Assembly (NCBI GenBank): GCA_035529595.1 | Contig: DATKWK010000023.1 | Location: 78,517-142,516 of the forward strand | Reading direction: 5' to 3' | Source: Candidatus Bathyarchaeia archaeon | GTDB taxonomy: Bacteria; Patescibacteriota; Microgenomatia; PFEM01; JAFGMK01 | DNA length: 64,000 nt | Shown: one piece after another, positions 1 through 64,000 of the stretch | Position numbering within the stretch: the stretch's first letter is position 1 | Layout: each line of letters opens with the position of its first letter | The notes under the pieces: generated by a model | Told to the model about the DNA's origin: nothing | What the model saw: only the letters and a program-made list of their open reading frames with translations | The model's database searches: none | Position numbers and translations under genes: made by a program

Positions 1-332
1 AGGAAGTCGGCCAGTGGCTTTACGTATCTACCCATAAACTATTTAAATATCCCGTTAGTCAAACTGAAGTTATTATGAGGTTTTTGAAATTTAATTCGCA
101 AATCCCACTGGTTAAATGGTTTACCAGGGATATTAAAGACGAAATCTTTATTAACATTGGCTTTGAAATCCACGTTGATGACTTTAATAAGGAAGTTCTG
201 TTTAAGAATTTAGACACGCTTTCTTATTATATTGATGACACCCTTGGTCTTTTAAAAAGAAAGGGCGTTTTGACTGAAAAAAATCTGACCAGAGTAGAAA
301 CGGTCACCAAAGACTCTCTGGAACTAGGCTAA
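1..332 (+). CDS. 3' part of a longer ORF entering from upstream of the window (frame 3 is open from position 3); hypothetical protein
   Basis: No stop in frame from window start to TAA at 330-332. No recognisable motif. Confidence 0.4.
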   Translation, partial: EVGQWLYVSTHKLFKYPVSQTEVIMRFLKFNSQIPLVKWFTRDIKDEIFINIGFEIHVDDFNKEVLFKNLDTLSYYIDDTLGLLKRKGVLTEKNLTRVETVTKDSLELG

Positions 333-483
333 TATTAATTTCCCGCACCTGACGTGCACATCGGTAAACCATTATGTTTGAAAATAAGCTTGTTTGATAG
401 AGAGAAGATCCAAGAATTCCTCAATTCCCAACCCGTCTATCCAATTTAGGAAAAATTTGAGAATATCTTTCTATTTTTCTTCC

Positions 484-756
484 TTACTCATTACTATTAT
501 TATTCTTCCTTTCGCACTGATAGATAATATCTGTAATTGCCATAGATAAGTTAGTAAACAATTTTTGTTTCACCTTTTTACTGTTTAATCTAAGTTTGTA
601 AACCCTTTCCAAAATAGGCCAAAATTGGTTTCTTTTAGAACTATAAAACCAGTCGTAGGCAGAGTCGTTAGCTTTCCTTTTTGCAGTAAAACTGCCTAGC
701 AATAAGAATTTTGCATTTGGAGGAGCAAAAAATTCAAAAGGATGTGTTTCTATCAT
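484..756 (-). pseudogene. Truncated uracil/hypoxanthine-DNA glycosylase family (UDG-like) N-terminal fragment, 90 aa
   Basis: FFAPPNAKFLLLGSFTAK...YDWFYSSKRNQFWPIL resembles the N-terminal motif block of UDG superfamily (family 4/6-like: ILILGSFPS...FYYGHPRNRFW). Ends after about 90 aa, versus about 160 aa for intact enzymes. Confidence 0.45.
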
Positions 757-874
757 GATTATTTATATCTTATCAAAATTGACAGGTGTATATTATGGCC
801 TTTAGATAAAATACAAACAAATGGCTAAAGCAATAAGATTCTTCTTTAATGTGGTTTATCAAGGTCAAATAAAT

Positions 875-900
875 GGCAGGGGCTGGTGAACTTTGTCAGG
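875..900 (+). repeat. Cassette-boundary repeat copy 1 (core only: GGCAGGGGCTGGTGAACTTTGTCAGG)
   Basis: Matches the core of the repeat found at 2516, 6478, 7643, 8255, 9471. Confidence 0.7.
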
Positions 901-1003
901 AATCTATTTTTTTAGAAAAAAAATTGTTATAGAATCCGACTTAGTCTTCTCCTGACGTAATTTACGTTGCGGTTTGACAATATTTTTAGTATTATAGGCG
1001 ATA

Positions 1004-2461
1004 ATGACTGAAACTGAGACAAGAAGAGACGTCTCGCAAATACCTTCCCGACCTGATTTTGTTTCTCTTTTGCAGCAATCGGGGCGATTTGAGCAAGCAG
1101 AAGGAGAAATAATCATTAATTCTATTAATGCGAGAATGGAGTTAGTAGAAAGAGAATATGGGGAGAACCCGCTTTTAGCTCGAGTAGCGACAATAATGAC
1201 GGGAGCGATTGATTATGCAAGGGCCTGTGCTCTAAAGTTGCAGCCAGAGAGAGTTGATGAACATGGGGATGCGCTTACTGTAGGTGATGTTACCACTAAA
1301 AGAGATATTGAGATTTATCGGAGAGTCGTTGAAGTCTTAGACAGTACCGGTATGAAATTTGTTATGCGGGGGGAAATTGAGGCTAAGTTGACTAAAACGG
1401 ACGGAGAATGGGAAATAGAGGATCTTAGGGCAGACAGCACAGGTAAAAAAATAACAAGTTCCGGTACTAGTAATTGCCCTGAAGGAGAAGCAGACTGGGT
1501 GTTTGTTATCGACCCTCTTGATGGAAGCGTTAATGAGACGCAAGGTAAAAAATCGGGGACAGTATTGGCTTGTGCTAAGTATGGTGGCAAGTTAAAGATG
1601 AGAGATCTCGAGATTGGTGTGGTAGCCGACTATTTGGCTGGCAGAAATGGAAATGAACGAGGGACTCAGAGATGTGTTGGGGTTAGGGGCTTAGGAGCCA
1701 GGCTTTTAAGAGCAAGAGAAATTGAAAGAATAACATTACCTGAACCTTCGCCACTTGACGAAGTACCCACATTTGGTGCCTATACAAAGTTTCCTTGGCA
1801 GGAAGAGCAACAGAAATTATTAGCGCGAGTTGTCTCTGAGGTTCTTGGGCAGAAGCAACAGAGAAGCACAGATGCCACTGCAGCCTGTTCAGTTGCCGTA
1901 GCTACCGGGGAGTTTCGGACTCATTGTGACGCAAGAGAAGCGACGAAGCTTTGGGATACGATTGCTTCTTGGGTAGTCATTAACGAAGTCACCGGGTTAA
2001 AGATGACAGATTTATTTGGTTTTTCCTTCGATGAGGCAGTACTTTATGATCCTGCTAACGAGAAATATGCGAAGGATGGGGGAATAAACAGAGCGATTGG
2101 GAAGCATTTTGTAATTGGTAGAGAAGAAGATAATTTGGCAATCACGCGGGGGTATTGTGAAGCGATTTTTTTTGGTCTAAGAGCTTCCTTATTACCTGCA
2201 AAGCGGCTAGAGTATTGGCATGATGCTGGAGAAATATTCGCTCGCATTTTGGAGCACAGAATTGATATGGCTGAAGAAGACTACGGAATTATAACAAGAT
2301 CCGATGTAGAAAGGTTTGTTTGTATAGTTAGAGATTTTTATTGCCGTGACTTTAAACCTCTGGCTGATACGGGTAGACCCGAGGTAGTTATTCCTTACCA
2401 GGGGGGGCTACGGGTGTTTGATCAGATAACTGGAGATCGTATAAAACGGATAAAAGGTTAA
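1004..2461 (+). CDS. Inositol-monophosphatase/FBPase-fold (IMPase superfamily) protein with about 150-aa N-terminal extension; GC clearly higher than flanks
   Basis: WVFVIDPLDGSVNET (DPxDG[ST] metal-binding motif) and downstream LWDTIASWVVINEVTG (WDxAA-like motif). About 48 % GC versus about 33 % in flanks. Confidence 0.5.
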   Translation: MTETETRRDVSQIPSRPDFVSLLQQSGRFEQAEGEIIINSINARMELVEREYGENPLLARVATIMTGAIDYARACALKLQPERVDEHGDALTVGDVTTKRDIEIYRRVVEVLDSTGMKFVMRGEIEAKLTKTDGEWEIEDLRADSTGKKITSSGTSNCPEGEADWVFVIDPLDGSVNETQGKKSGTVLACAKYGGKLKMRDLEIGVVADYLAGRNGNERGTQRCVGVRGLGARLLRAREIERITLPEPSPLDEVPTFGAYTKFPWQEEQQKLLARVVSEVLGQKQQRSTDATAACSVAVATGEFRTHCDAREATKLWDTIASWVVINEVTGLKMTDLFGFSFDEAVLYDPANEKYAKDGGINRAIGKHFVIGREEDNLAITRGYCEAIFFGLRASLLPAKRLEYWHDAGEIFARILEHRIDMAEEDYGIITRSDVERFVCIVRDFYCRDFKPLADTGRPEVVIPYQGGLRVFDQITGDRIKRIKG

Positions 2462-2515
2462 CAAATATACCAAAACCTCATTCAAAAACCAGATAATTAA
2501 TGAATTATTTTTCAT

Positions 2516-2560
2516 GTAGCAGGGGCTGGTGAACTTTGTTAGAACCTATTTTAGAGAATA
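2516..2560 (+). repeat. Cassette-boundary repeat copy 2
   Basis: GTAGCAGGGGCTGGTGAACTTTGTTAGAACCTATTTTAGAGAA. Confidence 0.8.
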
Positions 2561-2634
2561 AGCGCGTAGTTTATCAACTTCTTTGAGTCACAATGATTTT
2601 GCTTATGGTTAAATCTTCCTGATATAATCGTTTT

Positions 2635-3171
2635 ATGACTGGCAAGAGCGATAAATACCAGACGATTGATACTTATAATAAGACAGCAAAGATTCATTCT
2701 CAAAAGTTTGAGAATTACGGAGCAAGAATTGAAGATATTGAAAAGGCCTTTTCTTACATTGATAAATCAAATCCTAAAGTAATTGACATTGGTTGCGGTG
2801 ACGGCAGAGATGCAAAAGAGATTACTAAAAAAACTGATGATTATCTTGGCATTGATTTATCGGTTGAGCTGATTAAGATTGCCAGAAAAAAAGTTCCCCG
2901 AGGAAATTTTATAATAGCCGATTTTGAAACCTTTGAATATCCGCAGGGAGTAGATATAGTGTTTGCCTTTGCTGCCATACTCCATTCAGGCAGAGGAAGC
3001 GTAAAAAAATTACTGAAGAAAGTTTATCGATCCCTTACTCCTGGAGGAATTTTTTTTATCTCAACAAAATATGGTTCTTATCGTAGGAAGGTGATTGATA
3101 GAGACGGGCCGAAAGTAAATTTTCTTTATCGGCCTGAGGATATAATAAAAATGTCACCGGCTTGGGCTTGA
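2635..3171 (+). CDS. Class I SAM-dependent methyltransferase (small, 178 aa)
   Basis: VIDIGCGDGRDAKEI (motif I, GxGxG), followed by an acidic residue after beta-2 and the DIVFAFAAILH motif. Confidence 0.65.
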   Translation: MTGKSDKYQTIDTYNKTAKIHSQKFENYGARIEDIEKAFSYIDKSNPKVIDIGCGDGRDAKEITKKTDDYLGIDLSVELIKIARKKVPRGNFIIADFETFEYPQGVDIVFAFAAILHSGRGSVKKLLKKVYRSLTPGGIFFISTKYGSYRRKVIDRDGPKVNFLYRPEDIIKMSPAWA

Positions 3172-3391
3172 GGCAGTTTATCAAGATACTCGAATCTTGA
3201 GAGGCCAGAAATGGTTGACGATTATTCTTAAAAAGAGTCAGTTAAGATGAAGTTATTTTGATTATGAAGCAAAAAACATTTGATATAATAAATTTTAATG
3301 ACTGAAGATTTTGGGCAACTAAACATCTTTTTTAGAAATTTAAGGGTATTGATATTTGTGATACGATGATAACAATCTTGTCTCTTGAGAG

Positions 3392-3718
3392 ATGACCAAA
3401 AAACTGAAATATTTTACTATTATAGGAATAATTGCAATAGCGATGCTTTTAATCGTTGCTTACTTCTCAAACTCACTGAAAATATTTGGTTTATGTAAAC
3501 CGGGAATGGAACTGGGTACTATGCCTGCCGGCAGTTTCTGCTATAAGCCTAGCGGATATGACGGTAAACCCTGCAATAGGCAGACCGATTGCGGAACTGT
3601 AAGCTGTGTTTTGGTGGATAGATATAGCTTGAAAGGAAAATGTGAGGACATAGTTTTTGGTTGCCACCAATTAATTGATAAAGACGGTAATCTCGAGTCT
3701 TTAGTTTGTATTGATTAA
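3392..3718 (+). CDS. Small secreted/membrane-anchored cysteine-rich protein (108 aa), hypothetical
   Basis: N-terminal hydrophobic helix; 9 Cys in the mature part. Confidence 0.4.
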   Translation: MTKKLKYFTIIGIIAIAMLLIVAYFSNSLKIFGLCKPGMELGTMPAGSFCYKPSGYDGKPCNRQTDCGTVSCVLVDRYSLKGKCEDIVFGCHQLIDKDGNLESLVCID

Positions 3719-3783
3719 TAACGGGGGTAAATTATAATCCTGAGCGAGGTCGAAGGATTGAAAATAGTAAGCTTTACCGAACC

Positions 3784-3812
3784 ACTTTGTTGGAAACTGG
3801 TTTAGGGAGCAG
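3784..3812 (+). repeat. Degenerate copy of cassette-boundary repeat core (GAACCACTTTGTTGGAAACTGGTTTAGGGAG)
   Basis: Aligns with ...GTGAACTTTGTTAGAACCTATTTTAGAGAA of the full copies. Confidence 0.45.
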
Positions 3813-4225
3813 ATGAACAGCTTGGTAGTCTTTAATTCTTCCTCTTTAACTCAGCTTTTGACAGTTTATTCTCGAATAATTATACTAGTTTTAAATGATG
3901 GGGCAGTCAAAACAAAACCAAGATCAAAAAACAGAGCCTCAGAAAGTAAAAAGCTCGATAATTATTCCTTCTAAAGGGAAGGTTCTTGTTGGTATTGAAA
4001 CAGTCGGCAGTAGGGTTTAACTGCGAATAATAAAGATTTTCCTTGGCCCTTCTTCATCGAAACTGAGAATCGGTGTTTATCTTTTATTGATAATGGAAGA
4101 AGATCTAAGGCAATCTGGTCTCCTAACTGGTTTGCCATCAATTTAAGAGCTAAGGAAAGGTTCTTAAGGTAAAACGGAGATGGAAGCCAAAAGAAAGACT
4201 TAATTAACTATACAATTTTAACCAA

Positions 4226-6421
4226 ATGATTTTTTGGCCGCAGAAAAAAAGAGACCTTAAAAAGGTTATCATCATTATTTTCATGCTTCTAGTTATTGCC
4301 TTTTCTTTAATTGCCGTCCTTTTTAAAAGATTCAAAAACCTTGCACAATTTCCACCTTGTGACAATCTCTCAACTTTACACCTTGATTCTCAAGTACTAA
4401 CTTGCCCTCAAAGGGTTGATGAGACCGGTTGGATAGTCGAAAATGCCCAAGTAAAAGTGTTCCCCCATTGTTTAACAGTTATGAATTCTCGTTTCGGTTC
4501 GCGTTTCAATCTCGACTGGTATTTCTCAAATCAAAAAGTCACCTCAAGCACAATCGGTACTTTTGCCGATTATGATGTTAATTTAAATTTGGTTGTTCAA
4601 GAGCCGGATAAGGCCGAACAGCTTTTCCCATTATCAGCCAATAGTGATTTTCCCAGGCAATCAGTTGACCTTGGTCTGACTTATGAAAAGATCAATTTCG
4701 AGAGTGAAGACCTTCTGCTTTCATTTAATATCGTTTCTCCATTTTCGCCCAGTCAGTCAAGTCGTGACGATAATACCAAATTAAGTACAGCCCCTTTCTT
4801 CTATCTAGAACTATCCTTGGTTAATAAAACACCACTTTCCCAGGTCAAAAATATCTCTCTTTCTCTCGGTAATGCTCGAGAAATTAAAGATAAAAAAGAT
4901 TATTCGGTGGCATATTTCAATGACTATGCCCGAGAAGACGGGCAGCTTGCTTTAGCCAGTAGCAGAAAACAAACCGATATTGCCTCATTTATTAACAATA
5001 ACCGCGGTGGTTTTATTTGGAAAGTAAACCTTAAACCTTATTCTCAAGATACGGTAAGATTTATTTACGCTGGTTATCTCGAAGGTACCTCCCTTACTGA
5101 TAGTCGCCAAGAGAAAAAAAGAGAACTCAAATTTGCCTACCAACAGTGGTTTAATAACATTGATTCAGTTATTAATTTTGCCTTAGATCACGAGCCGGAA
5201 ATTGAAGATAAAAGAAATAAATTTGAGCAGAATGCGAAGAAACTTTCTAAGTCTCCGAAAATGTACTGGCTCCTTGCTCAATCATTCCATTCTTATATTG
5301 GTAATACCTGGCTGGTTTTTGATAAGGAAAAAGACGATTTAGAATATTATGTTTGGGAAGGAGAGTTTAAATATCTTAACACTCTAGATGTTGCTCACGA
5401 CTATGGGGTTTTAGAAGGTATATATTTTCCCTGGGTGTTAAAAGCAGAACTCAAATCTTGGCAAAAGAGTGCTAAAAAAGACGAAAAAGGCACTGTTATT
5501 CCCCATGACTTAGGATCGCGTTTTGTTATTAAATCATCTCAGGCCTACGGCATTGACGGTTGGGAAACCTCTGGGATGCCAGTGGAAGAAAATGCAAATT
5601 TCATCCTACTTACATATTGGTATTGGCATCAAACTAAAGACCATCAGTTTATTAGGGAAATCACGCCATTTTTAAAAGAATTGATAAACTCTCTTATGGC
5701 ACGTGACGGTAACCAAAATGGCTTGGCTGACCAACTGATCAGGATGACTACCTATGATAATGACGGCAACTCTGCCTTAAAAGAGGCTCCTGACGGAACA
5801 TACCTTGGTTTAAAGCAGTTGGCCGCTTACCTTTCTGTTGAGAAAATTTTTCAATTTCTAAAAGAAGATGAGTATCAAAAGATAGTTAATGAAGAGGCTA
5901 AACTAATCGTTCAAAGCCTAGAAAAGGCCCAATCAACCTATGGTTTTATACCCCTTACGATAGATCCTTCTTTTCAGGAAAAAAACCAATTTAACAACCG
6001 AACTGTTTTAGGCACCGAGGAACAGGGTTTTGTTTTTATCAGCGGGTTATTCTATCATGCTCTTACCAATTTTGACCATCCTTTACTAAAAGAAATTATC
6101 CCTCTACTTTCTAAGAACTATCCCACCGCCTATCAAAAAAGTCTGGTAAAAAATGAGAGCGACGAGATCATTGGACTGAGGCTTGCCGAAAATCAAGACT
6201 TAGCTTTGGGTTGGTTTTCCCATAGTGTCATTGCCGATTATATTGCGAAAAAACTCTTTAATCAGAATTATCAATCTACAGAAATTTTCTTTCCCCTTCT
6301 TTATGACAATCCCTTTAGTTTTGCTGATGGCCAATTTTTTAAGAAACCTTTTTATCCTCCTCAAAATACTCTCGTTTTTTATCCTCGGGGAGTTTCTCTT
6401 TTTGCCTATCTCAAGGAATAA
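4226..6421 (+). CDS. Large membrane-anchored extracytoplasmic protein (731 aa), hypothetical; possibly an (alpha/alpha)6-type glycosidase-like fold
   Basis: Single N-terminal TM helix. No catalytic motif recognised with confidence. Confidence 0.35.
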   Translation: MIFWPQKKRDLKKVIIIIFMLLVIAFSLIAVLFKRFKNLAQFPPCDNLSTLHLDSQVLTCPQRVDETGWIVENAQVKVFPHCLTVMNSRFGSRFNLDWYFSNQKVTSSTIGTFADYDVNLNLVVQEPDKAEQLFPLSANSDFPRQSVDLGLTYEKINFESEDLLLSFNIVSPFSPSQSSRDDNTKLSTAPFFYLELSLVNKTPLSQVKNISLSLGNAREIKDKKDYSVAYFNDYAREDGQLALASSRKQTDIASFINNNRGGFIWKVNLKPYSQDTVRFIYAGYLEGTSLTDSRQEKKRELKFAYQQWFNNIDSVINFALDHEPEIEDKRNKFEQNAKKLSKSPKMYWLLAQSFHSYIGNTWLVFDKEKDDLEYYVWEGEFKYLNTLDVAHDYGVLEGIYFPWVLKAELKSWQKSAKKDEKGTVIPHDLGSRFVIKSSQAYGIDGWETSGMPVEENANFILLTYWYWHQTKDHQFIREITPFLKELINSLMARDGNQNGLADQLIRMTTYDNDGNSALKEAPDGTYLGLKQLAAYLSVEKIFQFLKEDEYQKIVNEEAKLIVQSLEKAQSTYGFIPLTIDPSFQEKNQFNNRTVLGTEEQGFVFISGLFYHALTNFDHPLLKEIIPLLSKNYPTAYQKSLVKNESDEIIGLRLAENQDLALGWFSHSVIADYIAKKLFNQNYQSTEIFFPLLYDNPFSFADGQFFKKPFYPPQNTLVFYPRGVSLFAYLKE

Positions 6422-6429
6422 TTTATATT

Positions 6430-6535
6430 CCCACCTCAAGGTGGTTTTCTCCTTGCACCTGGGATATTTTTTCAATTTTTGAGCCTAAAAAGCAGGGGCT
6501 GGTAAACTTTGTTGGAACTTATTTTAGAGAAAGTT
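6430..6535 (+). repeat. Cassette-boundary repeat copy 3 (extended form: palindrome module CACCTCAAGGTGG + core)
   Basis: ...ATTTTTTCAATTTTTGAGCCTAAAAAGCAGGGGCTGGTAAACTTTGTTGGAACTTATTTTAGAGAAAG. The upstream module is shared with copy 4. Confidence 0.8.
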
Positions 6536-6652
6536 TTAATAATTCTTCAATGACAGTTAGTCAAGGATGCACTTAAGTTCCCACATCACCTCTTTATAAA
6601 GTTAATAAATTAGCTTAAACTGTGTTCTTGATACTTAATATTTTTTAGACAC

Positions 6653-6696
6653 TTGACATTGTGTGAAAATCTTTGCTAGTGTTTCTATGTATGAAG
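6653..6696 (+). promoter_or_regulatory. Promoter-like TTGACA...TAGTGT/TATGTAT upstream of the 6776 ORF
   Basis: TTGACA at 6653, AT-rich -10 candidates 18-25 nt downstream. Confidence 0.3.
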
Positions 6697-6728
6697 TTAA
6701 ACTGGGCTACCTATTTAACTTAGTTATT

Positions 6729-6754
6729 AAATCCGCTTATGGGCGGATTTTTTT
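6729..6754 (+). terminator. Intrinsic-terminator-like hairpin plus T-run in the 5' leader of the 6776 ORF (possible attenuator)
   Basis: AATCCGCttatgGGCGGATTTTTTTT immediately followed by RBS AGGAGGTG and the ATG. Confidence 0.5.
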
Positions 6755-6775
6755 ATGGAAAGGAGGTGAAAAAGA

Positions 6776-7537
6776 ATGAATTACAAGTTATTAATCAGTA
6801 TTTTTACAGCCTCGTTGGTATCAGTTTCTATATTTGTCATAGGATTTTTCATGGGTCAAACAAAAGTTTCTCCCCAGCCTCCTCAACAAGTCATTTTAGG
6901 AGAAAAAAATCAATCCGCAAGCAAGGACTGTATTACCATTCAAGACGGTAAACTGACTTATTCGCCGGGCCATTATCTTGACGAAACTCCGATTTCGACA
7001 GGTTATGATGAGTATGGATACAATTATCAAGCTCACATGTTTAATGGCTCATATGCCAATGTTTACCTTGGCGGAGGCGACTTTCCACCTTATAAAGGTA
7101 ACGATGTAGAATATTTGGCCGAAAATCCTGGGGCAGAAAATGAATGGTATTGGCCTTATCGAGATGTTGAATTGCTGATGAGATGGAACGATAGTTGGAT
7201 TGCCAATCAGGATTGTGACGACGATGGTTTATTGGACAGGCACTTTGGTAATACTAGCTATGTAGGTTCTGGGGCCTGGGAGACTAATCATCAATCAGGC
7301 GTTTATGAAGTTGAAGGCAGAACCTGTAAGTGGAATTATTTCGTCAAGATTGTAGCTGTCCCCGCTGATGCTATATTGGAAAATGGTATCTGGAAAACGG
7401 CCAACGGGGCCGAAATTGGCCTTGATATTTGGGGTCAGTTTGCCATAATTCAACAAATTTACAATGACCCGTGTGAAGGATCCCACGGGGTAGAATATCT
7501 CAGTCCTGCCGGACCTGGATTTGGCAAGTGGAAATAG
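6776..7537 (+). CDS. Secreted hypothetical protein (253 aa, signal/anchor helix)
   Basis: Strong RBS AGGAGGTG; N-terminal hydrophobic segment. No recognisable motifs. Confidence 0.45.
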   Translation: MNYKLLISIFTASLVSVSIFVIGFFMGQTKVSPQPPQQVILGEKNQSASKDCITIQDGKLTYSPGHYLDETPISTGYDEYGYNYQAHMFNGSYANVYLGGGDFPPYKGNDVEYLAENPGAENEWYWPYRDVELLMRWNDSWIANQDCDDDGLLDRHFGNTSYVGSGAWETNHQSGVYEVEGRTCKWNYFVKIVAVPADAILENGIWKTANGAEIGLDIWGQFAIIQQIYNDPCEGSHGVEYLSPAGPGFGKWK

Positions 7538-7596
7538 GAAACGCTGATTCAGCTTTCAGTGTCCAAAATATAGCCACTTTTCCTTAAAGTAAATAC

Positions 7597-7690
7597 ACCT
7601 TGGAGGTGTCTTTCCCTTGACACCTTGGAAATTTTTCAATTTCTGAGCCTAAAAAGCAGGGGCTAGTGAACTATGTTAGAACCTGGTTTA
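7597..7690 (+). repeat. Cassette-boundary repeat copy 4 (extended form with palindrome CACCTTGGAGGTG)
   Basis: ...GGAAATTTTTCAATTTCTGAGCCTAAAAAGCAGGGGCTAGTGAACTATGTTAGAACCTGG. Confidence 0.8.
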
Positions 7691-8197
7691 TTAACTCTTG
7701 ATATTATTTAAGCTGAAAAAGTGAAATTTATCTACACCCCAACCCGGGGGATACAATCCAAAGCCTTGAGGTTTGGCAATTTCCCGAGCACCAAGATTCT
7801 TGAAGTAGCGATATGAATTGATATTTGTTTTTCTGATAACGGCTACCAAGAGTGCTTTTTTATAAGTATGTTTAGCCGTAGATAACAGTTCATTAATCAT
7901 TTTCTTGGCAATGCCTTTCTTTCGGTATCCGGGATGGACGACTAGGGAACCGACTTCAAGAACTGGCGTGTTATCTTTCTTGCCATTTTCAAAGAACTTA
8001 GCAAAGCCGACAGTAATATTGTTGAATAAGGCAAGAACTCCCTGGTTTTCTTTCAAAATTCTTTCTATCTCTTGTTCTTCCAGAACTAACATGTGAGACT
8101 TTTCTTGCCGGAGAAGATTTCTGATCTGCCTTATGTGAGAACTATTATCTGTGTAGTGGAAAAGCTTAATTTCAGTTTTTTCTCTTTTCTGCATCAT
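7691..8197 (-). CDS. GNAT family N-acetyltransferase
   Basis: VHPGYRKKGIAKKMINELL = acetyl-CoA-binding motif A (R/Q-x-x-G-x-G/A). Confidence 0.7.
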   Translation of the reverse strand: MMQKREKTEIKLFHYTDNSSHIRQIRNLLRQEKSHMLVLEEQEIERILKENQGVLALFNNITVGFAKFFENGKKDNTPVLEVGSLVVHPGYRKKGIAKKMINELLSTAKHTYKKALLVAVIRKTNINSYRYFKNLGAREIAKPQGFGLYPPGWGVDKFHFFSLNNIKS

Positions 8198-8254
8198 GAC
8201 TAAAATTATACCCTTTTTATTAAATCTAGAGCGAGAAGTACGAAGAAGAAGGTT

Positions 8255-8295
8255 GCAACAGGGGCTAGTGAACTTTGTTAGAAACTACTTTGCGG
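8255..8295 (+). repeat. Cassette-boundary repeat copy 5
   Basis: GCAACAGGGGCTAGTGAACTTTGTTAGAAACTACTTTGCGG. Confidence 0.75.
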
Positions 8296-8323
8296 ATGTT
8301 CGCAATTCATGTAGAATATTATT

Positions 8324-8911
8324 ATGGCCGAAAAGTGTGTTGGTGAGATAAAAAAAGCTGGTTTGATTGGTGTGATCTATGAGGTGAGGATAAGACTCGA
8401 GCCTTTGGTTAAGGCTATTCAGGAGGGTGCCTTGGAACCTGATGATTTTCAGAAAGTGGCTGATTTTGGTGCTGGCTATGGTAATTCTGCAAGAGCGATT
8501 ATGATCGCCATGCCCGGAGCAGATATAACTGCACTAGAACAGAACGAGGAGCTTGCTGAAGTGATTATTAAGAGAGGCATACTGCCAGAAGAGAGAGTAA
8601 AAAGAGGTGATGGGATAGACTTTTTATCAGAAAGTAGGAACGCTCGAAAATTTACATTAGTTACCGCCTTTGGTTTGGAGCCGATTAAAGATAGCAGTTT
8701 GTTCAAAAAGTTCGTCATTGCTGCGGATAATGCCCTTAGAGATAAAGGAAAGCTACTAATAGAATCCGACGCTAAAAGCATGGGAGTTGTTCGTAGCGAA
8801 TTGAGAAAAGCTAGTGTGAATGCTTATTCGAGAGATGTCGGTCTGGGAGGTATGGTTGTTTTGACTCGTGACGAATGCGATAAGGTAGCTTCGTATTATA
8901 ACAGTATATAA
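8324..8911 (+). CDS. SAM-dependent methyltransferase-like protein (195 aa), GC higher than flanks
   Basis: VADFGAGYGNSARAI (motif I). Confidence 0.5.
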   Translation: MAEKCVGEIKKAGLIGVIYEVRIRLEPLVKAIQEGALEPDDFQKVADFGAGYGNSARAIMIAMPGADITALEQNEELAEVIIKRGILPEERVKRGDGIDFLSESRNARKFTLVTAFGLEPIKDSSLFKKFVIAADNALRDKGKLLIESDAKSMGVVRSELRKASVNAYSRDVGLGGMVVLTRDECDKVASYYNSI

Positions 8912-8950
8912 GCAAGATAGAATTTGGGTCTTTTTTTTGAATTAAGATAG

Positions 8951-9010
8951 TTTGGCAGAGGCTAAAGCCTGTCCGCCTCTGGAGGAAACTTTGTTAGTAA
9001 CTTCTATCAG
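8951..9010 (+). repeat. Cassette-boundary repeat copy 6 (variant: hairpin GGCAGAGGC...GCCTCTGG + GAAACTTTGTTAGTAAC)
   Basis: Shares the AACTTTGTTAG(A/T)AAC tail with the other copies. Confidence 0.55.
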
Positions 9011-9423
9011 GCTGAAAGATACTTATCGATAAACAAACCAACCTTTTCGTTTACTTGTTTAATAACGTCAGGGTAGAGGCGGTAATCGTGGGTACAATTA
9101 ATTTTGTGTAACTCTTTTGGCTCAGGAATTGTCTTATAAATTTCTCTGACCTGTTTAGGTGTAGTGAACTCATCTTTGGTGGCATAAAAAATAATTTTAG
9201 GTTTCATGCAAGTTTTTAAGACTTCTGCGTCATTATATTTACTTCCATCTTTGAAGTAGTTTAATGAAGCTGTAAACTTCTTTTTATTCTTAGTCCTTTT
9301 TGTGCCGGGAGGCAAATCTCTGTAATCAATATATAGACCAGCTTTTAAGGTTTTGGTATCAGGTGGCGAGGGAGTTCCTAATGATGGATTAATTAAAACT
9401 TTAGCATTAAAAGGGGACGGTTC
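9007..9423 (-). pseudogene. C-terminal fragment of an alpha/beta-hydrolase (about 100-138 aa; intact enzymes about 250-300 aa)
   Basis: ...IIFYATKDEFTTP...CTHDYRLYP: the Asp and His of the catalytic triad at the usual C-terminal spacing. No nucleophile-elbow region. The annotated start (9315) is TTG and the frame is open back to 9423, where it abuts repeat copy 7. Confidence 0.45.
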
Positions 9424-9470
9424 TCAATCAGGTACGAGATTAGTAACTTCCAATAATTTTTGGTTTATGT

Positions 9471-9550
9471 CTGAGGCTAAAAAGCAGGGGCTGGTGAACT
9501 ACAATCGTGTAAACCGATTTGTAGTAAACTATGTTGGAAACTATTTTCAG
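9471..9550 (+). repeat. Cassette-boundary repeat copy 7 with a 25-nt hairpin insertion (ACAATCG...CGATTTGT) inside the core
   Basis: CTGAGGCTAAAAAGCAGGGGCTGGTGAACT[acaatcgtgtaaaccgatttgtagta]AACTATGTTGGAAACTATTTTCAG. Confidence 0.75.
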
Positions 9551-10086
9551 ATTTGAGTTAGTTGATATGTCCAACCAGGTTGCCATTTCCAAGGGGCTGG
9601 AATGACTTCTTTTAAAGGTAAACCTTTAATTAAATGTTCTAATCCATATTGAGTAGCCCTGTGTCCAATTATCATTACCTTCTTATTATCATAATCTCTA
9701 AGCAAGTCCCGGAGAAAATTTTCCATTCTTTCTGAACATTGAGAATAGCTTTCTCCATTAGGAAAGGGGACATTAATTCTTTTTGGTTTTTCTGCATCAA
9801 CCTCACTACTTGGATGTTGGGTATAATCTCCGTAATCGCACTCTCTTAATCTTTTATCTTGAATGATTGGAAGGTTTCTGTTTGGAAATGCAATCTCTCC
9901 AGTTTTGTATGATCTTTGTAAGTCAGAACAGAAGATTGCATCAAAAGTGACATTCTTGTATCTTTCTCCCAGCTCTGCAGCTTGTTTTTCTCCAAGTGAG
10001 GAAAGTTCCACATCAAAATGTCCAGAAGAAAGATGTGTTTCGTTATCTTTAGTTGTTCCGTGTGATTCAAAAACTACTTCAACCAT
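9547..10086 (-). CDS. Histidine phosphatase (phosphoglycerate-mutase-like) family protein with atypical SHG instead of RHG
   Basis: VVFESHGTTKDNE (RHG-like motif, R replaced by S) and downstream IIGHRATQ (second conserved His). Confidence 0.6.
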   Translation of the reverse strand: MVEVVFESHGTTKDNETHLSSGHFDVELSSLGEKQAAELGERYKNVTFDAIFCSDLQRSYKTGEIAFPNRNLPIIQDKRLRECDYGDYTQHPSSEVDAEKPKRINVPFPNGESYSQCSERMENFLRDLLRDYDNKKVMIIGHRATQYGLEHLIKGLPLKEVIPAPWKWQPGWTYQLTQI

Positions 10087-10101
10087 ACGGGAATTCTAAC
10101 A

Positions 10102-10270
10102 CATTTGAGCCTAAAAAGCAGGCCTTAGTTGACGACATTCCCACCTCCAAGGTGTGTTTCCCCTTGCTGGTAAACACCTTCTTTCACTTCGGAGGTGCTT
10201 TTCTTCCTGTACCTTGGGAAGGTAAGGAATATCACCTTCAAGTTGTAAAAGTCCTGTTTCGAAGGGTATA
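10102..10270 (+). repeat. Cassette-boundary repeat copy 8 (5' core TTGAGCCTAAAAAGCAGG followed by a palindrome-rich module: CACCTCCAAGGTG, CACTTCGGAGGTG, CACCTTCAAGTTG)
   Basis: The core is truncated after AGCAGG. The downstream segment carries the same palindrome type as the upstream modules of copies 3 and 4. Confidence 0.55.
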
Positions 10271-10279
10271 TTTGGCGCC

Positions 10280-10549
10280 CTAATCTGTTTCAAGTGTGTT
10301 TTTAAGCATCTGCTTTATTCTTCGCCAACCAGCGGTTGTTTTAAAGTATTTTTCGCAGCTGATCGCGTCTTTTTGATTATTAAACGAACAATAGAAAATT
10401 AATTCGTAAGGAACATTAGGTTTAGTGGCTTTATTCTCGCCTTGATTATGTTCTTTTAGCCTGATTTTTAGGTCAGAAGTGAAGCCAATGTAAAGCTTAT
10501 TATTTCTCTTACTTCTGAGAATGTAAGTATAGAAGTACTGGCCGGCCAC
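10280..10549 (-). CDS. GIY-YIG nuclease domain protein (small stand-alone, 89 aa)
   Basis: YFYTYILRS..NKLYIGFTSDLKIRLKEHN = GIY...YIG motif with conserved R and E/N. Confidence 0.75.
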   Translation of the reverse strand: MAGQYFYTYILRSKRNNKLYIGFTSDLKIRLKEHNQGENKATKPNVPYELIFYCSFNNQKDAISCEKYFKTTAGWRRIKQMLKNTLETD

Positions 10550-10642
10550 GTTCAGTGTGATTTCTCCTTTCCGAATCGACTAGTCAAATCTTTTTAAATT
10601 AGTTGACATAAACTCGATACATATTTAGTTGACACATGAACG

Positions 10643-10716
10643 TGGCAGGGGCGGAGGGAATCGAACCCCCGATTGCTGTTTTGGAGACAGCAGTTATACC
10701 ACTTAACTACGCCCCT
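10643..10716 (-). tRNA. tRNA-Trp (anticodon CCA), 3'-CCA encoded
   Basis: rc = AGGGGCGTAGTTAAGTGGTATAACTGCTGTCTCCAAAACAGCAATCGGGGGTTCGATTCCCTCCGCCCCTGCCA. Anticodon loop CUCCAAA; 7-bp acceptor stem. Confidence 0.85.
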
Positions 10717-10803
10717 AGATATTTAAAAGCTATTATACATTGCTTCTGGCTCTTAAAACAGAGGAGTGTTTATTTGGTTGGCAATGGTGATCTTTCGGAA
10801 AAG

Positions 10804-10977
10804 CTACTTCAGCTTGCTGGTTTCCTTGTGAATAGTATGCTTGCGGCAACGTCGACAATATTTCTTAAGCTCCAGCTTGTCCGGGGTGTTAACTTTATTT
10901 TTTTCGGTCACGTAGTTTTGCGATTTGCAAACAGTGCAAACTAAAGCCGAGATTTGCCTTGGTCCTTTTTTCGCCAT
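10804..10977 (-). CDS. rpmG: 50S ribosomal protein L33 (57 aa), not in the supplied ORF track
   Basis: Translates to [57 protein letters not shown] with a CxxC...CxxC zinc ribbon. RBS GGAGG 9 nt upstream. Classic rpmG-tRNA-Trp linkage. Confidence 0.85.
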
Positions 10978-11086
10978 ATTTTTAGCCTCCTAAAGGAGAT
11001 TCTATCACGAAAAATGAAAAAAAGAAAATGAAATCTCTAGCTTCCGAAAGTGGGGAATTAATAAAGTTCTTCAAAACCTCGGAATT

Positions 11087-11539
11087 TCAGATTTTGATTC
11101 GGTAGGGCTTGCGGATAACTATACCTGATTTGAGTTTGGAATCGATAGTCAAACGGGCGTTTTGGATATTGCCATGCCAGCGGCAGTAGCTCCCCGAGCA
11201 GGTACCGAATAAAAGCTCCCGTTGTTGGCCGGCTGTTTCCTGTGTGGCGGTTCCCATCGCTCCCTGAGAAATTCCATTGCTGGTATAGGTTAGAGTGTAA
11301 GTTACAGAAACGGCATCGCCGAAATCCCCGAAATTGATTAATACCCCCAGGCGGTCGGGTCTTAATTTGACTGAAGACTTGACACCCCGGCTCCGGCTAT
11401 AATTTGTCGTAGTGGTAGCAGTAGTTTTGGTACCCCGAGACGGTCGAGCTTTGGCTGCCAAAGAGAAGTCAGCCGTTATCAGGGCTAATAACCAAAGCGA
11501 GAGTGAAAAGAAAATAATCAGCCTTTTTTTTCTATTCAT
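11087..11539 (-). CDS. Secreted hypothetical protein (150 aa)
   Basis: N-terminal signal-like hydrophobic segment; Thr-rich linker. Confidence 0.4.
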   Translation of the reverse strand: MNRKKRLIIFFSLSLWLLALITADFSLAAKARPSRGTKTTATTTTNYSRSRGVKSSVKLRPDRLGVLINFGDFGDAVSVTYTLTYTSNGISQGAMGTATQETAGQQRELLFGTCSGSYCRWHGNIQNARLTIDSKLKSGIVIRKPYRIKI

Positions 11540-11634
11540 ATTTCCGCTCTTGCCAACTTAGTTAAAAGAAGATAAACTGGCATTAGTAAAACAATAATAT
11601 ATTTAGCGCTATTTGGCAACCACTAAATAGAATA

Positions 11635-12288
11635 ATGTCGCAAACCAATCTCAAAAAAAACTTGATTATTTTAATCATTATTATCGCTGTTGCCGGTCTG
11701 GTGTCGGTGGGAATATTTCTGTCAAAAAAGATTTTTGAAAAGCCGGGCTTAGTCGAGCCTATTCTGCCAGAAGAACTGCCCCAGAAGGCGGTAACGATGT
11801 CAGTGTGGGAAGACCCGGCCGGTTTTACTTTTTCTTATCCGGCGGAAGTCAAGATTGACCCGCATGAAGAAGACGAAGAAAATTATGCCCATCTTGACTT
11901 AACGTCGCCTGATTACGAAGGCAACATTGTGATTTGGGTCAAAGACACGAAATATCGGACTATTGATAGTTGGTTAAAAGACGAAGGGACTGACGGCCAG
12001 GCAGTTGATACTGAGTTAGGAGGCGAGCCGGCCAAAAAAGTTGTCTACAGTAATCCGGAAAAGATAATTACGGCGGCCATCGATGTTGACGCTTTGGTAT
12101 TGATTGAAATGACTCCTGATCTACGCGGTTATTGGCAAGATGTTTACAGTAAAGTTCTCGATACTTTTGTATTTATTCCTATAGGACAGCAAAACGAAGG
12201 CACAAAATCTTCTCAGCCGGCCAGTGAAGAAAGCGGTACGGGTACGTCGGGCAATATTATCATGGAGCCTGAAGAAGTGATTGAATAG
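11635..12288 (+). CDS. Membrane-anchored hypothetical protein (217 aa)
   Basis: N-terminal TM helix; acidic C-terminus. Confidence 0.4.
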   Translation: MSQTNLKKNLIILIIIIAVAGLVSVGIFLSKKIFEKPGLVEPILPEELPQKAVTMSVWEDPAGFTFSYPAEVKIDPHEEDEENYAHLDLTSPDYEGNIVIWVKDTKYRTIDSWLKDEGTDGQAVDTELGGEPAKKVVYSNPEKIITAAIDVDALVLIEMTPDLRGYWQDVYSKVLDTFVFIPIGQQNEGTKSSQPASEESGTGTSGNIIMEPEEVIE

Positions 12289-12315
12289 GTCTTCAAAAGT
12301 TACCGCTTGGGATGA

Positions 12316-13665
12316 ATGAGATTTAAAAGGACCATTTGCAGTTTTTTGATTCCGTTCGCTATCTTTCTGGGTTTTATTTACCTCTCTTTTCGCTTAACCG
12401 CATTTCCCAGTTTGTTCAATAACCAAGCCGATGGTTTTGCTTATTATTTGCCGTTACGTTCTTTTTATTTTGATGGTGATTTTCGTTTTGCCGATGAAAA
12501 TTCATACTTTGAATCTCTGACCGGCTGCCTACCTTATGACTGGCGTCATGTGACTGAGACCGGACACTCCGTTTATCATTATTCAGTTGGCCCGTCTTTT
12601 CTTTGGCTGCCGTTTGCCAAGCTTTTTTCAACCGAATACCGGGTTGCACCTCACTTATTGCTTGAATCAAAACAGCTCAACAGACCGCCGCCAATCGGTT
12701 TTTTCGGCAGCTCCTTTAAAAGCTTAGTTTTGGGAACTTATTTTTACGGAATCGTCGGCTTGATATTAATTTATTTATTTTTAAAACAAGTTACCAAGGG
12801 AAGTGGGTATTTATACTGGTTGACGGTAGTATTGATCTTTGGCGCTACCCCGTTTGTCTATTATTTTTTATACCAACCCTTAATGCCCCATGTGATGTCG
12901 GCTTTCTCAAATAGCCTTTTTCTATATTTTTGGTCGCGACGGATTGCAAGCAAGAGAAACCTTGATTGGTTTCTGGCCGGTCTTATTCTCGGGTTGGCCG
13001 CTTTAATCAAATGGCCTAACTTTCTCTTAGTTTTTTTCTTGATGATCGAATTAATTTTTGACGTCAAAGATAAACGAACCGGTTTTGTTCACGGAGCAGC
13101 GGCTTTTTTATTATGCATGGTAGGGTTTTTGATTACCTTTTCACCTCAGCTGATATTTTGGAAACAGGTCTATAGACGTATTTTAGTTATCCCCCAGGGA
13201 GCCGGCTTTTTTTCTTTAAAGATCACCAATTTTTTTAAATTTTTATTTTCGTGGCACCATGGCCTTTTTAGCTGGCACCCGCTTTTTTTACTCGCGATTA
13301 TCGGATATCTTATTTCCATTTTTAAAAAAAAAGATATTCGCTTGGCCGGAAGCAATAAAATACTTCTCTGGTCGAGCGTTTTAACCTTGGCGGCGGCAGC
13401 CATGATTTCCGGTCTCAATATCGATTGGCACGGCAGCGATTCTTTCGGAGCCCGACGGATGGTTGATTTCAGTCCGCTTTTTGCTTTAGGTCTTTTTTGG
13501 TTTTTACGGCGGTTCAGGAAAAAGCTGACCTATGTTTTCCCGATTTTGGTTGTTCTTATAGTTTATAATCTGTTATTTGCTATCCAGTATGCTCAATGGA
13601 AACTGGGGCATTTCGGACCGGTGTCTCCGGTTCAGGTGATACAAAATACTTTGAAAAATATGTAA
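12316..13665 (+). CDS. Polytopic membrane protein (449 aa), possibly a GT-C-type glycosyltransferase
   Basis: About 10-12 predicted TM helices. No definitive motif. Confidence 0.4.
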   Translation: MRFKRTICSFLIPFAIFLGFIYLSFRLTAFPSLFNNQADGFAYYLPLRSFYFDGDFRFADENSYFESLTGCLPYDWRHVTETGHSVYHYSVGPSFLWLPFAKLFSTEYRVAPHLLLESKQLNRPPPIGFFGSSFKSLVLGTYFYGIVGLILIYLFLKQVTKGSGYLYWLTVVLIFGATPFVYYFLYQPLMPHVMSAFSNSLFLYFWSRRIASKRNLDWFLAGLILGLAALIKWPNFLLVFFLMIELIFDVKDKRTGFVHGAAAFLLCMVGFLITFSPQLIFWKQVYRRILVIPQGAGFFSLKITNFFKFLFSWHHGLFSWHPLFLLAIIGYLISIFKKKDIRLAGSNKILLWSSVLTLAAAAMISGLNIDWHGSDSFGARRMVDFSPLFALGLFWFLRRFRKKLTYVFPILVVLIVYNLLFAIQYAQWKLGHFGPVSPVQVIQNTLKNM

Positions 13666-13712
13666 TAATCCTATCAGGATGCTTATTAAAATTTGTTTTA
13701 GGAGAGTATAAA

Positions 13713-15170
13713 ATGGCTAACGGTGAAAGTAGAACTCCAAGTGCAATTTTTGAGCCAGTTGGCGGTTCGGCGATAAAGGTTGCTCCTACGCAGGATCTAA
13801 TTGGCATTCTTCGTGACCAAAAAGGGCTGCCTGATGTTGGCACAGAGCCTTTTAGGGTTAAAATGGGAACCTCCGGGGGTGGTTCAGTAACTAGCGCTGA
13901 AGGAAGATTTCATTCTTGGGTCTTTAACCCCTTAGGGACAGTGATTCTGGCTTTTGCCAAGGAAAACCGTGGAAAGCTTGAGATTATCGGCTTAGCAGTC
14001 GGCGGTGAACACTTTACTCTTACTCCGGAGGATGTTGGTACAATCGTCATGATCAATGATAAAGCGACTATGGTTTACCAAGGCCAGGAGGGGCGTGAGG
14101 CAGTTTTTACGCCAGTGCGGGCGCGTTCAGCTTTAGAATTTAAAGAAGAGCCGGCATTGCCGGTTCTTCTTCCGGAAGCCAACAAAGACAATTTCCCTCA
14201 AATTGTCAAATCATTAATCGGCATTGAAGGGATTAACCAGCCTCTAACCGATGATGAACTGGGAAGACTTCTGTGGCAGGCAGGGAGGTTAATTACTGGT
14301 CCCTTGGACAGAGGTGGTTATCCGCCGGAGATATCCATTCGGGCTTTGGCCGCAGCGGTAGTTGCTCATCGCTCTTATGTGGAGGTTAGTCGTCGTTTTG
14401 ACTGGCAGGTAGAGCAGATACTGCCGGCAGAAGTTTTATCGGAAAACCGGCAATTAATGCCCGTATTTAAGGCTTTGACCCGATTGGCGAATGAAGTTGG
14501 TAAAGTTCACCGGACTCCCGGAGTATCGGAAGCGGAAAGCAATATCTGGCAACCGCGGCAGAATCGTGTCGGCCGATTCCAATTGACGACCTTTGCTTTT
14601 CCGGCAATTCATATTAAAGATAGTCGTGGCCAAGAGACGTGCCAGCCTTTTTTGGTTGCTTGTGCTGACGAGGAATTGCCGGTGGCTCAGCAGGAGTTAC
14701 TGAAGAGAATGGCCGTTCTATTTGGGTTGTCGTCCCAGGGAAAGACAGCCCAGGCAGAAGTTCTTCTTACCAGCCAGATCTTACCCGCCGGGGTGATGGA
14801 GGAAGCTTTTGTCCATCTGCTGCCAGCCGATCAGACTGAAGGCAGTGATCAAGTTGATTTTAATTTAATCTTAAACTTGTTTGGCCAGGATTCAGGAAGC
14901 GTCAGCCTTCTCTTACCGCGGAATTCCCCATTTATTAAGGGGCTTATTAGCCGGGGATTGCTAGCCCAAGGCCGGCAATCCTCAGGAAAAAACATGACCG
15001 GTGATTGGGTCCTCTGTGATCGTTGTACGATGACTCAAGGTGATTCGGTTCAATTCATGGCGATGTATATTTCCGGAAAAAATGTTGAAAACGAGGTAGT
15101 GACGGTGAGTTCCAAATTAGCTTGCCCGGGTGCAATGGTGGTTGTTGTTGCCCGTCCTTTTCGGGATTGA
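13713..15170 (+). CDS. Hypothetical protein (about 485 aa), high-GC (about 50 %) relative to neighbours
   Basis: Start chosen at ATG 13713 (RBS AGGAGAG); the track ORF from 13596 overlaps the preceding gene. Confidence 0.45.
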   Translation: MANGESRTPSAIFEPVGGSAIKVAPTQDLIGILRDQKGLPDVGTEPFRVKMGTSGGGSVTSAEGRFHSWVFNPLGTVILAFAKENRGKLEIIGLAVGGEHFTLTPEDVGTIVMINDKATMVYQGQEGREAVFTPVRARSALEFKEEPALPVLLPEANKDNFPQIVKSLIGIEGINQPLTDDELGRLLWQAGRLITGPLDRGGYPPEISIRALAAAVVAHRSYVEVSRRFDWQVEQILPAEVLSENRQLMPVFKALTRLANEVGKVHRTPGVSEAESNIWQPRQNRVGRFQLTTFAFPAIHIKDSRGQETCQPFLVACADEELPVAQQELLKRMAVLFGLSSQGKTAQAEVLLTSQILPAGVMEEAFVHLLPADQTEGSDQVDFNLILNLFGQDSGSVSLLLPRNSPFIKGLISRGLLAQGRQSSGKNMTGDWVLCDRCTMTQGDSVQFMAMYISGKNVENEVVTVSSKLACPGAMVVVVARPFRD

Positions 15171-15229
15171 AAAAGATTCAGGACGAAGAGCTATTTTTCA
15201 TGTGAAGCAAAGCTTTTTGAGCCTGGAGT

Positions 15230-15302
15230 GGGGGTCGAACCCACGACCTCATTCTTACCAAGAATGTGCTCTGCCAACTGAGCTATCCAGGCTTTGGCTT
15301 TC
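15230..15302 (-). tRNA. tRNA-Thr (anticodon GGT)
   Basis: rc = GCCTGGATAGCTCAGTTGGCAGAGCACATTCTTGGTAAGAATGAGGTCGTGGGTTCGACCCCCACTCCAGGCT. Anticodon loop UUGGUAA. Confidence 0.85.
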
Positions 15303-15334
15303 TTAAAATATTATAGATTCCAAGTGCCGGGAGC

Positions 15335-15417
15335 AGGATTTGCACCTACGAAGGCTTGCGCCAGCGGTTTTACAGACCGCTCCGTTTGACTACTTCGGTA
15401 TCCCGGCAGGAATTTCT
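15335..15417 (-). tRNA. tRNA-Tyr (anticodon GTA), long variable arm
   Basis: rc = GCCGGGATACCGAAGTAGTC...GCGGTCTGTAAAACCGC...(long extra arm)...GGTGCAAATCCTGCTCCCGGCA. 83 nt. Confidence 0.8.
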
Positions 15418-15472
15418 TTTGCAAATTATACCAAATTATTTAGATTCTAACCCACACCTTAGCCTCTTTTAG

Positions 15473-15546
15473 AGCTGGAGGTGGGATTCGAACCCACGAC
15501 CGATGGTTTACAAAACCATTGCTCTGGCCAACTGAGCTACTCCAGC
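15473..15546 (-). tRNA. tRNA-Thr (anticodon TGT)
   Basis: rc = GCTGGAGTAGCTCAGTTGGCCAGAGCAATGGTTTTGTAAACCATCGGTCGTGGGTTCGAATCCCACCTCCAGC. Anticodon loop UUUGUAA. Confidence 0.8.
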
Positions 15547-15833
15547 AAAAAACTTTTATAGGGATAATTTTAGCAAAAGAAGGCATAAATAGAAAGATTA
15601 ATCTTTGGGGTAAAAGAAACCCGCCGTGCAGGTGACCCAAAGGTTTTTTCCCGTAAAAGGGAAAAAGTGGTTAGGCTGGTCCGATACCCACGGGTATCAT
15701 GACACTTTGCCCTACCATGCTATAAAGCTGTAAGGGAGAAAACGCCCTCAGATCAAATCCCATCACGGCAGGCTAACTTTTAGAATAGCAAATTTAACCT
15801 TTTAAGTCAATCAGATTTTATTGTTTTTTGAGG

Positions 15834-16481
15834 TTAAATTAGCGGGTAGGAAGGCAATAATAAGTTTAGGAAAAAATTAATTATCGGGGATAGCAGATAA
15901 GAAATCAGCGAGCGGCCAAAAAAGGGAAATATTAAAAAAATAAGCAGGATCTGTCCGTATTGGTTTAAGAACTCATCGATTTTGTAGGCTGTTTCTCTGG
16001 GCAAGAAGCCGACGATTGCTTTTCCGCCATCAAGTGGATGAATCGGAAGAAGGTTAAAAAACCCCAGAGAGACATTGTTAATAATTATCAGAAAGATTAC
16101 TTGGTAAACAATTGAACCGGCTGGATTAAGAGGTAAACGGGCAAGTCTTAAAAGAATGGCGAAAGCACCAGCTAAGCCGAAATTTGCCGCCGGTCCGGCT
16201 AAAGATACCAGGCCGGTGTCCCGCCTTAAATTACGGAAATTAAAGACATCAATCACCACCGGTTTAGCCCAGCCAAAAACGATCGGAGAGCCGGAAAGGA
16301 TCAGAAAAAGCGGTAAAACGACTGTTCCTAAGGGGTCCAGGTGAGCTAGGGGATTAAGGGTAAGTCGGCCGGCCAGCTTTGGATTGGGGTCGCCTAATTT
16401 ATCAGCCGTCCAAGCGTGAGCAAATTCATGAATAGTCAAAGCAACCAGAAAGCTTAAGGCAATTAAAACCAACTGAATCAT
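15834..16481 (-). CDS. Site-2 protease family (peptidase M50B) membrane metalloprotease
   Basis: HEFAHA (HExxH) and LLPIHPLDGG (LDG motif); multiple TM helices. Confidence 0.75.
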   Translation of the reverse strand: MIQLVLIALSFLVALTIHEFAHAWTADKLGDPNPKLAGRLTLNPLAHLDPLGTVVLPLFLILSGSPIVFGWAKPVVIDVFNFRNLRRDTGLVSLAGPAANFGLAGAFAILLRLARLPLNPAGSIVYQVIFLIIINNVSLGFFNLLPIHPLDGGKAIVGFLPRETAYKIDEFLNQYGQILLIFLIFPFFGRSLISYLLSPIINFFLNLLLPSYPLI

Positions 16482-16589
16482 AAAAGAGTCCTCTTTTATC
16501 CGAAAGCTAATTATGTTATAGTATATCGGATTATTTGATCATTGGGAAGCGCTTAATGCTATCGAAGATAGCAACAAGCGATTATAGAA

Positions 16590-17003
16590 ATGGCTAAGAC
16601 TCGTTGTCAACATTGCGGTAAAGGATCGTTGTACGGAAAAAAAATCGCCCGCGCCCGCCAGGGTTTAAATTACCGCAGCCCGAAAGTCTTTAAAGTAAAT
16701 TTGCATTCGTTAAAAATAGAGGTAAACGGTCGCAAGAAAAAACTTACCCTTTGTACTAAATGCTTGCGCAAGGTGAAGAAGGATTGGCAGGAGAGAAAAA
16801 AGAAGCAGGAGCTTCTCAAGACACGGGCGGAAGTAAAAAAGAAGCCGTCCAAAGGACGGTCGTCCTCCGGACGAAAAGGAGTCGGGAAACTAAAAAAGAC
16901 AGTCAAAAAAGAAAGAGTCAGTCGGAAAGAAGCGCGCGAAAAAAGAAAAAAAGAGAAAGAAGAAAAAGAAAAGAAAAAAACGGTTCCCCTTAACGAGTCC
17001 TGA
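16590..17003 (+). CDS. rpmB: 50S ribosomal protein L28 with long Lys/Glu-rich C-terminal extension
   Basis: MAKTRCQHCGKGSLYGKK...PKVFKVNLHS...LCTKCLRK pattern typical of bL28; the tail is low-complexity K/E-rich. Confidence 0.55.
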   Translation: MAKTRCQHCGKGSLYGKKIARARQGLNYRSPKVFKVNLHSLKIEVNGRKKKLTLCTKCLRKVKKDWQERKKKQELLKTRAEVKKKPSKGRSSSGRKGVGKLKKTVKKERVSRKEAREKRKKEKEEKEKKKTVPLNES

Positions 17004-17883
17004 TTATTTTTGCTTCCGGGTAGCCTTTTTGAAACTGGGCCCACCCGACAGGTTTTTTACCTTCTAATTGGATCTGGTCCAAAACTAATCTGTTCCTTTC
17101 CAAATGCGCCTTCAAGATTTTTAATCTTTTAATCTCTTTGATTTTTGTTTTTTGAGATTTGACTTTTACTTCCGTCCATGTTCCCGGCCAGGGAGACATC
17201 GCTCGAGTCAGACGCTCAATTTCGATATCCGGTCGCTGCCAGTTAATTTTCCCCGCTGATCGGGTTAATCTGATAGTGCAAGTTGCTTGAGAATGATTTT
17301 GAGATCGGAGCTTAAGTTTACCTCGAAGATAGTCAGACAATAATGCTATCAGCATTTCCGCCCCTAAAGAAAACAGTCTTTTCTGTAAGACAGGTGTCGT
17401 ATCGTCCGGTCTGATTTTTTCCTTACATTGGGCAAGAATCGGACCGTGGTCAAACAGTTTATCCATTTTAAAGATAGTAACTCCGGTTTCAGAGTCGCCG
17501 GCTAATATCGCCGCTTGGACGGGCGTCGTCCCGCGGTATTTAGGTAACAGAGATGGATGAATAACCAAAATCCCTTTAGGAAAAAGGTTAATTATTTCTT
17601 GGGGTATTTTGGCGCCGAATGAAGCTAAAATCCCTATATCTCCGCGGTACTTGCTTGTCATAATAGCCAAAGACAAGTCAGTAAGATTGAAAGTTGCTAA
17701 CCGATACTTATCCGCTAATCGACGAACCGGATTGGGAAGCGGCTTTTTTTCTCCTGTCCGGGATTTTTCCGGTAAAGTGATTACCGCTGTAATCCGACAA
17801 TTTTCAGACTTAAGAATTTTTGCTAAAATGATTGCCGAACGCCAATCTTGTCCGAAAAAAAAGATTGCCGATTTCTTGGTCAT
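16990..17883 (-). CDS. fmt: Methionyl-tRNA formyltransferase
   Basis: HPSLLPKYRGTTPVQAAILAGDSETGVTIFKMD...DHGPIL. The def gene is immediately downstream. Confidence 0.85.
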   Translation of the reverse strand: MTKKSAIFFFGQDWRSAIILAKILKSENCRITAVITLPEKSRTGEKKPLPNPVRRLADKYRLATFNLTDLSLAIMTSKYRGDIGILASFGAKIPQEIINLFPKGILVIHPSLLPKYRGTTPVQAAILAGDSETGVTIFKMDKLFDHGPILAQCKEKIRPDDTTPVLQKRLFSLGAEMLIALLSDYLRGKLKLRSQNHSQATCTIRLTRSAGKINWQRPDIEIERLTRAMSPWPGTWTEVKVKSQKTKIKEIKRLKILKAHLERNRLVLDQIQLEGKKPVGWAQFQKGYPEAKIIRTR

Positions 17884-17903
17884 TGATTATTAAATCAGTT
17901 TAA

Positions 17904-18473
17904 TTACCGGACCGGGAAAAGATAGGGAAAATCAATTTCTTTAAGCTCTTCTCCTTCGGCGGTCTTTTCCAATTGATAAATTTTCCCTCCTTGTTCAAAA
18001 ATTCTGTCAACAAAGAGAATTCCTTCCAGATGGTCGTATTCATGTTGGATGACGGTGGCCGCAAAACCCGTAAATTTTTCTTTTTTCCGTTCGCCTTGCA
18101 AATCCTGATAGTAAAGTTGTAGCCATTTGACCCGCTGAACTACCCCGTAGATACCGGGAATTGAAAGACAGCCCTCAAATTTATTCTTAGACTCGGGTAC
18201 TCCCTCGGTGAAGGTTTTTGACTTTTTAATGATTTCCGGATTGATTAAAACCCGGTATTGTTTTTTTTTCGGGTTAAAGACAACCAGAAGGCGCAGTAAT
18301 TTGCCTACTTGAACCGCCGAAAGACCGACGCCGACCGGTTTGCCCTGACGCCCCTCTTTTATTAGAAAAATCATTCTTTGGGATAACTTTTTGATCTGGC
18401 GATCAATTTTGACAATTGGTTTTGATTTCTGCCTCAGTATTGGATTGGATGCAGTAATAATCTTTAGTTTCAT
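17904..18473 (-). CDS. def: Peptide deformylase
   Basis: EGCLSIPG (motif 2) and QHEYDHLEG (HExxH motif 3). Confidence 0.85.
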   Translation of the reverse strand: MKLKIITASNPILRQKSKPIVKIDRQIKKLSQRMIFLIKEGRQGKPVGVGLSAVQVGKLLRLLVVFNPKKKQYRVLINPEIIKKSKTFTEGVPESKNKFEGCLSIPGIYGVVQRVKWLQLYYQDLQGERKKEKFTGFAATVIQHEYDHLEGILFVDRIFEQGGKIYQLEKTAEGEELKEIDFPYLFPVR

Positions 18474-18542
18474 CTGTTCTTTGAGAAATTATACCATTGT
18501 TAATGATTGACGATCTATCACGTACTTGTTTAGAATGTACTT

Positions 18543-21161
18543 ATGATTAAAAAAATCAGTAATCTCTTTTTCTTCGTCTTTCTTGCCTTCTTTATAATAA
18601 TGTTTCTGCCTCTATCCATATACGGTCAAGATTCAAAAAAAGTTTTCTCTTCAAGGAACTTTTCGCTGAGAGAGACGGGCAATAAATTCGCCCCAAATCA
18701 GCTGCTGGTTCAGTTTAAAGATTCTCCTCAGGTTGTTTACGATCAAGAGGTTTCCTTTTCATTGCCGATTCTTAGGCAAAAGGTGTTAGTCCGTCGGGCA
18801 GGTTGGGCAGTAAAAGGAATGAGCGGCGTTACTAAATTAAATAAGAACTATCGAGTCGGTTCAGTCCAAAAATTGGGAGACCGGGGAGTTATGGGGAAAA
18901 TGGTACAAATTTATTTGCCGGAAGGAACCGATCTCGCCAGCGCCATGAGTGACTATTTTCAGGATAAGGATGTCGTCTCAGTTGAACCAAATTATTTCAC
19001 CCAAGCGGCGTGGATACCCAATGATCCTTATTTTTCTCAAAACCCTCTGGACTTTTACCAATGGAACCTTGGTCAAATCAATATGCCACTGGCTTGGGAT
19101 TATCAACCCCGAGGCGGAGCCAGCCCGATAATTGTGGCGGTAATCGATACCGGGATTGCCTTTCAAAATTCAGGGTCTTATCATCAAGCACCGGAACTGG
19201 CTCAAGTTCCCTTTGTTGCTCCTCAGAATTTCAATTCGACTGTCAGTTGTCCTGTGACTTGTGATGACGGTACCGACGGCGATCCTTATGATGACGATTG
19301 TACTTATGCTCCAACACCCTTTCCTCCCAATAGCCAGGCTTTTGACGATAATGGTCATGGAACCCACGTTGCGGGAACGATTGCTCAGCGGACTGACAAT
19401 GCAACCCACGCAGCCGGAATTGCCTTTAATGTTTCACTGATGCCGGTCAAAGTTCTAAATCATTGCGGCAGCGGTACAGCCACGGATATCATTAGGGGAA
19501 TCAATTATATCGTGTCATATCTTAGTACGAATCCGGGGAAAAAAGTTGTCGTCAATATGAGCCTGACTGTTTCCGGTGACTCCGGATTTTTGCATCAGGC
19601 AATTCAGGATGCGGTAACCGGCGGAGCGGTCGTTGTAGCCGCCAGCGGCAATAATGGCTCGTCCAGTGTCAGCTATCCGGCAGTTTATCCTGAAGTGATT
19701 GCGGTCGGGGCGACCCGGCTAGCCAAAACCGGAGCAGTTTATAATAACCTCCGAGCCAACTATTCTCAATACGGACCGGGTCTGGATATCGTCGCGCCCG
19801 GTGGCCAGACCATTAATGATAGCTTTAATGCGTTTCTGGATGTAAATAATGATCTTTTACCTGACGGAATTGTCCAACAGACGATTTATCCGACTGATTT
19901 TACCCGTTTTACACAGGTGAAAAGCGGTCTTCATCCGGTGTTCGGTCTTCAATGTATCAAGGAAATTCAGACCGACCAAGGAACCGGTTATATGATTGAT
20001 GATGAATGCGGAGTTTATCAGGGAACTTCGATGGCCACGCCGCATGTCAGTGCCGCCGTCGCCTTGATGTTAAGCATTAACCCCAATTTAAATCCTGATT
20101 CGATTGTCAGTATGCTTAAAAATACGGCCTCAAAGAGTCTGATACCCGGCTATAATCAGAATGAACACGGAGCCGGTCTTTTAGATGTGGCTGCTGTTTT
20201 GGGTCAGGTAATGACGACGGTAACATCCACTCCCACTCCATCGCTTACTCCGACTTTGAGCCCAACGCCGATATCTACACCGACAACCACTCCGGTTCAT
20301 AGCCCGACACCAACACCAACTTCCGGTTTAACGCCGACGCCGACTGCGACTAAAACTCCAACTCCATCTATTACGATAACCCCGACACAATCTATCTCGC
20401 CAACGCCCAGTACGACACCCACATCGACTCCGGTCCTAACGCCGACGGTAACCCCGACGCCGACAATAACACCCTCGCCAACCCAGACGCCGACGCCGAC
20501 ACCGACCCCGGATCCCGACCATCCGAATTTACGGATTAACTTAAAATTGCAAAATCGCAATAATCATTCCTGTGAGATAGAACTTAAGATTTACAGTGCT
20601 GATAAGCAGGAAATATATGCTCTGGATAATCTTGAAATCAATCAAGACGGCCTATCGTCATCATTCGTCCTGCCGGCTGACGAATCCTTGGTTAATGTTT
20701 CGGTTTGGATTAAAGAATTAACTCATTTAAGCAAGGTAATCAGTGATGTTAATTTGGATCGGGGGGTAGTGACGTCTTTGGATTTCGACAATCTTTTGGC
20801 TGGTGACGTTGCCAGCAATAACAAAGTCGATATTTACGATTATTCCCGTTTAGTTGAGGACTTCGGCTTGACTGAGCAAACGGCCGCCGACTTGGATGGT
20901 GATGGAGAAGTTGATATCTATGATTATGCCTTGTTGGTAGAAAATTTCGGCCAGGTTGGCCAAGTGATTGTTCCGTCATTAACTCCGACCCCGGTTTTAA
21001 CCCCGACTCCTACCCCCACCCCAACTCTCACCCCGACCCCCAGTGTTAGTCCAACTCCAACAGCCACGCTGACTTTGACACCGACACCTACCCAAGTACT
21101 GACGCCCAGTCCGACAATTACGATAGTACCGACTTTATCACCAACACCGACGCCGGTTTAG
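18543..21161 (+). CDS. Secreted subtilisin-like serine protease (peptidase S8) with Pro/Thr-rich linkers and a C-terminal dockerin-like repeat pair
   Basis: Catalytic triad contexts VIDTGI (Asp), [13 protein letters not shown] (His), [15 protein letters not shown] (Ser); signal peptide. Near the C-terminus there are duplicated [17 protein letters not shown] calcium-loop segments ([14 protein letters not shown] / [21 protein letters not shown]) typical of dockerins, flanked by (T/S)P repeats. Confidence 0.8.
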
Positions 21162-21194
21162 AACTCTTATAATGAAATAGCCCAGGAGGTATAA

Positions 21195-21794
21195 ATGAAA
21201 GGAGAAAAACAAGATTTTCAACCAACGGTTGCTTCCGAAAGAAGGAAACGACTTATTTTGCTGTTGTTTGTTTTCCTGATTTTACTTTTATTAATCGGCT
21301 GGCAGAAAGCACGATCGGCAAGATATGTTCCGCCCCCGATTAAATTTGAAAAAGAAGTTTCTCCCCGGGCTGATAGCCGTTTGTGGTTTGAACCGGAAAA
21401 TATTGAGGTAAAAATAAATTCTATTTTCCCCTTGATGATAAAAGTTGACACCGGACAAAATACCGCTGCCGCTGTCAAAATTGCCTTAAAATTTGATCCG
21501 GAAGTTTTGGAAGTAATTGATCTCATCCCCAGTGATTTTTTTCAACCGCCGCTGATTCTGGAAAAAAAGACCAATAATGTTGCCGGCACTATTTTTGTAA
21601 CCTTGGCTTGTCCGCCCGAACAGCCCAAACAGGGCAGCGGTAATTTATTTCTGGTTAACTATAAGGTTAAAGAAATCAGCAGTAAAAAGACGACTACAGT
21701 TGAGTTTCTGCCTCAAACTGAAATTGCCGCAATTAAAGAGCAGGGTAGCGTTTTAAAATTTCCCGAGAAGGCTACTATTGCCGTGGTTGAATAA
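21195..21794 (+). CDS. Membrane-anchored cohesin-like domain protein (199 aa)
   Basis: N-terminal TM. A beta-rich domain (...AAAVKIALKFDPEVLEVIDLIPSDFF...GNLFLVNYKVKEI...) is paralogous to the next gene and resembles cohesin modules. Confidence 0.45.
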   Translation: MKGEKQDFQPTVASERRKRLILLLFVFLILLLLIGWQKARSARYVPPPIKFEKEVSPRADSRLWFEPENIEVKINSIFPLMIKVDTGQNTAAAVKIALKFDPEVLEVIDLIPSDFFQPPLILEKKTNNVAGTIFVTLACPPEQPKQGSGNLFLVNYKVKEISSKKTTTVEFLPQTEIAAIKEQGSVLKFPEKATIAVVE

Positions 21795-22711
21795 TGAGTA
21801 AAGTCAAACTTTTTCTGGTAGTCATTGGTTTGATTCTGGTTTTGGCCGGGGTAGTTATCGGCGTTATTTTGGTCCGTCGGCGCCAGGAAGCCAGACTTAA
21901 GGCAGCGCCGGCGACGACACTCTCTTTCAGGCCGGCTGCCGTAACTGCAGAACAGGGGGGGAGTTTTGCTCTCGAAATCGTCGTTGATAGCGGCGAAAAT
22001 ACTCTGGCCGCAGTTGAGCTTCATCTAGCTTATGATCCTGAATATTTTGAGGTTTCCTCGATTATACCCGGTTCTTTTTTCGACTCACCGGTAGAGCTTA
22101 AGAAGGATACTGGTACTCTTGGTAGGATTGTTTATATTCTCGGTTGCCGTCCGGAGGGAGCTCAACAGGGTCAGGGTACTTTGGCAAGTCTGACTTTTTC
22201 GGTTAAACCTGATGCTGCTTCAGGAGTACCTTCGGAAATTAGTTTTTTGGCTTCGAGCCAGGCAGCCGGAATCAGTGAGGGCCAGGAAAATGTCGTCGTT
22301 GGTACTACTTCCTGTTTGGTGACGGTGGCCCAGGTTCAGCCTAGCGTGACACCAACTATAGCGCCAAGTTTAACACCGACTTTAGCGTCAACACCTACCT
22401 TAGTGCCATCAGCAACACCGACGCCAACGACACCTCCTTTACCGCCAACGGCTACCCCGACCCAGGCAGCCAGCTCGACTCCGACAGTTCCTGCTCCGAC
22501 TGCCACACCCACTCGCCAGCCGACTACCGTCCCGTCCAACACGCCGACTCCTCGTCCGACCGCCACACCAGTGCCGACTTCAGCGCCGGGCTTGACGGCA
22601 ACTCCGACTCCTCATTCAACAGTGCCGGTAACCGGTGGATTATGGCCAACCGCGGGTTTGTTTTTGGGAGCTTTACTGCTGGTATTTTTTGGTGTTGTTT
22701 ATACCTGGTGA
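21794..22711 (+). CDS. Cohesin-like domain protein with Pro/Thr-rich stalk and C-terminal hydrophobic anchor (305 aa)
   Basis: N-terminal TM/signal. Cohesin-like domain (...LAAVELHLAYDPEYFEVSSIIPGSFF...GTLASLTFSVKP...). Long TP(T/S) linker. C-terminal VPVTGGLWPTAGLFLGALLLVFFGVVYTW, a sorting-signal-like anchor lacking a basic tail. Confidence 0.5.
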   Translation: MSKVKLFLVVIGLILVLAGVVIGVILVRRRQEARLKAAPATTLSFRPAAVTAEQGGSFALEIVVDSGENTLAAVELHLAYDPEYFEVSSIIPGSFFDSPVELKKDTGTLGRIVYILGCRPEGAQQGQGTLASLTFSVKPDAASGVPSEISFLASSQAAGISEGQENVVVGTTSCLVTVAQVQPSVTPTIAPSLTPTLASTPTLVPSATPTPTTPPLPPTATPTQAASSTPTVPAPTATPTRQPTTVPSNTPTPRPTATPVPTSAPGLTATPTPHSTVPVTGGLWPTAGLFLGALLLVFFGVVYTW

Positions 22712-23265
22712 TTTTGATGCCTTTCAACTTTGAAAATCTCCAGTTTAACCGTTTCGTGAGGGAAAAGGCCGGCTTTTTGATAGCAAATTTTGATTTGTTC
22801 AGAAGCAGAGTTTACTTCCGGAATATCAGGTAAGAGTAGCCCCTTCCGTCCGCCTTGACCGGTTACAATCAGGCCGTATTTTCTCGGATCTAAAATTTCA
22901 GGCCGGCGATTACCAATCCTGAAATTTTGAGTTACCGGCTGAGGTTCTGAAAGGACATCAACCGAAATGTCCAACTTTGGTAGTTCGTTTGAGCTGACTG
23001 CTGGAAATCGCGGATCCTGGGTGGCGGCACCGATAGCATTGGCGATAATTTCTTCGGCGATATTTCTTTGGATTGGTAAAATTGTGCCGATACAACCCCG
23101 CAATGTTCCGTCTTTTCGATGAATCGAGACAAAAACTCCACTTCGTTTCCGAGTCATTTCCCCGGGCAGTGACGCCGGGATACTTATTATTTGGTGGCTT
23201 TGGAGATATTGGCTTATTGCTTCTCTGGCCAGCCGGCGATAGGGGTCTTTATTTTTTTTATTCAT
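22699..23265 (-). CDS. AMMECR1 domain protein (AmmeMemoRadiSam system protein A)
   Basis: ...RSGVFVSIHRKDGTLRGCIGTILP... (GCIG motif). Confidence 0.75.
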   Translation of the reverse strand: MNKKNKDPYRRLAREAISQYLQSHQIISIPASLPGEMTRKRSGVFVSIHRKDGTLRGCIGTILPIQRNIAEEIIANAIGAATQDPRFPAVSSNELPKLDISVDVLSEPQPVTQNFRIGNRRPEILDPRKYGLIVTGQGGRKGLLLPDIPEVNSASEQIKICYQKAGLFPHETVKLEIFKVERHQNHQV

Positions 23266-23275
23266 GGCAGTTTTT

Positions 23276-24013
23276 TTAAAGCAGCCGGGCGACTAGGTAA
23301 CCAACCCCAAACGGCCCTTCGTAGGAGAGAATTTTCGGTTGCCAATTAATATTTTTCTCTTCTAAAGCACCCAATAGCAGGCAGAAAGAACGCAGGCCGC
23401 ATTCACCGGCTTCTTCAATTAAATTTGAATTAAGGCTTAAGATAGCCTCAATATTCTTCTTTTTCAACAAACCGATGAATTTTTGATCGAATTTCGGTCC
23501 CGAGGGGTGAAGTCCGTAGGGACCGTCTTTCTTCAATCGATGGCTCATGTCGCCTGAGGCAATCCAGGCGACTCGTTTTTCCTTCGGTAAGTTGGCAGTA
23601 ATTTCTTTTCCCCATCCAAAATGCTTCTTGGGTGAATCAAGAGTTGTTAATATAGGTTGGACGGTTAGTTTATCAGGTTCGATAAGTTTAAAGTCAGCCG
23701 GATTCTGATAATCTAAAATTTTGATTTGAGTTTTAAGCTTTGAGACTAAGAAGAAAAGCGGCACTTCAATGCCCCAGTCAGGATGAGGAGAGGAGACAAT
23801 AATCAAATCCGGCTTGGTTTTGGCTAATTCCGGGGCTAATTTTTCCAAACTGGAAATTGTTTCTTTGACTCTGGCCCGGTCAGTCTCTCCGCCGATATGG
23901 GGCAGAAGTAAAGGCGGATGAGGCGAAATACAGGCAAAAACAAGCATATCTTGGCTATCAGTATAGCGGTTAATTTTCAACAAGACAAGAATCAAGCTTG
24001 ATTCTTGAGTCAA
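23276..24013 (-). CDS. MEMO1-like protein (AmmeMemoRadiSam system protein B; class III extradiol dioxygenase B-subunit-like fold)
   Basis: ACISPHPPLLLPHIGG and SPHPDWG His-containing motifs. Adjacent to AMMECR1 and the radical SAM partner. Confidence 0.65.
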   Translation of the reverse strand: MTQESSLILVLLKINRYTDSQDMLVFACISPHPPLLLPHIGGETDRARVKETISSLEKLAPELAKTKPDLIIVSSPHPDWGIEVPLFFLVSKLKTQIKILDYQNPADFKLIEPDKLTVQPILTTLDSPKKHFGWGKEITANLPKEKRVAWIASGDMSHRLKKDGPYGLHPSGPKFDQKFIGLLKKKNIEAILSLNSNLIEEAGECGLRSFCLLLGALEEKNINWQPKILSYEGPFGVGYLVARLL

Positions 24014-24058
24014 AAATTGTTATAAGCTAATCTTATTTTTGAAAAAGGAGTCTTATCA

Positions 24059-24493
24059 ATGAATCAGATAGAAGCGACTGAAGCACATTTTCTCAGAATG
24101 GCAGCTATTTCAGAGGAACTAATACTGGATCCTGTACCGTTGGTAACTGGTGAGGAATTAGAAGCAAGAAGAAAAGATGCTAGGGCTTGTAGCTGTTTAA
24201 TTTCACCAGATGAAATGGATCGTCTTATAGCGGCGGGAAAAGCAATTTACGGTTCGTCATTTGGTGGCGCCCTTGTCTTAAAAGTACAGGCAGGTAATGG
24301 AGAGGAACGATCTTACATGCAATGTAAGGACTGTGGTTGGGTGTCTAATACAAGAGCAGGTAATGCCGTTCCCCATTTATCTCTGGGAATAGATGGCTCT
24401 AGCCCGGTTGTTACAATTCATTGTTCAGTATGTTATGGTGAGATAGGCAGCTTCCTCCTAGCATGTCGGGAAGGTGTGGCTATCTCAAAATGA
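24059..24493 (+). CDS. Hypothetical Cys-containing protein (144 aa) on the opposite strand, inside the AmmeMemoRadiSam locus
   Basis: CKDCGW...HCSVCYGE zinc-ribbon-like Cys pairs. No known motif. Confidence 0.35.
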   Translation: MNQIEATEAHFLRMAAISEELILDPVPLVTGEELEARRKDARACSCLISPDEMDRLIAAGKAIYGSSFGGALVLKVQAGNGEERSYMQCKDCGWVSNTRAGNAVPHLSLGIDGSSPVVTIHCSVCYGEIGSFLLACREGVAISK

Positions 24494-25553
24494 GATTTAA
24501 GCTCTCAGTACATTTTTTACAGTTGCCTTTTTTATCAACCGCTAAAATTTTCGGTTGCCAAAGGCTTCTTTTAATTGCCAGAGTTTTACATTTGGGACAA
24601 TAAGTATCGCCTTTGGCAAAAACGCCGCCGTTAAAATCAATTCCCGGTGCCCAAATATAGACAAATTCCAGGCCCGCTTGACGGCCGATTTTTTCCGCTT
24701 TCAGTAATTGCTCACGGCTCGGCGCTGGAATTTTAGCAAACTCCTGATCCGGAGCCATATCCGGGGAATAACGCGACAGGTGCCAGGGAACTTTGGGGCT
24801 TAAATTACGAGCGATCCAGTCGGCCATGGCTTTGAGTTCTTTCGGATCGTCATTAACGCCGGGAATCAGAACAGTTGTGATTTCAAGATGGATACCGTAT
24901 TTTTTATAAGCATATTTGGTCATTTCTAAAAGCTGCCCCCAATAAGCATCCATACGGTTGTAGGTTTTTTGAGAAAAGCCCTTAAAGTCAATGTTGGCGG
25001 CGTCAATATAAGGCCCGATGGTATCAAGGGCTTCTTTGCTCCAACAGCCGTTAGTGACAAAAAGCGTTTTTAAACCTTTAATTTTTGCTAGTCTTGCGGT
25101 CTCCAGGACAAACTCAAGCCACAAAGTCGGCTCATTATAGGTAAAAGCGATACTGGGCAGATGAGCATTGAGGCAAAGTTTAACTATTTGCTCCGGTTTA
25201 ACAGCTTCTTGCTCTTTTTCCTGACGGCGCTTTTTTAAAATTGACGACGACGGTTCGCCCCAGGAACACCACCAGTTGAGGCATTGTTTGCAGCGGTAAT
25301 TACAGCCGAAAGAGCCGACAGAGAGAGTCTGGGTGCCGGGAAGAAAGTGGTAAAACGGTTTTTTCTCAACCGGGTCGGCAGAAGGCGCACCGTTTAATAA
25401 ACCGTAATTCAGGCTGTAAAGAAGACCATTTTTATTAAGTCTGGTGAGGCAAAAACCAACTTGGTCGGGTGCAATTCGGCAATAGCGCTGGCAAGTCAAA
25501 CATTGGACCTGGCCTTTGGTCAAATTTTTATAAAGAAGTGCTTTCTTCATCAA
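24480..25553 (-). CDS. Radical SAM enzyme (AmmeMemoRadiSam system radical SAM protein, PFL-activase-like)
   Basis: CNYRCKQC (CxxxCxxC). Additional C-terminal Cys cluster CPKCK...CKKC. Confidence 0.8.
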   Translation of the reverse strand: MMKKALLYKNLTKGQVQCLTCQRYCRIAPDQVGFCLTRLNKNGLLYSLNYGLLNGAPSADPVEKKPFYHFLPGTQTLSVGSFGCNYRCKQCLNWWCSWGEPSSSILKKRRQEKEQEAVKPEQIVKLCLNAHLPSIAFTYNEPTLWLEFVLETARLAKIKGLKTLFVTNGCWSKEALDTIGPYIDAANIDFKGFSQKTYNRMDAYWGQLLEMTKYAYKKYGIHLEITTVLIPGVNDDPKELKAMADWIARNLSPKVPWHLSRYSPDMAPDQEFAKIPAPSREQLLKAEKIGRQAGLEFVYIWAPGIDFNGGVFAKGDTYCPKCKTLAIKRSLWQPKILAVDKKGNCKKCTESLNLILR

Positions 25554-25588
25554 GTAGAGTTTAGCAAAAGACCGGCAAATTTTCTATT

Positions 25589-27772
25589 TTAATTATAAAT
25601 CTTTTGCCAGTTATCAATTAATTTCTTAATTTCTTCATCTTGCGGGTCGATTTTTTCAATAATATATTCCAACTGTTCCAGGGCTTCTTTCTTCTTCCCT
25701 TGTTCCTGCAAATAAAGAGCTAAGGCAAAGCGAGCTTCTTTATAATTCGGCTTCATTTGAATCGTTTTCTGAAGAGTGGCCAGGGCAGTTTGCGTTTGGT
25801 CCAATTGCTTATATAGAAGAGCCAGATTATAAAAGATTTTGGCATCAGTTGGCGCCAGTTCACTGGTTTTAATTAAAGTTTTGAGAGCTTCCAGGTGAAA
25901 ACCGGGGTCAATCTCTGCCAGCCGCAGGAATATCCGGGTCCGGTTTTTCCAAAAGTTAAGATGATACGGACTAATTGTCAGTGCTTTGTCAGACTGTTTG
26001 ATTGCCAGCAGCGCCATTTGGGCGGCAAGGGTAGCTTCTTTTTGAAGAAATGACGCTTCGGCTAAAGCCGCCGCTTCAAGAGCTAACTCATCATGGTATA
26101 CCGGCTCGTCCGGTCTCAGATTAACTGCTTTTTGGGCGGCGTCAAATGCCTGTTGATAATAATTGGCCGAATGATACTGGTCGGCTTTAGCCAGCCAATA
26201 GTCGGCATACCATGATTGAAGAATGAAAAGTAAAGAGGTAAGGGTGAAGAGAATAACCACGCCTATTAGCAGATGTTGGCTAAGATTGATTTTGTTTGGC
26301 AGTTTGATTTTTTTTCGCTGGTGAATTTCAGTCGTGGCAAAACTGATTGCCGGAAAAAGAAAGAAAAAAAGGCCAACGGAAACCACCGAAAAACCCAAGA
26401 AGTTTGTGATCAGAATACTGGTAAAGCCAGAAAGGAGCGCCAAATGCAAATTACGGTTTAAAGTGAATGGTTTTTTATCAGGAACTTTTAATTTTTTCAG
26501 GCTCCAGTAAATAAAAGATCCGATTAATAACAAATAACTGCCTAAGCCAACTATTCCACTAGTGGCCAGGAAATTCAGGAATTCATTGTGAGCTTTGTTA
26601 TAAAGGAAGTCCCATTCGGAAACCAGATTATGCTCAACCGGCCGGTAATTGTAATAGGAATAAGCAAAGGTCTCCACGCCCGAGCCAAGCAGGGGATAAT
26701 GGCGCCAGATCTCAACTGCTCCTTGCCAGACAATTTTCCGGATATCACCGGACGAGCTAATTTGCACCCATTCAGGTTTTTCCACTGGCCGGGCAATGTT
26801 TAATTTAATCAATAACCAGTCTTTAGCCGGGTTGTTGGTTACTGAAGTTAAAGCCAGAACGATAAAGGAAAAAATGAGCAGTTGTCTGATTTTTATTATA
26901 GTATTAGACTTGGTTTTTACGAGGAAAATAAGCACCCAGAAGACTAAATAGGCAACGCCAAAAGCCAACAAACCCGATCTTGATTTAGTAAAAATCAGGC
27001 AAAGATAAAAGATAGTAAATAACAAATAATAAACCGCCGTTAAAGGTAAATGAGACTTTTTCCTCGTATTCCCGGTCTGGTTTTGACTTAAAACCAGGCT
27101 AATTGGAATGAAAATTAAGGCTGTTAAGTAGGCTGCCAACCAATTAGGTTGGCCGAGGGTCGAAAAAACCCGGTTTTGCACATCCTGAACCCAGTAATTT
27201 TTATCAATACCGAAGTGTTCAAGAACCCCGTAACCGGCAACCAATAAGGCCGAAATAAGAATTATTCTGATACAGTGAACCCATCTTGGAGGAGTTATGA
27301 CTTTCGTTCCGTCTGCGCTTCGCTTCAGCCTGACGCCATTCGAAGTGTTTATCTCCGCCATATTGTTTGTAAATGCCCAGTAAAGCAACAGATAACAGAT
27401 CGTTGAAGCCAATCCGCCGTGAGCGCGAGTATAATAGCCCCAAATTGAAGTATGAGGATCGAGGGAAAAGATGGTTGAAAGTAATTGAGAAAAGAAAAAG
27501 ATTAGCAGGGGAATATCCCAGAAACTGCGCCGGAAAATAAATTTTCTGCTGGTAATCATCTTCATTAACCAGGCGGCAACGATGATCGTAGTCAGGCAGT
27601 AAACGGAGATCATTTTGCTGAACTCAAAAAGTTCGTAATTCCAGGGAGTCAGGATTAAAGGGACAAGGAGAAAAAGCAGGTAAAAACCGGCTTTGATAAT
27701 TTTATCGCTTAGGTTAAAGATTTTTTCGGCCACTGATTTTTTATTGTAATTCATCAGTATTAAAATTACCAC
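25589..27772 (-). CDS. O-antigen ligase/polymerase-like polytopic membrane protein fused to C-terminal TPR repeats
   Basis: About 12 TM helices in the N-terminal 500 aa. C-terminal 200 aa are TPR-like repeats (YYQQAFDAAQKAV..., ALKTLIKTSELAP..., YNLALLYKQLDQTQTAL...). Confidence 0.6.
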   Translation of the reverse strand: MVILILMNYNKKSVAEKIFNLSDKIIKAGFYLLFLLVPLILTPWNYELFEFSKMISVYCLTTIIVAAWLMKMITSRKFIFRRSFWDIPLLIFFFSQLLSTIFSLDPHTSIWGYYTRAHGGLASTICYLLLYWAFTNNMAEINTSNGVRLKRSADGTKVITPPRWVHCIRIILISALLVAGYGVLEHFGIDKNYWVQDVQNRVFSTLGQPNWLAAYLTALIFIPISLVLSQNQTGNTRKKSHLPLTAVYYLLFTIFYLCLIFTKSRSGLLAFGVAYLVFWVLIFLVKTKSNTIIKIRQLLIFSFIVLALTSVTNNPAKDWLLIKLNIARPVEKPEWVQISSSGDIRKIVWQGAVEIWRHYPLLGSGVETFAYSYYNYRPVEHNLVSEWDFLYNKAHNEFLNFLATSGIVGLGSYLLLIGSFIYWSLKKLKVPDKKPFTLNRNLHLALLSGFTSILITNFLGFSVVSVGLFFFLFPAISFATTEIHQRKKIKLPNKINLSQHLLIGVVILFTLTSLLFILQSWYADYWLAKADQYHSANYYQQAFDAAQKAVNLRPDEPVYHDELALEAAALAEASFLQKEATLAAQMALLAIKQSDKALTISPYHLNFWKNRTRIFLRLAEIDPGFHLEALKTLIKTSELAPTDAKIFYNLALLYKQLDQTQTALATLQKTIQMKPNYKEARFALALYLQEQGKKKEALEQLEYIIEKIDPQDEEIKKLIDNWQKIYN

Positions 27773-27792
27773 CGAATCCTGGGGCGTAAGGG

Positions 27793-27893
27793 TTCAGATT
27801 TCTTGACACACTTTATCATCCTGAACTTAATTCAGGATCTATATAGATTCCGTGTCAAGCACGGAATGACGGGATTGTGTCAAAGAATCTGAG
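27793..27893 (+). mobile_element. MITE-like structured repeat, copy A (about 100 bp, terminal inverted repeats TCAGATTTCTTGACACAC / GTGTCAAAGAATCTGA, two internal hairpins)
   Basis: Near-identical copies at 49242-49342 (+) and 58197-58296 (-). Confidence 0.75.
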
Positions 27894-28018
27894 TAATCAC
27901 CCTGATGTTCCTGAAATTGAAGGTTACTGTTAAAAGACAACTTAAAGTGGAATCCTATAGTAATTGATATTAGTAATATTTTATGATATAGTAACTTTGC
28001 TTTAGAGACCTTGTTGCT

Positions 28019-28041
28019 AAGCCTCTAAAAGAGGTTTTTTG
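28019..28041 (+). terminator. Intrinsic terminator-like hairpin + T-run
   Basis: AAGCCTCTaaaAGAGGTTTTTTG. Confidence 0.5.
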
Positions 28042-28082
28042 TTCTTTAAAAATCCGGGATAATGATAAATTACCGCCTTTGC

Positions 28083-28142
28083 TTCTGCCGCAAAAAAGAG
28101 TCGGCAATTAATTTGCCGGCTGCTTCTTTTTTGCGGCAGAAA
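28083..28142. promoter_or_regulatory. About 60-bp imperfect palindrome (CTGCCGCAAAAAAGAG...GGCAATTAATTTGCC...CTTCTTTTTTGCGGCAG)
   Basis: The arms are reverse complements of each other, centred on AATTAATT. Lies in a roughly 500-bp non-coding gap. Confidence 0.5.
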
Positions 28143-28292
28143 ATCCCTCTTGCTTATTTTTTCTCCTGTCTGTTGGGTCACTTGCGACCCATGCCGGACT
28201 AGCTTTTTTGTTGTTTCCGAAACTTCGGAACGAGCGGACAGAAAGCGAAAAGAGAAAGATAAGTAAGGGGATCAAAAAGGGGGTGAAAAAAA

Positions 28293-28589
28293 GTGCAAAA
28301 GATCGGTCGGATTCTCTGGTGGTCCGTCGTAGTCGGCAGCTGTCTCGGCATAGTCATTTTCGCCAGCCTTCTGGCGAAAAGTTGTCGAGGTGAGGCTGTC
28401 GTTCAGCCACCGACCTCGGTCCCAACCGAGGCGTCGACTCCTCTGCCCGGGGCAGAAGTTTTACCTCAAGAGGTGCCAGTCGCGGCGCCTTCGGACGGGA
28501 GCGGAGAAGTCTTTCTAATCTGCGGAGCGACACTCCTCTTACTAATAGCAGTAGGAGTCCCGAAGCTCCGCAAATCGCTTAAAGGCTAA
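28293..28589 (+). CDS. Small bitopic membrane protein (98 aa, GTG start), GC about 55 %
   Basis: Two hydrophobic helices flank a Pro/Ala-rich segment. Followed by the terminator at 28587-28609. Confidence 0.4.
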   Translation: MQKIGRILWWSVVVGSCLGIVIFASLLAKSCRGEAVVQPPTSVPTEASTPLPGAEVLPQEVPVAAPSDGSGEVFLICGATLLLLIAVGVPKLRKSLKG

Positions 28590-28609
28590 CCCCTCGCTCG
28601 GGGTTTTTC
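28587..28609 (+). terminator. Intrinsic terminator
   Basis: AACCCCTCGCTCGGGGTTTTT. Confidence 0.6.
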
Positions 28610-28929
28610 ACTTATCCTGGTTGGCGGTTGGAGCCTGATCTTTTAAAAGAGGAGGATTTTTTGCCTTCCTTATTTTTGAAAGACCAGATCTATTGTTTTT
28701 TTATTTTTATTGCTCCAACCGCCAAGTTTTATCCCTTTTTTAGTCTTAATAAATTGATAATTGATCCCTCTTCCAGTAGAAAACCCAGCAATATTTTTAA
28801 TCGTGATACTTCAGAGATGTTATTAATCTCTAAATATGCAAAATTTTACTGATTACAGATTTTGAATTAATGATTACCAATTACTCTTCCCTATGCTATA
28901 CTGCCGGCAGGAGGTAGCCTGAAAAGTAT

Positions 28930-29982
28930 TTGATGTTTTTTGATAAATTTTGGCAATTTTTTACCCACGATCTGGGGATAGATTTGGGGACCGCCAATAC
29001 TCTGGTTTATATTGTAGGCAAAGGGGTTGTAATCCGTGAATCTTCGGTAGTGGCACGGCATAAGAAAACTAAGGAAATTCTTGCCATTGGAGCTAGTGCC
29101 AAAAAGATGATGGGTAAAACTCCGGGGACAATTGAAGCGATTAGGCCGTTAAAGAATGGTGTGATCGCTGATTTCGACGCCTGCGAGGTAATGCTTAAGA
29201 AGTATATCCAGTTAGTTCATCAATCAGGCCGATTGGTGCCGATGATTGCCAAACCCCGGGTAGTGATCGGCATTCCTTCCGGAGTAACCGAAGTAGAAAG
29301 AAGAGCCGTTCAGGAAGTAGCCCTTTCTGCCGGAGCCAGACAAGCCTATTTAATTGAAGAACCGATGGCGGCGGCCATCGGCTTGGGATTAGCGGTTCAG
29401 GAAGCCGAGGGTATTTTAGTGGTTGATATTGGTGGCGGAACTACGGAAATTGCCGTTATTTCACTTGGAGGGATTGTTGTCTCCAAATGTTTGCGTATTG
29501 CCGGGGATGAAATGGACGAGGCGATTATCAACTATATCCGTCTTAAGTATTCCCTGCTTTTGGGGCTAGCGACAGCCGAGGAAGTAAAGATTCAGATCGG
29601 TTCCGCCTCGCCCCAGAAGAAGGAAAAACATATCGTCGTGCGCGGTCGGGATCTTGAAGCGGGTCTGCCGAAGTCAGTAAAGCTTTCCTCGACCGAGGTA
29701 AGAGAAGCATTAGCGCCGGTAGTGCGCCGGATCATTGACAGCATTTCGGCGGTGCTTGAGGAAACGCCGCCCGAATTAACCTCCGATATTATTAAAAGAG
29801 GAATTAGCCTCTGCGGTGGTGGATCATTACTGGCAGGAATTGACGAAGTGATCATTGAGGCGACTAAGATTCCGGTCTGGCGAACCGAAAATCCAATGGA
29901 TATGGTTGTCCTGGGTTGTAGTAAGGTTTTGGCCGATCCTGAGCTTTTACAAAAAGTGAAGGTTAGTGGAGGATTAAGGTGA
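28930..29982 (+). CDS. mreB: Rod shape-determining protein MreB (actin-like ATPase)
   Basis: GIDLGTANTLVYIVGKG... (phosphate-1), DIGGGTTEIAVIS (phosphate-2), ISLCGGGSLL (adenosine motif). Confidence 0.9.
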   Translation: MMFFDKFWQFFTHDLGIDLGTANTLVYIVGKGVVIRESSVVARHKKTKEILAIGASAKKMMGKTPGTIEAIRPLKNGVIADFDACEVMLKKYIQLVHQSGRLVPMIAKPRVVIGIPSGVTEVERRAVQEVALSAGARQAYLIEEPMAAAIGLGLAVQEAEGILVVDIGGGTTEIAVISLGGIVVSKCLRIAGDEMDEAIINYIRLKYSLLLGLATAEEVKIQIGSASPQKKEKHIVVRGRDLEAGLPKSVKLSSTEVREALAPVVRRIIDSISAVLEETPPELTSDIIKRGISLCGGGSLLAGIDEVIIEATKIPVWRTENPMDMVVLGCSKVLADPELLQKVKVSGGLR

Positions 29983-30566
29983 CTTATAATCGCCAAATTA
30001 TGATGGCAAAAATAATCTCGCTTGTTTTCAGCCCGGTGCTTACCGTTGGCATGGGAATGCAGCTGCTGCTTTATTTCACTTTCGATCAGGGATGGCTTGG
30101 TTGGTGGCAATTAATGATATTGTCGCTGGTAATTATTTATTTTCCGCTGACTTATTTTTTTATTTCGATCGCCAAAGGCAGGATCGATGCCGATTTGACC
30201 AAACGACAAGCGCGATTACGTTTTTTGGTTTTCGGATTGGCTTGTGGTTTCCTGGGTTTATTCTTAAGTTTTTACTTTTCTGCCTATCTTTTCCGAGTTT
30301 TTTTAGCCTTAACCATCACGGCTTTGGCTTTTGTTCTAGTTACCTTCTGGGACAGGGCAAGTATTCATGTTGGCGGGTCAACGTCATTTTATCTGGTTTT
30401 GAATCTATTATCGCAGTGGCGTTATTTTTATTTATTACCCATAATTCCTTTAGTAGGCTGGGCCCGGCTATTTTTGGGTAAACATGAAACCGCTCAGATT
30501 TTTGAGGGTTTTGTGATTCCCCTAATAGCAATCCCGGCCGGTTTTTACCTTTTACAAATTACTTAG
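29979..30566 (+). CDS. Polytopic membrane protein (195 aa) inserted between mreB and mreC; hypothetical
   Basis: 5-6 TM helices; start overlaps the mreB stop. Confidence 0.4.
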   Translation: MTYNRQIMMAKIISLVFSPVLTVGMGMQLLLYFTFDQGWLGWWQLMILSLVIIYFPLTYFFISIAKGRIDADLTKRQARLRFLVFGLACGFLGLFLSFYFSAYLFRVFLALTITALAFVLVTFWDRASIHVGGSTSFYLVLNLLSQWRYFYLLPIIPLVGWARLFLGKHETAQIFEGFVIPLIAIPAGFYLLQIT

Positions 30567-30568
30567 TA

Positions 30569-31405
30569 ATGAGTAATAAAGATATACGAAAAGCAGTAAA
30601 ACCTTTTTTAATTCTCTTTCTTTTAAGTTTAATAATTATGTATTCCACCAAGTTTGCCTTGGTTAAGAAAGCGCGTAGTTTATTAGATCGTCCGATTTTG
30701 TTTTTACAAAGAAGCGTTTTTTCCGCCAGGCAGAAACTTGGAGATTCGTTAGTTATTTTAAGAAGTGGGCAAGAAAAGTATCAAGAAAAAACATTACTTG
30801 AAGAAAAAACCCGTAATTTAGCCGTTACTTCAGGTCAGTTATCTGTTTGCCGTGAAGAAAGTGCGGCAATGCGTCGCCTTCTGGCAGCACCGCTGCCGCC
30901 GGCCTGGAATTTTATCCCGGCAAAAGTGATCGGTCGTTACCAACAGTTAAAGATTAATGTCGGAAAAAAAGCCGGGGTTGAGTCGGGAATGGTAGTAATT
31001 GCTGATGAGATTCTGGTTGGGAAAATCGACACTGCCGGAGACTATACCAGCAGCGTTATTCTGGTGACTGATTCGTCAGTAAAAATTCCGGTGGTAATTA
31101 GAACTCCCGGGAACCCGGGGATCAAAGCCCGGGGTCTGATAAATGGCTATTTTGACGAACGTTTAAGCCTTTCGGAGGTCTTAAAAAGCGAAGATATTAA
31201 AGAAGGGGACCTCGTTTTTTCCAGCGGCGAAGACAAATCGCCCGACAGTGAAATAGATTGGCTGCCTGATTTGCTAATTGGCAAGATAGACAAAGTTGAA
31301 GAAGGAAAAGAGAAAGTTTTTAAAAAAGCGTGGGCTTATTCTTTACTTGACTTGCAAAATCTGAGGTATGTTTTTGTGGTTAAGGTAGTTCAAATTAAGA
31401 AATGA
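30569..31405 (+). CDS. mreC: Rod shape-determining protein MreC
   Basis: N-terminal TM + coiled coil + beta-domain (...GMVVIADEILVGKIDTAGDYTSSVILVTDSS...). Position between mreB and mreD. Confidence 0.7.
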   Translation: MSNKDIRKAVKPFLILFLLSLIIMYSTKFALVKKARSLLDRPILFLQRSVFSARQKLGDSLVILRSGQEKYQEKTLLEEKTRNLAVTSGQLSVCREESAAMRRLLAAPLPPAWNFIPAKVIGRYQQLKINVGKKAGVESGMVVIADEILVGKIDTAGDYTSSVILVTDSSVKIPVVIRTPGNPGIKARGLINGYFDERLSLSEVLKSEDIKEGDLVFSSGEDKSPDSEIDWLPDLLIGKIDKVEEGKEKVFKKAWAYSLLDLQNLRYVFVVKVVQIKK

Positions 31406-31833
31406 GTTTCACCGTCTTGATATTAATTACATTTGTAATGCTTCTGGTACAGACTACCCTGATACCCTTTGACTGGGCTCTAGTTCTGGTTTTATCAGAA
31501 GCGCTGCTCGCGAAAGATAAGGAAATTGCCTGGCTGGCTTTTGTTACCGGTTTGCTTCTTGATCTTTTTTTAGGTAAACCCTGGGGACTTTCCAGCGCCG
31601 CTTTATTAATTATTGCTTTCTTGGTTTTTTCCGTTAGGCGTTATTTATTAACCCGGAAGCTTATAGTGGTTTATATGATAGCTTTTTTTGGCGAATTTTT
31701 CTTTAATTATTTATTGTTTCGCTCTTTTAATCTTCTCAGGGCTGGTTTTTTTGCTATGGTTTTTTCCCTGGTCTACTTTTTTTTCTCGGCCAAGGAAATC
31801 AAAGATAATCAGGAGCTGAAACTTAAAATTTAA
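31402..31833 (+). CDS. mreD: Rod shape-determining protein MreD (small polytopic membrane protein)
   Basis: 143 aa, 4-5 TM helices, translationally coupled to mreC, precedes PBP2. Confidence 0.55.
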   Translation: MSFTVLILITFVMLLVQTTLIPFDWALVLVLSEALLAKDKEIAWLAFVTGLLLDLFLGKPWGLSSAALLIIAFLVFSVRRYLLTRKLIVVYMIAFFGEFFFNYLLFRSFNLLRAGFFAMVFSLVYFFFSAKEIKDNQELKLKI

Positions 31834-31840
31834 GCAAAAA

Positions 31841-33457
31841 ATGACGGAAAAGAAAAACAGGGTTTTTTTCTTATCATGGCTGCAACTGCTTTTTTTCCTG
31901 GTGCTGGTTGCCCGATTAATCGAGCTTCAATTAATCGAAGGGGAGAAGAATCGGATTCTGGCTGATGAAAACCGAGTGAGGAGAAATATTCTACCGGCCG
32001 GCAGGGGAATCATTTTCGATCGGCAAGGTTTGCCTCTGGTTGAGAATATTCCTCTGTATCGTTATCAAGAAGGCAGCCAAGAAACAAGTTTTAAAAGTAT
32101 TGACCGGCAGACTGCTCTTAAAATTGAATCCCAAGGAGAGAGCGAGGCAAATAAGATCAAGGTTGGTGTTGGCAGAAAATATCTTTATGGAGAAATTCTT
32201 TCACACTTACTCGGCTACATCGGCCAGGTCTCCGAGGAGGAGATTTCATCAGCACATAATGTCCGGCAAGCAGGCGATCTGGTTGGCCGGGGAGGGATTG
32301 AGCAGCAATACGATGCTTTACTTAGAGGAAAGGCCGGCGCGGAAATTTCGGAGACCGATGCTATAGGTGAAAAAGTTAGAACCATTGGAAGAATTGAGCC
32401 GCAAGCCGGTCAGGACTTGCACCTGTCGGTTGATCTTAGGCTGGCTCAAATTGCTCACGAAGCATTAGGCGAACAAGCCGGTGCGATTATTGCTTCCGAA
32501 GTTAAAACCGGCCAGATTCTTTGCCTTGAATCTTTACCGTCTTTTGACCCGAACAAACTTTCCTTAGGAATCAGCACCGAAGAGTATCAGCAAATCCTTG
32601 AAGATCCGCGTAAACCTTTCTTTAACCGAGCCATCGGCGGTGCATATCCGCCCGGTTCGACTTTTAAAATTGTTACCGCCGCCGCCGGTTTAGAGGAAGA
32701 CAAGATTACCGGCAGTACTTTAATTGATGATCCGGGCGTAATAAATGTCGGCCCTTTCAGTTACCGGAATTGGTACTTCACCCAGTATGGCCGGACGGAA
32801 GGCGAGATTAATATCGTCCGGGCTCTTAAGCGTTCAACCGATACTTTCTTTTATCAGTTAGGGGAACGACTCGGTGCCGATCGCCTTTCTGCTTGGGCGA
32901 AGAATTTCGGTCTGGGACAGTTAACCCGGATCGACCTGCCGGGCGAAGTGACCGGTTTGGTGCCTAATCCTGATTGGAAGGAGAAAGTTCGGGGCGAACC
33001 TTGGTTCCTGGGTAACACCTACCATTTTGCCATCGGTCAGGCGGATCTTACGGTTACTCCTCTGCAAATAAATATGATGACTTCCGTGATTGCTGCTAAC
33101 GGTTTGCTTTGCCAACCCGGAATAATTAAGCAGAGCGATTTTAAGCAAGATAATTGCCGTGATTTGAAATTGAAAAAAGCAACACTTCAATTAATTAAGG
33201 AGGGAATGAAAGAAGCCTGTTCGTCTGGGGGGACGGCTTTTCCCTTGTTTGATTTTCGGCCGCAGGTAGCCTGCAAAACCGGTACCGCTGAGTTTGGCGA
33301 TCCTAAAGACCGGACTCATGCTTGGTTGACGGTCTTTGCTCCGGCGGATGATCCGGAAATCGTCATGACCGTTCTGGTTGAAGCCGGCGGCGAAGGATCT
33401 TCAGTCGCCGCCCCGATTGCCAAAAAAATTCTTGAGGCGTGGTTTAAAAAAGGCTAA
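31841..33457 (+). CDS. mrdA: Penicillin-binding protein 2 (class B transpeptidase)
   Basis: N-terminal TM; SxxK = PPGSTFKIV; SxN region; KTGTAE (KTG motif). Genomic context mreBCD-mrdA. Confidence 0.85.
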   Translation: MTEKKNRVFFLSWLQLLFFLVLVARLIELQLIEGEKNRILADENRVRRNILPAGRGIIFDRQGLPLVENIPLYRYQEGSQETSFKSIDRQTALKIESQGESEANKIKVGVGRKYLYGEILSHLLGYIGQVSEEEISSAHNVRQAGDLVGRGGIEQQYDALLRGKAGAEISETDAIGEKVRTIGRIEPQAGQDLHLSVDLRLAQIAHEALGEQAGAIIASEVKTGQILCLESLPSFDPNKLSLGISTEEYQQILEDPRKPFFNRAIGGAYPPGSTFKIVTAAAGLEEDKITGSTLIDDPGVINVGPFSYRNWYFTQYGRTEGEINIVRALKRSTDTFFYQLGERLGADRLSAWAKNFGLGQLTRIDLPGEVTGLVPNPDWKEKVRGEPWFLGNTYHFAIGQADLTVTPLQINMMTSVIAANGLLCQPGIIKQSDFKQDNCRDLKLKKATLQLIKEGMKEACSSGGTAFPLFDFRPQVACKTGTAEFGDPKDRTHAWLTVFAPADDPEIVMTVLVEAGGEGSSVAAPIAKKILEAWFKKG

Positions 33458-33502
33458 GTATCTTTTCTTGACCTTCTTTCTTTAATCCCTTAAAGTTAAG
33501 AA

Positions 33503-34612
33503 ATGCCCAACGGAAATTTTGACCTTGATGAAGAGCGGCTTTATTGGCTGGCTTTTTCGGTTTTTGTCGGTATCGGTCCGAAAAGATTTGCCCTTTTAAA
33601 AAATTATTTCGGCTCGGCTAAAAAAGCCTGGCAGGCAAATCCGAATGAGTTGACAAGGATAGGCCTTGGCTCTTTATTATCAAGGCAACTGGCAGAGTTC
33701 CGGAAAAAATTCGATCCTTTAATTTATTACAGAGATTTACGAAGGCAGGGTTTTAATTGTCTTTTCTTAGACCAGCTTGATTATCCGGAAAACCTTGTCA
33801 GAATCGAGAGTCCGCCTTTCGTTTTGTACGTCTGGGGGCAAATTGAGAAAAAAGACAGGCTGGCTCTGGCGGTTGTCGGAACACGCAAAATGACCGGTTA
33901 TGGCGGCCAGGTAACTGAAAGTTTGGTAACTGATCTAGCCGCTGCCGGTCTCACTATTGTTTCCGGGCTGGCTCGGGGAGTGGATTCGATGGCCCACCAA
34001 AGCGTTCTTTCTGCCGGCGGCCGGACTATCGCCGTTTTGGGTTCGTCTTTGGATTGGATTTATCCCCGGGAAAATCAAGATCTAGCCAGAAAAATTGCCG
34101 CTGGTCGGGGAGCGGTCATTTCTGAATATCCTCTTGGCACCCAACCCTATCTCGGTAATTTTCCGGCGCGTAATCGAATTATTTCCGGCTTAAGTCTGGG
34201 AACCTTAGTGGTCGAGGGTGGTGAGAAGTCCGGCAGTTTAATTACCGCCCGTTTGGCTGCCGAGCAGGGAAGGGAAGTTTTTGCTGTTCCCGGCCCGATT
34301 TATAATCCGGGGACCAAAGGGCCGGCTTATCTCGTTCGACTGGGAGCAAAATTGGTCTTGTCCGTGGATGATATACTTGAGGAATTAAATCTTGGTACCC
34401 GGAAAGGAACTTCGGAAAAACAGCCAATTCTTTCTGATTCGGCTGAAGAAAGTTTGCTTTTGACACTATTGGAGAAAGAAGCTAAACATATTGATCAACT
34501 GGTCAGAGAATCAGGATTGACAACGGCTCAAGTTACCAGTTTAATGACAATGATGGAAATTAAGGGCAAAATAAAAGATATGGGGGGACTGGTTTATATA
34601 ATCAAAAAATAA
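33503..34612 (+). CDS. dprA: DNA-processing protein DprA (Smf)
   Basis: Rossmann-like DprA core: VVGTRKMTGYGGQVTE...IVSGLARGVDSMAHQ...VLGSSLDWIYPREN...LVVEGGEKSGSLITA; C-terminal winged-helix-like region. Confidence 0.8.
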   Translation: MPNGNFDLDEERLYWLAFSVFVGIGPKRFALLKNYFGSAKKAWQANPNELTRIGLGSLLSRQLAEFRKKFDPLIYYRDLRRQGFNCLFLDQLDYPENLVRIESPPFVLYVWGQIEKKDRLALAVVGTRKMTGYGGQVTESLVTDLAAAGLTIVSGLARGVDSMAHQSVLSAGGRTIAVLGSSLDWIYPRENQDLARKIAAGRGAVISEYPLGTQPYLGNFPARNRIISGLSLGTLVVEGGEKSGSLITARLAAEQGREVFAVPGPIYNPGTKGPAYLVRLGAKLVLSVDDILEELNLGTRKGTSEKQPILSDSAEESLLLTLLEKEAKHIDQLVRESGLTTAQVTSLMTMMEIKGKIKDMGGLVYIIKK

Positions 34613-34624
34613 AAAAGAAAAATT

Positions 34625-36631
34625 ATGGATCTAATTATTGTTGAATCACCGACTAAAGCGCGCACTATCTCCCTTTTTATCAAGGGTGATTATTCTATTC
34701 TGGCGACAATGGGCCATATCCGGGATTTGCCGAAAAAAAAATTAGGCGTCGAAGTCGAAAAGGATTTCCAACCCCAATACGTTCAATTACCGGGCAAGAA
34801 AGCAGTCATTAGGAATTTGGAAGAAGCGATCGGCAGAGCAAAAAAAGTCTATCTGGCCACCGATCCGGATCGGGAAGGAGAGGCGATCGCCTATCACGTA
34901 ACGACGCTAGGACCAAAAACCAAATTTTTAAGGATTACCTTTCACGAAATAACCGGTACGGCAATTCAAAAAGCCTTAAGCGACCCGGGGGCGATTAATA
35001 TGCCGCTAGTGAATGCCCAGCAGGCACGTCGGATTCTGGATCGGTTAGTCGGCTACAAACTTTCTCCTCTTCTGTGGCGCAAAATCAGGATCGGTTTGTC
35101 AGCCGGCCGGGTGCAGTCGGTTGCCGTCAGGTTAATCGTTGATCGCGAGAGGGAAATTGAAAAATTTATTCCTGAAGAGTATTGGGAAATTGCCTGTCAA
35201 TTGCGGAAAAGATCCAAACGGAAGAAAGGCGATGAGCCCTCTTTTATAGCGAAGCTGGTTAAAAAGAACGGTAAATCGATTAAAGTAAAAAATAAAACGG
35301 CAGCCGAAGAGGTTGTCGAAGACTTAAATAAAGCCGGTTTTAGAGTCGAGAAGGTGGAACAAAAGGAAATTAAGAATTCACCCCCGCCTCCGTTTATAAC
35401 CTCGACTCTCCAGCGGACGGCTTTTGCCAAACTCGGTTTCACCAGTAAGCAAACAATGCAGCTGGCTCAATCGCTTTACGAAAAGGGTTTAATTACCTAC
35501 CACCGGACTGATTCGGTCGCTTTATCCGGTGAAGCGTTAGGGAAAATCAGGGAGTCTATTAAGCTGAAATACGGTGACCGGTACTTACCCGAAACTCCCC
35601 GGTATTATAAAACCAGGTCTAAAGTTGCCCAGGAAGCCCACGAGGCAATCAGGCCGACAGATTTTCAATCCCAAATTCCCGATAATAAATTTCAAAATGG
35701 GCAGGAAAAAAAGCTTTTTGGCCTGATTTTCAAGCGTACTGTCGCTTCACAAATAAAACCGTCAGTTTTTGATCAAACCAAGGTTTTTGTTAAGACAGAA
35801 AAACTCGCTAATCTTTATTTGCTTCTGGCTGAAGGCAAACTGGTCAAATTCGATGGTTGGCTGGTTGTTTATAGCCAAATTAAAAATGAAGCAGGTAAGG
35901 AATGCCTGCCACTTCTCAAGCCGAATGACGAACTGGTTTTGCTTAAGGTTTTGTCTGAACAAAAGTTTACCCAGCCCCCCGGTCGTTATAATGAGGCGAC
36001 TTTAATTAAAGCGCTTGAGGATAAAGACATCGGTCGGCCTTCTACCTATGCACCGATCATTGCCACCATCCAGCTAAGACAATATGTTGAAAAGGAAGAG
36101 AAAAAATTTAAACCGACGTCTTTAGGAATCACGGTTAATGATTTTTTACTTAAGTATTTTCCTCATGTTTTTGATTATAGTTTCACGGCTCAAATGGAAG
36201 ATGAGTTGGATGATATTGCCAGAGGCAAAAAAAATTGGGTGGTTACTGTGACTGATTTTTATCAGCCTTTTAGCCAGAAATTAACAGAAGTACTTGAGGT
36301 AGCGGAAAGAGTTAAGATTCCGGCCGAAGCAACCGGTCAAAAATGTCCTAAATGCCAAAGTACCCTGGCTGCCGGTGAGCAGGGAGAACTAGTTATCAAA
36401 GTCGGGAGATTTGGAAAATTCATTGCCTGCTCCCGGTTTCCAAAATGCGATTACCGGGCCAGTTATGTGGAAAAATTACCGGGGATAAAATGTCCGGAAT
36501 GCGGAGGAGAAATAGTAATTAAAAAAACCAAAAGAGGGAAGAAATTTTACGGTTGTTCCAATTATCCCAAATGTAAATGGGCCAGCTGGCGGAAACCAAT
36601 GATTGTGATCAACAACACCGGCAAGCGCTAG
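34625..36631 (+). CDS. topA: DNA topoisomerase I with C-terminal zinc-ribbon repeats
   Basis: Toprim start MDLIIVESPTKARTI; catalytic-Tyr region LITYHRTDS; C-terminal CPKC...C..C zinc fingers (x2). Confidence 0.9.
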   Translation: MDLIIVESPTKARTISLFIKGDYSILATMGHIRDLPKKKLGVEVEKDFQPQYVQLPGKKAVIRNLEEAIGRAKKVYLATDPDREGEAIAYHVTTLGPKTKFLRITFHEITGTAIQKALSDPGAINMPLVNAQQARRILDRLVGYKLSPLLWRKIRIGLSAGRVQSVAVRLIVDREREIEKFIPEEYWEIACQLRKRSKRKKGDEPSFIAKLVKKNGKSIKVKNKTAAEEVVEDLNKAGFRVEKVEQKEIKNSPPPPFITSTLQRTAFAKLGFTSKQTMQLAQSLYEKGLITYHRTDSVALSGEALGKIRESIKLKYGDRYLPETPRYYKTRSKVAQEAHEAIRPTDFQSQIPDNKFQNGQEKKLFGLIFKRTVASQIKPSVFDQTKVFVKTEKLANLYLLLAEGKLVKFDGWLVVYSQIKNEAGKECLPLLKPNDELVLLKVLSEQKFTQPPGRYNEATLIKALEDKDIGRPSTYAPIIATIQLRQYVEKEEKKFKPTSLGITVNDFLLKYFPHVFDYSFTAQMEDELDDIARGKKNWVVTVTDFYQPFSQKLTEVLEVAERVKIPAEATGQKCPKCQSTLAAGEQGELVIKVGRFGKFIACSRFPKCDYRASYVEKLPGIKCPECGGEIVIKKTKRGKKFYGCSNYPKCKWASWRKPMIVINNTGKR

Positions 36632-36648
36632 CAGGCTTTAAACACGGC

Positions 36649-37959
36649 ATGATCAAACGAATGAAAATTTCTCCTTTTATGTTTAGTCGGGAAGAAAAGA
36701 TCAAGGGTAAAATCTTAATTTTATCTCAGGAAATTTACCCGCAAGTTTGTATTGGCGGATTAGGAAAGTTCGTTGCTGGAATCAGTCACGGTATGCAAGA
36801 CCTCGGTTGGGAAACAACTGTTTTCTTGCCCGAAAATCAAAATCCGGTTTATCTTCCCTATTATTTACCGGAAGCAAAAGCAAGAAGTAGAACCTTGGTA
36901 AAAAAAGCTTTGAGCTGGTGCTGCAATCACCTTTGGTGGCCAAATTGGCTTTGGGTTCAAGATTGGGAAGGTGCTTATCAGGCCGAAGTGTGGCGGCAGC
37001 AAGCGAGGGGAGTTTCTCAATCGGAAACTAAGATAATTTGGACAATTCACAGTCCGCTGACAACCGCCGGTGCAGGCTATAATTATGGTTACCAAGATTT
37101 TAACCAGCCAGATGAGCCGATTGATTGGGGTGATGATTTCTTTGATTTTGCCGCTTTGATTGAAAAAGGCATCTCCAACGTTGACTTAATCAGCACTGTT
37201 TCGTTTTCGTTTGCCAGGAAATTAACCAGGTGTGAATTATTTTCTCAGGCAGATCAGATTTGTGGGATTAATAATGGAATCGATAGTCGGGAATGGGACC
37301 CGTATCACGATAAACAAATTAGCTTTTGCCTTAAAGACAGCTGGCCGGAATTTAAGTTGGTCAACAAAAGAGTCCTTCAGAGAATTTTCGGCTTGCCGCA
37401 GAGGAATGAGCCGGTTTTTGCCTTTGTTTCCCGGTTAGTACCGCAAAAAGGTATCGATCTATTGATAGAAGTTTTACCTGGAATATTGGCTAAAAATCGG
37501 ATTCAGTTGATAGTTGTTGGCCAAGGCTTAACCAGGTACCAATCCTTTTTTGCCCGATTGAAATCCGATTTTCCACAAAAACTTGGCTTATGTCTCCAAT
37601 CAGAATTTCGATTGCCTCATCAAGTTTTTGCGGGTGCAGATTTTCTGATTTTGCCTTCATTTTCTGAACCGTTTGGTATTGTTGTTGCTGAGGCGCGCCA
37701 ATACGGAGTTATCCCAATAGTAAGCGACGTCGACGGCTTAGCAGATCAAGTTCGAAATGATATTGACGGCTTAACCTTTGAAACAGGTAACGTTAATTTA
37801 TTAGCCGGTAAAATCTATGAAGCATTGAGGCTTTTTGGTAGTTCGTCTTATTGGACTCTAAGTAGTAATGGCCGGAATCGAGTTGAGGACTGGCTAGAAA
37901 TTGCGGCACGATATGAGTTTTACTTGGCAGGAGCAGATCAGCAAAGGTATCCCTCTTGA
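36649..37959 (+). CDS. GT4-family (GT-B) glycosyltransferase
   Basis: N-terminal ...EIYPQVCIGGLGKFVAGIS... (glycogen-synthase-like G-rich loop) and C-terminal LPSFSEPFGIVVAEARQYGVIPIVSDVDGLADQV (E-x7-E motif region). Start at the first ATG after the topA stop. Confidence 0.7.
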   Translation: MIKRMKISPFMFSREEKIKGKILILSQEIYPQVCIGGLGKFVAGISHGMQDLGWETTVFLPENQNPVYLPYYLPEAKARSRTLVKKALSWCCNHLWWPNWLWVQDWEGAYQAEVWRQQARGVSQSETKIIWTIHSPLTTAGAGYNYGYQDFNQPDEPIDWGDDFFDFAALIEKGISNVDLISTVSFSFARKLTRCELFSQADQICGINNGIDSREWDPYHDKQISFCLKDSWPEFKLVNKRVLQRIFGLPQRNEPVFAFVSRLVPQKGIDLLIEVLPGILAKNRIQLIVVGQGLTRYQSFFARLKSDFPQKLGLCLQSEFRLPHQVFAGADFLILPSFSEPFGIVVAEARQYGVIPIVSDVDGLADQVRNDIDGLTFETGNVNLLAGKIYEALRLFGSSSYWTLSSNGRNRVEDWLEIAARYEFYLAGADQQRYPS

Positions 37960-40204
37960 AGGCGGTCTCAGAAAACGTTGTTTTCTGGTTAAAGAAGGCC
38001 GTGAGAAACTGGTTTATTCACTTTGGCCCACGGACAGTTTGTCCGAAGAAAAAATTAAGCAGACGATTAAATGGGAGCTGATGGCAAGGGCGAGGGGTGT
38101 ACCGGCTAGGCATTGGCAGAAGCTAGACGGATCTTGGCTTAAAAAAATAAGATTTGAGAGGAAAATATATTGGTTAGGCATTGGGAATTACCTTCCGGGG
38201 CAAATATATTATGATTTAGCGCCGGGACAACTTTACGCTGCCGGTCGAAAGTTAGCTTTTCTTCATCAGTCTTTCCGCCGCTTAAATAATAAAACACTTC
38301 TCCATTTAGATTTTGCTCGGGGCAATTTGCTTTTTAATAAAAAAAAAGAAGTCGCCGGTATTTTAGATTTTGAAGAAGCCGGCTGGGGGATAGTCGAGAA
38401 AGATTTAGCTTGCAGTCTTTCTTTTTTCGTTGTTGATAACGGGCAATTGGCAGATAATCAAATTTGGGGAAATTTTTTAAAGGGCTATACTGATGGAGGT
38501 GGCGATTTTAATTATGATAAGATAAAAAGATTCTATTTTCATTATTTAAAAGTGAGAGCAGAGGAAAACAATCAGAAAGCCTTTTTGTTGCTGGCTCGTG
38601 AGCGCCTAAGGAAAATTCAAGAGCGAATTAAAGCTAAACTGCTGAAAAAAACTGACCTAGAACAGTTTTTGAAAAAACATCAGGACAAGAGAATAGTTTT
38701 TTTAGTGGGAGCGTTTGAGCTGCTTCATTGGGGACACCTTAAATTCTTGAAAAAAGCTAAATCTTTAGGAGATACTCTGGTAGTTGGAGTTGCTTCTGAC
38801 CAGTCAAGGCGGCGCCTCAAAGGAGAACCCTATCCTCTTATCAGTGAACGGACGCGAGCAGAAACATTGGCCTATTTTGACAGTGTCGATGCGGTGGTAA
38901 TAGTGACTGAGGATTCGGTAAGGAAAGAACTCCAATATCTAAAACCAAAGATTTTCTATGCGATTGCTGACGATTGGAAACAGGGAATTAGAAAAATGGA
39001 GGAAGCGGAATCCGTCAGAAGCTGGGGTGGAAAAGTTATCAAGACTCTTTATCTTTCCCCACGAATTTCTTCTTCTCAAATGACTGAAAAAGTCGCTCTT
39101 TTAAAAATAAAACAGGTTCTCTTTGGTAAAAAAATCCGTCAGCCAATGCTTAAACTGAGAAAAAATCGGCGAATTCCGAAAGAAGTCAAATTTCCAGACC
39201 TGGAAAAACTCGAAAAAAGACTGCATCAGCAAAATAAAACAATCGTTTTTGCGAGCTTAACAGCTGACCTTTTTCATTTAGGGCATGCTCGGTTTATTCA
39301 AAAAGCTAAAAGTTTAGCTGATTTTTTGGTAATTGGCGTTCCCAGCAATGAAAGCGTCACTGCCTTAAAAGGGCCTGGCCGGCCGATAATCGACGAGAGA
39401 GCGAGAGCACTGGTTTTATCAGAACTTAACTTTGTTAATAAAGTGGTTATATTTGATGAGCGGACGGTCTTTGGCTGTTTACAGAAACTCAAACCGGATG
39501 TTTTTTTTACAGTTAAGGAAGATTGGAATACCGGTTTGCTTAGCTCGCCTGAAGCACATCTGGTAAGATCTTATGGCGGTAAAATTGCCCGCTCTGAAAG
39601 GCAAGCGCCCTATCTCTCTGCTTCAAAAATGATTGACAAGGCGGCCGGAGAAATAATCCAAAAAAAGTTTTCCGCTTTAATTAAAACCGCGGCAGAAACG
39701 CCGATTCTTGATGCCGATGGTTTTGATCCTCATCATCCGCAAGTTCAGTTAGCAGCTAGGGAGAAAGGTTTTTATGATCAAGTTTTAGCTTCGGTAGCTA
39801 AAAGAGGTAAATGTGTTTTTTGTGACCTTAAAGAAAAATATATCATTGCTTCTCGGGATGGTATTGTTTTAACGGTAGCCCTTTTCCCCTATATTGACGG
39901 CCACCTTTTGGTTATTCCTCGCCGGCACCTATTGACTATTGACCAGCTTAACCCTGGAGAAATTAGCATGATTTTTGATATGGTGGGGAGAGGTAAAAAG
40001 ATTTTGAATCAAGGGTTGGGGATAGAAAATTATTGGATTATTCTTCGGGAAGGGAATGGCATTAAAGCTGGAAAGTCGGTTGATCATTTACATTTTCATC
40101 TGATTCCTTACAATTCGACTGTGGTTAAGATGGGCAATAAAAAGTTAACTTCAACGCCGCTTAAGATGGCTCAAACTTTAAAAAAACAATGGAAAAATAT
40201 TTAA
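37901..40204 (+). CDS. Four-domain fusion: choline/ethanolamine-kinase-like (APH fold) + tandem TagD/ECT-like cytidylyltransferase domains + C-terminal HIT domain
   Basis: Kinase-like: ...HLDFARGNLLFNKKKEVAGILDFEEAGWGIVEKDLA (Brenner/APH motif region). CT domain 1: VFLVGAFELLHWGHLKFLKKAK...ADDWK...RISSSQM (HxGH, RTEGISTT-like). CT domain 2: IVFASLTADLFHLGHARFIQKAK...KEDWN...LSASKM. HIT: DHLHFHLIP (HxHxHxx). Confidence 0.65.
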   Translation: MRHDMSFTWQEQISKGIPLEGGLRKRCFLVKEGREKLVYSLWPTDSLSEEKIKQTIKWELMARARGVPARHWQKLDGSWLKKIRFERKIYWLGIGNYLPGQIYYDLAPGQLYAAGRKLAFLHQSFRRLNNKTLLHLDFARGNLLFNKKKEVAGILDFEEAGWGIVEKDLACSLSFFVVDNGQLADNQIWGNFLKGYTDGGGDFNYDKIKRFYFHYLKVRAEENNQKAFLLLARERLRKIQERIKAKLLKKTDLEQFLKKHQDKRIVFLVGAFELLHWGHLKFLKKAKSLGDTLVVGVASDQSRRRLKGEPYPLISERTRAETLAYFDSVDAVVIVTEDSVRKELQYLKPKIFYAIADDWKQGIRKMEEAESVRSWGGKVIKTLYLSPRISSSQMTEKVALLKIKQVLFGKKIRQPMLKLRKNRRIPKEVKFPDLEKLEKRLHQQNKTIVFASLTADLFHLGHARFIQKAKSLADFLVIGVPSNESVTALKGPGRPIIDERARALVLSELNFVNKVVIFDERTVFGCLQKLKPDVFFTVKEDWNTGLLSSPEAHLVRSYGGKIARSERQAPYLSASKMIDKAAGEIIQKKFSALIKTAAETPILDADGFDPHHPQVQLAAREKGFYDQVLASVAKRGKCVFCDLKEKYIIASRDGIVLTVALFPYIDGHLLVIPRRHLLTIDQLNPGEISMIFDMVGRGKKILNQGLGIENYWIILREGNGIKAGKSVDHLHFHLIPYNSTVVKMGNKKLTSTPLKMAQTLKKQWKNI

Positions 40205-40662
40205 GATTAGCTATAAATGAGGCAGAGAAATCCGGTTGCCGCCGAGCTAAACGGGGTGCCGTGATTATCAAGAATGGTCAAATAGTAAGTCGAGCCCATA
40301 ACCTGGTTTTTCCCAAAAACAGCTTTTGCGAGAAACGCGGTTGCCTGCGGGACAAGTTACGTTTGGGTTTAGGTCAAAATCTTGAACGCTGCCGCTCAAT
40401 TCATGCTGAAGCTTTGGCAATTTGCCGGGCGGCCAGCAAAGGAATTTCTTTGTCTAAAACAGAAATCTTTATGACCGGCCAGCCGTGTATCAACTGCGCT
40501 AAGTTAATCTATGCTTCGGGGGTCAAAAAAGTTTATTATCTTGATGTTTACGGAGATCGAACCGGGGCTATCTTCTTAAACAAAATGGGCGTCTTATGCC
40601 AACGTACCGGAATAGAAAATGATCAGCCTAAAAGGAGAATCAGGGATATTACCAGCCAATAA
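40189..40662 (+). CDS. dCMP deaminase (ComEB-like cytidine/deoxycytidylate deaminase zinc-binding)
   Basis: HAEALAI (HAE) ... TGQPCINCAKLI (PCxxC). Confidence 0.8.
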   Translation: MEKYLRLAINEAEKSGCRRAKRGAVIIKNGQIVSRAHNLVFPKNSFCEKRGCLRDKLRLGLGQNLERCRSIHAEALAICRAASKGISLSKTEIFMTGQPCINCAKLIYASGVKKVYYLDVYGDRTGAIFLNKMGVLCQRTGIENDQPKRRIRDITSQ

Positions 40663-40689
40663 GATCACTTTTAGTCTGGAAAAGATTCT

Positions 40690-42126
40690 ATGAAAAAGAA
40701 ATGGCCGGCTTATTTCAACGAGAGACTTTGGTTGGTTAACCCCAGTCAGGGATATATCGGTATTGTTACCTGCTGGACCGCAAAAGAACAGGTTGCTCCC
40801 CGAATGCCCAGCCAAGTAGCTTTAGTCGGCCAGCTTTATACCAAAGCCGGGATCGAGTTTATCATCCGTAATCTTTGGGCAAATCCGCAAATTTCCTCTC
40901 TGGTAGTTTGCGGCCAGGACTTAACCGGAAGCGGGCAGGCTTTAGTTGAATTTTTTGAAAGAGGGACTATCGATAACCAAAGACCATTTTTTGAAGAGCA
41001 GATACCCAGGAGAGATCTCGTTCTTATCCGGAAAAAAGTCGGCTTGGTTTCTCTCTTGGGCGAGGTAGATCCTGACTTAATTGCGCGAAAAGTTGCTGGC
41101 TTGAAATTTTCTCCTCCTTTTGCTTCCCGGCCTAAATTTTTTCCGCAGTCTCAATTGATGGAGGCCTTTCCTTCCGAGCCTTCGCTGTTTCGGGTTGAAG
41201 CCAAAACAATCGGTGAAGCTTGGCTGCAAATTTTGGGATTGATTTTGAAATTCGGCCGCCGACTTCCGAGGATCTATGTTTACGGAGGCTATGAAAGGGT
41301 TCTCCTAAATTTATCGGTCTTAATAACTGATGAGGATATAAAAAAACCTAAATTATGGCCCTATTTTCAGTTTAATAAGGAACAGCTGAAAACGTATTTC
41401 CGGAGTTTCTTCTCTCCTGAGCGTGGTGGTGAGGCCTATACCTATGGGGAACGACTATTTGCTTATCCGTCAGAGGGGAATGTTGTTGACCAAGTGACTA
41501 AGATGGCTAACAAATTAAAAAGCTTTCCCTATAATAAGGGGGCGTTAGCGGTTCTTTGGCAACCGGCTATCGATAATTTTCCGATCCGTAAGCCCTGGCG
41601 AACACCATGTTTGACTTTAGTCCAGGGGATATGCCTGGGTGATGAACTCTGTTTGACGGCTTTTTTTCGTGCCAATGATATGTTTGCCGCCTGGCCTCAA
41701 AACTGCTTTGCTTTAAGGAAACTGCAAACAGAGATTGCCAAAAAAATCGGCAAAAAAATCGGCGCTTTGACGACGATATCTCATACTGCCTTTATTGATG
41801 AGGCTGATTTGCCTAAAGCACAAAAGGTTATTAATGACAACCAGCCGTTGTTCTGCCAATTAGATCCGCGGGGAAATATAGCGGTTACGGTTGAAGGGAA
41901 AATTATCGTTAGCCGTCATTTTTCGCCGGAAGGAAAACTCTTAGCAGAATACCGCCAGAATGGTTTGGTACCGAAGGCAGCCTTGAAATTGGAACGAAAG
42001 CTTATCTCAAGCCAGGTTATTTCCAGAGTTGACCATGCCCTGGATATCGGCGAACACCTGGGCCGGGCCGAGGATGCCGTTAAGTTAGGATTAAAGTTTG
42101 AACAAGATCGGCAACTAAAGAAATAA
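40690..42126 (+). CDS. Thymidylate synthase (ThyA)-family enzyme with about 170-aa N-terminal extension and C-terminal tail (478 aa); dUMP-utilising methylase or hydroxymethylase
   Basis: ThyA-like blocks: YGERL (cf. YGxQWR), VDQVTKMANKLKSFP...ALAVLWQP (cf. IDQ..LK.DP.SRR..SAWNP), PCLTLVQ (catalytic Cys in the PCH context), FRANDMFAAWPQN (cf. YQRSxDxxLGxPFN; Asn retained), SHTAFI (cf. GDxHxY). The phosphate-binding RR pair appears replaced (NK). Confidence 0.6.
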   Translation: MKKKWPAYFNERLWLVNPSQGYIGIVTCWTAKEQVAPRMPSQVALVGQLYTKAGIEFIIRNLWANPQISSLVVCGQDLTGSGQALVEFFERGTIDNQRPFFEEQIPRRDLVLIRKKVGLVSLLGEVDPDLIARKVAGLKFSPPFASRPKFFPQSQLMEAFPSEPSLFRVEAKTIGEAWLQILGLILKFGRRLPRIYVYGGYERVLLNLSVLITDEDIKKPKLWPYFQFNKEQLKTYFRSFFSPERGGEAYTYGERLFAYPSEGNVVDQVTKMANKLKSFPYNKGALAVLWQPAIDNFPIRKPWRTPCLTLVQGICLGDELCLTAFFRANDMFAAWPQNCFALRKLQTEIAKKIGKKIGALTTISHTAFIDEADLPKAQKVINDNQPLFCQLDPRGNIAVTVEGKIIVSRHFSPEGKLLAEYRQNGLVPKAALKLERKLISSQVISRVDHALDIGEHLGRAEDAVKLGLKFEQDRQLKK

Positions 42127-42299
42127 TCAACCAAAAAACAATAATCTGGTTATTTGCCAGTTGACGGGTTTTTAGTATAATGCTCTTGATTAAGTGGGTC
42201 TTACTCCTTTTTCTCCTGCCCGGAAAAGAAGAATAACAGGATTTTAAACAGTAAATCTAGTCGTTTTAATTTAAATAATTCCTTTTCGCGTCGGCTAAA

Positions 42300-43385
42300 A
42301 TGAATATTGTTGAAGTTTTAAGAAAACCGGAATTAACAACCGGTGGTGTTTATCGGTTAGAAGCTGGCATCTTGCCTGATCCAGTTCAAGTTCAAATTTT
42401 AGCTGATATTGAAACTTTCACTAATTCAAGATTTAATTGGCAGGAATTTGTTCAAGAAGCCGGAGAGAGATGGGCAGATTACATTCCTGTGGGGGATAGA
42501 TTTCGTACCGATCGGCCGACTGATACGGAGCTTGAAGAGATTACCTGGAGCCATTTGGTAAGCGGAGTCTATTCTAATCAACAAGCCACAATTGAGGTAA
42601 TAAAGAAAGCTTGGGATGTTCAAGCCGGTCATGAAACCGGTAGCCTAAGTCTAGGTCGCCATTTAGTAGTGATTGGATTAATGGGAACCGGAAAAACAGA
42701 GTTGGCTAAAGCCTTGCACGGCGGAAATCCTTTTTATTCAAAACTCTTGCTGGAACAATGGGAAGATAATAGTAGTCTTGCCTATTTCTATGATTTATTA
42801 GAGACATATTTAGATCCGCTTTGCGCTCAAGCCCCGGATTTCCAGGATTTAAATAGCTTATTAACTAATGTCCAAGGATCAGCTCAGGGCCATTTTGCCG
42901 CCTGTAAATTTATTCAAACATTAAATGGGATGTCTGATTTAGGTAATGGTTTTGATTTAGTTCAGGATACCAACTTGAGTGTTACTGATATGGTTTTTTT
43001 TAATAGCCAGGCGATGTTGAGATTAGCCAGTCAAGAAAACATAGAGGCTTATAAAAGAGACAATGCCTATCGGCAAAGATTGACTCCTCCCTATCTGCGG
43101 TTAGGGCATGACCGATCAATGATGGTTTACCTTTGGGCGCCACTGTCGGAAATTAGAGCCAGAATTGTTCATACTAGAGGCCGGGAAATCGAACGGCAGA
43201 TCCCTTGGGGATATCTTGAACTCTTATACTTAAATACCCTTCAATGCGTATTAGCAATGAGTCAGGCCGGAGCGCCGGTTTTAGTCGTCGATGCCCGGGC
43301 CGATTTTCGGTCGTTCAGAAGCGACCGGTCACTTATAGTCCGTGATATTTGGGAAAAAATGGGTGGTATCAGGGGCCAATCTTAG
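42300..43385 (+). CDS. Deoxynucleoside-kinase (dNK/dCK/dGK) family P-loop kinase with about 130-aa N-terminal extension
   Basis: P-loop VVIGLMGTGKTELAKAL; DRS motif (cf. ERS); Arg-rich lid IRARIVHTRGREIERQIPWGYLELL (cf. dCK RIYLRGRNEEQGIPLEYLEKL). Confidence 0.6.
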   Translation: MNIVEVLRKPELTTGGVYRLEAGILPDPVQVQILADIETFTNSRFNWQEFVQEAGERWADYIPVGDRFRTDRPTDTELEEITWSHLVSGVYSNQQATIEVIKKAWDVQAGHETGSLSLGRHLVVIGLMGTGKTELAKALHGGNPFYSKLLLEQWEDNSSLAYFYDLLETYLDPLCAQAPDFQDLNSLLTNVQGSAQGHFAACKFIQTLNGMSDLGNGFDLVQDTNLSVTDMVFFNSQAMLRLASQENIEAYKRDNAYRQRLTPPYLRLGHDRSMMVYLWAPLSEIRARIVHTRGREIERQIPWGYLELLYLNTLQCVLAMSQAGAPVLVVDARADFRSFRSDRSLIVRDIWEKMGGIRGQS

Positions 43386-43484
43386 TTTTTTTAATAATGC
43401 TGATTATAAATTCTTTAGGAAAATGATAAAATAGCTCCTAAAGGAAGATTTTGTTCCGGAAGCAGTATTTTAGATATCACCTTA

Positions 43485-44801
43485 ATGATTGATAAGGAAG
43501 TTTTTGATCTTATTCGTAAGGAAGAGAAGCGCCAAGAAGAGGGCTTGGAGCTGATTCCCTCTGAAAATTATGTCTCCAAAGAAGTCCGGCAAGCCTTGGG
43601 CTGCATTTTGACTAACAAATACTCCGAGGGTTATCCGCGCAAGCGCTATTATGGCGGTAACGAAGTTGTTGACGAAATCGAAAGCTTAGCTATAAAACGG
43701 GCTAAAAGACTTTTCAAAGTGCCCCACGTTAATGTTCAGCCCTATTCCGGATCGCCGGCTAACTGGGCGGTTCATGGTGCTCTTTGCCAACCGGGAGACA
43801 TAATTCTTTCACAACATCTCTCCCACGGCGGCCATCTCAGCATGGGCCAGGAAGCTAATCTTTCATCAAAATTTTTCCATGCTTATTATTATCATTTAAC
43901 TGCTGACGGCAGTGTTGATTTTAAGGAGTTGGAGAGTCTGGCCAAAAAAATTAAGCCCAAAGTTATTTGGTCTGGCGGAACTGCCTATACTATAAAGTTT
44001 AACTTCTTAAAATACGCCCAGATAGCCGATCAGGTAGGTGCTTATTTTGTGGCCGATATTGCTCATATTGCCGGTTTAATCATCGGCGGTATTCACCCCA
44101 GCCCGGTTCGTTATGCTCATCTGGTGACCACTACTACCCATAAAACCCTGCGCGGTCCGCGGGGAGGGATGATTATGGTGACCAAAAAAGGTTTGAAAAC
44201 TGATCCTGATTTAGCACGAAAAATTGACCGGGCGGTTTTTCCCGGCCTCCAAGGTGGGCCCCACGACAATCAGATAGCTGCTTTAGCCATTGCCCTAAAG
44301 GAGGCGTCGACTGTTAAATTCAAGGAATACACGCGGCAGGTTGTTGTTAATGCCCGAGCATTAGCGCGGATTCTCAAGAGAGCTGACTTAAAGTTAATTG
44401 GAAACGGTACCGAAAACCACATGATTTGGGTCGATTTAACCGATCAAGGAATTGATGGTTGGCAAGTTCAAGTTGCCTTAGACGTTCTCGGAATCTCAAT
44501 CAATCGCCAGACGATTCCTTTTGATCTGCGTCCGGCTTATTACCCAAGCGGTATCCGACTGGGTACGCCGGCAGTGACTACCCGGGGAATGAAAGAGGCG
44601 CAAATGAGACTGATCGGCGATTGGATTATCCAGGTAATTAATATTGTCCGAGAGATTAAATGCGTGGGGTTGGGAAGCTCCGACCGGGAGGAAGACCAGG
44701 CGGCGCGGAAAGAATTTAAGGAAAAAATTAAATTGCATCCCCATCTTCGGCATCTGCAAAAAGAAGTCAAGTCTTTTTGTTTAAACTTCCCGATTCCTTA
44801 A
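43485..44801 (+). CDS. glyA: Serine hydroxymethyltransferase
   Basis: LELIPSENYVSKEV..., TTTTHKTLRGPRGGMI (PLP-Lys region). Confidence 0.9.
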   Translation: MIDKEVFDLIRKEEKRQEEGLELIPSENYVSKEVRQALGCILTNKYSEGYPRKRYYGGNEVVDEIESLAIKRAKRLFKVPHVNVQPYSGSPANWAVHGALCQPGDIILSQHLSHGGHLSMGQEANLSSKFFHAYYYHLTADGSVDFKELESLAKKIKPKVIWSGGTAYTIKFNFLKYAQIADQVGAYFVADIAHIAGLIIGGIHPSPVRYAHLVTTTTHKTLRGPRGGMIMVTKKGLKTDPDLARKIDRAVFPGLQGGPHDNQIAALAIALKEASTVKFKEYTRQVVVNARALARILKRADLKLIGNGTENHMIWVDLTDQGIDGWQVQVALDVLGISINRQTIPFDLRPAYYPSGIRLGTPAVTTRGMKEAQMRLIGDWIIQVINIVREIKCVGLGSSDREEDQAARKEFKEKIKLHPHLRHLQKEVKSFCLNFPIP

Positions 44802-44809
44802 ACAATCCT

Positions 44810-45664
44810 ATGGTATATATTTTTGACGGTAAAAAAGAAGCCGGGGAAATTAAAGCTTCTTTAAAAAAGAAGATTTTTAAGCTTAAAAAAAAGCCGGTTT
44901 TGGAACTGGTTCTGGTCGGCGATGATTCGGTTAATGAGAGTTACTTAACACAACTGCAAAAAATAGCCCTAGAGTTAGAAGTTAGGCTTTCTATTCATCG
45001 ATTTGGAAACTGTGTCAGGTGGGAAAAAATGGCAGAATATTTTACCAGGAAAAATAATAATGAAGAGATTAAGGGGATTTTGGTCCAAATTTCACCCAGT
45101 TGTTCTCTTTTTAGTAAACGGGAGGAGGTTATTAATCTGCTAAAGCCGGAGAAAGACAGCGACTTTTTGGGAGAAATTTTTTTCAAGGATAAAAATCGTC
45201 TCCCCTCAGTTTGTCAGGCGGTACTTATTGCGATTAATAAGGCCAGTGAGGTTTTAAGCTTTCATTCGCAATGGGTAAATACTTTAGTTATCGGTAATCA
45301 GGGTTTTTGGGGCAGAAGAATTCAGCAAACACTAATTAATCAAGGATTTGAAAACGTTGCCGGTATTGACAAAGAGACAATCGATCTTAAACTTGCTTGT
45401 ACTGAAGCTGATATTATTATTTCCTGTACCGGTCAGCCGGGATTAATTAAGAGACCAATGGTCAAAAAAGGAGCGGTGGTTATTGATGTTGGTGTTTCTA
45501 TTCCGGAGCACCGGTATAATTCCGGTCCCAGAGCGGATCGGGTAATTGGAGATGTTGACTTTAGATCAGTTTCACGGGTGGCCGGCTTTATCACCCCTGT
45601 CCCCGGCGGCATCGGGCCATTGAGTACGATTTTGGCGTTTAAGAATTTAGTGGGAAGAAATTAA
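44810..45664 (+). CDS. folD: Bifunctional 5,10-methylene-THF dehydrogenase/cyclohydrolase
   Basis: N-terminal ...LVLVGDDSVNESYL...; C-terminal ADIIISCTGQPGLIK...GAVVIDVGV...GDVDF...ITPVPGGIGPLSTILAFKN. Start set at the MVYIFDG ATG just after the glyA stop. Confidence 0.8.
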   Translation: MVYIFDGKKEAGEIKASLKKKIFKLKKKPVLELVLVGDDSVNESYLTQLQKIALELEVRLSIHRFGNCVRWEKMAEYFTRKNNNEEIKGILVQISPSCSLFSKREEVINLLKPEKDSDFLGEIFFKDKNRLPSVCQAVLIAINKASEVLSFHSQWVNTLVIGNQGFWGRRIQQTLINQGFENVAGIDKETIDLKLACTEADIIISCTGQPGLIKRPMVKKGAVVIDVGVSIPEHRYNSGPRADRVIGDVDFRSVSRVAGFITPVPGGIGPLSTILAFKNLVGRN

Positions 45665-45761
45665 GTTAAAATAAAGCGAATTTAAACTCCTGCCCTGTCT
45701 ATAATTATAGAAAGAAATACCTTTTTTATAAAATTTTAAAGAAGAAGACATAATTACCGGG

Positions 45762-46253
45762 ATGGTAGAGAGAGATAATGGAGAGACAGAAGCAGTAGTT
45801 GGGAGAAGGGTTCGTTTGGCTGAAGATATATTTTGGGCTTGGGCACAAAGTGATCTTTACGGTGAGACTGTGTATCTGACCTTAACTGACGGACAGCGTC
45901 TCGCCCTTGATATTGAATATGGTCTTTGGGAGGACATACTGGATGATGTTTTGGATTGGGAAAGAGAAGAAGATGATGAAGATGAGTGGAAAACACTTGC
46001 TGAACGGGAAGGAATTGAAGCTAAATTACACGAGTTGGGTTTGAATAAAGATTTTTATTTTTTTTTCATTATTAGTGATCCGACGAGAGAGGAAGGAGAA
46101 GTTGGTCATTGTTTTGGCATTTATTCTGATCGGCAAACGGTTGGGGTTTTAAAAAGATTAGAAAAAAAATATGATTATTGTTTTGGAATCGATAAAGTGA
46201 TTCCTCGTGATATAGTAGATGCCTTTTGGCAAGCTTTAGCTAGCGCTGACTAG
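45762..46253 (+). CDS. Acidic hypothetical protein (163 aa), paralog of 47782-48237
   Basis: Shares LTLTDGQRLALDIEYGLWEDILDDVL / LALTDGRQLALEIGYVSWDDMLYSVL and C-terminal ...GIDKVIPRDIVDAFWQAL / ...GVDGVIPDEIALALEIAL blocks with the paralog. Confidence 0.5.
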   Translation: MVERDNGETEAVVGRRVRLAEDIFWAWAQSDLYGETVYLTLTDGQRLALDIEYGLWEDILDDVLDWEREEDDEDEWKTLAEREGIEAKLHELGLNKDFYFFFIISDPTREEGEVGHCFGIYSDRQTVGVLKRLEKKYDYCFGIDKVIPRDIVDAFWQALASAD

Positions 46254-46335
46254 AAAAATCTGCTCGAAAAAAAGTTGAATAGCCTTCATTAATTTAACCT
46301 GCCCAAAGAAAAAGTTAATAGTTTCTTAAATAAAC

Positions 46336-47745
46336 ATGCCAAGAAGTCTGGAGTTGCGTGATTTGTTTTGGCGGCAAGAATTTTTATATCCTAATGGAGA
46401 CTGCTTTGACTGGTTTGGAATAGGACCGTTAAGGCACAATGATGAGTCTGTTATAGCCGTTGAAACGCCTTTTGACACCGGAAGGCGATCAATCCTTGAT
46501 CTGCCGGTGGCGGCTGATTTGCATGCTTTACAAGAGGGATTAGATAGTTTTAAGCCAAGTCGGGAAGTATTAGGGAGGATAGCGAAACTTTACGGGCAGA
46601 TATTTGAACATTTAGAGAAAAACGGCCACGAAGTTCAACTAAAAACTGATTTATGTGCAAGATTATGGGATCTATACCATCAAATACATTACGAAGATTA
46701 TGCTTTTTCATACTCGGGCGCTCTTGGGTGTAGTACTTCTTATGCTTGGGGTTTAGTCCATGCTTGTGCTCAAAGGCGAGCCTTAATTAGATCAGCCGGT
46801 TTGAAAGACGATCAACTGGCAAAATTAGTCATTGATGAGTGGCTTCTTTACGAAAGACTTCATTTGCCTCCTTCAGCTGATGATGAAACTCAGGCTTGTG
46901 GAATTTTAGGCGGCCGAAGAGATAATTTAGCTCTTTGGCACCAAGCTTGGTTGCCGTCTATTTATTTTGACCAGACTTTAGGCCTTTATCGGGTTGAAGG
47001 ACTGAGTATTACTCAGGGTTTAATCGAAAGATGCTATCGAAATTTTCTGCCGATCCCCTGGATTGGTTTTGAAGGTCTTGACAAAAGCGGTAAAGATACC
47101 CAGGCTGATATTTTGGTGAAGTTTTTGGAGGATGTTTTAGGTTGGCAGGTTCTTCCTCAGAATTTTCCGACAAATTTAAAAATTGGACAGATGATTAAAG
47201 CGGCCTTAGGAGGCGAGATTACTTTTGATAACCGGGCGATGCAAAAACTATTTCAAGCTGATCGGGCTGATTGGCGCTGGCAGGCAGAAATGGGTAAAAT
47301 AACCGAAGGTCGAGCTTGTTTGGTCACCAAAAGACATTCGGCCTCCGGTATTGCTTATGGGGCTGAAGATTATGCCAGTTTACTAAGATATGTTGTTGAG
47401 CATTTCATGCTCGGCTGGGCCGATTTAACGATTTTTATTGATGTTCCTGAAGATGAATGTTTAAGAAGACTTAAAGGCCGGCCGGAAATGTACGAGAGGA
47501 GAGAAAAATTGGCAGGAGCAAGGACGAACTATTTGGCTCTTTTAGATATCTTACCGCATTTTGTCCGGCTTGAGGGGATGAATTCGGATGGTAGTCCGAA
47601 ATCGCCGGAGGTTATTTTCCGAGAAACAGTGGGAATCCTGGTTTCACAGATGCCTGCTGAGAAATTAACCCCAAAACAAAAAGAGAAAATAGTTGGTAGT
47701 CTTGATAGTTGGATTGCTGATAATAAAGACCGGTTCGTAGTTTAA
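46336..47745 (+). CDS. Two-domain protein: unknown N-terminal domain (about 250 aa) + C-terminal thymidylate-kinase-like domain with atypical P-loop (GLDKSGKD)
   Basis: IGFEGLDKSGKDTQADIL (cf. Tmk FEGIDGAGKTTQ) and downstream FQADRADW (cf. Tmk DR motif). Confidence 0.5.
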   Translation: MPRSLELRDLFWRQEFLYPNGDCFDWFGIGPLRHNDESVIAVETPFDTGRRSILDLPVAADLHALQEGLDSFKPSREVLGRIAKLYGQIFEHLEKNGHEVQLKTDLCARLWDLYHQIHYEDYAFSYSGALGCSTSYAWGLVHACAQRRALIRSAGLKDDQLAKLVIDEWLLYERLHLPPSADDETQACGILGGRRDNLALWHQAWLPSIYFDQTLGLYRVEGLSITQGLIERCYRNFLPIPWIGFEGLDKSGKDTQADILVKFLEDVLGWQVLPQNFPTNLKIGQMIKAALGGEITFDNRAMQKLFQADRADWRWQAEMGKITEGRACLVTKRHSASGIAYGAEDYASLLRYVVEHFMLGWADLTIFIDVPEDECLRRLKGRPEMYERREKLAGARTNYLALLDILPHFVRLEGMNSDGSPKSPEVIFRETVGILVSQMPAEKLTPKQKEKIVGSLDSWIADNKDRFVV

Positions 47746-47781
47746 TATTACTGTACTGATTAATATTTTTTATCATTATGG

Positions 47782-48237
47782 ATGATTTTTGAAAACGACC
47801 GGACAAATTATGATAAGTTGTCTACTGAAAGAAGAATACCCTTAGCCCAATACATGTTTCATATGTTAGCCCGAGATGGATTAACCGAAGAGATCTTTCC
47901 ATTAGCTTTAACTGACGGACGACAACTTGCTCTTGAGATTGGATATGTTAGTTGGGATGATATGCTGTATTCTGTTTTACAAGCGGGTGAGGAACGAGAT
48001 AGGCTTCTGATACAACTAGCTGAACTTGGTTTAGATCAACAATTTGTCTATTTAATTTTCGTGCAAGCTGCGCCAGAGGGAAGAGAACCACAGGAGGCAA
48101 CTTGTTACATCGATCGAGAAACCTTTAACGTTTTACATCCTTTTGAAAAAGAATATCAGTGGGATTTTGGAGTTGATGGGGTAATTCCTGATGAGATAGC
48201 TTTGGCTTTGGAAATAGCCTTGCAGTCCCGAATTTAA
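47782..48237 (+). CDS. Acidic hypothetical protein (151 aa), paralog of 45762-46253
   Basis: See paralog entry. Confidence 0.5.
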   Translation: MIFENDRTNYDKLSTERRIPLAQYMFHMLARDGLTEEIFPLALTDGRQLALEIGYVSWDDMLYSVLQAGEERDRLLIQLAELGLDQQFVYLIFVQAAPEGREPQEATCYIDRETFNVLHPFEKEYQWDFGVDGVIPDEIALALEIALQSRI

Positions 48238-48339
48238 TTCTGAGTTTAATGAAGCATAAATCTTTTTGCTACCATGACCTAGCGTCTGCTAGCAAAACAA
48301 ACTGGTAGTTTATAACCTAAGCGATATTATTTAACTGAA

Positions 48340-49224
48340 GTGGCCAAACAAGAAGCCGAATCAAGATTTGATTTCGTACCTAGCCCAGAAATTCTTTATC
48401 TCGAGAGCCCGGAGCAACTTCAGGACAGAGAGATTTTTGTCTATCGGGTACATGATCCTGAACCGATGTTTGCGCGCCAGGTAGTGGAGAGGCTTTGGGG
48501 AATAGCAGGTGAAGTAAATCCAGGAACTGAAATGCCTATTAAATTTTACCGGAGAATGCCTCATGGAATTAAAAGCGATTCGGTTCATGACGAGTTCAAT
48601 ATATCTTTGGCAGTGCCGATTGAAAATCAATTAGCGGAAGCATTAGGAATTTGTCAGGGATTAGCTTTTATTGATCGGAAGAATTCCGATCTTCCGTGGA
48701 ATTTAGTGGTTGAAAGCCCGGTGATCGCCTCAAGCGAAGGAGACGCTAGTCATTTTTTATTGATTGATCTTGATGGTAAGGTTAATAGCCTAGATCAGTT
48801 CGTAATCGAAAATAGTTTTAAAGCAGCCGGTTTTTCCGGGTTTTTATTGGTTAGCGGCGCCTCTTATCATTACTGGTCTGATTTTACTGTTTCGGCGGAT
48901 AGTCTGCCGGCTTTTTTGGGGACTGCGGCTGCGGCTTTAACACCGCAAGTTTCCGATAATGATCGTTTATTGTCGATTGCTTTTCGAATGTCAGTTTGCC
49001 AAAATTTGGCAGAAGGTCAGGAATTAGCTTCTCAAATTCTTAACCGGAACAGCGCTCTTTTTATTCCTTCTTCAGGCAGTGGTTTTAAAAGCGGGAGTTT
49101 TTTTGATTTTCGCTGGGCTTGTCACCGTTTATTAGCCGGGAAATTAGCTTTGAGGGTAAGTTCGGACCGATATCCGCAAGAACCGATATTGATTTCCGAA
49201 TTAACGGCCAGAAGCTTTTCATGA
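48340..49224 (+). CDS. Hypothetical protein (294 aa)
   Basis: No recognisable motif. Follows the acidic paralog in the same way the 469-aa protein does. Confidence 0.4.
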   Translation: MAKQEAESRFDFVPSPEILYLESPEQLQDREIFVYRVHDPEPMFARQVVERLWGIAGEVNPGTEMPIKFYRRMPHGIKSDSVHDEFNISLAVPIENQLAEALGICQGLAFIDRKNSDLPWNLVVESPVIASSEGDASHFLLIDLDGKVNSLDQFVIENSFKAAGFSGFLLVSGASYHYWSDFTVSADSLPAFLGTAAAALTPQVSDNDRLLSIAFRMSVCQNLAEGQELASQILNRNSALFIPSSGSGFKSGSFFDFRWACHRLLAGKLALRVSSDRYPQEPILISELTARSFS

Positions 49225-49241
49225 ATGACGAAAAGTAAGAG

Positions 49242-49342
49242 TTCAGATTTACTGGCACACTTGGTCATGCTGAACTTGATTCAGGATCTACATAGATTCC
49301 GTGTCAAGCACGGAATAACGGGATTGTGTCAAAGAATCTGAG
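49242..49342 (+). mobile_element. MITE-like structured repeat, copy B
   Basis: TTCAGATTTACTGGCACAC...GATTCCGTGTCAAGCACGGAATAACGGGATTGTGTCAAAGAATCTGAG; about 90 % identical to copy A. Confidence 0.75.
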
Positions 49343-49425
49343 CGGTTACGACGAAAACAGATTATGGTTAATATTCTCTTTATTTGATAAGATAAATAAT
49401 TAGAGTTTACTTGGAGGGCAGGCAG

Positions 49426-50043
49426 ATGAAACCAAATCCTTATCCCGGGTTTTTTGTTGTTATCGAGGGCCTTGACGGTTGCGGAGCTTCAAGCCAAATT
49501 GAGCCGGTCGCCGAAGCTTTGCGGATCGGGAATAAGGAGGTAACCACTACCAGTGAACCGACTGATAATATTTTAGGAGGTCTGCTTCGCGGTGCTTTGA
49601 CTGGTGTCTACCGCTTGCCGCCTGCTTCTCTTCAGCTTCTTTTTGTGGCCGATCGTCTTCATCATTTAGACCGTTTAATCGAGCCGGTTCTAAAAAAAGG
49701 CGAACTGGTTTTATGCGATCGTTATTTTTGGTCAACTATTGCTTATGGTTCGATTGATTTGGATTTCAACTGGTTGTTGGAAATTAACCAATACTGTTTA
49801 CTGCCTGATCTTTCGATATTTCTTAAAGTTGACCCCTTAACCTGTTTTCAACAAATCAAAAAAAGCCGGTTTGGATTAGAGCTTTTTGAAAACCGCCAGA
49901 AACTGGACCAAGTCTGGCGGATCTATGAAAAACTGGCTCGAAAATATCCCAGAGAGATTGTTTTTGTTGATGGTGAACGAGTTTCTTCTGAGGTTAAAAG
50001 TAACATTCTAAAAGCGATAAAACACCATCCGAAATTCTCCTGA
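49426..50043 (+). CDS. Thymidylate kinase-like protein with degenerate Walker A (GLDGCGASSQ; P-loop Lys and Thr absent)
   Basis: FFVVIEGLDGCGASSQ (cf. Tmk IEGLEGAGKTTQ); LLFVADRLHH (DR motif); CDRYFWSTIAYG (cf. DRYxxSSxAYQ). ATG 49426 preferred (RBS GGAGGG 7 nt upstream) over the TTG at 49411. Confidence 0.55.
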   Translation: MKPNPYPGFFVVIEGLDGCGASSQIEPVAEALRIGNKEVTTTSEPTDNILGGLLRGALTGVYRLPPASLQLLFVADRLHHLDRLIEPVLKKGELVLCDRYFWSTIAYGSIDLDFNWLLEINQYCLLPDLSIFLKVDPLTCFQQIKKSRFGLELFENRQKLDQVWRIYEKLARKYPREIVFVDGERVSSEVKSNILKAIKHHPKFS

Positions 50044-50113
50044 CTTTTGGCATCATGATACAAATCATGATATCAGGTTTTCAAGAAGAGAAATTTTTGT
50101 TACACTGCAAGGG

Positions 50114-50671
50114 ATGAAAATCAGAAAACAGACACTCGAGAAAATATGCAACTGTATTTCCAGCCGCTTGGTAATTCCGGGCGGAGGAGCGGCATCAGCT
50201 ATATGCGGAGCGTTAGCTGCCGGCCTGGTTGCCAAAGTGGCTGCTTTTTCGATTGACCGCCGGAATGAACAGCCAAATGAAATTCGTCTTAAAGAAATCC
50301 GCCAGAAAGCTAAGGAACTGGTGGTCGTTTTCCAGGAACTGGCTGAAGAAGATTGTCTTGCTTACGAGTCATTTTCAAAAGATAAAAAAGCTAAAAAAAG
50401 GATCAAAAAGGTTGTCGAAATACCGCTTGAAATTGCCCGAAATGCAGTCGAAATACTAGAATTGGCGAGTTTTTTAGTTGATCAAGGAAACCAGAGGTTG
50501 ATTTCTGACAGTCGCTGTGCTTTTGAGTTGGGGACGGCTGCTTTCTACGGAGCACTTGAAATAATCAAGATTAACTTGCCGCTTCTTGATAAGGGCTGCA
50601 AATTCGAAAGCGAAACGAGAGAAGAAATTGACCGGCTTCTTGACCGGGTGAAGAATTTGTTCAAAGCCTGA
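50114..50671 (+). CDS. Cyclodeaminase/cyclohydrolase family protein (FTCD C-terminal-domain-like; methenyl-THF cyclohydrolase-like)
   Basis: LVIPGGGAASAICGALAAGLVAKV (cf. PGGGSAAALSGALAAAL of formiminotransferase-cyclodeaminase C domain). Confidence 0.55.
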   Translation: MKIRKQTLEKICNCISSRLVIPGGGAASAICGALAAGLVAKVAAFSIDRRNEQPNEIRLKEIRQKAKELVVVFQELAEEDCLAYESFSKDKKAKKRIKKVVEIPLEIARNAVEILELASFLVDQGNQRLISDSRCAFELGTAAFYGALEIIKINLPLLDKGCKFESETREEIDRLLDRVKNLFKA

Positions 50672-50825
50672 GTTTCTTTTTTTCATCATTGCCAGATTCT
50701 GACCGGGATGTTAAAATAATCCCATATTTAATTAATCACGCACACCGGCTGGACTCCTTGCTGACTTCTTGGCCGGTGGAGGAGAAAAGGAGGCGACGTT
50801 ACTTGGGATACGTCGTAATTCATCT

Positions 50826-51689
50826 ATGATCGATAAACAAATATCTTTACAGGAATTACTTGAGGTCGGGGCTCATTTCGGTCATCAGCCGCGGCGTTGG
50901 AATCCAAGAATGAAGCCTTATTTATACGGTAACCGGGACGGAGTTCATATTTTTGATCTGGTGAAAACCAAAAAATTGCTTGAAGACGCCTGTGAATTCA
51001 TTAAAGAGCAGATTGTAGAAGGAAAAGTGATTGTTTTTGTCGGCACCAAAAGGCAAGCGGCCGATATTATCCGGGAAGAGGCTAAAAGAGCTGAGGTCCC
51101 CTATGTTAGCCAACGCTGGCTGGGTGGAACGATTACCAATTGGGAACAGATCAGAAAAAGCGTCAAGAAACTGGCGGACATGAAAGCTAAGAAGGAAACC
51201 GGAGGTTACGATAAATACACCAAAAAAGAAAATATTTTAATTGATCGGGAGATTGCCCGGCTGGATAAGTTTTTTGGCGGTCTGTCTGAATTGCATAAAA
51301 TTCCCGATGTTCTTTTTGTCGTTGATGTAAAAAGGGAAGAAGCAGCAATCAAGGAAGCTCTTAAAGTGAGCATTCCGATCGTAGCGATGGTTGACAGCAA
51401 CAGCGATCCGACCATGATTGACTGGGTGATTCCGATTAACGATGATGCCGTGCGTTCAGTGAAGCTGGTAGTTTCCCGGGTTGCCGATGCGGTAATCGAA
51501 GGCCGCCAAATTGGAAAGAAGCGAACAGAAAAAAGCGACAAAAGAAAATCTGCGCCCAAAAAAGAGCCTAAGGAAACGCCTGCTAAAGAGAGTAAAAAAA
51601 GTAAGGTTCAAGAAAGAAAAGCTAAAGAAACTAAAATCAAAAAAAACAGTAAAAAAACACCGACTACAAAGAAAATAAGCACCAAGTAG
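50826..51689 (+). CDS. rpsB: 30S ribosomal protein S2 with Lys-rich C-terminal extension
   Basis: ISLQELLEVGAHFGHQPRRWNPRMKPYLYG...; start set at MIDKQ (the track ORF begins 57 nt earlier). Confidence 0.85.
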   Translation: MIDKQISLQELLEVGAHFGHQPRRWNPRMKPYLYGNRDGVHIFDLVKTKKLLEDACEFIKEQIVEGKVIVFVGTKRQAADIIREEAKRAEVPYVSQRWLGGTITNWEQIRKSVKKLADMKAKKETGGYDKYTKKENILIDREIARLDKFFGGLSELHKIPDVLFVVDVKREEAAIKEALKVSIPIVAMVDSNSDPTMIDWVIPINDDAVRSVKLVVSRVADAVIEGRQIGKKRTEKSDKRKSAPKKEPKETPAKESKKSKVQERKAKETKIKKNSKKTPTTKKISTK

Positions 51690-51701
51690 CGGAGGAAGTG
51701 T

Positions 51702-52169
51702 ATGGCGGGAATCATAATCGATCAAATTAAAAACTTAAGAAAAAAAACCGGAGCTGGTGTTATGGATTGCCGTCGGGCTCTGGAGAATAGTGGCGGGGAC
51801 GAAAAAAAGGCGCTTGAATGGCTGAAGAAGAAAGGTATCGCTAAAGCCGCCGAAAAAGGGCAGCGGGAGGTAAAAAGCGGTCTGGTAGTTGCTTATACTC
51901 ATGGCGATGGTGATATCGTAGCGGTAGCGGAAATTGCCTGCGAAACCGATTTTGTGGCCAAGAATAAAGAATTTAAAAAACTGGCCAATGAAATTTGTCT
52001 GCAGGTGGCGGCGATGAAACCCAAAGATATTGACGAACTGATGAAACAACCTTATATTAGAGATGAAGCGAAATCAGTCAAAGAACTGGTTACCGAGGCA
52101 ATTGCCACGATCGGAGAAAACATTAAAGTGCGGCGGATTGCCCGGTTTGAACTGGGAGAAAAATTTTAG
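51702..52169 (+). CDS. tsf: Elongation factor Ts (short form, 155 aa)
   Basis: IKNLRKKTGAGVMDCRRALENSGGDEKKALEWLKKKGIAKAAEK (UBA-like N domain) ... Confidence 0.85.
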   Translation: MAGIIIDQIKNLRKKTGAGVMDCRRALENSGGDEKKALEWLKKKGIAKAAEKGQREVKSGLVVAYTHGDGDIVAVAEIACETDFVAKNKEFKKLANEICLQVAAMKPKDIDELMKQPYIRDEAKSVKELVTEAIATIGENIKVRRIARFELGEKF

Positions 52170-52277
52170 AAATTACTAATGAAATTTCAATCTTCAGAAA
52201 CATTGGCACTTCCAGGCGGAAAAGCGGAACTTTTATCCTTACCGGTTAAATAATTAAACTCAAAAAGGGAGGTTTAC

Positions 52278-52832
52278 ATGGATTTTGATTCTATCAGGCA
52301 GCGAATGCAGAAAACGCTTCAATTCTTAAAAGATGAGCTGGCTCAGATTAAAACCGGCCGGGCAACGCCGTCACTGGTGGAAAAAATTGTCGTTGACGCT
52401 TATGAGACCAGAATGCCGCTGGTAGAGCTGGCAACTATTGGCGCACCGGAACCAAATGAGCTGGTGATTACACCTTTTGATCAATCGATTATTAAAAACA
52501 TCGAAAGAGCTGTTTCCGAACGTCATGAATTAAGACTGTCTCCGGTCGTTGATGAGCAAGTGATCCGGATTAAAATTCCTCCGCTAACAGAGGAGAGAAG
52601 GAAAGAGCTGGCTCGAGTTTTAAGTCAAAAGCTGGAAGCAGGCCGGGTGGCAATCCGCCAAATCCGGCATGAAGAACGCTCCAATTTAAAGAAGCTGTCT
52701 GAAGACGGAGGAATCAATGAAGATGAAAAAAGAAAATACGAAGATGATTTGCAGAAATTGACAGAGGAGATGAACGGAGAAATCGAGACGGCAGGTGAAG
52801 TTAAGGAGAAAGAGATTAAAGGGGATTGGTAA
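52278..52832 (+). CDS. frr: Ribosome recycling factor
   Basis: ...ATPSLVEKIVVDAYETRMPLVELATIGAPEPNELVITPFDQS... Confidence 0.85.
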   Translation: MDFDSIRQRMQKTLQFLKDELAQIKTGRATPSLVEKIVVDAYETRMPLVELATIGAPEPNELVITPFDQSIIKNIERAVSERHELRLSPVVDEQVIRIKIPPLTEERRKELARVLSQKLEAGRVAIRQIRHEERSNLKKLSEDGGINEDEKRKYEDDLQKLTEEMNGEIETAGEVKEKEIKGDW

Positions 52833-53939
52833 ATGTTTTTGACAATATTCGTTACTCTGATTACTCTTTCGGTTTTGATTTTGGTTCACGAATTGGGCCA
52901 TTTCCTGGCGGCTAAAAAAGGGGGGATTAAAGTCGAGGAATTTGGCGTGGGCTATCCGCCCAGAATTTGGGGGAAAAAGGTCGGTAAAACGGTCTATTCG
53001 ATTAACTGGGTTCCCTTTGGCGGGTTCGTCCGTCTTTATGGCGAGGAGGAAATCAATGAAGGCAAGAAAGAAGGTGCTTTTTGGGCCCAAAGTAAGAAAG
53101 TGCGTTTGCTGGTAATTCTTGCCGGTGTCTTCGCCAACCTGCTTTTATCTTTTTCGCTTTTTTCGCTGATATATTACCTCTCAGGAATTCCGACTGAGAC
53201 TGACAAGGTGATAGTTGAAGCGGTGGCTAAAGACTCGCCGGCGGCCGCAGCGGGAATCAAGCCTGAAGATGTGATTATTGCTTCTGAAAGGCAAACGATT
53301 ACTTCGATTGATGATTTTATCAGTAAAATCGAAACCAAAAAGGGAGAAGAAATCAGTTTAGAGTTATCCAGGAATGGCGAAAATCTCAAGTTAACGGTTG
53401 TCCCCCGGAAAGATGAGGTTGAAGGACAGGGTCCCTTGGGAGTAATTGTCTCCAATTACCAAATGATTAAATATCCATTTTGGCAGATGCCGGTGCGAAG
53501 TATGATTGAGGGTGGTAAGGAAACCTATTCCTGGACGATAATGATTGTCGGCGAGTTAGTAAAGATGATTAAAAATCTGCTTCTTGCCGGTCAAGTGCCT
53601 CGGGATATCGCCGGCCCGATCGGAATTTTCCAGGTCACTTCGCAAGTTGCCAAATCGGGTATTGTGCCGATCCTGCAGTTTATTGGGATCCTCTCTATTA
53701 ACTTGGCGGTAATAAATATTTTTCCCTTTCCGGCGCTTGACGGCGGCCAGTTTTTTTTCCTGGTAATTGAAGCTCTAATTGGTCGGCGATCACCCCGAAA
53801 GCTAGAAAAATGGGCTCAGGCAGTCGGCATGGCTTTTCTATTGTTTTTAATGCTGCTCGTGACCGTCAACGACATCCGGCGGATTTTACTGACAACCCAG
53901 TTTGGAAGCCGCCTTAGGAATTTCTTACAGTTTTTATAA
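52833..53939 (+). CDS. rseP: RseP-type site-2 protease (M50 zinc metalloprotease with PDZ domain)
   Basis: HELGHFLAAKKGG (HExxH), PDZ-like middle region, C-terminal NLLPFPALDGG (LDG). Confidence 0.8.
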   Translation: MFLTIFVTLITLSVLILVHELGHFLAAKKGGIKVEEFGVGYPPRIWGKKVGKTVYSINWVPFGGFVRLYGEEEINEGKKEGAFWAQSKKVRLLVILAGVFANLLLSFSLFSLIYYLSGIPTETDKVIVEAVAKDSPAAAAGIKPEDVIIASERQTITSIDDFISKIETKKGEEISLELSRNGENLKLTVVPRKDEVEGQGPLGVIVSNYQMIKYPFWQMPVRSMIEGGKETYSWTIMIVGELVKMIKNLLLAGQVPRDIAGPIGIFQVTSQVAKSGIVPILQFIGILSINLAVINIFPFPALDGGQFFFLVIEALIGRRSPRKLEKWAQAVGMAFLLFLMLLVTVNDIRRILLTTQFGSRLRNFLQFL

Positions 53940-54021
53940 ATCTCCGGTCGTGGATAATCAGCGTGATCCCAATCTTGCCTGGCGTTTTGTCTTCCACAAA
54001 AGTTATGATATCATACGGGAG

Positions 54022-55263
54022 ATGAGATATTCAAAACTGTTCGGAAAAACCAAAAAAAGCGCTAAAAAGTTCGATACAGCCAATGCCACCCTGCTGGTTA
54101 AAGCCGGTTTTGTCGACCAGTTGATGGCCGGAGTATACAGTTACCTGCCTTTAGGATTACGGGTTTTGGAAAAAATTAAGCAGATTATCCGCGAAGAAAT
54201 GAATGCCATCGGCGGACAGGAAATTTTCCTGCCGGCGCTTCATCCGGCAGAAAATTGGAAAAAAACCGGCGGCTGGGATAACATCGATGTTTTATTTAAG
54301 TTAAAAAGCCGGACCGGTCGCGATTATGCCTTAGGCCAAAGCCATGAGGAAGTGGTCACACCTTTAGTTAAAGAATACGTGACTTCCTGGAAAGAGTTGC
54401 CGATCTTGGTTTATCAGATTCAAAATAAATTCCGTGACGAGCTCCGGGCGAAATCGGGTATTTTACGGGGGCGGGAGTTTGGTATGAAAGATCTTTATAG
54501 TTTTCATCTGAACCAGGCGGATTTTAATCACTATTATGCAGTAATCAAAAAGGCTTATTTGAAAATATTTTCCCGTTGCGGCTTGACCGCCAAAGTAACT
54601 GAGGCTTCAGGCGGGTCTTTCACTAAAAAAATATCTTATGAATTTATGGTTTTGACCGATGCCGGAGAAGACGATATTTTCTATTGTCCGGACTGTGATT
54701 ACTGCGTCAATGCCGAAATTGCCAAAGTAAAAGAGGTCGCTGCTTGTCCTTTATGCGCTAAAGCCAATCTAAAAAAGGCTCGTGCATCAGAAGTGGGCAA
54801 TGTCTTTGACTTGGGACGTAAATATACCAAGGATTTTGATTTTTATGTTCTGGATAAAAGTAGCCGCAAAGTCTATCCGATTATGGGCTGTTACGGTATC
54901 GGTGTAACCCGGCTGATGGGGGTAATCGTTGAGAGATATCATGATCAGGACGGTATCGTTTGGCCGGATTCGGTGGCGCCTTTCTTGGCTTATATTTTGC
55001 CGATTGGCAAGGAAGAAAAGACGGTCAGCTTTGCTGAAATGGTTTATCAAGCACTACTTGATAAGGGGATTGAAGTTTTATTGGATGATCGGTCGGATGT
55101 TTCTGCCGGAGAAAAATTTGCCGACAGCGATTTAATCGGCCTTCCTTACCGGTTGGTAATTTCTGACAAAACTACCGCCAAAGAAATGATTGAAGTAAAA
55201 AGAAGAGATAAAGATCAAAGTAAACTGGTCAGTTTAACTCAGCTTTTAGCCAAGCTTTCCTAA
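54022..55263 (+). CDS. proS: Prolyl-tRNA synthetase (compact form)
   Basis: Class II aaRS motifs; ...FLPALHPAENWKKTGGWD..., ...ILRGREFGMKDLYSFH..., ...GCYGIGVTRLMG...; start at MRYSKLFG. Confidence 0.8.
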   Translation: MRYSKLFGKTKKSAKKFDTANATLLVKAGFVDQLMAGVYSYLPLGLRVLEKIKQIIREEMNAIGGQEIFLPALHPAENWKKTGGWDNIDVLFKLKSRTGRDYALGQSHEEVVTPLVKEYVTSWKELPILVYQIQNKFRDELRAKSGILRGREFGMKDLYSFHLNQADFNHYYAVIKKAYLKIFSRCGLTAKVTEASGGSFTKKISYEFMVLTDAGEDDIFYCPDCDYCVNAEIAKVKEVAACPLCAKANLKKARASEVGNVFDLGRKYTKDFDFYVLDKSSRKVYPIMGCYGIGVTRLMGVIVERYHDQDGIVWPDSVAPFLAYILPIGKEEKTVSFAEMVYQALLDKGIEVLLDDRSDVSAGEKFADSDLIGLPYRLVISDKTTAKEMIEVKRRDKDQSKLVSLTQLLAKLS

Positions 55264-55324
55264 CAAAGGTAGATATTTAAAAAGAGATATAAAAATTACT
55301 CAATGTGTCAGGACTGGGTCGCAA

Positions 55325-56164
55325 ATGAACAAAATTATCACTCATGTAAATCCCGATCTGGACGCGATTTTCTCCGTTTGGCTGGTAAAGCGTTTTTTGC
55401 CCGGCTGGGAGAAAGCCAAAGTCTGTTTCGTGCGAGCCGGCCAAACTCTGGATAACCTGGCGGCAGATAGCGTTCCCGGTGTCTTACACGTGGACGTGGG
55501 GATGGGAGAACTTGACCATCATCAGTTTATCGGTTTAACTTCGGCAACTCAATTGACCTGGGATTATATTCTAATCAAAAGAAAAGGTCAGCCGTTGAGT
55601 CCTTTGGAAACCGAGGCACTCAACCGTTTGGTTCCGGTGGTGACGGAGGTTGATAACGGTCGAACGGTCGCCTGGCCGGAAATTACCCTCGATCGCTCCC
55701 AACTCTATTTGGATAATTTGATTTACGGTCTTAAAAAAGTTATTACCGATGACGAAGTCGTCGTTAAAGAAGGCCTGATGATCCTTGATAGTTTGCTTAA
55801 AGCCTTCAAGGATAAAATCCGGGCCGAAGAGATGATTGAGAACGAATCAATCATTTTTCAATCGCCTTGGGGAAAAGCCATTGCCTGCAAGACTGGTAAT
55901 GAAATGATCTTATGGGAAGCAGAGTATCGTGGTTATGCCCTGGTTTTAAAATACGATTCGACGTATAGGAACCGGGTTAAAATTTATGCCCGGTTCGACA
56001 GCAAGGTTGATTTGACTAAAGTTTACCGCCAGCTTAGTAAAATTGATTCCCAGGCTGATTGGTTCTTGCATGCTTCCAAAAAATTGCTCTTAATCAGTAG
56101 CCGGCCGGAGGCTCGGGGGACCAGTCTTTCTTTTGAAGAGATAGTAGCGCTTTTAAAAAAATAA
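55325..56164 (+). CDS. DHH-family phosphoesterase (NrnA-like), short form
   Basis: ITHVNPDLDAIFSVWL (motif I) and GMGELDHHQ (DHH motif). Confidence 0.55.
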   Translation: MNKIITHVNPDLDAIFSVWLVKRFLPGWEKAKVCFVRAGQTLDNLAADSVPGVLHVDVGMGELDHHQFIGLTSATQLTWDYILIKRKGQPLSPLETEALNRLVPVVTEVDNGRTVAWPEITLDRSQLYLDNLIYGLKKVITDDEVVVKEGLMILDSLLKAFKDKIRAEEMIENESIIFQSPWGKAIACKTGNEMILWEAEYRGYALVLKYDSTYRNRVKIYARFDSKVDLTKVYRQLSKIDSQADWFLHASKKLLLISSRPEARGTSLSFEEIVALLKK

Positions 56165-56214
56165 TGCGGCAATTGATCCTCTTGTGCTGGAATTGATAAA
56201 GCTGAAAGTACCGA

Positions 56215-56826
56215 TTAAAGCAGTTCTTTATTATCATCATCAGGCTGAACAGTGCCAAGATTATCAACTGTTATGCTATTATCTGGTCTAAGTTTAATTT
56301 GATAATATGTTTGATCATCAGCAAATATAAATACATACCAGCAAAATTGATCGTTTCCTGTTTTTACCCCCTGATACGTCAGTGTCCCTTGTTGGAAATC
56401 AGCTGCCGTAACAGTTAATCCGCCACTAGCAAAGGGAACAGTTTGATCAAAGTAGGTCTCTCCCTCTTCGGGTTCGCGACCAATGCCAACGTCGAGTCGA
56501 TCACCTTCGCGAAGATGGACGGCTGCTGTAATATCTATAGTTTCTGGATTATGATCATCGTCAATCACGATTCGAAAGCCATAGTAAGCAACCTGACTCC
56601 CTTCCGAATAAACCGGAGTGCCTTTGAAAGTAATTGTTCCTTGATCATAGTTAGCGCCAGCAATAAAATCATATTCCGGTGCTGGTTGAACTTCCGGTCT
56701 AACCGGAGCTGGCGGCTGTGGTTGCTGGGGAAGACATCCTGAGATAAGAGCGGCCGCTGCGGCTATTTTTAAAAAATGTCTTCTTGATAGTGACGGCGGT
56801 TCTCTGTTTTCCGGTGTTCTGCTCAT
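56215..56826 (-). CDS. Tat-signal lipoprotein, hypothetical (203 aa)
   Basis: SRRHFLKIAAAAALISGC: twin-Arg motif followed by lipobox LISGC. Confidence 0.5.
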   Translation of the reverse strand: MSRTPENREPPSLSRRHFLKIAAAAALISGCLPQQPQPPAPVRPEVQPAPEYDFIAGANYDQGTITFKGTPVYSEGSQVAYYGFRIVIDDDHNPETIDITAAVHLREGDRLDVGIGREPEEGETYFDQTVPFASGGLTVTAADFQQGTLTYQGVKTGNDQFCWYVFIFADDQTYYQIKLRPDNSITVDNLGTVQPDDDNKELL

Positions 56827-57299
56827 TTTCTTAAGTAACTTTGGCTCCTTTATTTATAGAGTTGATTATATCAGCTTATAGTTATATTTGCAAGGTAGTT
56901 TAGCAGCGTTTTAAGGTTCTTCGGTCCGGTATCGGAAATGATGCGATCAGTTTCCGTCTTTATGGAGTTCCAGCGATAGAATCTGGTTTTTGCTGCCATG
57001 CACTAGATCATGGTAGCAAAGAAAAACCACCCGATTTTTACCAGATGCCAGATAACAGGAAACATTTGAAATTTGAAAATAGTTTTTTTTTAAAAATTTA
57101 AGGATTAAAGAATCCGGGGACTGTCAGGTTGTTTTCTGGGTTTGAAAAGAGTGCGAGAGAAGACGGGGTTTATATATAGTCGATGAAAGTTTTTTTAATT
57201 GCAGCAAAAAGAATTGCAATTACTTTCGACGACCAAACCCCGTCTTCCGCGCGGATGAGACCGTACTCCCGGAGGCCCGGTTCCGGGAGTGCTAGGAGG

Positions 57300-57890
57300 T
57301 CAGTAGAGTTTGACCTCAATCCGATTACCTTCGAAAAGTCGCACTTCCGCCCTCGTGTAAGGAGGGTAAGGCAGCATGAAGATGAAGTAGTAGAATGAGC
57401 CTTCTCTGCGACCCTTGATAGTCATTGTGTAGTTAGTTGTGTCAATCTCTTCGACTAAGCGGAAGTCTCCGAGATAGGACCACTTACCAACGTACACTTC
57501 GGAGAAGTCTTCACTTCCGAAGAAGGTTTTCCACTCGAGACTTGCCGATTGCGTGACCGTGTTGTACACGATTGATCCGTACCAGTTACCTCTTTCATCG
57601 GGTATCTCGATTCTGTATGCTGTTACATCTTCAATCTCATCACTTGTTGTATTGTAGTACGGAACGGTAGATTGGATTAGCTTGATCGTAATCCTTCCTT
57701 CTCCGAAATTTGCGGCCGAGAAGACGAAATTCTCAGCCGTGACCTCGCCTTCTCCGGTAAAGTCCGGCGACCACGGTTTTGGCGTGGGCGTCGGCGTGGG
57801 GGTAACATTGTAGACTACCCCTACTGGAGTGCACGATAAGGTGGCTGCCGCTAGAACAAGCGCCACCACGATCCATCTTCTAGTGTTCAT
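57300..57890 (-). CDS. Secreted hypothetical protein (196 aa), GC about 55 %
   Basis: Signal peptide MNTRRWIVVALVLAAATLSC; beta-rich; strong RBS GGAGGAG. Confidence 0.45.
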   Translation of the reverse strand: MNTRRWIVVALVLAAATLSCTPVGVVYNVTPTPTPTPKPWSPDFTGEGEVTAENFVFSAANFGEGRITIKLIQSTVPYYNTTSDEIEDVTAYRIEIPDERGNWYGSIVYNTVTQSASLEWKTFFGSEDFSEVYVGKWSYLGDFRLVEEIDTTNYTMTIKGRREGSFYYFIFMLPYPPYTRAEVRLFEGNRIEVKLY

Positions 57891-58196
57891 TATTTTCTCC
57901 TCCGGGCCCTCAGAGGACGGGCTTTTTCTAAGATATATTCACCTCGGAGGAGTCAAATCCGCCTGTCGGCGGGTTGACACCATCCGAGGTGCCAAAAAAA
58001 GTCAAAAAGTCCGTCTTGTGAAGGTCCGGAAAGGAAACGGGCTAACCGCTTTGGCCTTATCCGCGATTTTAAAGAGCATTAACTTAAAAAAGCTTGACTC
58101 CGAAAAGGCAAATTCTTTTGGGCAAGCTTTAAATAAATTAAGCTGATTATAACGAAATGGAATTTGATAATCAAGCTATAGGATAGGGGTGGCTAA

Positions 58197-58296
58197 TCGA
58201 ATTATTTGCACCAATTCCGTCATTCCGTGCTTGACAGGGAATCTATATAGATCCTGAATCAAGTTCAGGATGACAGAGTGTGTTAAGAAATCTGAA
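58197..58296 (-). mobile_element. MITE-like structured repeat, copy C (inverted orientation, one TIR degraded)
   Basis: rc = ...TTCAGATTTCTTAACACACTCTGTCATCCTGAACTTGATTCAGGATCTATATAGATTCCCTGTCAAGCACGGAATGACGGAATTGGTGCAAA. Confidence 0.7.
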
Positions 58297-58342
58297 TAGT
58301 CGCGATAGGGGTGTTATATTTCAGTAGATCTTAAAATCCGTC

Positions 58343-58903
58343 TTGCTTTTAATACTACAAAACGATAAACTAAAAAAAATGCAAAAATCAAAACCTAAAA
58401 TTCAAAAAGATAAAGATTCAGTTGAGATTAGCTTGGTAAAAGTAAAAAAACCAGATGAAGTGAACCTCATTTTCGGCCAGGCGCATTTTATTAAAACAGT
58501 CGAAGATCTTTATGAAACTTTAGTGACTGCAATTCCCGGGATTAAATTCGGGCTGGCTTTTTGCGAGTCGTCCGGCCCGGCTCTGGTTAGAACTAGCGGT
58601 ACGGACAAAGACTTAGAGAAGTTGGCGGCGTCAAATGCCGCCAACCTTCGTTGCGGACACAGTTTTGTGATTTTCCTTAAGGATTGCTATCCGATCAATA
58701 TCTTAAACCGGATAAAAATGGTGGACGAAGTGGCCACCATTTTTTGTGCCACTGCCAATTCGGTCGAGGTAATCGTCGCCGAAACTGAAACCGGCCGAGG
58801 AGTACTCGGGGTAATTGACGGAGCGGCCAGTAAAGGAATTGAAGTAATAAAAGATAAGGAAGACAGAAGGGGGTTTTTAAGAAAAATCGGGTACAAATTA
58901 TAG
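58343..58903 (+). CDS. Conserved hypothetical protein (186 aa; Lys-rich N-terminus, Gly-rich C-terminal half)
   Basis: No confident family assignment. Confidence 0.4.
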   Translation: MLLILQNDKLKKMQKSKPKIQKDKDSVEISLVKVKKPDEVNLIFGQAHFIKTVEDLYETLVTAIPGIKFGLAFCESSGPALVRTSGTDKDLEKLAASNAANLRCGHSFVIFLKDCYPINILNRIKMVDEVATIFCATANSVEVIVAETETGRGVLGVIDGAASKGIEVIKDKEDRRGFLRKIGYKL

Positions 58904-59007
58904 GAAATATCAAATATCAAAAATAAAATATTAAATATAAGAATATTCTTAAAACACGTCTGAGGTGTAGGGGCGTTTTTTAATGAGGGGAGGTGTAATG
59001 AATTTAT

Positions 59008-59214
59008 ATGGCGATTATTGTCAAGAAAGAACCGGGCGAAAGCGAGGACCGATTAATCTCTAAATTCAGAAAGAAAGTTCAACTAGAGCAAATTTTGACT
59101 TTAATTAAAGAAAGACAGCATTATAAAAAACCTTCGGTTCTGAAAAAAGAAAGATTGTCCCGCTTTCGGAAAAAGGGAAGAAAAAAGCCGAAGAAAAGAA
59201 TCGGCAATTATTAA
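59008..59214 (+). CDS. rpsU: 30S ribosomal protein S21
   Basis: MAIIVKKEPGESEDRLISKFRKKVQLEQIL...KKPSVLKKERLSRFRKKGRKK: size, basic composition and RFKR-like block as in bS21. Confidence 0.55.
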   Translation: MAIIVKKEPGESEDRLISKFRKKVQLEQILTLIKERQHYKKPSVLKKERLSRFRKKGRKKPKKRIGNY

Positions 59215-59358
59215 AGAAATGACAAAAGGCTTCCGGCTTCAGAAAGAAGTTGCGCAACTTTGCCTATGAAAGCTTGTTTTTGGTAAGACTCACCGATTAG
59301 TAAATTGAAATAGTGCTGACTTATTTTGATTATGATAAGTGATAGTTGACAGGTAGAG

Positions 59359-59742
59359 ATGTATTCGATTTTAATTAGATCAGAATCCCGATTTCCCGTC
59401 AACCGCAAGCGGATTAAAAGACAGGTTGAGAAGTTACTGACAATAAACGGTTTGACTTTTGATGTTGAGGTAAGTTTGGCCTTTGTCGGTGAAAGAAGGA
59501 TGATCAAGTTAAACCGTGAGTATCGGGATTTAGATCAGGCAGCAGCGGTACTTTCGTTTTCTCAGCTGGAAGAAAAGGCAGGCGAACGATTCATTTCGTC
59601 TCCACCTGACACCTTATATTTAGGTGATATAGTTATTTGTTATCCACTGGCTCAGAAACTGGCTAATGAGGAAAATATTCTGATTGATGAGGAGATAGAG
59701 GCGCTGGTTGAACACGGTCTTTTAAATTTAATAAAAATTTAA
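59359..59742 (+). CDS. ybeY: YbeY-like rRNA maturation factor with incomplete metal-binding motif
   Basis: EVSLAFVGERRMIKLNREYRDLDQAAAVLSF (YbeY N-terminal block); the C-terminus ends ...LVEHGLLNLIKI, so the H-x3-H-x5-H triad is reduced to one His. Confidence 0.5.
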   Translation: MYSILIRSESRFPVNRKRIKRQVEKLLTINGLTFDVEVSLAFVGERRMIKLNREYRDLDQAAAVLSFSQLEEKAGERFISSPPDTLYLGDIVICYPLAQKLANEENILIDEEIEALVEHGLLNLIKI

Positions 59743-59802
59743 GGCCTTGGGTATGGTGACAAAAACCGGTCCGGTTTTTGCCCGACTGCTCAATGTACTA
59801 AC

Positions 59803-61356
59803 TTGGTTTTTTATCTAAAATATCGGCCGCAGAGAATCGCTGATTTGGATCTGCCCGAGATTAGTCAAGGTTTAAAGAAATTGGTCGATAGCGGCAAAGT
59901 GCCTCATGCGCTTCTTTTCAGTGGTCCTCGCGGGGCGGGAAAAACTTCAGCCGCCAGAATTATCGCCAAAGCTCTCTCTTGTTTGAATAATAACGGTCGC
60001 GGTGAACCCTGCAATCATTGTTCCAATTGTAATGAAATTGCTTCCGGAAGTTTCCTTGACTTAATTGAGATTGATGGCGCTAGCAACCGCGGCATTGATG
60101 ATGTCCGGAGGCTGCGCGAGAACATTAAGCTGGCTCCGGCCCGAGGTAAACTTAAGATATATATTATCGATGAAGCCCATATGCTAACGACTGAGGCCTT
60201 TAACGCCCTTTTAAAGACGCTCGAAGAACCGCCGGCACATGCAATTTTTATTCTCTGCACGACCGAGCCGGAGAAACTGCCCGGGACAATTATTTCCCGC
60301 TGTACCCAGTTTCGTTTGCGAAAAGCCAAGCCGTCTGAAGTAGAAACAGCTCTTAAAAGAGTGGCTAAAGGTGAAAAATTAACAATCGAGGAGGGAGTTC
60401 TTGAGTTGATTGCCAAAAATGTTGACGGTAGTTTTCGGGATGGAGAGAAGATTCTCGACCAGCTGGCGGCTGGTAATGAGAAAATTACTTTGGTTGAGGC
60501 CCGACAACTTTTAGGTCAGGTTGAGGCCTTATCTCCGGAAAGGTTAATCGAGGCCTTAGCCGGAAGCGATGCCAAGGAGGGACTGCTGGAAATCAGCCGC
60601 TTGGTTGAGGTAGGGGCCGATCTTAAAATTTACCTGCAAAACTTGCTTGAAGCATTGCGCTTAATTTTGATGAGCCGGATCGGGGTTGAGGAATACGAAG
60701 AAACGGAGACGACGAAGAAATTGTCATTTACCGATCTGAAGAAACTGATTGAAAATTTTTCCCAGCGCGCAGCCGAACTTAAGAATGCGGTAATTCCTCA
60801 GTTACCGCTTGAACTGGCGGTAATTGAATGGACCCAAGAAGCCGGTCGAGATCGACCCTTGCCGCCGGTTCAAACTCAACCAAAGGGTAAAGGAGAGAAA
60901 GCGGTCAGGAATGAAGTGAAGACTGCTTTACCGGTGGCAAATAAGCCCGGATCATCTGATTTGGAAAATCAAGGCAACGGTCAGTTGCTGCTTGAAAAAA
61001 TCCGCTCCGGCTGGAATGAGATACTTTCCCGGGTCCGGCCAATGAATCATTCGGTTGAGGCTTTGCTTCGAGCCTGCCGGCCGCTTAAAGTGGACAGAGA
61101 TATTTTAACTCTTGAGGTCTTTTATGTCTTTCATAAAGAGAGATTGGAAACAGAGAAATGTCGCTTGATTGTCGAAGAAGCAGCCACCGAAGTAGTTGGG
61201 TCGCCGGTAAAAGTCAAATGCCTGTTAGGAAAAAGACAAACAAAATCATCAACTGCCGTTAAAGAAGAAATAATAGAAAAAGTAATCCCAGATGATTTAG
61301 CTCAAGATTCACTGGCGGCCGCCGAGCAGATATTCTCGGGAAAAATTGTTGAATAA
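59803..61356 (+). CDS. dnaX: DNA polymerase III subunit gamma/tau (TTG start)
   Basis: HALLFSGPRGAGKTSAARIIAKAL (Walker A), Zn module CNHCSNC, IIDEAHML (Walker B), SRC motif region. Confidence 0.85.
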   Translation: MVFYLKYRPQRIADLDLPEISQGLKKLVDSGKVPHALLFSGPRGAGKTSAARIIAKALSCLNNNGRGEPCNHCSNCNEIASGSFLDLIEIDGASNRGIDDVRRLRENIKLAPARGKLKIYIIDEAHMLTTEAFNALLKTLEEPPAHAIFILCTTEPEKLPGTIISRCTQFRLRKAKPSEVETALKRVAKGEKLTIEEGVLELIAKNVDGSFRDGEKILDQLAAGNEKITLVEARQLLGQVEALSPERLIEALAGSDAKEGLLEISRLVEVGADLKIYLQNLLEALRLILMSRIGVEEYEETETTKKLSFTDLKKLIENFSQRAAELKNAVIPQLPLELAVIEWTQEAGRDRPLPPVQTQPKGKGEKAVRNEVKTALPVANKPGSSDLENQGNGQLLLEKIRSGWNEILSRVRPMNHSVEALLRACRPLKVDRDILTLEVFYVFHKERLETEKCRLIVEEAATEVVGSPVKVKCLLGKRQTKSSTAVKEEIIEKVIPDDLAQDSLAAAEQIFSGKIVE

Positions 61357-61445
61357 ACTGAGAAATAGAAAATGCAGGTAGCGGATTTTTAAAGAATCAG
61401 ATATAATGCCTTTTTAGTTTTATTTATTTTTTATTTATCTACGAT

Positions 61446-61724
61446 ATGTTTGATAAATTAAAACAGCTTAATGATTTAAGAAAATTGCGTTCCCAGGCAC
61501 TGCAGATGCAGCAGGCTTTAGCGCAGGAAATAATTGAAATCGAAGAAGCCGGAATCAAGGTCGTGGTTAGAGGCGACCAAAGAATTGAGGCCGTAGAAAT
61601 CGCCGGTCAAACTCAGGACCGTTTAGTTGAGATTCTCAATAAAGCCATCAAGCAAGCCCAGCAAAAAGCGGCGGCCAAGCTGACCCAGATGAGCGGCGGT
61701 TTAGGCGGTCTTTTGGGTCAATAA
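61446..61724 (+). CDS. ybaB: Nucleoid-associated protein YbaB/EbfC
   Basis: 92 aa, MFDKLKQLNDLRKLRSQALQMQ...; conserved dnaX-ybaB-recR order. Confidence 0.8.
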   Translation: MFDKLKQLNDLRKLRSQALQMQQALAQEIIEIEEAGIKVVVRGDQRIEAVEIAGQTQDRLVEILNKAIKQAQQKAAAKLTQMSGGLGGLLGQ

Positions 61725-61730
61725 CCTCTT

Positions 61731-62351
61731 ATGAAACTACCGCGGCCACTGCAAAAACTGATTGATTCGTTTGAACAGCTGCCGGGAATCGGGCCCAAGA
61801 CTGCCTCCCGATTAGCCTTTTATCTTTTGCATGTACCCCAATCTTATCTTGATGATTTCGCCCGGAACTTAAAAGAATTAAAGACAAATACCGTCCGCTG
61901 CTCGATCTGTTTTAACGTGGCCGAATCGGATCCCTGTCCGGTTTGCAACGATCAAAATCGGAATAAGACGCTTCTTTGTGTAGTGGAGGCGCCTTTGGAT
62001 GTTTTGGCGCTTGAAAAAACCGGCCAATTTAAGGGGCTTTACCATGTGCTGCATGGCGCGATCTCGCCTCTGAATAATATCGGCCCGGAGGAGCTCTATA
62101 TTGCCCAGTTACTTGAGCGAGTCAAGGAAGGTGATTTCAAAGAAATTATGATTGCCACTAACCCGAATATGGAAGGCGAAGCGACGGCGATGTATATTTC
62201 TAATAAAATTAGCAAACTCAAAACTCAAATCTCAAAACTCAAATCTCTAAAAGTGACCCGGATTGGTTTAGGCTTACCAACAGGAGCCGACTTAGAGTAT
62301 GCCGATGAAGTAACTTTAACCAGAGCAATTGAAGGCAGGAGAGAATACTGA
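61731..62351 (+). CDS. recR: Recombination protein RecR (contains a short internal tandem repeat)
   Basis: HhH LPGIGPKTASRLAFYLL; C4 zinc finger CSICFNVAESDPCPVCND; Toprim ...KVTRIGLGLPTGADLEYADEVTL. Confidence 0.85.
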   Translation: MKLPRPLQKLIDSFEQLPGIGPKTASRLAFYLLHVPQSYLDDFARNLKELKTNTVRCSICFNVAESDPCPVCNDQNRNKTLLCVVEAPLDVLALEKTGQFKGLYHVLHGAISPLNNIGPEELYIAQLLERVKEGDFKEIMIATNPNMEGEATAMYISNKISKLKTQISKLKSLKVTRIGLGLPTGADLEYADEVTLTRAIEGRREY

Positions 62352-62354
62352 TTT

Positions 62355-62813
62355 ATGGCTTCCTTACCGAAACAGATTGCCCAACAGATAGCCCGGATTG
62401 TTAAACAGACCGGCGAAGCAGTGGTCAAAGAACCGTTGGAAATTGTCAAAACTGCCGGCCAGCAAACCGGATTGACAAAAAAAGAGGAAGGGGTCGAAAG
62501 ACCGCCGGGAGGTGGCCCATCGTCTCAACAGGTAGCCAAGTTACAAAAGAAACAACAAGAGGACCAAAAAAAACTGGAATTTTTTCGCCGCCGGTTACGG
62601 GAACTGGCTGAAGAGACGCAAAAGCCGCATCAACCAACGCCTGAAGAAATAGAGGAATACCAAAAGAAAATGCAGGCCGAGGAAACCGCTAAAAGAGAAA
62701 AGGAAAAGGGATCGATCACTGCCCCCGGCGGGCCCAGTAAACGGGGAACCGCTCTCATTGGCGGCAAAAGAAAAAAAGGCGGTAGTGAAATGATGCCGGC
62801 TAAGTCAAGGTAA
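62355..62813 (+). CDS. Lys/Glu/Gln-rich hypothetical protein (152 aa)
   Basis: Low-complexity charged protein; start overlaps the recR stop region. Confidence 0.4.
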   Translation: MASLPKQIAQQIARIVKQTGEAVVKEPLEIVKTAGQQTGLTKKEEGVERPPGGGPSSQQVAKLQKKQQEDQKKLEFFRRRLRELAEETQKPHQPTPEEIEEYQKKMQAEETAKREKEKGSITAPGGPSKRGTALIGGKRKKGGSEMMPAKSR

Positions 62814-62871
62814 GGAAATTGTTATTCTTCGGCTCAAATAATCTTGAAACCCTCAGATAACTGCGAGAACA

Positions 62872-62900
62872 TTGACAACTTCTGGTATACCGTTTAGAAT
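62872..62900 (+). promoter_or_regulatory. Near-consensus sigma70-type promoter TTGACA-17 nt-TAGAAT
   Basis: TTGACAacttctggtataccgttTAGAAT. Confidence 0.5.
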
Positions 62901-63016
62901 TACCGACAATGATTAGAAACACCTTTACGATCTGTTTGAGCTGTTGCCAGTTACGGTTGGAGGGGTGTTTGATTCGGAAACGCTGAAACATTGTTAAAAT
63001 AATCGGCAAAAACACC

Positions 63017-63039
63017 GCCTCCTAACCGGAGGCTTTTTA
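63017..63039 (+). terminator. Intrinsic terminator (GCCTCCtaaccGGAGGC + TTTTT) about 110 nt upstream of cysS start
   Basis: Perfect 6-bp GC-rich stem, 5-nt loop, T5. Confidence 0.65.
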
Positions 63040-63149
63040 ATTATATTTAGGAGGCCCTGAACAAATCGGGCCGGATAGATTCAAAGAGTGTATGTTTTTA
63101 AATTGACGATTCGTTATTTGAATTGCGGAGTCAGTTGAGGGATGATAAG

Positions 63150-64000
63150 ATGATAAACAAGATGACAATGGTCAAATTATATAATACTTTAACTCGGAAG
63201 CGGGAGGAATTCAAACCGATTAAAACAGGTAAGGTGGGGATTTATTCCTGCGGTCCGACGGTGTACTGGAACCAGCATATTGGCCACATGTACGCCTATG
63301 TCCAATGGGACATTTTAGTTCGTTTCCTGCGCTATCTGGGTTTTGAGGTTAGTTGGGTGATGAATATTACCGACGTCGGCCACCTGACTTCGGATCAGGA
63401 TACGGGCGAGGATAAGATGGAAAAAGGCGCCAAAAGAGAAGGATTGACGGTTTGGCAGATTGCCGATAAATACCTTGGCCAGTTTTTGGAAAGTATTGAT
63501 CTTTTGAATATTAAGCGGCCGGATGTTTTATGCCGGGCGACCGAGCACCTTCAGCAACAGATCGATCTGATTAAGAAAATAGAGAATCGGGGTTTCGCTT
63601 ATAAAACGGCGACCGGTTTGGTTTTTGATACCACCAAATATAAAAATTATGCCGCTTTTGCCCGACTGAAGTTAGAAAAACAACAGACAGGGCAACGACT
63701 GGAGATTGATCCGGAGAGAAAAAATCCTTGGGATTTTCTCCTTTGGGTAACCAACCAACCCGGTCACGTGATGCAATGGGATAGCCCCTGGGGCCGGGGA
63801 TTTCCCGGTTGGCATATTGAATGCACGGCGATGTCGACTAAATATTTGGGAGAAAGCTTTGATATCCACACCGGCGGTATTGATCATATTTCGGTTCACC
63901 ATACCAACGAAGTTGCTCAAGGATACGGTGCTTTCGGCCACCAAACCGCTGCTTTTTGGCTCCATAACGGCTGGTTGAAATTTAAAGGCGAAAAAATCAG
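63150..64000 (+). CDS. cysS: Cysteinyl-tRNA synthetase, 5' part (continues past window end)
   Basis: [46 protein letters not shown] (HIGH motif)...; no stop before 64000. RBS GAGGG 9 nt upstream of ATG 63150. Confidence 0.85.

Follow-up and report, generated by a model that had tools for sequence, protein, structure and literature searches.

Tethering of a protease by its dockerin to an anchored cohesin is already known in principle from cellulosome-producing Firmicutes. [quoted passage not shown] The same source places a single cohesin and a Thr/Pro-rich linker between the signal and the LPXTG-type signal of ScaE, whose ligands carry an X-module and a dockerin (ScaB, CttA and the cysteine peptidase). 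The double dockerin of the C. thermocellum subtilisin-family protease is dDoc_0689 (8x39/8x3a; Chen et al. [quoted passage not shown] Use of these modules outside polysaccharide degradation is represented by the C. perfringens NagH/NagJ toxin complexes (2ozn/2jnk) and an Archaeoglobus fulgidus cohesin (2xdh).

The locus described here, from an ultra-small CPR (Microgenomates) bacterium without a cellulosome, combines similar parts. Within the window (the whole stretch of DNA that was analysed, 64,000 nucleotides), three adjacent genes specify a protease with a docking module and two surface proteins with the matching receptor module, by which the cell most likely displays the protease on its surface. 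It is probable, though well short of certain, that the protease is tethered Ca-dependently via cohesin/X-Doc pairing to wall- and membrane-anchored cohesins. The preliminary description of this DNA had called such a use unusual, which is overstated given the S8 and cysteine peptidases of C. thermocellum and R. flavefaciens (PMC12484212). Its assumption of a CPR origin is right, as orthologous cassettes and the signature motif of the family are found in MAGs of Ca. Shapirobacteria, Gottesmanbacteria and Woesebacteria, and its tie to episymbiotic feeding on a host is speculation.

The protease gene and its operon

The first gene encodes, in order, a signal peptide, prodomain, S8 domain, PT linker, X-module, dockerin and PT tail, and is followed by two cohesin genes.

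18507..18536, + strand: candidate sigma-70-like promoter TTGACG-18-TAGAAT, directly 5' of the protease gene (consensus scan, 10/12 matches)
18543..21161, + strand: gene 1, secreted S8 subtilisin, 872 aa (ORF; Pfam; NCBI 'S8 family serine peptidase', HUW21628.1)
18543..18626, + strand: signal peptide, aa 1-28 (MIKK...LSIYG, putative cleavage before QD; read from the sequence)
19128..20150, + strand: S8 catalytic domain, aa 196-536 (Pfam, motifs)
20223..20519, + strand: PT-rich linker 1, aa 561-659, 99 aa (sequence composition)
20520..20795, + strand: X-module, beta-sandwich, transthyretin/CarboxypepD_reg-like, aa 660-751 (AlphaFold2, Foldseek)
20796..20966, + strand: dockerin, two repeats, aa 752-808 (Pfam, PDB phmmer, AlphaFold2/Foldseek)
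20967..21158, + strand: C-terminal PT-rich tail, aa 809-872, 64 aa (sequence composition; comparison with the Shapirobacteria orthologue)
21184..21189, + strand: Shine-Dalgarno AGGAGG, 5 nt before the gene 2 ATG (sequence)
21195..21794, + strand: gene 2, small cohesin protein, 199 aa (Pfam; NCBI 'cohesin domain-containing protein', HUW21629.1)
21794..22711, + strand: gene 3, anchored cohesin protein, 305 aa (ORF, junction, Pfam; NCBI 'cohesin domain-containing protein')

All three ORFs are found at these coordinates, and an alternative 853-aa call for gene 1 lacks the signal peptide. The earlier identification of an 872-aa subtilase is confirmed: Peptidase_S8 matches aa 196-536 with E=3.8e-48 (Pfam), the catalytic triad D202/H272/S496 is intact in DTG/HGT/GTSMA motifs, and the closest solved structures to this domain are subtilisin BPN', savinase and AprV2 (E about 1e-32).

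The candidate promoter lies 7 nt ahead of the gene 1 ATG, a position that is suggestive only of a promoter role; promoter-type sites number 9 versus 6.8 +/- 2.5 in shuffles, so their count is not significant. Genes 1 and 2 are separated by 33 nt, and the gene 2 stop and gene 3 start overlap by 1 nt (TAATG). The sole terminator-like match within the operon is weak and lies inside gene 3 (21845-21862); shuffled sequence gives at least as many matches of this kind. A six-frame translation of the window contains the dockerin-loop motif a single time, and across the 64 kb the cohesin and dockerin HMMs built for the analysis match nothing but these three ORFs. This concentration of one dockerin and two cohesins in a single tightly coupled operon is not chance.

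Expressed cohesin/dockerin genes of a Ca. Shapirobacterales MAG were taken as a cellulosome by Bell et al. 2022 (PMC9123182), and some related loci place a dockerin on possible glycosidase-like proteins or have, in one case, a GH39-like neighbour. That the present operon belongs to a true cellulosome for plant-polysaccharide degradation is nevertheless extremely unlikely, since Pfam and NCBIfam find no glycoside hydrolase, CBM or multi-cohesin scaffoldin in it, its cargo is a protease, and the cargo of relatives is mostly non-CAZy (cohesin adaptors, beta-helix, LRR, PKD and phosphatase).

The X-module-dockerin dyad

The duplicated calcium-loop segment noted earlier between PT-rich linkers lies at aa 752-808, flanked by PT-rich stretches of 99 and 64 aa. 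Its reading as a dockerin stands, while the adjoining X-module had been missed. In the full-length protein the Dockerin_1 score of 22.4 bits falls 0.5 bit short of the gathering score of 22.9; the isolated 149-aa module reaches 27.9 bits (E=2.6e-6) and passes it. The top PDB sequence matches (phmmer) are dockerins, not the generic EF-hands that had been considered as the alternative: the best is the NagH FIVAR-Doc of C. perfringens (2jnk/2ozn, E=8e-4), 8x39 of dDoc_0689 is also among the sequence matches, and a weak match to the CipA X-Doc (2b59_B, E=0.02) reaches into the X-module.

In the AlphaFold2 model of the 149-aa module (pLDDT 96.9, pTM 0.89), the X-module, with strands at model residues 2-92, packs against the dockerin, whose helices span aa 764-773 and 792-800. 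The best 10 PDB matches of this model in Foldseek are all type II X-Doc (E 5e-8 to 6e-6, TM 0.67-0.71). The module superposes over its full length on the C. thermocellum CipA X-Doc known with SdbA/ScaC (2b59, 5g5d, 3kcp), at an identity of only 13-16%, and relatives bear Pfam CarboxypepD_reg. Like the clostridial type II dyads, the module would presumably link its carrier to a cohesin on the cell surface. The clostridial dyad, however, sits on a primary scaffoldin rather than an enzyme and pairs with type II cohesins on SLH-anchored proteins, whereas here the dyad would pair with small type-I-like cohesins anchored by a TM helix or by sortase. Also unlike the present module, dDoc_0689, from a cellulosome-producing Firmicute, consists of two dockerins in tandem, has an intramolecular clasp and lacks an X-module. 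NagH/NagJ join soluble enzymes together and the A. fulgidus cohesin is uncharacterised; both differ from this locus in lacking a conserved cassette of membrane- and wall-anchored cohesin receptors.

The degenerate first Ca loop (Ala at ligand position 3, Asn at position 6) and the internal placement of the dockerin, with a 64-aa tail after it, count against tethering. At the position of this tail, the Shapirobacteria orthologue has a linker and an LRR domain. The LRR is a protein-binding fold and would suit a scheme in which no pairing takes place and the X-Doc and cohesin-like domains act independently, as adhesins or by binding carbohydrates or host surfaces. For Omnitrophota, an adhesin role has been suggested for non-cellulosomal dockerins (PMC10066038), and host glycans have been proposed as the target of an essential dockerin-domain envelope protein of a Saccharibacterium (PMC10633639). 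Such independent action is quite unlikely here, because each fold corresponds to modules for which mutual binding is the one established function, and the linkage of dockerin and cohesin in many loci, including those chosen by the dockerin motif alone, is what a binding pair predicts.

The anchored cohesins

The gene 3 protein is divided as follows.

21809..21922, + strand: N-terminal TM helix, aa 6-27, and juxtamembrane motif QEARLKAAPATTL, aa 31-43 (AlphaFold2; family conservation)
21905..22336, + strand: cohesin domain, aa 38-181, a compact type-I-like jelly-roll of about 140 aa (AlphaFold2, Foldseek)
22337..22621, + strand: PT-rich stalk, aa 182-276, ~95 aa (composition; predicted disordered, pLDDT about 46-60)
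22622..22708, + strand: predicted C-terminal sorting signal, VPVTG + GLWPT + hydrophobic helix, aa 277-305 (regex match, unique in the window)

The HMM searches that the preliminary description proposed place both downstream proteins above the Pfam Cohesin gathering score of 24.1 bits (gene 2, 26.3; gene 3, 39.0), and the two domains are paralogous, as had been supposed (37% identity over 123 aa, E=2e-23). The best 50 PDB matches of the gene 3 model (pLDDT about 96) are cohesins only, with 6kgf_C at E=1.8e-11 and the highest TM, 0.83, for 1g1k_A; the fold matches include ScaE (2zf9), ScaG, A. fulgidus and C. perfringens structures. The domain is compact and ranks nearest type I cohesins while the dyad resembles type II X-Doc, so the binding mode of a known complex is not transferable. 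The ScaE cohesin, by contrast, is of type III and spans about 180-200 aa, and the X-module of its system forms an elongated stalk.

Gene 2 encodes an N-terminal basic segment, a TM helix (aa 20-36), a short spacer and a cohesin (aa about 60-198), with no stalk and no C-terminal signal. A possible analogue is R. flavefaciens ScaG (4n2o, 4wkz), a small protein of hardly more than one cohesin that binds an X-Doc, although the ScaG fold matches came from the gene 3 model and the gene 2 protein, unlike ScaG, has an N-terminal TM anchor.

The AlphaFold2 model of gene 3 has helices at 3-37 and 284-304, and the protein ends in VPVTGG followed by 23 hydrophobic residues. The long PT stalk and sorting-signal-like anchor were thus read correctly from the sequence, and the signal is a family-wide, LPXTG-like one: [IMVL]Px[STA]G, ~20 hydrophobic residues and an optional basic tail occur in 36 of 66 cohesin ORFs, and the same type of signal is found on unrelated non-cohesin neighbours. 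Counting against tethering, the window copy lacks the basic tail that most relatives have, and no sortase gene was found in the 64-kb window; a sortase family is reported to be near-ubiquitous in Microgenomates (PMC6744442). A further point on that side is that the N-terminal helix has no canonical signal-peptidase site, so the N-terminus may remain in the membrane, which complicates the picture of a stalk.

The juxtamembrane motif (QExRxKAAPAT) is conserved in the family after the TM helix, and a search with it returned 57 DNA stretches, mainly from Microgenomates MAGs. Its conservation beside a helix without a canonical signal-peptidase site would fit, for example, a cut at this motif by the S8 enzyme, acting as a dedicated maturation protease for neighbouring surface proteins and merely brought to them by its dockerin. 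The best NCBIfam similarities of gene 1 are likewise to secretion-associated maturation subtilases (mycosin, PatA/G), and processing of cellulosome components has been put forward as a role of cellulosomal peptidases (PMC12484212). Those similarities are far under the cut-offs (114 vs 279 bits), however, the gene 2 protein lacks the motif, and seven of nine cassette loci retain it with no protease, which makes a maturation role very improbable.

Under the favoured tethering reading, the Sec-secreted protease would present a rigid type II-like X-Doc on its ~100-aa linker to paralogous receptors of one cohesin each. The gene 3 cohesin would be held between the TM/signal helix and the stalk, with sortase probably joining the protein to the cell wall, and the gene 2 anchor would keep its cohesin near the membrane. 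The dockerin may bind one or both cohesins, non-covalently and Ca-dependently, so that proteolysis would be kept at the cell surface or at a contact zone with a host or putative substrate.

Conservation of the cassette and choice of partners

The order of dockerin gene, small cohesin and anchored cohesin recurs with differing cargo in seven other Microgenomates loci (L003, L017, L022, L025, L030, L048 and L060); L001 and L002, also among the nine cassette loci, duplicate the locus of the window itself. Most cassettes begin with a gene for a cohesin-(X-)Doc adaptor, not an enzyme, and the protease may accordingly dock on other cohesins, encoded elsewhere in the genome. The parts would then be real but differently matched, with the window cohesins taking other dockerin proteins and the protease X-Doc another cohesin, such as one carried by an adaptor scaffoldin elsewhere in the ~0.85-Mb genome, and adjacency would reflect co-regulation of one surface system. 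Further dockerin enzymes do lie near cassettes or in arrays, dockerin proteins (1,177 representatives at E<=1e-3) far outnumber cohesin genes, and the recognition helices VDI(Y/F)DY are almost invariant between cargos, so pairing may show little specificity, with one partner able to substitute for another.

This alternative is unlikely, though it deserves serious weight. Against it stand the confinement of the window's dockerin and cohesins to one operon and the Ca. Shapirobacteria locus L060, where the first gene is likewise an S8-X-Doc and the cassette is kept at 41-47% identity (41% for the gene 2 orthologue) between different flanks. Because flanking genes are unlike between loci, the cassette alone is conserved. 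Small and anchored cohesins form two separate orthologous groups, and the second, membrane-anchored cohesin gene is always present beside the anchored one, a difference from the ScaE system. Of 53 metagenome loci chosen by a dockerin motif only, 16 contain a cohesin ORF, and a cohesin gene directly follows 10 of the 60 dockerin genes with room downstream. Gene linkage kept across genomic contexts indirectly supports a functional cohesin-dockerin pairing.

Layout and lineage of the three-gene unit

The preliminary description had proposed that a dockerin-tagged S8 protease is displayed on two downstream membrane-anchored cohesin-like proteins, and the three open reading frames concerned lie exactly where it placed them. 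On the opposite strand, a convergent AmmeMemoRadiSam-type trio (22699-25553) overlaps the end of the third gene.

Genes of the unit and of the convergent trio (window positions)
18543-21161, + strand: gene 1, S8 protease, ORF of 872 aa
21195-21794, + strand: gene 2, small cohesin protein, ORF of 199 aa
21794-22711, + strand: gene 3, anchored cohesin protein, ORF of 305 aa
22699-23265, - strand: AMMECR1, overlapping the end of gene 3 by 13 nt
23276-24013, - strand: LigB/Memo-like gene of the trio
24480-25553, - strand: radical SAM gene of the trio

The three genes form a tight unit. Genes 1 and 2 share one reading frame and are separated by 33 nt with AGGAGG inside, and genes 2 and 3 overlap by a single base (TAATG). 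The best promoter-like site, a sigma-70-like match (10/12; TTGACG-18-TAGAAT, within 18507-18543), has its end 7 nt from the ATG of gene 1, which shows no Shine-Dalgarno sequence ahead of it, so the operon mRNA would be leaderless or nearly so. Within the operon there is one weak terminator-like match only (21845-21862, in gene 3), of a kind no commoner here than in shuffled sequences. All six frames of the 64-kb window together contain the dockerin-loop motif a single time, and custom cohesin and dockerin HMMs match these three ORFs alone, with no cohesin in the other ~60 kb. Upstream of the unit, the bL28 gene (16590-17003, + strand) has a product of 137 aa, roughly double the normal size, which is extended at its C-terminus by about 70 Lys/Glu-rich residues.

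The MAG is labeled 'Candidatus Bathyarchaeia archaeon' by NCBI, a name at odds with the bacterial gene content and very likely wrong. Genes of bacterial type surround the unit in the window (bL28, Def, Fmt, MreBCD, PBP2), and cassette orthologues occur in Ca. Shapirobacteria and Gottesmanbacteria. A degenerate DNA pattern of the juxtamembrane motif found in gene 3 retrieved 57 DNA stretches from species-representative genomes, most of them from Ca. Gottesmanbacteria, Woesebacteria, Shapirobacteria and 'Patescibacteria group' MAGs; the rest comprise some TPA bins with implausible labels and a few chance matches in high-GC actinomycetes. The bacterial neighbors, together with motif matches that fall mainly in CPR MAGs, indicate that the window comes from a Microgenomates-type CPR bacterium, as had been assumed. 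Rfam annotation of the window yields four tRNAs only and no rRNA. Several 'TPA_asm uncultured Gammaproteobacteria' bins carrying the same CPR gene family look likewise mislabeled.

The protease and its X-module-dockerin dyad

The N-terminus of the gene 1 product (MIKK...LSIYG/QD) reads as a Sec signal peptide, which would be missing from the shorter product (853 aa) that one assembly annotates. The Pfam Peptidase_S8 domain spans aa 196-536 (E=3.8e-48), and the Asp-His-Ser triad by which an active S8 protease is recognized, set in that order within D[ST]G, HGT and GTSxA motifs, is complete (D202 in DTG, H272 in HGT and S496 in GTSMA). Its closest solved relatives are the ordinary subtilisins BPN', savinase and AprV2 (E about 1e-32). 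NCBIfam yields sub-threshold subtilase subfamily matches only, with scores far under the cut-offs of the specialized mycosin, PatA/G and dentilisin families; membership is rejected both for the T7SS mycosins (114 against a cut-off of 279 bits) and for PatA (46 against 421 bits). It is very improbable that gene 1 encodes a maturation protease.

The catalytic domain is followed by a 99-aa PT linker, the dockerin-containing module and, as an oddity, a further PT tail of 64 aa (20967-21158). In P0050, the closest gene 1 orthologue, which opens a Ca. Shapirobacteria locus (L060, 6025-7998), the place of this tail is taken by a PT linker and a plant-type LRR domain of ~300 aa, which suggests that a binding domain at the C-terminus of the protease has been lost in the lineage of the window.

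The isolated 149-aa module (aa 660-808) is scored by Dockerin_1 (PF00404) at 27.9 bits (E=2.6e-6), above the gathering score of 22.9 bits, so the HMM search named in the preliminary description returns the dockerin it anticipated. The PT-rich full-length product reaches 22.4 bits, just below the gathering score, which is probably why NCBI names it (HUW21628.1) 'S8 family serine peptidase' only. The module contains the two repeats of ~22 residues that define a dockerin, each made up of an EF-hand-like Ca loop (D-x-[DN]-x-[DN]-G-x-x-[DN]-x-x-D) and a helix after it. The loop of repeat 2 is canonical and that of repeat 1 is, unusually, degenerate at positions 3 and 6; AlphaFold2 places the two helices at aa 764-773 and 792-800 with pLDDT >93. 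The best PDB sequence matches are dockerins, namely the FIVAR-Doc of C. perfringens NagH (E=8e-4) and the X-Doc of CipA (2b59_B, E=0.02), the latter alignment reaching back into the region before the dockerin.

That region belongs to the same structural unit in the AlphaFold2 model, built from a 20-sequence alignment (pLDDT 96.9, pTM 0.89), in which a beta-sandwich (aa 660-751) packs against the two-helix dockerin as one compact body. The best 10 Foldseek matches of the model in the PDB are all type II X-module-dockerin dyads (E 5e-8 to 6e-6, TM 0.67-0.71, about 165 columns), including those of CipA (2b59_B, 5g5d_B, 3kcp_A and 4fl4), A. cellulolyticus ScaA (4wi0_B and 4u3s_B) and CipB (5m0y_B). 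Transthyretin/CarboxypepD_reg-like folds rank next and cover the X part alone. As modeled, the gene 1 dockerin is thus an X-module-dockerin (X-Doc) dyad with an Ig-like/beta-sandwich X-module directly N-terminal to it. The proposal of a dockerin on the protease stands on Pfam, sequence and fold matches alike, although the module is richer than described, its X-module having been missed. A reading of the C-terminal repeats as generic EF-hand or thrombospondin repeats is rejected, since dockerins are the top matches by sequence as well as by fold. An exhaustive HMMER search with the X-Doc returns 1,177 cluster representatives at E<=1e-3, many of which align over the dockerin and the preceding ~90 residues, mostly at the extreme C-terminus of the protein; a word-index homologue search gave no match with the 149-aa module and 9 proteins only with the X-Doc profile.

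Cohesin domains, anchors and the putative sorting signal

Both downstream products exceed the gathering score of Pfam Cohesin (PF00963, 24.1 bits), gene 2 with 26.3 bits and gene 3 with 39.0 bits. They are paralogous, as had been noticed, with 37% identity over 123 aa (E=2e-23). NCBI names each a 'cohesin domain-containing protein' (gene 2 product, HUW21629.1), and NCBIfam has no match for either. The AlphaFold2 model of gene 3 consists of an N-terminal helix (3-37), a beta-sandwich (41-180, pLDDT about 96), a disordered PT stalk and a C-terminal helix (284-304); the sandwich has the nine strands and jelly-roll topology of the cohesin fold, in agreement with the cohesin-like character first ascribed to these domains. 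By its Pfam score and its paralogy to gene 3, the gene 2 product is classed as a cohesin as well.

All of the best 50 PDB matches of the gene 3 model are cohesins (prob 1.00). Type I cohesins lead (6kgf_C, E=1.8e-11; 1g1k_A, TM 0.83, rmsd 2.2 A), with TM in the range 0.77-0.83, and type II and III cohesins fit less well, with TM 0.55-0.65 (1qzn 0.60, 5m0y_A 0.57). A type II cohesin has about 170-180 aa, two beta-flaps and an alpha-helix that links strands 6 and 7; the gene 3 domain, with about 140 aa, its nearest ranks among type I structures and a one-turn helix only between strands 6 and 7, is not assigned to that type. Since the dyad is type-II-like but the cohesin type-I-like, the interface cannot be modeled on any complex known so far.

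The two cohesins differ in how they are anchored. The gene 2 product starts with a basic segment, followed by a single TM helix (aa 20-36), a short spacer and the cohesin, with which it ends. In the gene 3 product a TM helix (aa 6-27) is followed by a juxtamembrane motif (QEARLKAAPATTL), the cohesin, a PT stalk of ~95 aa, the sequence VPVTG-GLWPT and a terminal hydrophobic helix. An LPXTG-type signal comprises an LPXTG-like pentapeptide, a hydrophobic segment and a positively charged C-terminal tail. Homologues end in [I/M/V/L]-P-x-[S/T/A]-G, a spacer of about 5 residues, a hydrophobic stretch of about 20 and mostly a basic tail (R, RR or KR), an ending with the make-up of the classic tripartite sortase signal. 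This [IMVL]Px[STA]G signal is present in 36 of the 66 cohesin ORFs of the fetched loci, and the same signal closes unrelated fn3/Big_13 proteins nearby. The resemblance to a sorting signal pointed out for gene 3 holds for VPVTG and the hydrophobic helix, which follow the family-wide motif, but the window copy closes with 23 mostly hydrophobic residues after VPVTG, without the basic tail. The NCBIfam scan gave no LPXTG-anchor match, and no sortase was found in the 64-kb window with the TLxTC motif or by phmmer with a S. aureus SrtA sequence. One sortase family is reported to be near-ubiquitous in Microgenomates (Meheust et al., 2019; PMC6744442).

The juxtamembrane motif (Q-E-x-R-x-K-A-A-P-A-T-x-L in family alignment A1/A3; window 21884-21922) is strongly conserved directly after the N-terminal TM helix. 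It is present on anchored cohesins and cohesin-X-Doc adaptors, absent from small cohesins, and is not a canonical signal-peptidase site. Proteins of ~430 aa that are not cohesins also carry [IMVL]Px[ST]G, a TM segment and a basic end in several loci (L004, 13955-15235; L006, 11668-12990; L036 and L038, about 350-1660), which points to a general surface-sorting signal of the lineage. The L004 protein, the one scanned, has sub-threshold fn3/Big_13 matches, and in L004 and L006 these proteins adjoin pilN/pilO-like genes.

Conservation of the cassette and proposed surface display

Related loci were gathered by degenerate DNA patterns of the juxtamembrane and dockerin motifs, and all loci fetched were scanned with purpose-built HMMs of the cohesin, X-Doc, dockerin and S8 domains. 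One gene order recurs, with one or more dockerin genes followed by a small cohesin (180-230 aa) and an anchored cohesin (270-500 aa), in L003, L017, L022, L025, L030, L048 and L060. The first gene of L060 is again an S8-X-Doc protein, and its two cohesins are the reciprocal best matches of genes 2 and 3 (41% and 43-45% identity, respectively). The first gene in the remaining cassette loci encodes a cohesin-(X-)Doc adaptor, at times preceded by dockerin-tagged enzyme-like proteins. The window and the cassette loci have no genes in common beyond the cassette, so the unit is kept as such and not through general synteny. In an independent set of 53 metagenome loci chosen by the dockerin motif alone, a cohesin ORF is present in 16 (raw count), and of the 60 dockerin genes in these loci that leave space for a following gene, 10 directly precede a cohesin gene (also a raw count). 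It is unlikely that the three neighbors are non-cognate parts of a larger system, and a scheme in which the X-Doc and the cohesins serve in independent adhesin roles appears quite improbable.

The subtilisin is probably displayed on the cell surface through its X-Doc, held by membrane- and wall-anchored cohesins in what would be Ca-dependent binding. The protease would be secreted and its dyad would bind one or both cohesins; the gene 3 product, presumably attached to the wall by a sortase, would carry its cohesin on the PT stalk, and the gene 2 product would keep a second cohesin at the membrane. The cassette always has both receptors, which could possibly act as a relay or a two-tier arrangement. 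The original interpretation is thus supported in its parts and in their gene linkage, from which we infer the pairing itself. A wider reading is offered tentatively and is open to considerable doubt. It holds that a display system with exchangeable cargo extends across Microgenomates, in which a membrane-proximal small cohesin and a wall-anchored stalked cohesin, working as a relay or in two tiers, would place X-Doc-tagged proteases, LRR binders, adaptor scaffoldins and hydrolases at the surface or at the contact zone between episymbiont and host. The subtilisin would then attack or feed on a partner cell and not on plant polymers, and a 'cellulosome-like' machine would have been repurposed for an epibiotic lifestyle.

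Cohesins and dockerins outside cellulosomes are reportedly widespread, the theme of Peer et al. (2009) as cited in PMC10066038. Dockerin-tethered proteases on cell-bound cohesins have precedents in C. thermocellum, where an S8 protease double-dockerin binds ScaD (PDB 8x39), and in R. flavefaciens, where the X-Doc of a cysteine peptidase binds sortase-anchored ScaE (both reviewed in PMC12484212). R. flavefaciens commonly combines LRRs and dockerins in one protein (PMC2930009), and an essential envelope protein of a Saccharibacterium is reported to have a dockerin domain (PMC10633639). Cohesin and dockerin genes expressed in a Ca. Shapirobacterales MAG have been interpreted as a cellulosome (Bell et al., 2022; PMC9123182). 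A cellulosome has a multi-cohesin scaffoldin with a CBM that integrates dockerin-bearing glycoside hydrolases; as far as the window shows, this operon has single-cohesin proteins and a protease as cargo, with no CBM and no glycoside hydrolase, and the chance that it is part of a true cellulosome is slight in the extreme. The protease cargo calls for caution in taking cohesin and dockerin matches in CPR MAGs as cellulosomes.

The tethering principle and the domains are already known, and the cohesins had been named by automated annotation. Novel features are an enzyme that carries a type II-like X-Doc, cohesins of compact size, a cassette with a fixed pair of receptors and a host from the CPR; no description of the three-gene cassette, of the X-Doc nature of CPR dockerins or of paired membrane- and wall-anchored cohesin receptors was found in the literature searched. 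X-Doc-type anchoring would be extended beyond cellulosome-producing Firmicutes, here with compact type-I-like cohesins. Surface organization and host or substrate interaction are very little understood in CPR/Patescibacteria, and a conserved modular cassette of two differently anchored receptors and exchangeable cargo would offer a testable mechanism by which tiny cells retain costly secreted enzymes on their own surface. As the modules are small and modeled with high confidence, recombinant tests of binding and specificity are feasible even though the organism is uncultured.

Other arrangements of these modules occur in the fetched loci. A second and more numerous group of anchored-cohesin paralogues (340-390 aa) has a Big_13 domain before the sorting signal and always has the hrcA-grpE-dnaK-dnaJ operon on one side and a GH39-like gene on the other (L004, 8001-10496; L006, 5480-8106; and many other loci), standing alone with no small cohesin or dockerin gene adjoining. 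The first gene of the cassette in L003 (MAG GCA_034680565.1; 3952-5763) encodes a cohesin-PA14-cohesin-dockerin adaptor, and ~5.5 kb downstream of that cassette (12964-15427) lies a gene for a purple-acid-phosphatase/metallophosphatase that contains a malectin domain and, internally, a dockerin, an instance of non-CAZy cargo. Tandem arrays of three to six dockerin genes in a row are found in the metagenome loci L078, L101, L105 and L107, which suggests that some of these organisms have many kinds of dockerin cargo; the array in L101 ends with a small cohesin gene.

Follow-up and report, generated by a model that had tools for sequence, protein, structure and literature searches.

Insertion sequences (ISs) of the IS66 family have inverted repeats beginning with GTAAGCG and 8-bp direct repeats (PMC11946415), and for ISDge4 the inverted repeats GTGACTACTCAGCA / GTAACTGCTCAGCA with an 8-bp direct repeat have been described (PMC12898284). 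In the ISBst12 group (ISDge4, ISKpn15, ISAva2, ISAs21 and the pHTA426 IS) the termini share GTAA-N4-TCAG, often followed by TTGAC. We found the motif GTAA-N4-TCAG...TTGAC to be common to eight single-ORF ISs of this group, with TTGAC located 8-10 nt past the TCAG box in several of them. The pHTA426 IS has the ends GTATCTATTCAGCCC / GTAACTATTCAGCCC, the duplication GACGAGTT and a single ORF of 485 aa that matches DDE_Tnp_IS66 (1.9e-64) and zf-IS66. The ends of ISDge4 were read here as GTGACTACTCAGCAG / GTAACTGCTCAGCAC, and the other ends are GTAAGGATTCAGGT (Nostoc IS and ISAva2), GTAAGTATTCACCGG (ISKpn15), GTAACTACTCAGCTT (B. thuringiensis pLM4 IS) and GTAACAATTCAGCC (Chlorohelix IS). A perfect 8-bp duplication was present in six of the eight (pHTA426, ISDge4, Nostoc, ISAva2, ISKpn15 and an Acaryochloris IS, GTTACTGCCCAGGC), and none was evident for the pLM4 IS (best 5/8) or the Chlorohelix IS.

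Correia elements of Neisseria are ~100-155 bp long with a TA duplication, and promoters and RNase III sites have been documented for them. They (CREE or nemis) are small, intergenic, near-palindromic MITEs, sometimes located just upstream of genes, and QMITE2 of Coxiella burnetii is a MITE with a REP-type palindrome inside (PMC10969869). The dRS3 repeat of Neisseria is defined as ATTCCC-N8-GGGAAT (PMC1797815).

Copies, boundaries and neighbouring genes

The window, i.e. the whole 64,000-nucleotide stretch of DNA analysed here, comes from a small candidate-phyla-radiation (CPR) bacterium and carries three non-coding 115-bp copies (A, B and C) between housekeeping genes (Table 1). Our data support reading them as miniature transposons, and each copy is probably a non-autonomous transposon (MITE) of 115 bp with IS66-type (ISBst12-group) ends and a core made of a hairpin pair; a small non-coding transposon is in itself an ordinary kind of element. 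The copies were present where the original prediction had placed them, all intergenic and with copy C inverted, and both the inverted terminal repeats and the two internal hairpins that it described were recovered. Its size of ~100 bp did not hold, as each end lies 7-8 nt further out. By alignment, identity is 91% for A/B (over 108 nt), 86% for A/C (110 nt) and 84% for B/C (96 nt), with 101, 95 and 88 ungapped matches over the full 115 bp for the three copy pairs, and the family profile matched only A, B and C in the window (nhmmer, E = 6e-37 to 2e-32).

The element runs from GTAAGGG to GTAATCAC with the end pattern GTAA-N4-TCAG...TTGAC, and the end sequences in the window are GTAAGGGTTCAGAT, GTAAGAGTTCAGAT, GTGATTACTCAGAT and GTAACCGCTCAGAT. 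The left inverted repeat of copy A matches the reverse complement of its right end at 18 of 26 positions; in copy C the right inverted repeat is degraded (14/26) and the left terminus is GCGA, not GTAA.

Table 1. Positions in the window of the three copies, their parts and their flanks
Feature	Position	Strand	Sequence or basis
MITE copy A, 115 bp	27786..27900	+	alignment, repeat finder, nhmmer E = 5.8e-37, ends verified
MITE copy B, 115 bp	49235..49349	+	alignment, repeat finder, nhmmer
MITE copy C, 115 bp, inverted	58189..58303	-	alignment, repeat finder, nhmmer
Left terminal inverted repeat, copy A	27786..27811	+	GTAAGGGTTCAGATTTCTTGACACAC; GTAA-N4-TCAG box and TTGACA box
Right terminal inverted repeat, copy A	27875..27900	-	GTGATTACTCAGATTCTTTGACACAA, read from the end
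Left flank, copy A	27778..27785		CCTGGGGC; decayed target-site duplication, 5/8 vs right flank
Right flank, copy A	27901..27908		CCTGATGT
Left target-site duplication, copy B	49227..49234		GACGAAAA, 8/8 identical to 49350-49357
Right target-site duplication, copy B	49350..49357		GACGAAAA
Copy C flank, left-end side	58304..58311		CCCCTATC on minus strand
Copy C flank, right-end side	58181..58188		CCCTATCC on minus strand
Hairpin unit H1, copy A	27815..27839	+	ATCAT-CCTGAA-CTTAA-TTCAGG-ATC; consensus GTCAT...ATC; fold, 25-nt unit frame
Central spacer, copy A	27840..27845		TATATA; symmetry centre of the element
Hairpin unit H2, copy A	27846..27870	-	GTCAT-TCCGTG-CTTGA-CACGGA-ATC on minus strand; fold, unit finder
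Hairpin unit H1, copy B	49264..49288	+	alignment
Hairpin unit H2, copy B	49295..49319	-	alignment, pattern match
Hairpin unit H1, copy C	58250..58274	-	GTCATCCTGAACTTGATTCAGGATC; unit finder
Hairpin unit H2, copy C	58219..58243	+	one stem mismatch (CCCTG)

The genes next to the three copies encode a Wzy-like ligase, MreB, a primase-like protein, thymidylate kinase and adenosine kinase. Copies A and C are each flanked by divergent genes and precede start codons; from copy A to the likely ATG of the Wzy-like gene the distance is 27 nt. Copy B begins 10 nt past the TGA stop (49222-49224) of the AEP-like primase gene, and ~70 nt separate it from the thymidylate kinase gene downstream, which is on the same strand. 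This close following of a stop codon, together with stable GC-containing hairpins, would suit bidirectional rho-independent terminators or mRNA-stabilising hairpins, yet such a role is extremely improbable. A T-run is absent after every hairpin, thus the terminator family that had been offered as an alternative is unsupported; moreover, the arrangement of A and C upstream of divergent genes argues against it, and the duplications and IS-type ends described below would be unexpected for terminators. Within or abutting the copies, the only promoter- or terminator-like site was a weak hairpin match spanning the left end of copy A (27774-27795). A terminator following copy A had been taken as a hint of transcription, which we do not uphold: the terminators at 28019-28046 and 28099-28131 are 120-230 nt away and belong to a separate unit with its own promoter-like site (27964-27992), and hence give no evidence for transcription of the element. 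All remaining sites of this sort are at least 30 nt from the copies.

Target-site duplications and IS66-type ends

Due to the fact that the earlier ends were 7-8 nt too far in, target-site duplications had been hidden. With corrected ends, 8-bp direct repeats appear in the flanks of copies B (8/8) and A (5/8), and the flanks of copy C have the 7-bp CCCTATC in common, with agreement at 7/8 positions if the left end is set one base further in. Other contigs contain full-length relatives whose flanks are unrelated (L130, L131, L132, L140, L143, L076 and L093); L130, 96% identical to copy A, is located between Lon-like and PNPase genes, and its flanks are unlike those in the window. Besides copy B, seven relatives have perfect 8-bp duplications: ATTGAGTA in L130, TAATTTAC in L132, TGGAGGAC in L140, TACTATAT in L076 and TATGAAAA in L093, these five each with different flanks, and GAAAGAAA in L088 and CTCTCCCG in L137, and in L143 the duplication is 7/8. 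A scan for GT[AG]A termini with a duplication of at least 7/8 returned five cases vs 0 in five shifted controls. In the syntenic relative L147, the Wzy-MreB spacer is 112 bp without the element vs 1158 bp in the window, with MreB 79% identical and thus too diverged for exact alignment of the insertion point. Further copies and target-site duplications, whose absence had been named beforehand as refuting a mobile element, were therefore both found, and the duplications indicate that the copies arose by transposition, which leaves room for later transcription.

The boxes at the left end of copy A are those of ISBst12-group IS ends, and the MITE shares with this group imperfect inverted repeats of ~20-26 bp and an 8-bp target-site duplication (PMC12898284, PMC11946415). 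In contrast, ISs of the group are 1.45-1.63 kb long with a DDE_Tnp_IS66 transposase, whereas the MITE encodes nothing in its 115 bp, and the spacing from TCAG to TTGACA/TTGAC is 5 nt in the MITE but 8-10 nt in the ISs. Its interior has no likeness to ISBst12-group IS interiors and did not arise from such an IS by deletion; GTCAT hairpins were found at the ends of 0/8 reference ISs. The type of cognate transposase could be matched by the terminal inverted repeats, which fit the ISBst12 group of the IS66 family, but not by a gene: a tblastn search with the pHTA426 transposase found no IS66-family transposase gene in the window and 149 loci, nor was any long element bounded by the MITE's inverted repeats found. 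With no such gene in the window, mobilisation in trans is what we infer. The inverted repeats of ~26 bp, with the GTAA-N4-TCAG box and TTGACA 5 nt on, would be the recognition ends for a single-ORF ISBst12-group DDE transposase. Such an IS66-family enzyme, encoded elsewhere in the genome or in an earlier host, would bind both ends, make an 8-bp staggered cut in the target and insert the element, resulting in the 8-bp direct repeat. The near-perfect palindrome may bring the two ends together or may be a mere passenger.

The hairpin core and its spread

The core consists of two convergent 25-nt hairpin units, each with GTCAT, a 6-bp stem, a CTTGA-type loop, the second stem strand and ATC. The fold of every copy has a long outer stem and two hairpins, and on either strand it is more stable than dinucleotide shuffles (z = -3.2 to -7.0). 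Such stable folds, and a hairpin frame conserved through compensatory stem changes with 30 distinct partner stems, are what a structured small RNA or cis-acting RNA family with a three-way junction would have. That reading of the element is nevertheless very unlikely: the two strands fold comparably well, which a DNA palindrome would also do, Rfam gave no match, whether at the gathering score or with E values up to 10, one of the copies has the opposite orientation to the genes around it, and the near absence of promoter- and terminator-like sites and the origin by transposition also speak against it.

The 22-mer of hairpin 2 recurs without any change in species-representative genomes from >15 phyla, in at least 120 stretches where ~0.3 would be expected by chance, which suggests that the sequence is recognised and not the structure alone. 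Hence the copies could be repeated binding sites of a host DNA-binding protein, kept for regulation, with the GTGTCAAGCAC palindrome as putative site. We regard this as highly improbable for the element, because the neighbouring genes have no common function, the motif elsewhere also adjoins unrelated housekeeping genes, and a common regulator gene is not evident.

Most hairpin-2 sites lie outside IS66-type MITEs, with IS66-type ends at only ~8-10 of 145, and a convergent framed partner hairpin is present at 68 of 150 sites vs 0.0 in shuffles. Arrays occur with a 112-nt period in L034 and a 57-nt period in L054, and the dRS3-RS-dRS3 layout of Neisseria is equal (PMC1797815). These data would agree with the doublet itself being the mobile or functional unit, a REPIN/NIME-like palindrome extended by the outer repeats and acted on by an enzyme of the Y1 (RAYT-type) or IS110 type; a gene for a Y1_Tnp protein is present in L145, a relative of the host. 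However, the 8-bp duplications adjoin the outer repeats and not the doublet, and to our knowledge no target-site duplication results from movement of the REP/REPIN or IS200/605 type. Moreover, a GTAG head is missing, no Y1 gene was found in the window, L145 is without such hairpins, and no transposase family recurs beside hairpins, making this explanation unlikely.

The IS66-type ends and the dRS3/NIME-like hairpin pair together suggest that the MITE is a chimera in which IS66-type ends enclose a REP/dRS3-like palindromic doublet. QMITE2 provides a precedent for a REP-like core between IS-type ends, although it is ~190 bp long, has a GTAG-type REP targeted by IS1111, and differs in end family and host phylum. 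Correia elements are likewise small, intergenic and near-palindromic, with unrelated inverted repeats. REPINs share two inverted hairpin units with a short spacer, intergenic location and many copies; unlike the MITE, they are mobilised by RAYT and are not known to have target-site duplications or IS-type outer ends. Their sequence is usually confined to one species, and they are associated with a RAYT gene, which was not found here. [quoted passage not shown] On the other hand, dRS3 is 20 bp with N8 whereas hairpin 2 is ATTCC-N11-GGAAT, and NIMEs form long arrays without IS-type outer ends or duplications, whereas the MITE has single doublets inside IS66-type ends. No description of dRS3 outside Neisseria was found in the literature searched. 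The cross-phylum hairpin core is possibly of interest in its own right, and for this core, far more widespread than the MITE, the small-RNA and protein-binding readings may apply.

Copies, true ends and target-site duplications

Repeats were present at all three places named in the original prediction, where a repeat finder and a family profile both recovered them. By the repeat finder, copies A and B are 91% identical over 108 nt, A and C 86% over 110 nt, and B and C 84% over 96 nt, and the profile search of the 64-kb window matched these three copies only (E = 6e-37 to 2e-32). With three copies of 115 bp and no ORF, the family falls within the size definition of a MITE (<500 bp, non-coding, several copies). 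All copies are intergenic, as had been proposed, and the adjoining genes are housekeeping genes: a Wzy_C/TPR protein gene and the MreB gene for copy A, which is 27 nt upstream of the likely start codon of the cell-envelope (Wzy-like) gene, an AEP-like primase gene and the thymidylate kinase gene (tmk) for copy B, and the adenosine kinase gene for copy C. Because the proteins nearest to the window MreB are named Pacebacteria, Shapirobacteria and other Patescibacteria, the host was taken to be a CPR bacterium.

The predicted terminal inverted repeats were recovered, the two ends agreeing at 18/26 positions in copies A and B and at 14/26 in copy C, and the outer stem is visible in the folds. The two internal hairpins were also seen in the fold of every copy, inside this long outer stem. 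Compared with dinucleotide shuffles, the folds of copies A-C have z = -3.2 to -7.0, with the two strands about equal, which is expected of a DNA palindrome. A structured RNA or a bidirectional terminator family had been offered as alternatives. In a search of the window with Rfam 15, only four tRNAs reached the gathering score and copy A gave nothing credible up to E = 10; terminator-like sites in or abutting copies A-C were limited to one weak match over the left end of copy A. A promoter within the element was also considered and rejected, because the TTGACA boxes face inward and the promoter scan gave no sigma-70-like pair in any copy.

The central 31-mer of the element was used for a metagenome scan, which yielded 23 loci, and their alignment carries the similarity 7-8 nt beyond the boundaries first proposed; thus the positions of the copies were right and their ends were not. 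With corrected ends, the element is 115 bp, GTAAGGG-TTCAGA...TCTGA-GTAGTTAC, and the flanking direct repeats have a fixed length of 8 bp throughout (see table). Both checks attached to the original prediction, further copies and target-site duplications, gave positive results, since relatives were found at loci of other contigs and genomes and the duplication is perfect for copy B and seven relatives. An automatic scan for elements with two GT[AG]A termini and a duplication of at least 7/8 returned 5 cases versus 0 in five shifted controls; it replaced a scan for a duplication and an inverted repeat with no GTAA condition, which was dropped after giving 5 cases versus 10 in the control.

One relative, at locus L130, is 96% identical to copy A and is situated between Lon-like and PNPase genes, and the locus is otherwise unlike the window. 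At the syntenic locus L147, where MreB is 79% identical and divergence is too great for the insertion point to be aligned, the spacer from the Wzy-like gene to mreB is 112 bp and holds no element. Taken together, the duplications and the different setting of the L130 relative show insertion by a transposase making 8-bp staggered cuts, and the element-free spacer in L147 may fit this. The MITE interpretation therefore stands, on inverted repeats, 8-bp duplications and copies with unrelated flanks, and the copies show that the element has moved recently in a genome reduced to ~0.85 Mb. A plasmid copy was also sought in PLSDB by blastn, where the single weak match, within coding sequence, was put down to chance.

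At locus L137, two GTAAC-ended elements are adjacent or nested and have one 8-bp duplication in common. The second contains other GTCAT hairpins, GTCATTGCGATCC...GCAATC and GTCATCGCGAGG...GCGATC, in the unchanged layout of end, hairpin, spacer, hairpin and end.

Features of the window and of matched loci; for the copies and elements, the sequences are those of the flanks
Feature	Position (nt)	Strand	Sequence	Duplication
Copy A	27786-27900	+	CCTGGGGC and CCTGATGT	5/8
Copy B	49235-49349	+	GACGAAAA, both flanks	8/8
Copy C	58189-58303	-	CCCCTATC and CCCTATCC	7-bp core in common
L130 element			ATTGAGTA	8/8
L132 element			TAATTTAC	8/8
L140 element			TGGAGGAC	8/8
L076 element			TACTATAT	8/8
L093 element			TATGAAAA	8/8
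L088 element			GAAAGAAA	8/8
L137 elements	2668-2951		CTCTCCCG	8/8
L143 element				7/8
Weak terminator-like match, copy A left end	27774-27795
Region between copy A and mreB	27901-28930
Strong promoter-like site	27964-27992		TTGATA-17-TATAGT with TG
Terminator-like hairpins	28019-28046; 28099-28131
Long palindrome	28083-28141
Seven-copy repeat family, 872-10140	about 872, 2515, 6488, 7652, 8254, 9472, 10106	+	core AGCAGGGGCTGGTGAACTTTGTTAGAAC
CGAC-rich stretch	20215-21121
33-nt stretches	48265-48297; 56988-57020		TTTGCTACCATGACCTAGCGTCTGCTAGCAAAA; TTTTGCTGCCATGCACTAGATCATGGTAGCAAA
71-nt direct repeat	45882-45952; 47908-47978
Y1_Tnp gene, L145	6862-7506
Lone hairpin-2 unit, L001	2940-2961		TATAGATTCCGTGTCAAGCACGGAATGAC
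57-nt units, L054	1121-1290

Ends like those of the IS66 family, ISBst12 group

Inverted repeats of the IS66 family begin GTAAGCG and its direct repeats are 8 bp (PMC11946415), the GTAA start being supported by three sources (PMC11946415, PMC12898284, PMC12888890). In ISDge4, a single-ORF member of the ISBst12 group, the repeats are GTGACTACTCAGCA / GTAACTGCTCAGCA and the direct repeat is 8 bp (PMC12898284). Geobacillus plasmid pHTA426 carries an IS whose one 485-aa ORF contains DDE_Tnp_IS66 (1.9e-64), zf-IS66 and DUF6444, and whose ends are GTATCTATTCAGCCC / GTAACTATTCAGCCC, with the duplication GACGAGTT. Seven more plasmid-borne ISs were compared, from Deinococcus, Nostoc, Trichormus, Aeromonas, Bacillus, Acaryochloris and Chlorohelix. 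Termini of the form GTAA-N4-TCA(G/C) occur in 6/7 of these, and a TTGAC box follows ~8-10 nt further in for four (ISKpn15, Nostoc, ISAva2, Chlorohelix). A GT(A/G)A start is common to 7/8 of all reference ISs, the exception being that of Acaryochloris with GTTA, and a perfect 8-bp duplication was found in 5/7 of the further ISs, or 6/8 when pHTA426 is included.

The window ends GTAAGGGTTCAGATTTCTTGACAC and GTAACCGCTCAGATTCTTTGACAC conform to this GTAA-N4-TCAG / TTGAC pattern, and 5/6 window termini have the GT(A/G)A start, the left end of copy C being GCGA. Moreover, the left end of copy A, GTAAGGGTTCAGA, matches GTAAGGATTCAGG of Nostoc/ISAva2 at 11/13 positions, and the right end of the L130 relative, GTAACTACTCAGA, matches GTAACTACTCAGC of B. 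thuringiensis pLM4 at 12/13. On the basis of shared end sequence and duplication length, we group the element with ISBst12-group IS66 elements. Its ends are all that it has in common with them: the first and last 110 nt of the eight reference ISs contain no GTCAT hairpins and no other similarity to the MITE interior, and these unlike interiors speak against a type I MITE with an interior derived from the parent IS.

A search for a cognate transposase with matching ends had been proposed; its type was found, as the ISBst12-group ends match, but the gene itself was not, since tblastn of the 64-kb window and the 149 loci with an IS66-family transposase gave no DDE_Tnp_IS66 gene with matching ends. 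Likewise, neither a fuzzy inverted-repeat search nor a separate one for inverted pairs with GTAA ends, spaced 0.09-3.5 kb, gave a full-length autonomous element in window or loci. Mobilisation as a REP/REPIN by a RAYT is unlikely, given the 8-bp duplications, a GTCAT rather than GTAG head, and the lack of a Y1 gene in the window. The one lead in this direction, a Y1_Tnp gene at L145, has no counterpart in the window, and hairpin units are absent at L145. This gene, in a CPR relative with MreB 80% identical, encodes 214 aa (IS200/RAYT-like) and directly follows the mreBCD-PBP2 genes.

On balance, the element is best explained as a chimeric (type II) MITE, in which IS66/ISBst12-type ends surround a dRS3-like hairpin doublet. 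An IS66/ISBst12-type transposase would move the element in trans via its ends, and the doublet might serve in end pairing, as a binding site or as a passenger. It provides a clear case of a MITE with IS66 (ISBst12)-type ends, a familiar kind of element in an unusual host, and neither IS66 nor CPR bacteria come up in a 2024 review of MITEs in prokaryotes.

Hairpin core, its spread and its likeness to dRS3

The two internal hairpins are inverted copies of one frame, GTCAT-CCTGAA-CTTGA-TTCAGG-ATC for hairpin 1 and GTCAT-TCCGTG-CTTGA-CACGGA-ATC for the reverse complement of hairpin 2. A scan of one genome per species with the hairpin-2 22-mer GATTCCNTGTCAAGCACGGAAT (21 specified bases), for which our own arithmetic gives a chance expectation of ~0.3 matches in 596 Gb, found it in at least 120 genome stretches from more than 15 phyla; both collection scans demanded exact hairpin 2, so that count and taxonomic spread can be read from them and the degree of conservation cannot. 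Matches listed include Alpha-, Beta- and Gammaproteobacteria, Campylobacterota, Thermodesulfobacteriota, SAR324, Nitrospirota, Nitrospinota, Chloroflexota, Planctomycetota, Bacteroidota (two Flagellimonas isolates among them), Ignavibacteria, Cyanobacteria, Melainabacteria, Elusimicrobia, Caldisericia, WOR-3, Bacillota and several CPR lineages.

A partner hairpin, defined as a convergent framed unit at most 90 nt upstream whose stem pairs perfectly over at least 7 bp, was present at 68/150 hairpin-2 sites versus 0.0 in shuffles, and the scan did not select for it. These partners have 30 different stem sequences, whose differences read as compensatory variation within a fixed frame. IS66-type end signatures were found at only ~8-10 of 145 hairpin-2 sites; the remaining sites have other outer repeats (e.g. 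the Syntrophus type), none, or tandem arrays. After clustering of 479 ORFs from the loci, no recurrent transposase was found near the hairpins, and the recurrent families resembled housekeeping genes on inspection (GalE, Mfd, RecJ, UvrA-like), apart from one set of autotransporter paralogues identified by Pfam.

Some of these sites differ in arrangement. The hairpin-2 unit in the phage-like contig L001 (IMGVR_UViG_3300031707_006565) lacks both a partner unit and IS-type ends, and is just past another hairpin, near unannotated ORFs of phage-like appearance. In L054, a Sulfurimonas MAG, three head-to-tail units each contain hairpin 2, and a different short tandem repeat follows. Five loci of the Thermodesulfobacteriota MAG OZ245366.1 (L025, L034, L039, L079, L080) have tandem arrays of ~112-nt hairpin-doublet units, which adjoin paralogous large autotransporter genes (Pfam Autotransporter beta-domain, 9.6e-9), in parallel with Neisseria NIME arrays beside surface-protein genes.

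In Neisseria, dRS3 is a 20-bp inverted repeat, ATTCCC-N8-GGGAAT, which flanks RS elements in NIMEs and is both a proposed recombinase site and the integration site of filamentous prophages (PMC1797815). A gonococcal sequence reads GTCATTCCCGCGAAAGCGGGAATC, 58 nt, GATTCCCACTTTCGTGGGAATGAC-GGGATT (PMC7593972). Its units have the same convergent GTCAT...ATC frame as the window core, and the GGGATT after the gonococcal unit also follows window hairpin 2. Given this frame match, the window core appears as a dRS3-RS-dRS3-like unit with a 6-nt spacer. The units differ in detail, window hairpin 2 being ATTCC-N11-GGAAT and hairpin 1 ATCC-N15-GGAT, and two of the loci examined contain exact dRS3-form units (GTCATTCCCGCGCAGGCGGGAATC). 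Moreover, the window has three isolated doublets and no NIME arrays of dRS3/RS, whereas arrays occur in other genomes (L034, L054). Coxiella QMITE2 is a precedent for a MITE holding a REP-type palindrome (PMC10969869).

The spread of the hairpin core across phyla is the unexpected and more consequential part of these data: an identical 22-nt hairpin in >15 phyla, framed partners with compensatory changes, and dRS3/NIME-like architecture. As a tentative and rather doubtful reading, the core doublet could be one of a class of palindromic units, constrained in both sequence and structure, that occurs across bacteria and of which Neisseria dRS3/NIME would be the sole described instance; its units would consist of GTCAT, a 6-bp covarying stem, a GAAA or CTTGA loop, stem and ATC. 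If so, some enzyme or host factor of wide distribution would recognise the class; its units would cross phyla, reduced CPR genomes included, partly inside IS66-type MITEs and possibly phages; and in some genomes NIME-like arrays would be built beside surface-protein genes, e.g. the OZ245366.1 autotransporter paralogues. What dRS3/NIME do and where they come from is a question as old as the first meningococcal genomes, and if the link holds, it could be approached by comparative study across bacteria.

Neighbouring sites and other repeats in the window

The terminator after copy A had been taken as a hint of transcription; it is part of another unit, which has a promoter-like site of its own, and is uninformative on the element. 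The ~1 kb between copy A and mreB, missing in L147, gave no Rfam match and may be a small transcription unit.

Several copies of the AGCAGGGGCTGGTGAACTTTGTTAGAAC family precede + strand ORF starts by ~35-250 nt, in many cases with TAGTC ~45 nt later, and the family might act as a common regulatory site or leader. The CGAC-rich stretch is repetitive with periods in multiples of 6 nt, within an 872-aa ORF (18543-21161, +). The two 33-nt stretches, each just beyond an ORF end, are mutually 82% complementary and possibly represent another small hairpin repeat or terminator type. The two copies of the 71-nt direct repeat (76% identity) lie within ORFs 45762-46253 and 47782-48237, which are probably paralogues.

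Follow-up and report, generated by a model that had tools for sequence, protein, structure and literature searches.

The 767-aa protein encoded in the window (the whole 64,000-nucleotide stretch of DNA that was analysed, from a very small bacterium of the candidate phyla radiation) is tentatively interpreted as a Shapirobacteria-type fusion of a string of three to four genes conserved across Patescibacteria, for which a (d)CDP-X route feeding dCMP deaminase (dCD) is proposed. The string consists of an APH-fold kinase, one or two HldE-II-like nucleotidyltransferases (NT) and a Fhit/Ap4A-phosphorylase-like HIT protein, and it stands immediately before the dCD gene. Its setting is a thymidylate-synthesis operon (TS, DHFR, Tmk, SHMT, FolD), sometimes located right after an NTP-level ribonucleotide reductase. 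This conserved kinase-NT-HIT module was previously undescribed. Since the string directly precedes dCD and thymidylate synthase (TS) genes throughout the group, the four-domain enzyme most likely helps to supply the precursor of the thymine of DNA, and not lipid head groups or sugars. The genes and domains concerned are located in the window as follows:

36649..37959, + strand: GlgA-like GT-B glycosyltransferase (GT), the stop of which overlaps the start of the four-domain gene
37901..40204, + strand: four-domain ORF, uninterrupted, 767 aa from TTG 37901, stop codon 40202-40204
37913..38638, + strand: domain 1, APH-fold small-molecule kinase with HxDxxxxN (HLDFARGN), the metal-binding Asp of DFE and an N-terminal GGxRK loop
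38660..39127, + strand: domain 2 (NT1), HxGH nucleotidyltransferase with ELLHWGH, ADDW and ISSS
39188..39682, + strand: domain 3 (NT2), HxGH nucleotidyltransferase with DLFHLGH, KEDWN and LSAS
39698..40201, + strand: domain 4, HIT domain of a distinctive subfamily with an N-terminal Q..AR..G.Y helix, CVFCDLK, PYIDGHLLVIPRRH and HLHFHLIP
40189..40662, + strand: dCMP deaminase (ComEB-like; Pfam dCMP_cyt_deam_1, 69.6 bits), the conserved downstream partner
40690..42126, + strand: thymidylate-synthase-like protein, N-terminal domain MtrA-like, C-terminal domain pterin-binding (DUF4346)
42300-43385, + strand: dNK-like kinase of the thymidylate/one-carbon island
43485-44801, + strand: SHMT of the same island
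44732-45661, + strand: FolD of the same island
after FolD, to about 50668: Tmk genes and an FTCD_C gene of the same island

The division of the ORF into a kinase, two NT domains and a HIT domain, as proposed in the initial annotation, was confirmed by Pfam, in which APH (PF01636, 51.7 bits against a cut-off of 23.2), CTP_transf_like (found twice, 97.9 bits summed) and HIT (PF01230, 45.4 bits against a threshold of 21.5) all exceeded the gathering cut-offs. Every motif quoted there (HLDFARGNLLF, ILDFEEAGWG, ELLHWGH, DLFHLGH, ADDW/KEDW, ISSSQM/LSASKM and DHLHFHLIP) was also found. The ORF is a single gene and a frameshift artefact is excluded: all four domains occur in each of the homologues from about 40 clusters, which belong to Shapirobacteria-type Patescibacteria (38-65% identity), and where the gene is naturally split, the break lies cleanly between NT1 and NT2, leaving kinase+NT1 and NT2+HIT as separate neighbouring genes in unchanged order. 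The catalytic residues are invariant across 31 aligned four-domain homologues, HxGH of NT1 and NT2 and the three His of the HIT motif included, and the full-length AlphaFold model has a mean pLDDT of 85.5. The start of the ORF is uncertain by four codons, because a GAGGA lies 11 nt 5' of TTG 37901; the alternative ATG 37913 (763 aa, N-terminus MSFTWQ) is the start used by NCBI for the near-identical HUW21646.1 and agrees with the N-termini of homologues. The overlaps with the adjoining genes are real as well, and they amount to 47-59 nt with the upstream GT gene, whose stop ends at 37959, and to 16 nt with the dCD gene, which starts at 40189.

The gene context was evaluated in 80 loci from Patescibacteria species-representative genomes, chosen by HIT subtype alone. 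In 77 of the 80 species loci, the HIT gene has an NT gene next to it or fused with it. A dCD gene lies directly downstream of the HIT gene, or is fused to it, in 75 loci; where the downstream sequence is long enough for assessment, the count is 73 of 74. The overlap with dCD, previously treated as incidental, is instead the strongest and most conserved link of the module, being reinforced by several independent fusions. An APH kinase is found upstream in at least 48 of the 80 loci, TS of either type within 5 kb downstream in at least 54, and a thymidylate-cycle gene of any kind within 6 kb in 67; Pfam spot checks of the loci were consistent with these counts. The independent fusions comprise HIT+dCD, HIT+NUDIX, NT+HIT, kinase+NT, ATP-cone+NT, ATP-cone+NT+NUDIX+dCD and kinase+NT+NT+HIT+dCD, with dCD fused in P0026/L007. 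In one locus (L008), ATP-cone+NT+NUDIX+dCD occupies the slot of the module with no HIT gene, and the synteny is that of the window (PBP2...DprA-TopA...TS-like). In two others (L057 and L083), the gene order is NrdD-NrdG-(TK)-kinase-NT-HIT-dCD-TS. Therefore, on the basis of the 80-locus context and the independent fusions, the protein of the window is best regarded as a lineage-specific fusion of a conserved thymidylate-operon module. The next member of the conserved string in the window is the thymidylate-synthase-like protein, which matches TIGR03283 below its cut-off (111.7 bits).

A multistep route may be proposed for this module. The kinase would convert X, a small molecule with a hydroxyl group (probably either a sugar or an amino-alcohol), to X-phosphate, from which the NT domain would form NDP-X and PPi at the expense of a nucleoside triphosphate. 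A histidine of the HIT domain, whose place is taken by NUDIX in one sister lineage, would then attack the alpha-phosphate of NDP-X, with release of a nucleoside monophosphate and recovery of X-phosphate. The physical coupling of the pyrophosphatase to dCMP deaminase makes a deoxycytidine nucleotide the most likely one; (d)CTP would thus pass through (d)CDP-X to (d)CMP for the deaminase. Where the reductase of an organism yields dNTPs, the net process would be dCTP to dCMP and PPi, followed by conversion of dCMP to dUMP and dTMP. The same NDP-X may also serve the duplicated NT1 and the GlgA-like GT of Shapirobacteria as a glycosyl donor.

NT2 is the most conserved NT, with many invariant columns; it is found in all lineages, and where other Patescibacteria have a single NT gene, this gene scores as NT2. 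The best curated family for both domains is TIGR02199 (rfaE_dom_II), which gave 115.9 bits for NT1 and 108.3 bits for NT2 when scanned separately; its cut-off of 181.5 is reached by neither, and only the two-domain sum (215.9 bits) lies above it. The TagD model TIGR01518 gave 45.9 and 22.2 bits, respectively, against a cut-off of 165.4. The assignment of the domains to the TagD/ECT type, made in the initial annotation, holds for the structure, in that the pair superposes on human ECT (4xsv/3elb; Foldseek E 1e-13, TM 0.73 of the target, 344 columns) as a tandem cytidylyltransferase-fold pseudo-dimer with HxGH in each domain, and fails for the scores, which are best for HldE domain II and poor for TagD. 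The converse possibility, an RfaE-type NT with a known fused partner, is likewise borne out only in the family ranking, the scores being below the cut-off and the PfkB kinase absent. No heptose gene (PfkB kinase HldA, GmhA, GmhB) was seen around the module in the window or in those of the 89 related loci that were annotated with Pfam. HldC (5x9q) matches NT1 with 55 bits. In HldE-II/HldC, the Phe of a C-terminal F-E-x-x-x-S-T-T motif stacks on the adenine of ATP (PMC7993394). In the alignment, this position is Tyr in NT1, and NT2, which has ER(Q/M)APY(I/L)SAS, carries no aromatic residue there. Weak NCBIfam matches to PPAT, FAD synthase, NadR and NadM-Nudix models, together with the archaeal RfaE-II-like protein 3glv among the structural matches, would suit cofactor salvage of the FAD, NAD or CoA type, in which a vitamin kinase, an adenylyltransferase (RibL-, NadM- or PPAT-like) and a pyrophosphatase would cooperate, as in NadR and NadM-Nudix. 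This explanation is highly improbable, as these matches reach 20-50 bits versus 108-116 for HldE-II, the context is without cofactor genes, and the coupling to the deaminase and TS would be left unexplained.

The upstream GT had been described as a GT4 enzyme coupled to the four-domain protein. A glycosyltransferase with an overlapping frame is present; it is, however, GlgA-like and not a generic GT4. Its best solved relative is E. coli GlgA (107 bits), and with the glgA model TIGR02095 (NCBIfam) it scores 201.9 bits, not reaching the cut-off of 328.45. Among K15, R300, K305, Y355 and E377, which we take to be the ADP-glucose-binding residues of GlgA, the equivalents of R300, K305 and E377 are kept, while Cys stands in place of K15 of KTGGL and Ser in place of Y355. 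As a partner, the GT is a lineage-specific neighbour, which precedes the module in no more than 8 of the 80 species loci. Among the Shapirobacteria-type loci it stands directly upstream with overlapping frames in 14 of 17; in the others, an ABC gene separates it from the module (L004) or it is absent (L026 and L033). This arrangement would also be expected if the protein served the salvage of an NDP-sugar, similar to ADP-glucose or ADP-heptose, for the GT, with the thymidylate genes as mere syntenic neighbours. An anomeric sugar kinase would then produce sugar-1-P, the HldE-II-like NT would form an ADP-sugar to be transferred by the GT to a glucan or glycoconjugate, and the HIT domain would act as an ADP-sugar phosphorylase or proofreader. 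The nearness of the NT domains to HldE domain II/HldC, along with the acceptance of beta-glucose-1-P by HldC (PMC7993394), is in line with such a role. Nevertheless, it is unlikely: no GT adjoins the module in 72 of the 80 species loci, that of the fairly close relative L026 included, two residues of the ADP-glucose site are not kept, and none of GlgB, GlgC and GlgP was found among the window ORFs scanned with Pfam. Moreover, the HIT+dCD and NT+NUDIX+dCD fusions and the adjacency of dCD in 73 of 74 loci would have no explanation.

Domain 1 has the bilobal fold of APH kinases with the HxDxxxxN catalytic loop and the metal-binding Asp (DFG/DFE equivalent). Its closest relatives are homoserine and aminopropanol kinases, and it resembles choline/ethanolamine kinases. 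These relationships favour the Kennedy-like pathway of the initial annotation, in which ethanolamine, choline, glycerol or a similar amino-alcohol or polyol would be phosphorylated by the kinase, the tandem NT would form a CDP-alcohol for an envelope lipid or teichoic acid, and the deaminase would recycle the CMP or dCMP set free further downstream. The superposition of the NT pair on human ECT points in the same direction, as do the DW block, which the NT domains have in common with the CTP-using TagD and Fom1, and a distant relative (P0101) with tandem NTs fused to a CDP-alcohol phosphatidyltransferase and a GT2. The conversion of an alcohol through a phospho-alcohol to an NDP-alcohol remains the simplest reading of a kinase joined to an NT. 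The destination in head groups is quite improbable, since no CDP-alcohol phosphatidyltransferase/phosphotransferase, teichoic-acid or lipid genes were seen in the Pfam-annotated loci (a subset of the 89 related loci), the TagD scores are far under the cut-off, and the activated head group would not survive the action of a HIT hydrolase in cis.

The HIT domain resembles Fhit and Ap4A phosphorylases, its closest structures being Fhit and two Ap4A phosphorylases, Rv2613c and that of M. avium (Foldseek E about 1e-7). With the ATP adenylyltransferase model NF052622, it scored no more than 34.8 bits (cut-off 290). In the alignment of the wider subfamily, the first two His are invariant and the third is occasionally replaced. 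Judging from its closest structural match, the domain could be a phosphorylase instead of a hydrolase. The same likeness would fit the synthesis and breakdown of a dinucleoside polyphosphate or a similar (Ap4A-like) signal on dNTP supply, or a reverse pair of HIT phosphorylase and NT pyrophosphorolysis producing (d)NTP from (d)NDP and PPi. Further indications of this kind are the replacement or accompaniment of HIT by NUDIX, the other classical ApnA-hydrolase family, the ATP-cone regulatory domains fused to NT in two lineages, and the frequent adjacency of Tmk. Little probability is assigned to these possibilities, since the conserved kinase would be left unexplained and the HIT+dCD fusions suggest a metabolic and not a signalling link; moreover, we know of no ApnN synthesis by NTs of the HldE/TagD type.

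The proposed (d)CDP-X route is supported by the modelled HIT domain, whose nearest structural relatives (Rv2613c, Fhit) act on NMP-phosphate-X bonds by cleavage, and, at the level of sequence motifs, the DW block and the lack of the adenine-stacking Phe in NT2 would be consistent with it. On the other hand, the best curated match of the NT domains is an adenylyltransferase, and the data do not allow the base specificity to be predicted (C, A or U; ribo or deoxy). A synthesise-then-hydrolyse cycle is also unusual, because direct hydrolysis of dCTP could be carried out by a NUDIX or MazG enzyme. In four loci, HIT and NUDIX occur within one polypeptide, so that one does not always simply stand in for the other. 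The kinase is absent near the module in about a third of the loci, and a Dcd/Dut-like gene also belongs to the L024 cluster. Finally, adjacency in small, gene-dense genomes can partly mirror inherited synteny.

Among known systems, HldE domain II/HldC is the best single-domain structural match to the NT domains (TM 0.86-0.87, 30% identity), with HxGH, the LKGxxRP loop and the VDxVVxFxExT block in common; its GGDY block, however, corresponds to (D/E)DW in the present domains, which are arranged in tandem and fused to an APH kinase and HIT. ECT/Pcyt2 (PDB 3elb, 4xsv), with two HxGH domains per chain forming a pseudo-dimer, is the best structural match to the whole pair. It differs in the low similarity (about 20% identity and some 30 bits per domain), in being without a kinase or HIT fusion, and in context, which is phospholipid synthesis and here thymidylate synthesis. 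The Fhit/Rv2613c branch, whose substrates are NMP-phosphate-X compounds, resembles the HIT domain in HxHxHxx, in fold and in the substrate loop N/A-x-x-P-x-x-x-G-H, which lacks the Asp that binds ribose in Hint. The present domain has only about 20% identity to it and its own Q..AR..G.Y helix, CxxC motif and conserved C-terminal tail, and its subfamily is nearly restricted to Patescibacteria, with NT and dCD adjoining in almost all loci.

In terms of pathway, the enzymes converting dCTP to dCMP (phage T4 gp56 dCTPase, human DCTPP1 and E. coli NudI) hold the same proposed position in dCMP/dUMP production, and their slot is held by a NUDIX domain in the sister fusion ATP-cone+NT+NUDIX+dCD. They are single-step NTP pyrophosphohydrolases of the dUTPase, MazG and NUDIX folds, whereas the present protein would proceed in two steps, via NDP-X with a kinase-made acceptor. 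The salvage pairs of a kinase and an NT (NahK/GlmU, AmgK/MurU, LicA/LicC, FKP) share the activation, by an NT, of a phospho-alcohol or sugar-1-P produced by a kinase of the APH or another fold, but their NT has the NTP_transferase (GlmU/LicC) fold and not the HxGH one, and they are without a HIT partner or a link to dCMP deaminase.

The four-domain protein unites on one chain, in a lineage-specific fusion, the kinase, nucleotidyltransferase (NT) and HIT module that is conserved in Patescibacteria and forms part of a dCMP deaminase/thymidylate operon. In the window its open reading frame (37901..40204, +) is uninterrupted and encodes 767 aa when counted from the earliest possible start, a TTG. 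An alternative ATG at 37913 (MSFTWQ...), leading to a 763-aa product, agrees with the N-termini of homologues and with the NCBI start of the near-identical HUW21646.1, while GAGGA sits 11 nt 5' of the TTG at 37901; the start is therefore uncertain by four codons. The APH, both CTP_transf_like and the HIT domains each exceed the Pfam threshold, and homologues with all four domains form about 40 protein clusters (38-65% identity), of which the named ones belong to Shapirobacteria or to unclassified Patescibacteria. When 31 four-domain homologues were aligned, the catalytic residues of each domain were invariant:

Kinase: HxDxxxxN and the Asp of DFE
NT1 and NT2: HxGH in each
HIT: CxxC and HxHxH

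The clusters and the invariant residues therefore confirm that this is neither a chance frame nor a frameshift artefact. Natural split forms are interrupted solely between NT1 and NT2, which, together with the clusters of the same architecture, excludes a frameshift or mis-assembly as the origin of the long frame; when this was checked, the domains stayed in one gene across the ~40 clusters. The initial annotation, which had described a single four-domain polypeptide overlapping both neighbouring genes, was correct in these respects. Every motif it quoted is found in the frame. The 5' end of the gene overlaps the upstream glycosyltransferase (GT) gene across its stop (37959), and the 3' end overlaps the start of the dCMP deaminase gene (40189). 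Database names are generic, the public annotation being only 'adenylyltransferase/cytidyltransferase family protein'. The 90%-identity cluster of the window protein also contains the homologue P0324 (NCBI HUW21646.1), labelled 'Candidatus Bathyarchaeia archaeon', and the window encodes bacterial PBP2, DprA, TopA and DnaX. Several contigs whose genes are typical of Shapirobacteria or Saccharibacteria likewise carry 'uncultured Gammaproteobacteria', 'Pseudomonadales' or 'Clostridia' labels (homologue loci L011, L012, L015, L026 and others). The taxon labels of P0324 and of these loci look wrong.

The genomic context of the module was determined by scanning GTDB species-representative genomes with an alignment of the HIT subfamily, which gave 133 confirmed matches on distinct contigs; 80 loci were retained and annotated with custom, home-made HMMs and Pfam spot checks. 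Judged by title or gene content, nearly all of them resemble Patescibacteria (Shapirobacteria, Saccharimonadia, WWE3, Collier-, Woese-, Ames- and Dojkabacteria, Parcubacteria), some automated labels being doubtful. All counts presuppose that the HIT subtype is present, and contig ends truncate some of the loci. The counts and characteristic gene orders were as follows:

NT gene adjoining the HIT gene or fused to it: 77/80 loci
dCMP deaminase immediately 3' of the HIT gene or fused to it: 75/80 loci (73/74 with enough downstream sequence)
Thymidylate synthase (TS), TS-like or canonical ThyA, no more than 5 kb downstream of the HIT gene: 54/80 loci
APH-family kinase upstream of the HIT gene or fused to it: 48/80 loci
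Any thymidylate-cycle gene no more than 6 kb from the HIT gene: 67/80 loci
GlgA-like GT upstream: 8/80 loci, only among the Shapirobacteria-type loci L010-L017
Order in Saccharibacteria: DHFR – kinase – NT – HIT – dCMP deaminase – ThyA
Order in WWE3 and others: DprA – TopA – NT+NT – HIT – dCMP deaminase – TS-like
Order in locus L057: NrdD – NrdG – kinase – NT+NT – HIT – dCMP deaminase – TS-like

Inherited synteny alone is hard to accept as the explanation of the NT-HIT-dCMP deaminase pattern, since the pattern is seen in several classes, with either of two TS types, within differing flanks and in no fewer than seven fusion architectures. In L057 the class III NrdD, with an ATP-cone, and NrdG lie directly upstream of the module (2847-5768); the same was seen in L083, where a TK gene is inserted between NrdG and the kinase. 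The post-HIT dCMP deaminase of Saccharibacteria, Dojkabacteria and Woesebacteria is about 320-340 aa long (L078 8449-9471; L060 8465-9433; L063 8923-9882; L030 8318-9322), and its N-terminal extension of ~180-230 residues gave no Pfam match.

An exhaustive profile search over 1.84 billion representatives found all four domains together in only two 50%-identity representatives. The natural pieces recovered were kinase+NT1, NT2+HIT, NT1+NT2+HIT, tandem NT and a stand-alone HIT of the same subtype, which also occurs fused to NUDIX or to dCMP deaminase. Split forms retain the gene order GT, kinase-NT1, NT2-HIT, dCMP deaminase, TS-like; in the homologue P0026 (884 aa) the fusion extends through the deaminase, and the block of GT, four-domain gene, dCMP deaminase and TS-like gene is kept in four full-length homologues, whose outer flanks vary. 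A small family (P0105, P0206-P0210) combines an ATP-cone, an HldE-II-like NT, NUDIX and dCMP deaminase in a single protein, with a TS-like gene directly after it (L008 7001-8683; L009 647-2359), and the ATP-cone suggests control by ATP/dATP. The gene order of L008 is that of the window (PBP2 ... DprA – TopA – X – TS-like – dNK/TK – Tmk), where X is this ATP-cone fusion in L008, a locus with no HIT gene, and GT, four-domain gene and dCMP deaminase in the window. The conserved content of the slot is thus an NT, a nucleotide pyrophosphatase and dCMP deaminase.

The kinase domain scored 19.0 with amicoumacin kinase, 18.3 with N-acetylhexosamine 1-kinase, 18.2 with aminopropanol kinase and 14-15 with choline/ethanolamine kinases, Bud32 and RIO protein kinases being lower. 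When the NT domains were scanned singly, HldE domain II (TIGR02199) was the top model for both (115.9 and 108.3 bits; cut-off 181.5 bits), and the closest solved relative of a single NT domain is HldC. A true HldE/ADP-heptose enzyme is rejected, because neither domain on its own reaches the cut-off and the Pfam-annotated loci showed no heptose genes. TagD identity is rejected as well, its model giving only 45.9 and 22.2 bits. In the full-length structure model (pLDDT 85.5), NT1+NT2 as a pair align with the structure of human ECT (target TM 0.73), so the predicted tandem arrangement is ECT-like, and the modelled resemblance is one of domain arrangement only. The TagD-type assignment proposed initially has to be corrected to an HldE-II-like one. 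The Kennedy-like pathway of the initial proposal, in which a CDP-activated alcohol would be made from the free alcohol, retains a real fold-level likeness but is weakened by the poor TagD scores and by the Pfam-annotated loci, in which no downstream transferase gene was seen. Tandem NTs of the same superfamily also serve genuine CDP-alcohol chemistry elsewhere, as the architecture of a distant relative from the representative search indicates (P0101, 683 aa: CDP-alcohol phosphatidyltransferase domain, two tandem cytidylyltransferase-like domains and GT2). Another protein from that search, P0133 (1069 aa), has 15 tandem repeats, each matching only ~50 profile positions in the kinase N-lobe region (84-137), and its likeness to the kinase profile is probably that of a repeat protein, due to chance or composition. 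Motifs offer weak and conflicting hints on nucleotide specificity: both NT domains carry the HldE-like blocks LKGxxRP and VDxVVxFxExT, but where HldC has GGDY they show (D/E)DW, a block found in TagD and Fom1, which use CTP. The HldC Phe said to stack on adenine (PMC7993394) corresponds to Tyr in NT1 and has no counterpart in NT2.

The HIT subfamily is distinctive (N-terminal Q..AR..G.Y helix, CVFCDLK, PYxDGHLLIIPRRH), and its nearest structures are the Ap4A phosphorylase Rv2613c and Fhit, members of the HIT branch whose substrates are NMP-phosphate-X compounds. Ap4A-like nucleotide turnover, or a reverse, PPi-dependent NDP-to-NTP conversion, was considered as the role of the module. The upstream gene (36649-37959, +), initially called a GT4 glycosyltransferase, does encode a glycosyltransferase, with GlgA-like identity: the glgA model gives it 202 bits, short of the cut-off, and its closest solved relative is E. 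coli GlgA. R300, K305 and E377 of that enzyme are kept, K15 is replaced by Cys ('CIGGLG' occupies the KTGGL position) and Y355 by Ser. The KTGGL Lys is catalytically important and Tyr355 stacks on adenine, so with these substitutions the sugar-nucleotide donor may not be ADP-glucose. An ADP-sugar pathway serving this enzyme would be compatible with the Shapirobacteria loci but does not suit the other 72.

Downstream of the dCMP deaminase, the window contains a ~10-kb thymidylate/one-carbon island of TS-like, dNK-like, SHMT, FolD, two Tmk-type and FTCD_C genes, which includes:

40690-42126 (+): three-part TS
42300-43385 (+): dNK-like protein, 361 aa, kinase domain from ~residue 122
46330-47742 (+): thymidylate-kinase-like protein, 471 aa, kinase domain from ~residue 247
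48316-49221 (+): protein with archaeo-eukaryotic-primase-like domain, 302 aa (PF24387, 38 bits)
49396-50040: normal-sized Tmk, 215 aa

The cluster TS is an unusual protein of ~480 aa. Its TS core, for which the methanogen-type model TIGR03283 is the closest (111.7 bits; cut-off 174.55), lies between an N-terminal MtrA-like domain and a pterin-binding DUF4346 domain at the C-terminus. This TS is kept in many Patescibacteria loci (e.g. L001 9735-11174; L008 8680-10146), and Saccharibacteria use canonical ThyA at that position. The two nucleotide-kinase-like genes have long unannotated N-terminal extensions, and the frames flanking the primase-like gene (45732-46250 and 47764-48234) gave no Pfam match. 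Since a TS-like gene and a GT are present, a DNA hypermodification cluster was considered; such clusters of T-even phages comprise a TS homologue, a GT and NDP-sugar genes (PMC13326640). This reading is not favoured, because the TS occurs together with DHFR, SHMT, FolD and Tmk, Saccharibacteria have canonical ThyA in place of the TS-like gene, the GT is lineage-specific and the module is absent from the viral contigs examined. Cofactor salvage was also considered as a role of the module. Cobamide (CobU-like) salvage was considered on account of nearby class II RNR, a PduO-type adenosyltransferase and the aminopropanol-kinase match, and was dropped because few loci have such RNR and PduO-type genes close to the module. 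The RNR and adenosyltransferase were seen together in L007 (1-1874), and the adenosyltransferase also in L003 (1-262).

The simplest chemistry fitting the domain families would comprise three steps, in which the kinase would produce an X-phosphate, the NT would produce NDP-X and PPi, and HIT or NUDIX would cleave NDP-X to NMP and X-phosphate. We infer that the released nucleotide is dCMP, because the pyrophosphatase is repeatedly fused to dCMP deaminase and the module lies, in some loci, between NTP-level reductases and this enzyme; the net reaction would be dCTP → dCMP + PPi. It is conceivable, although on balance doubtful, that Patescibacteria have a hitherto unrecognised, nearly universal carrier-mediated route from dCTP (or dUTP) to the monophosphate, in which an HldE-like NT loads (d)CMP onto a phospho-acceptor made by a dedicated kinase and a Fhit-like HIT or NUDIX frees it directly to dCMP deaminase and TS, with ATP-cone (ATP/dATP) control in some lineages. 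Several points count against the dCTP-to-dCMP proposal: a dCTPase acting directly would be the simpler solution, four loci have HIT and NUDIX together, roughly one locus in three showed no kinase close to the module, and one locus also has a Dcd/Dut-like gene. If the proposal is true, a new type of nucleotide-pool enzyme would close the dCTP-to-dCMP gap that separates NTP-level ribonucleotide reductases from dCMP deaminase, a new answer to dCMP/dUMP supply where ribonucleotides are reduced as triphosphates, with the entire route on one 767-aa chain. Should it be wrong, the module would nonetheless mark a conserved unassigned step of thymidylate metabolism across a large part of the bacterial tree.

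The module is probably important for making DNA precursors, as minimal, salvage-dependent Patescibacteria of many lineages keep it in at least 133 species genomes. The interest lies less in the fusion itself than in the widespread uncharacterised module it reveals at the entrance to thymidylate synthesis in a major bacterial radiation, and the fused Shapirobacteria protein, as a complete module on one chain, is convenient for biochemistry. Full-text literature searches turned up neither this architecture nor the kinase-NT-HIT-dCMP deaminase cluster. At curated cut-offs the protein belongs to the APH and HIT families; its NT domains score below those of HldE-II and TagD, and the upstream GT below that of GlgA. 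Each of the four domains falls within or close to a known superfamily. The domain families themselves are well known; the papers found describe neither their combination nor the obligatory link of that combination to dCMP deaminase and thymidylate synthase.
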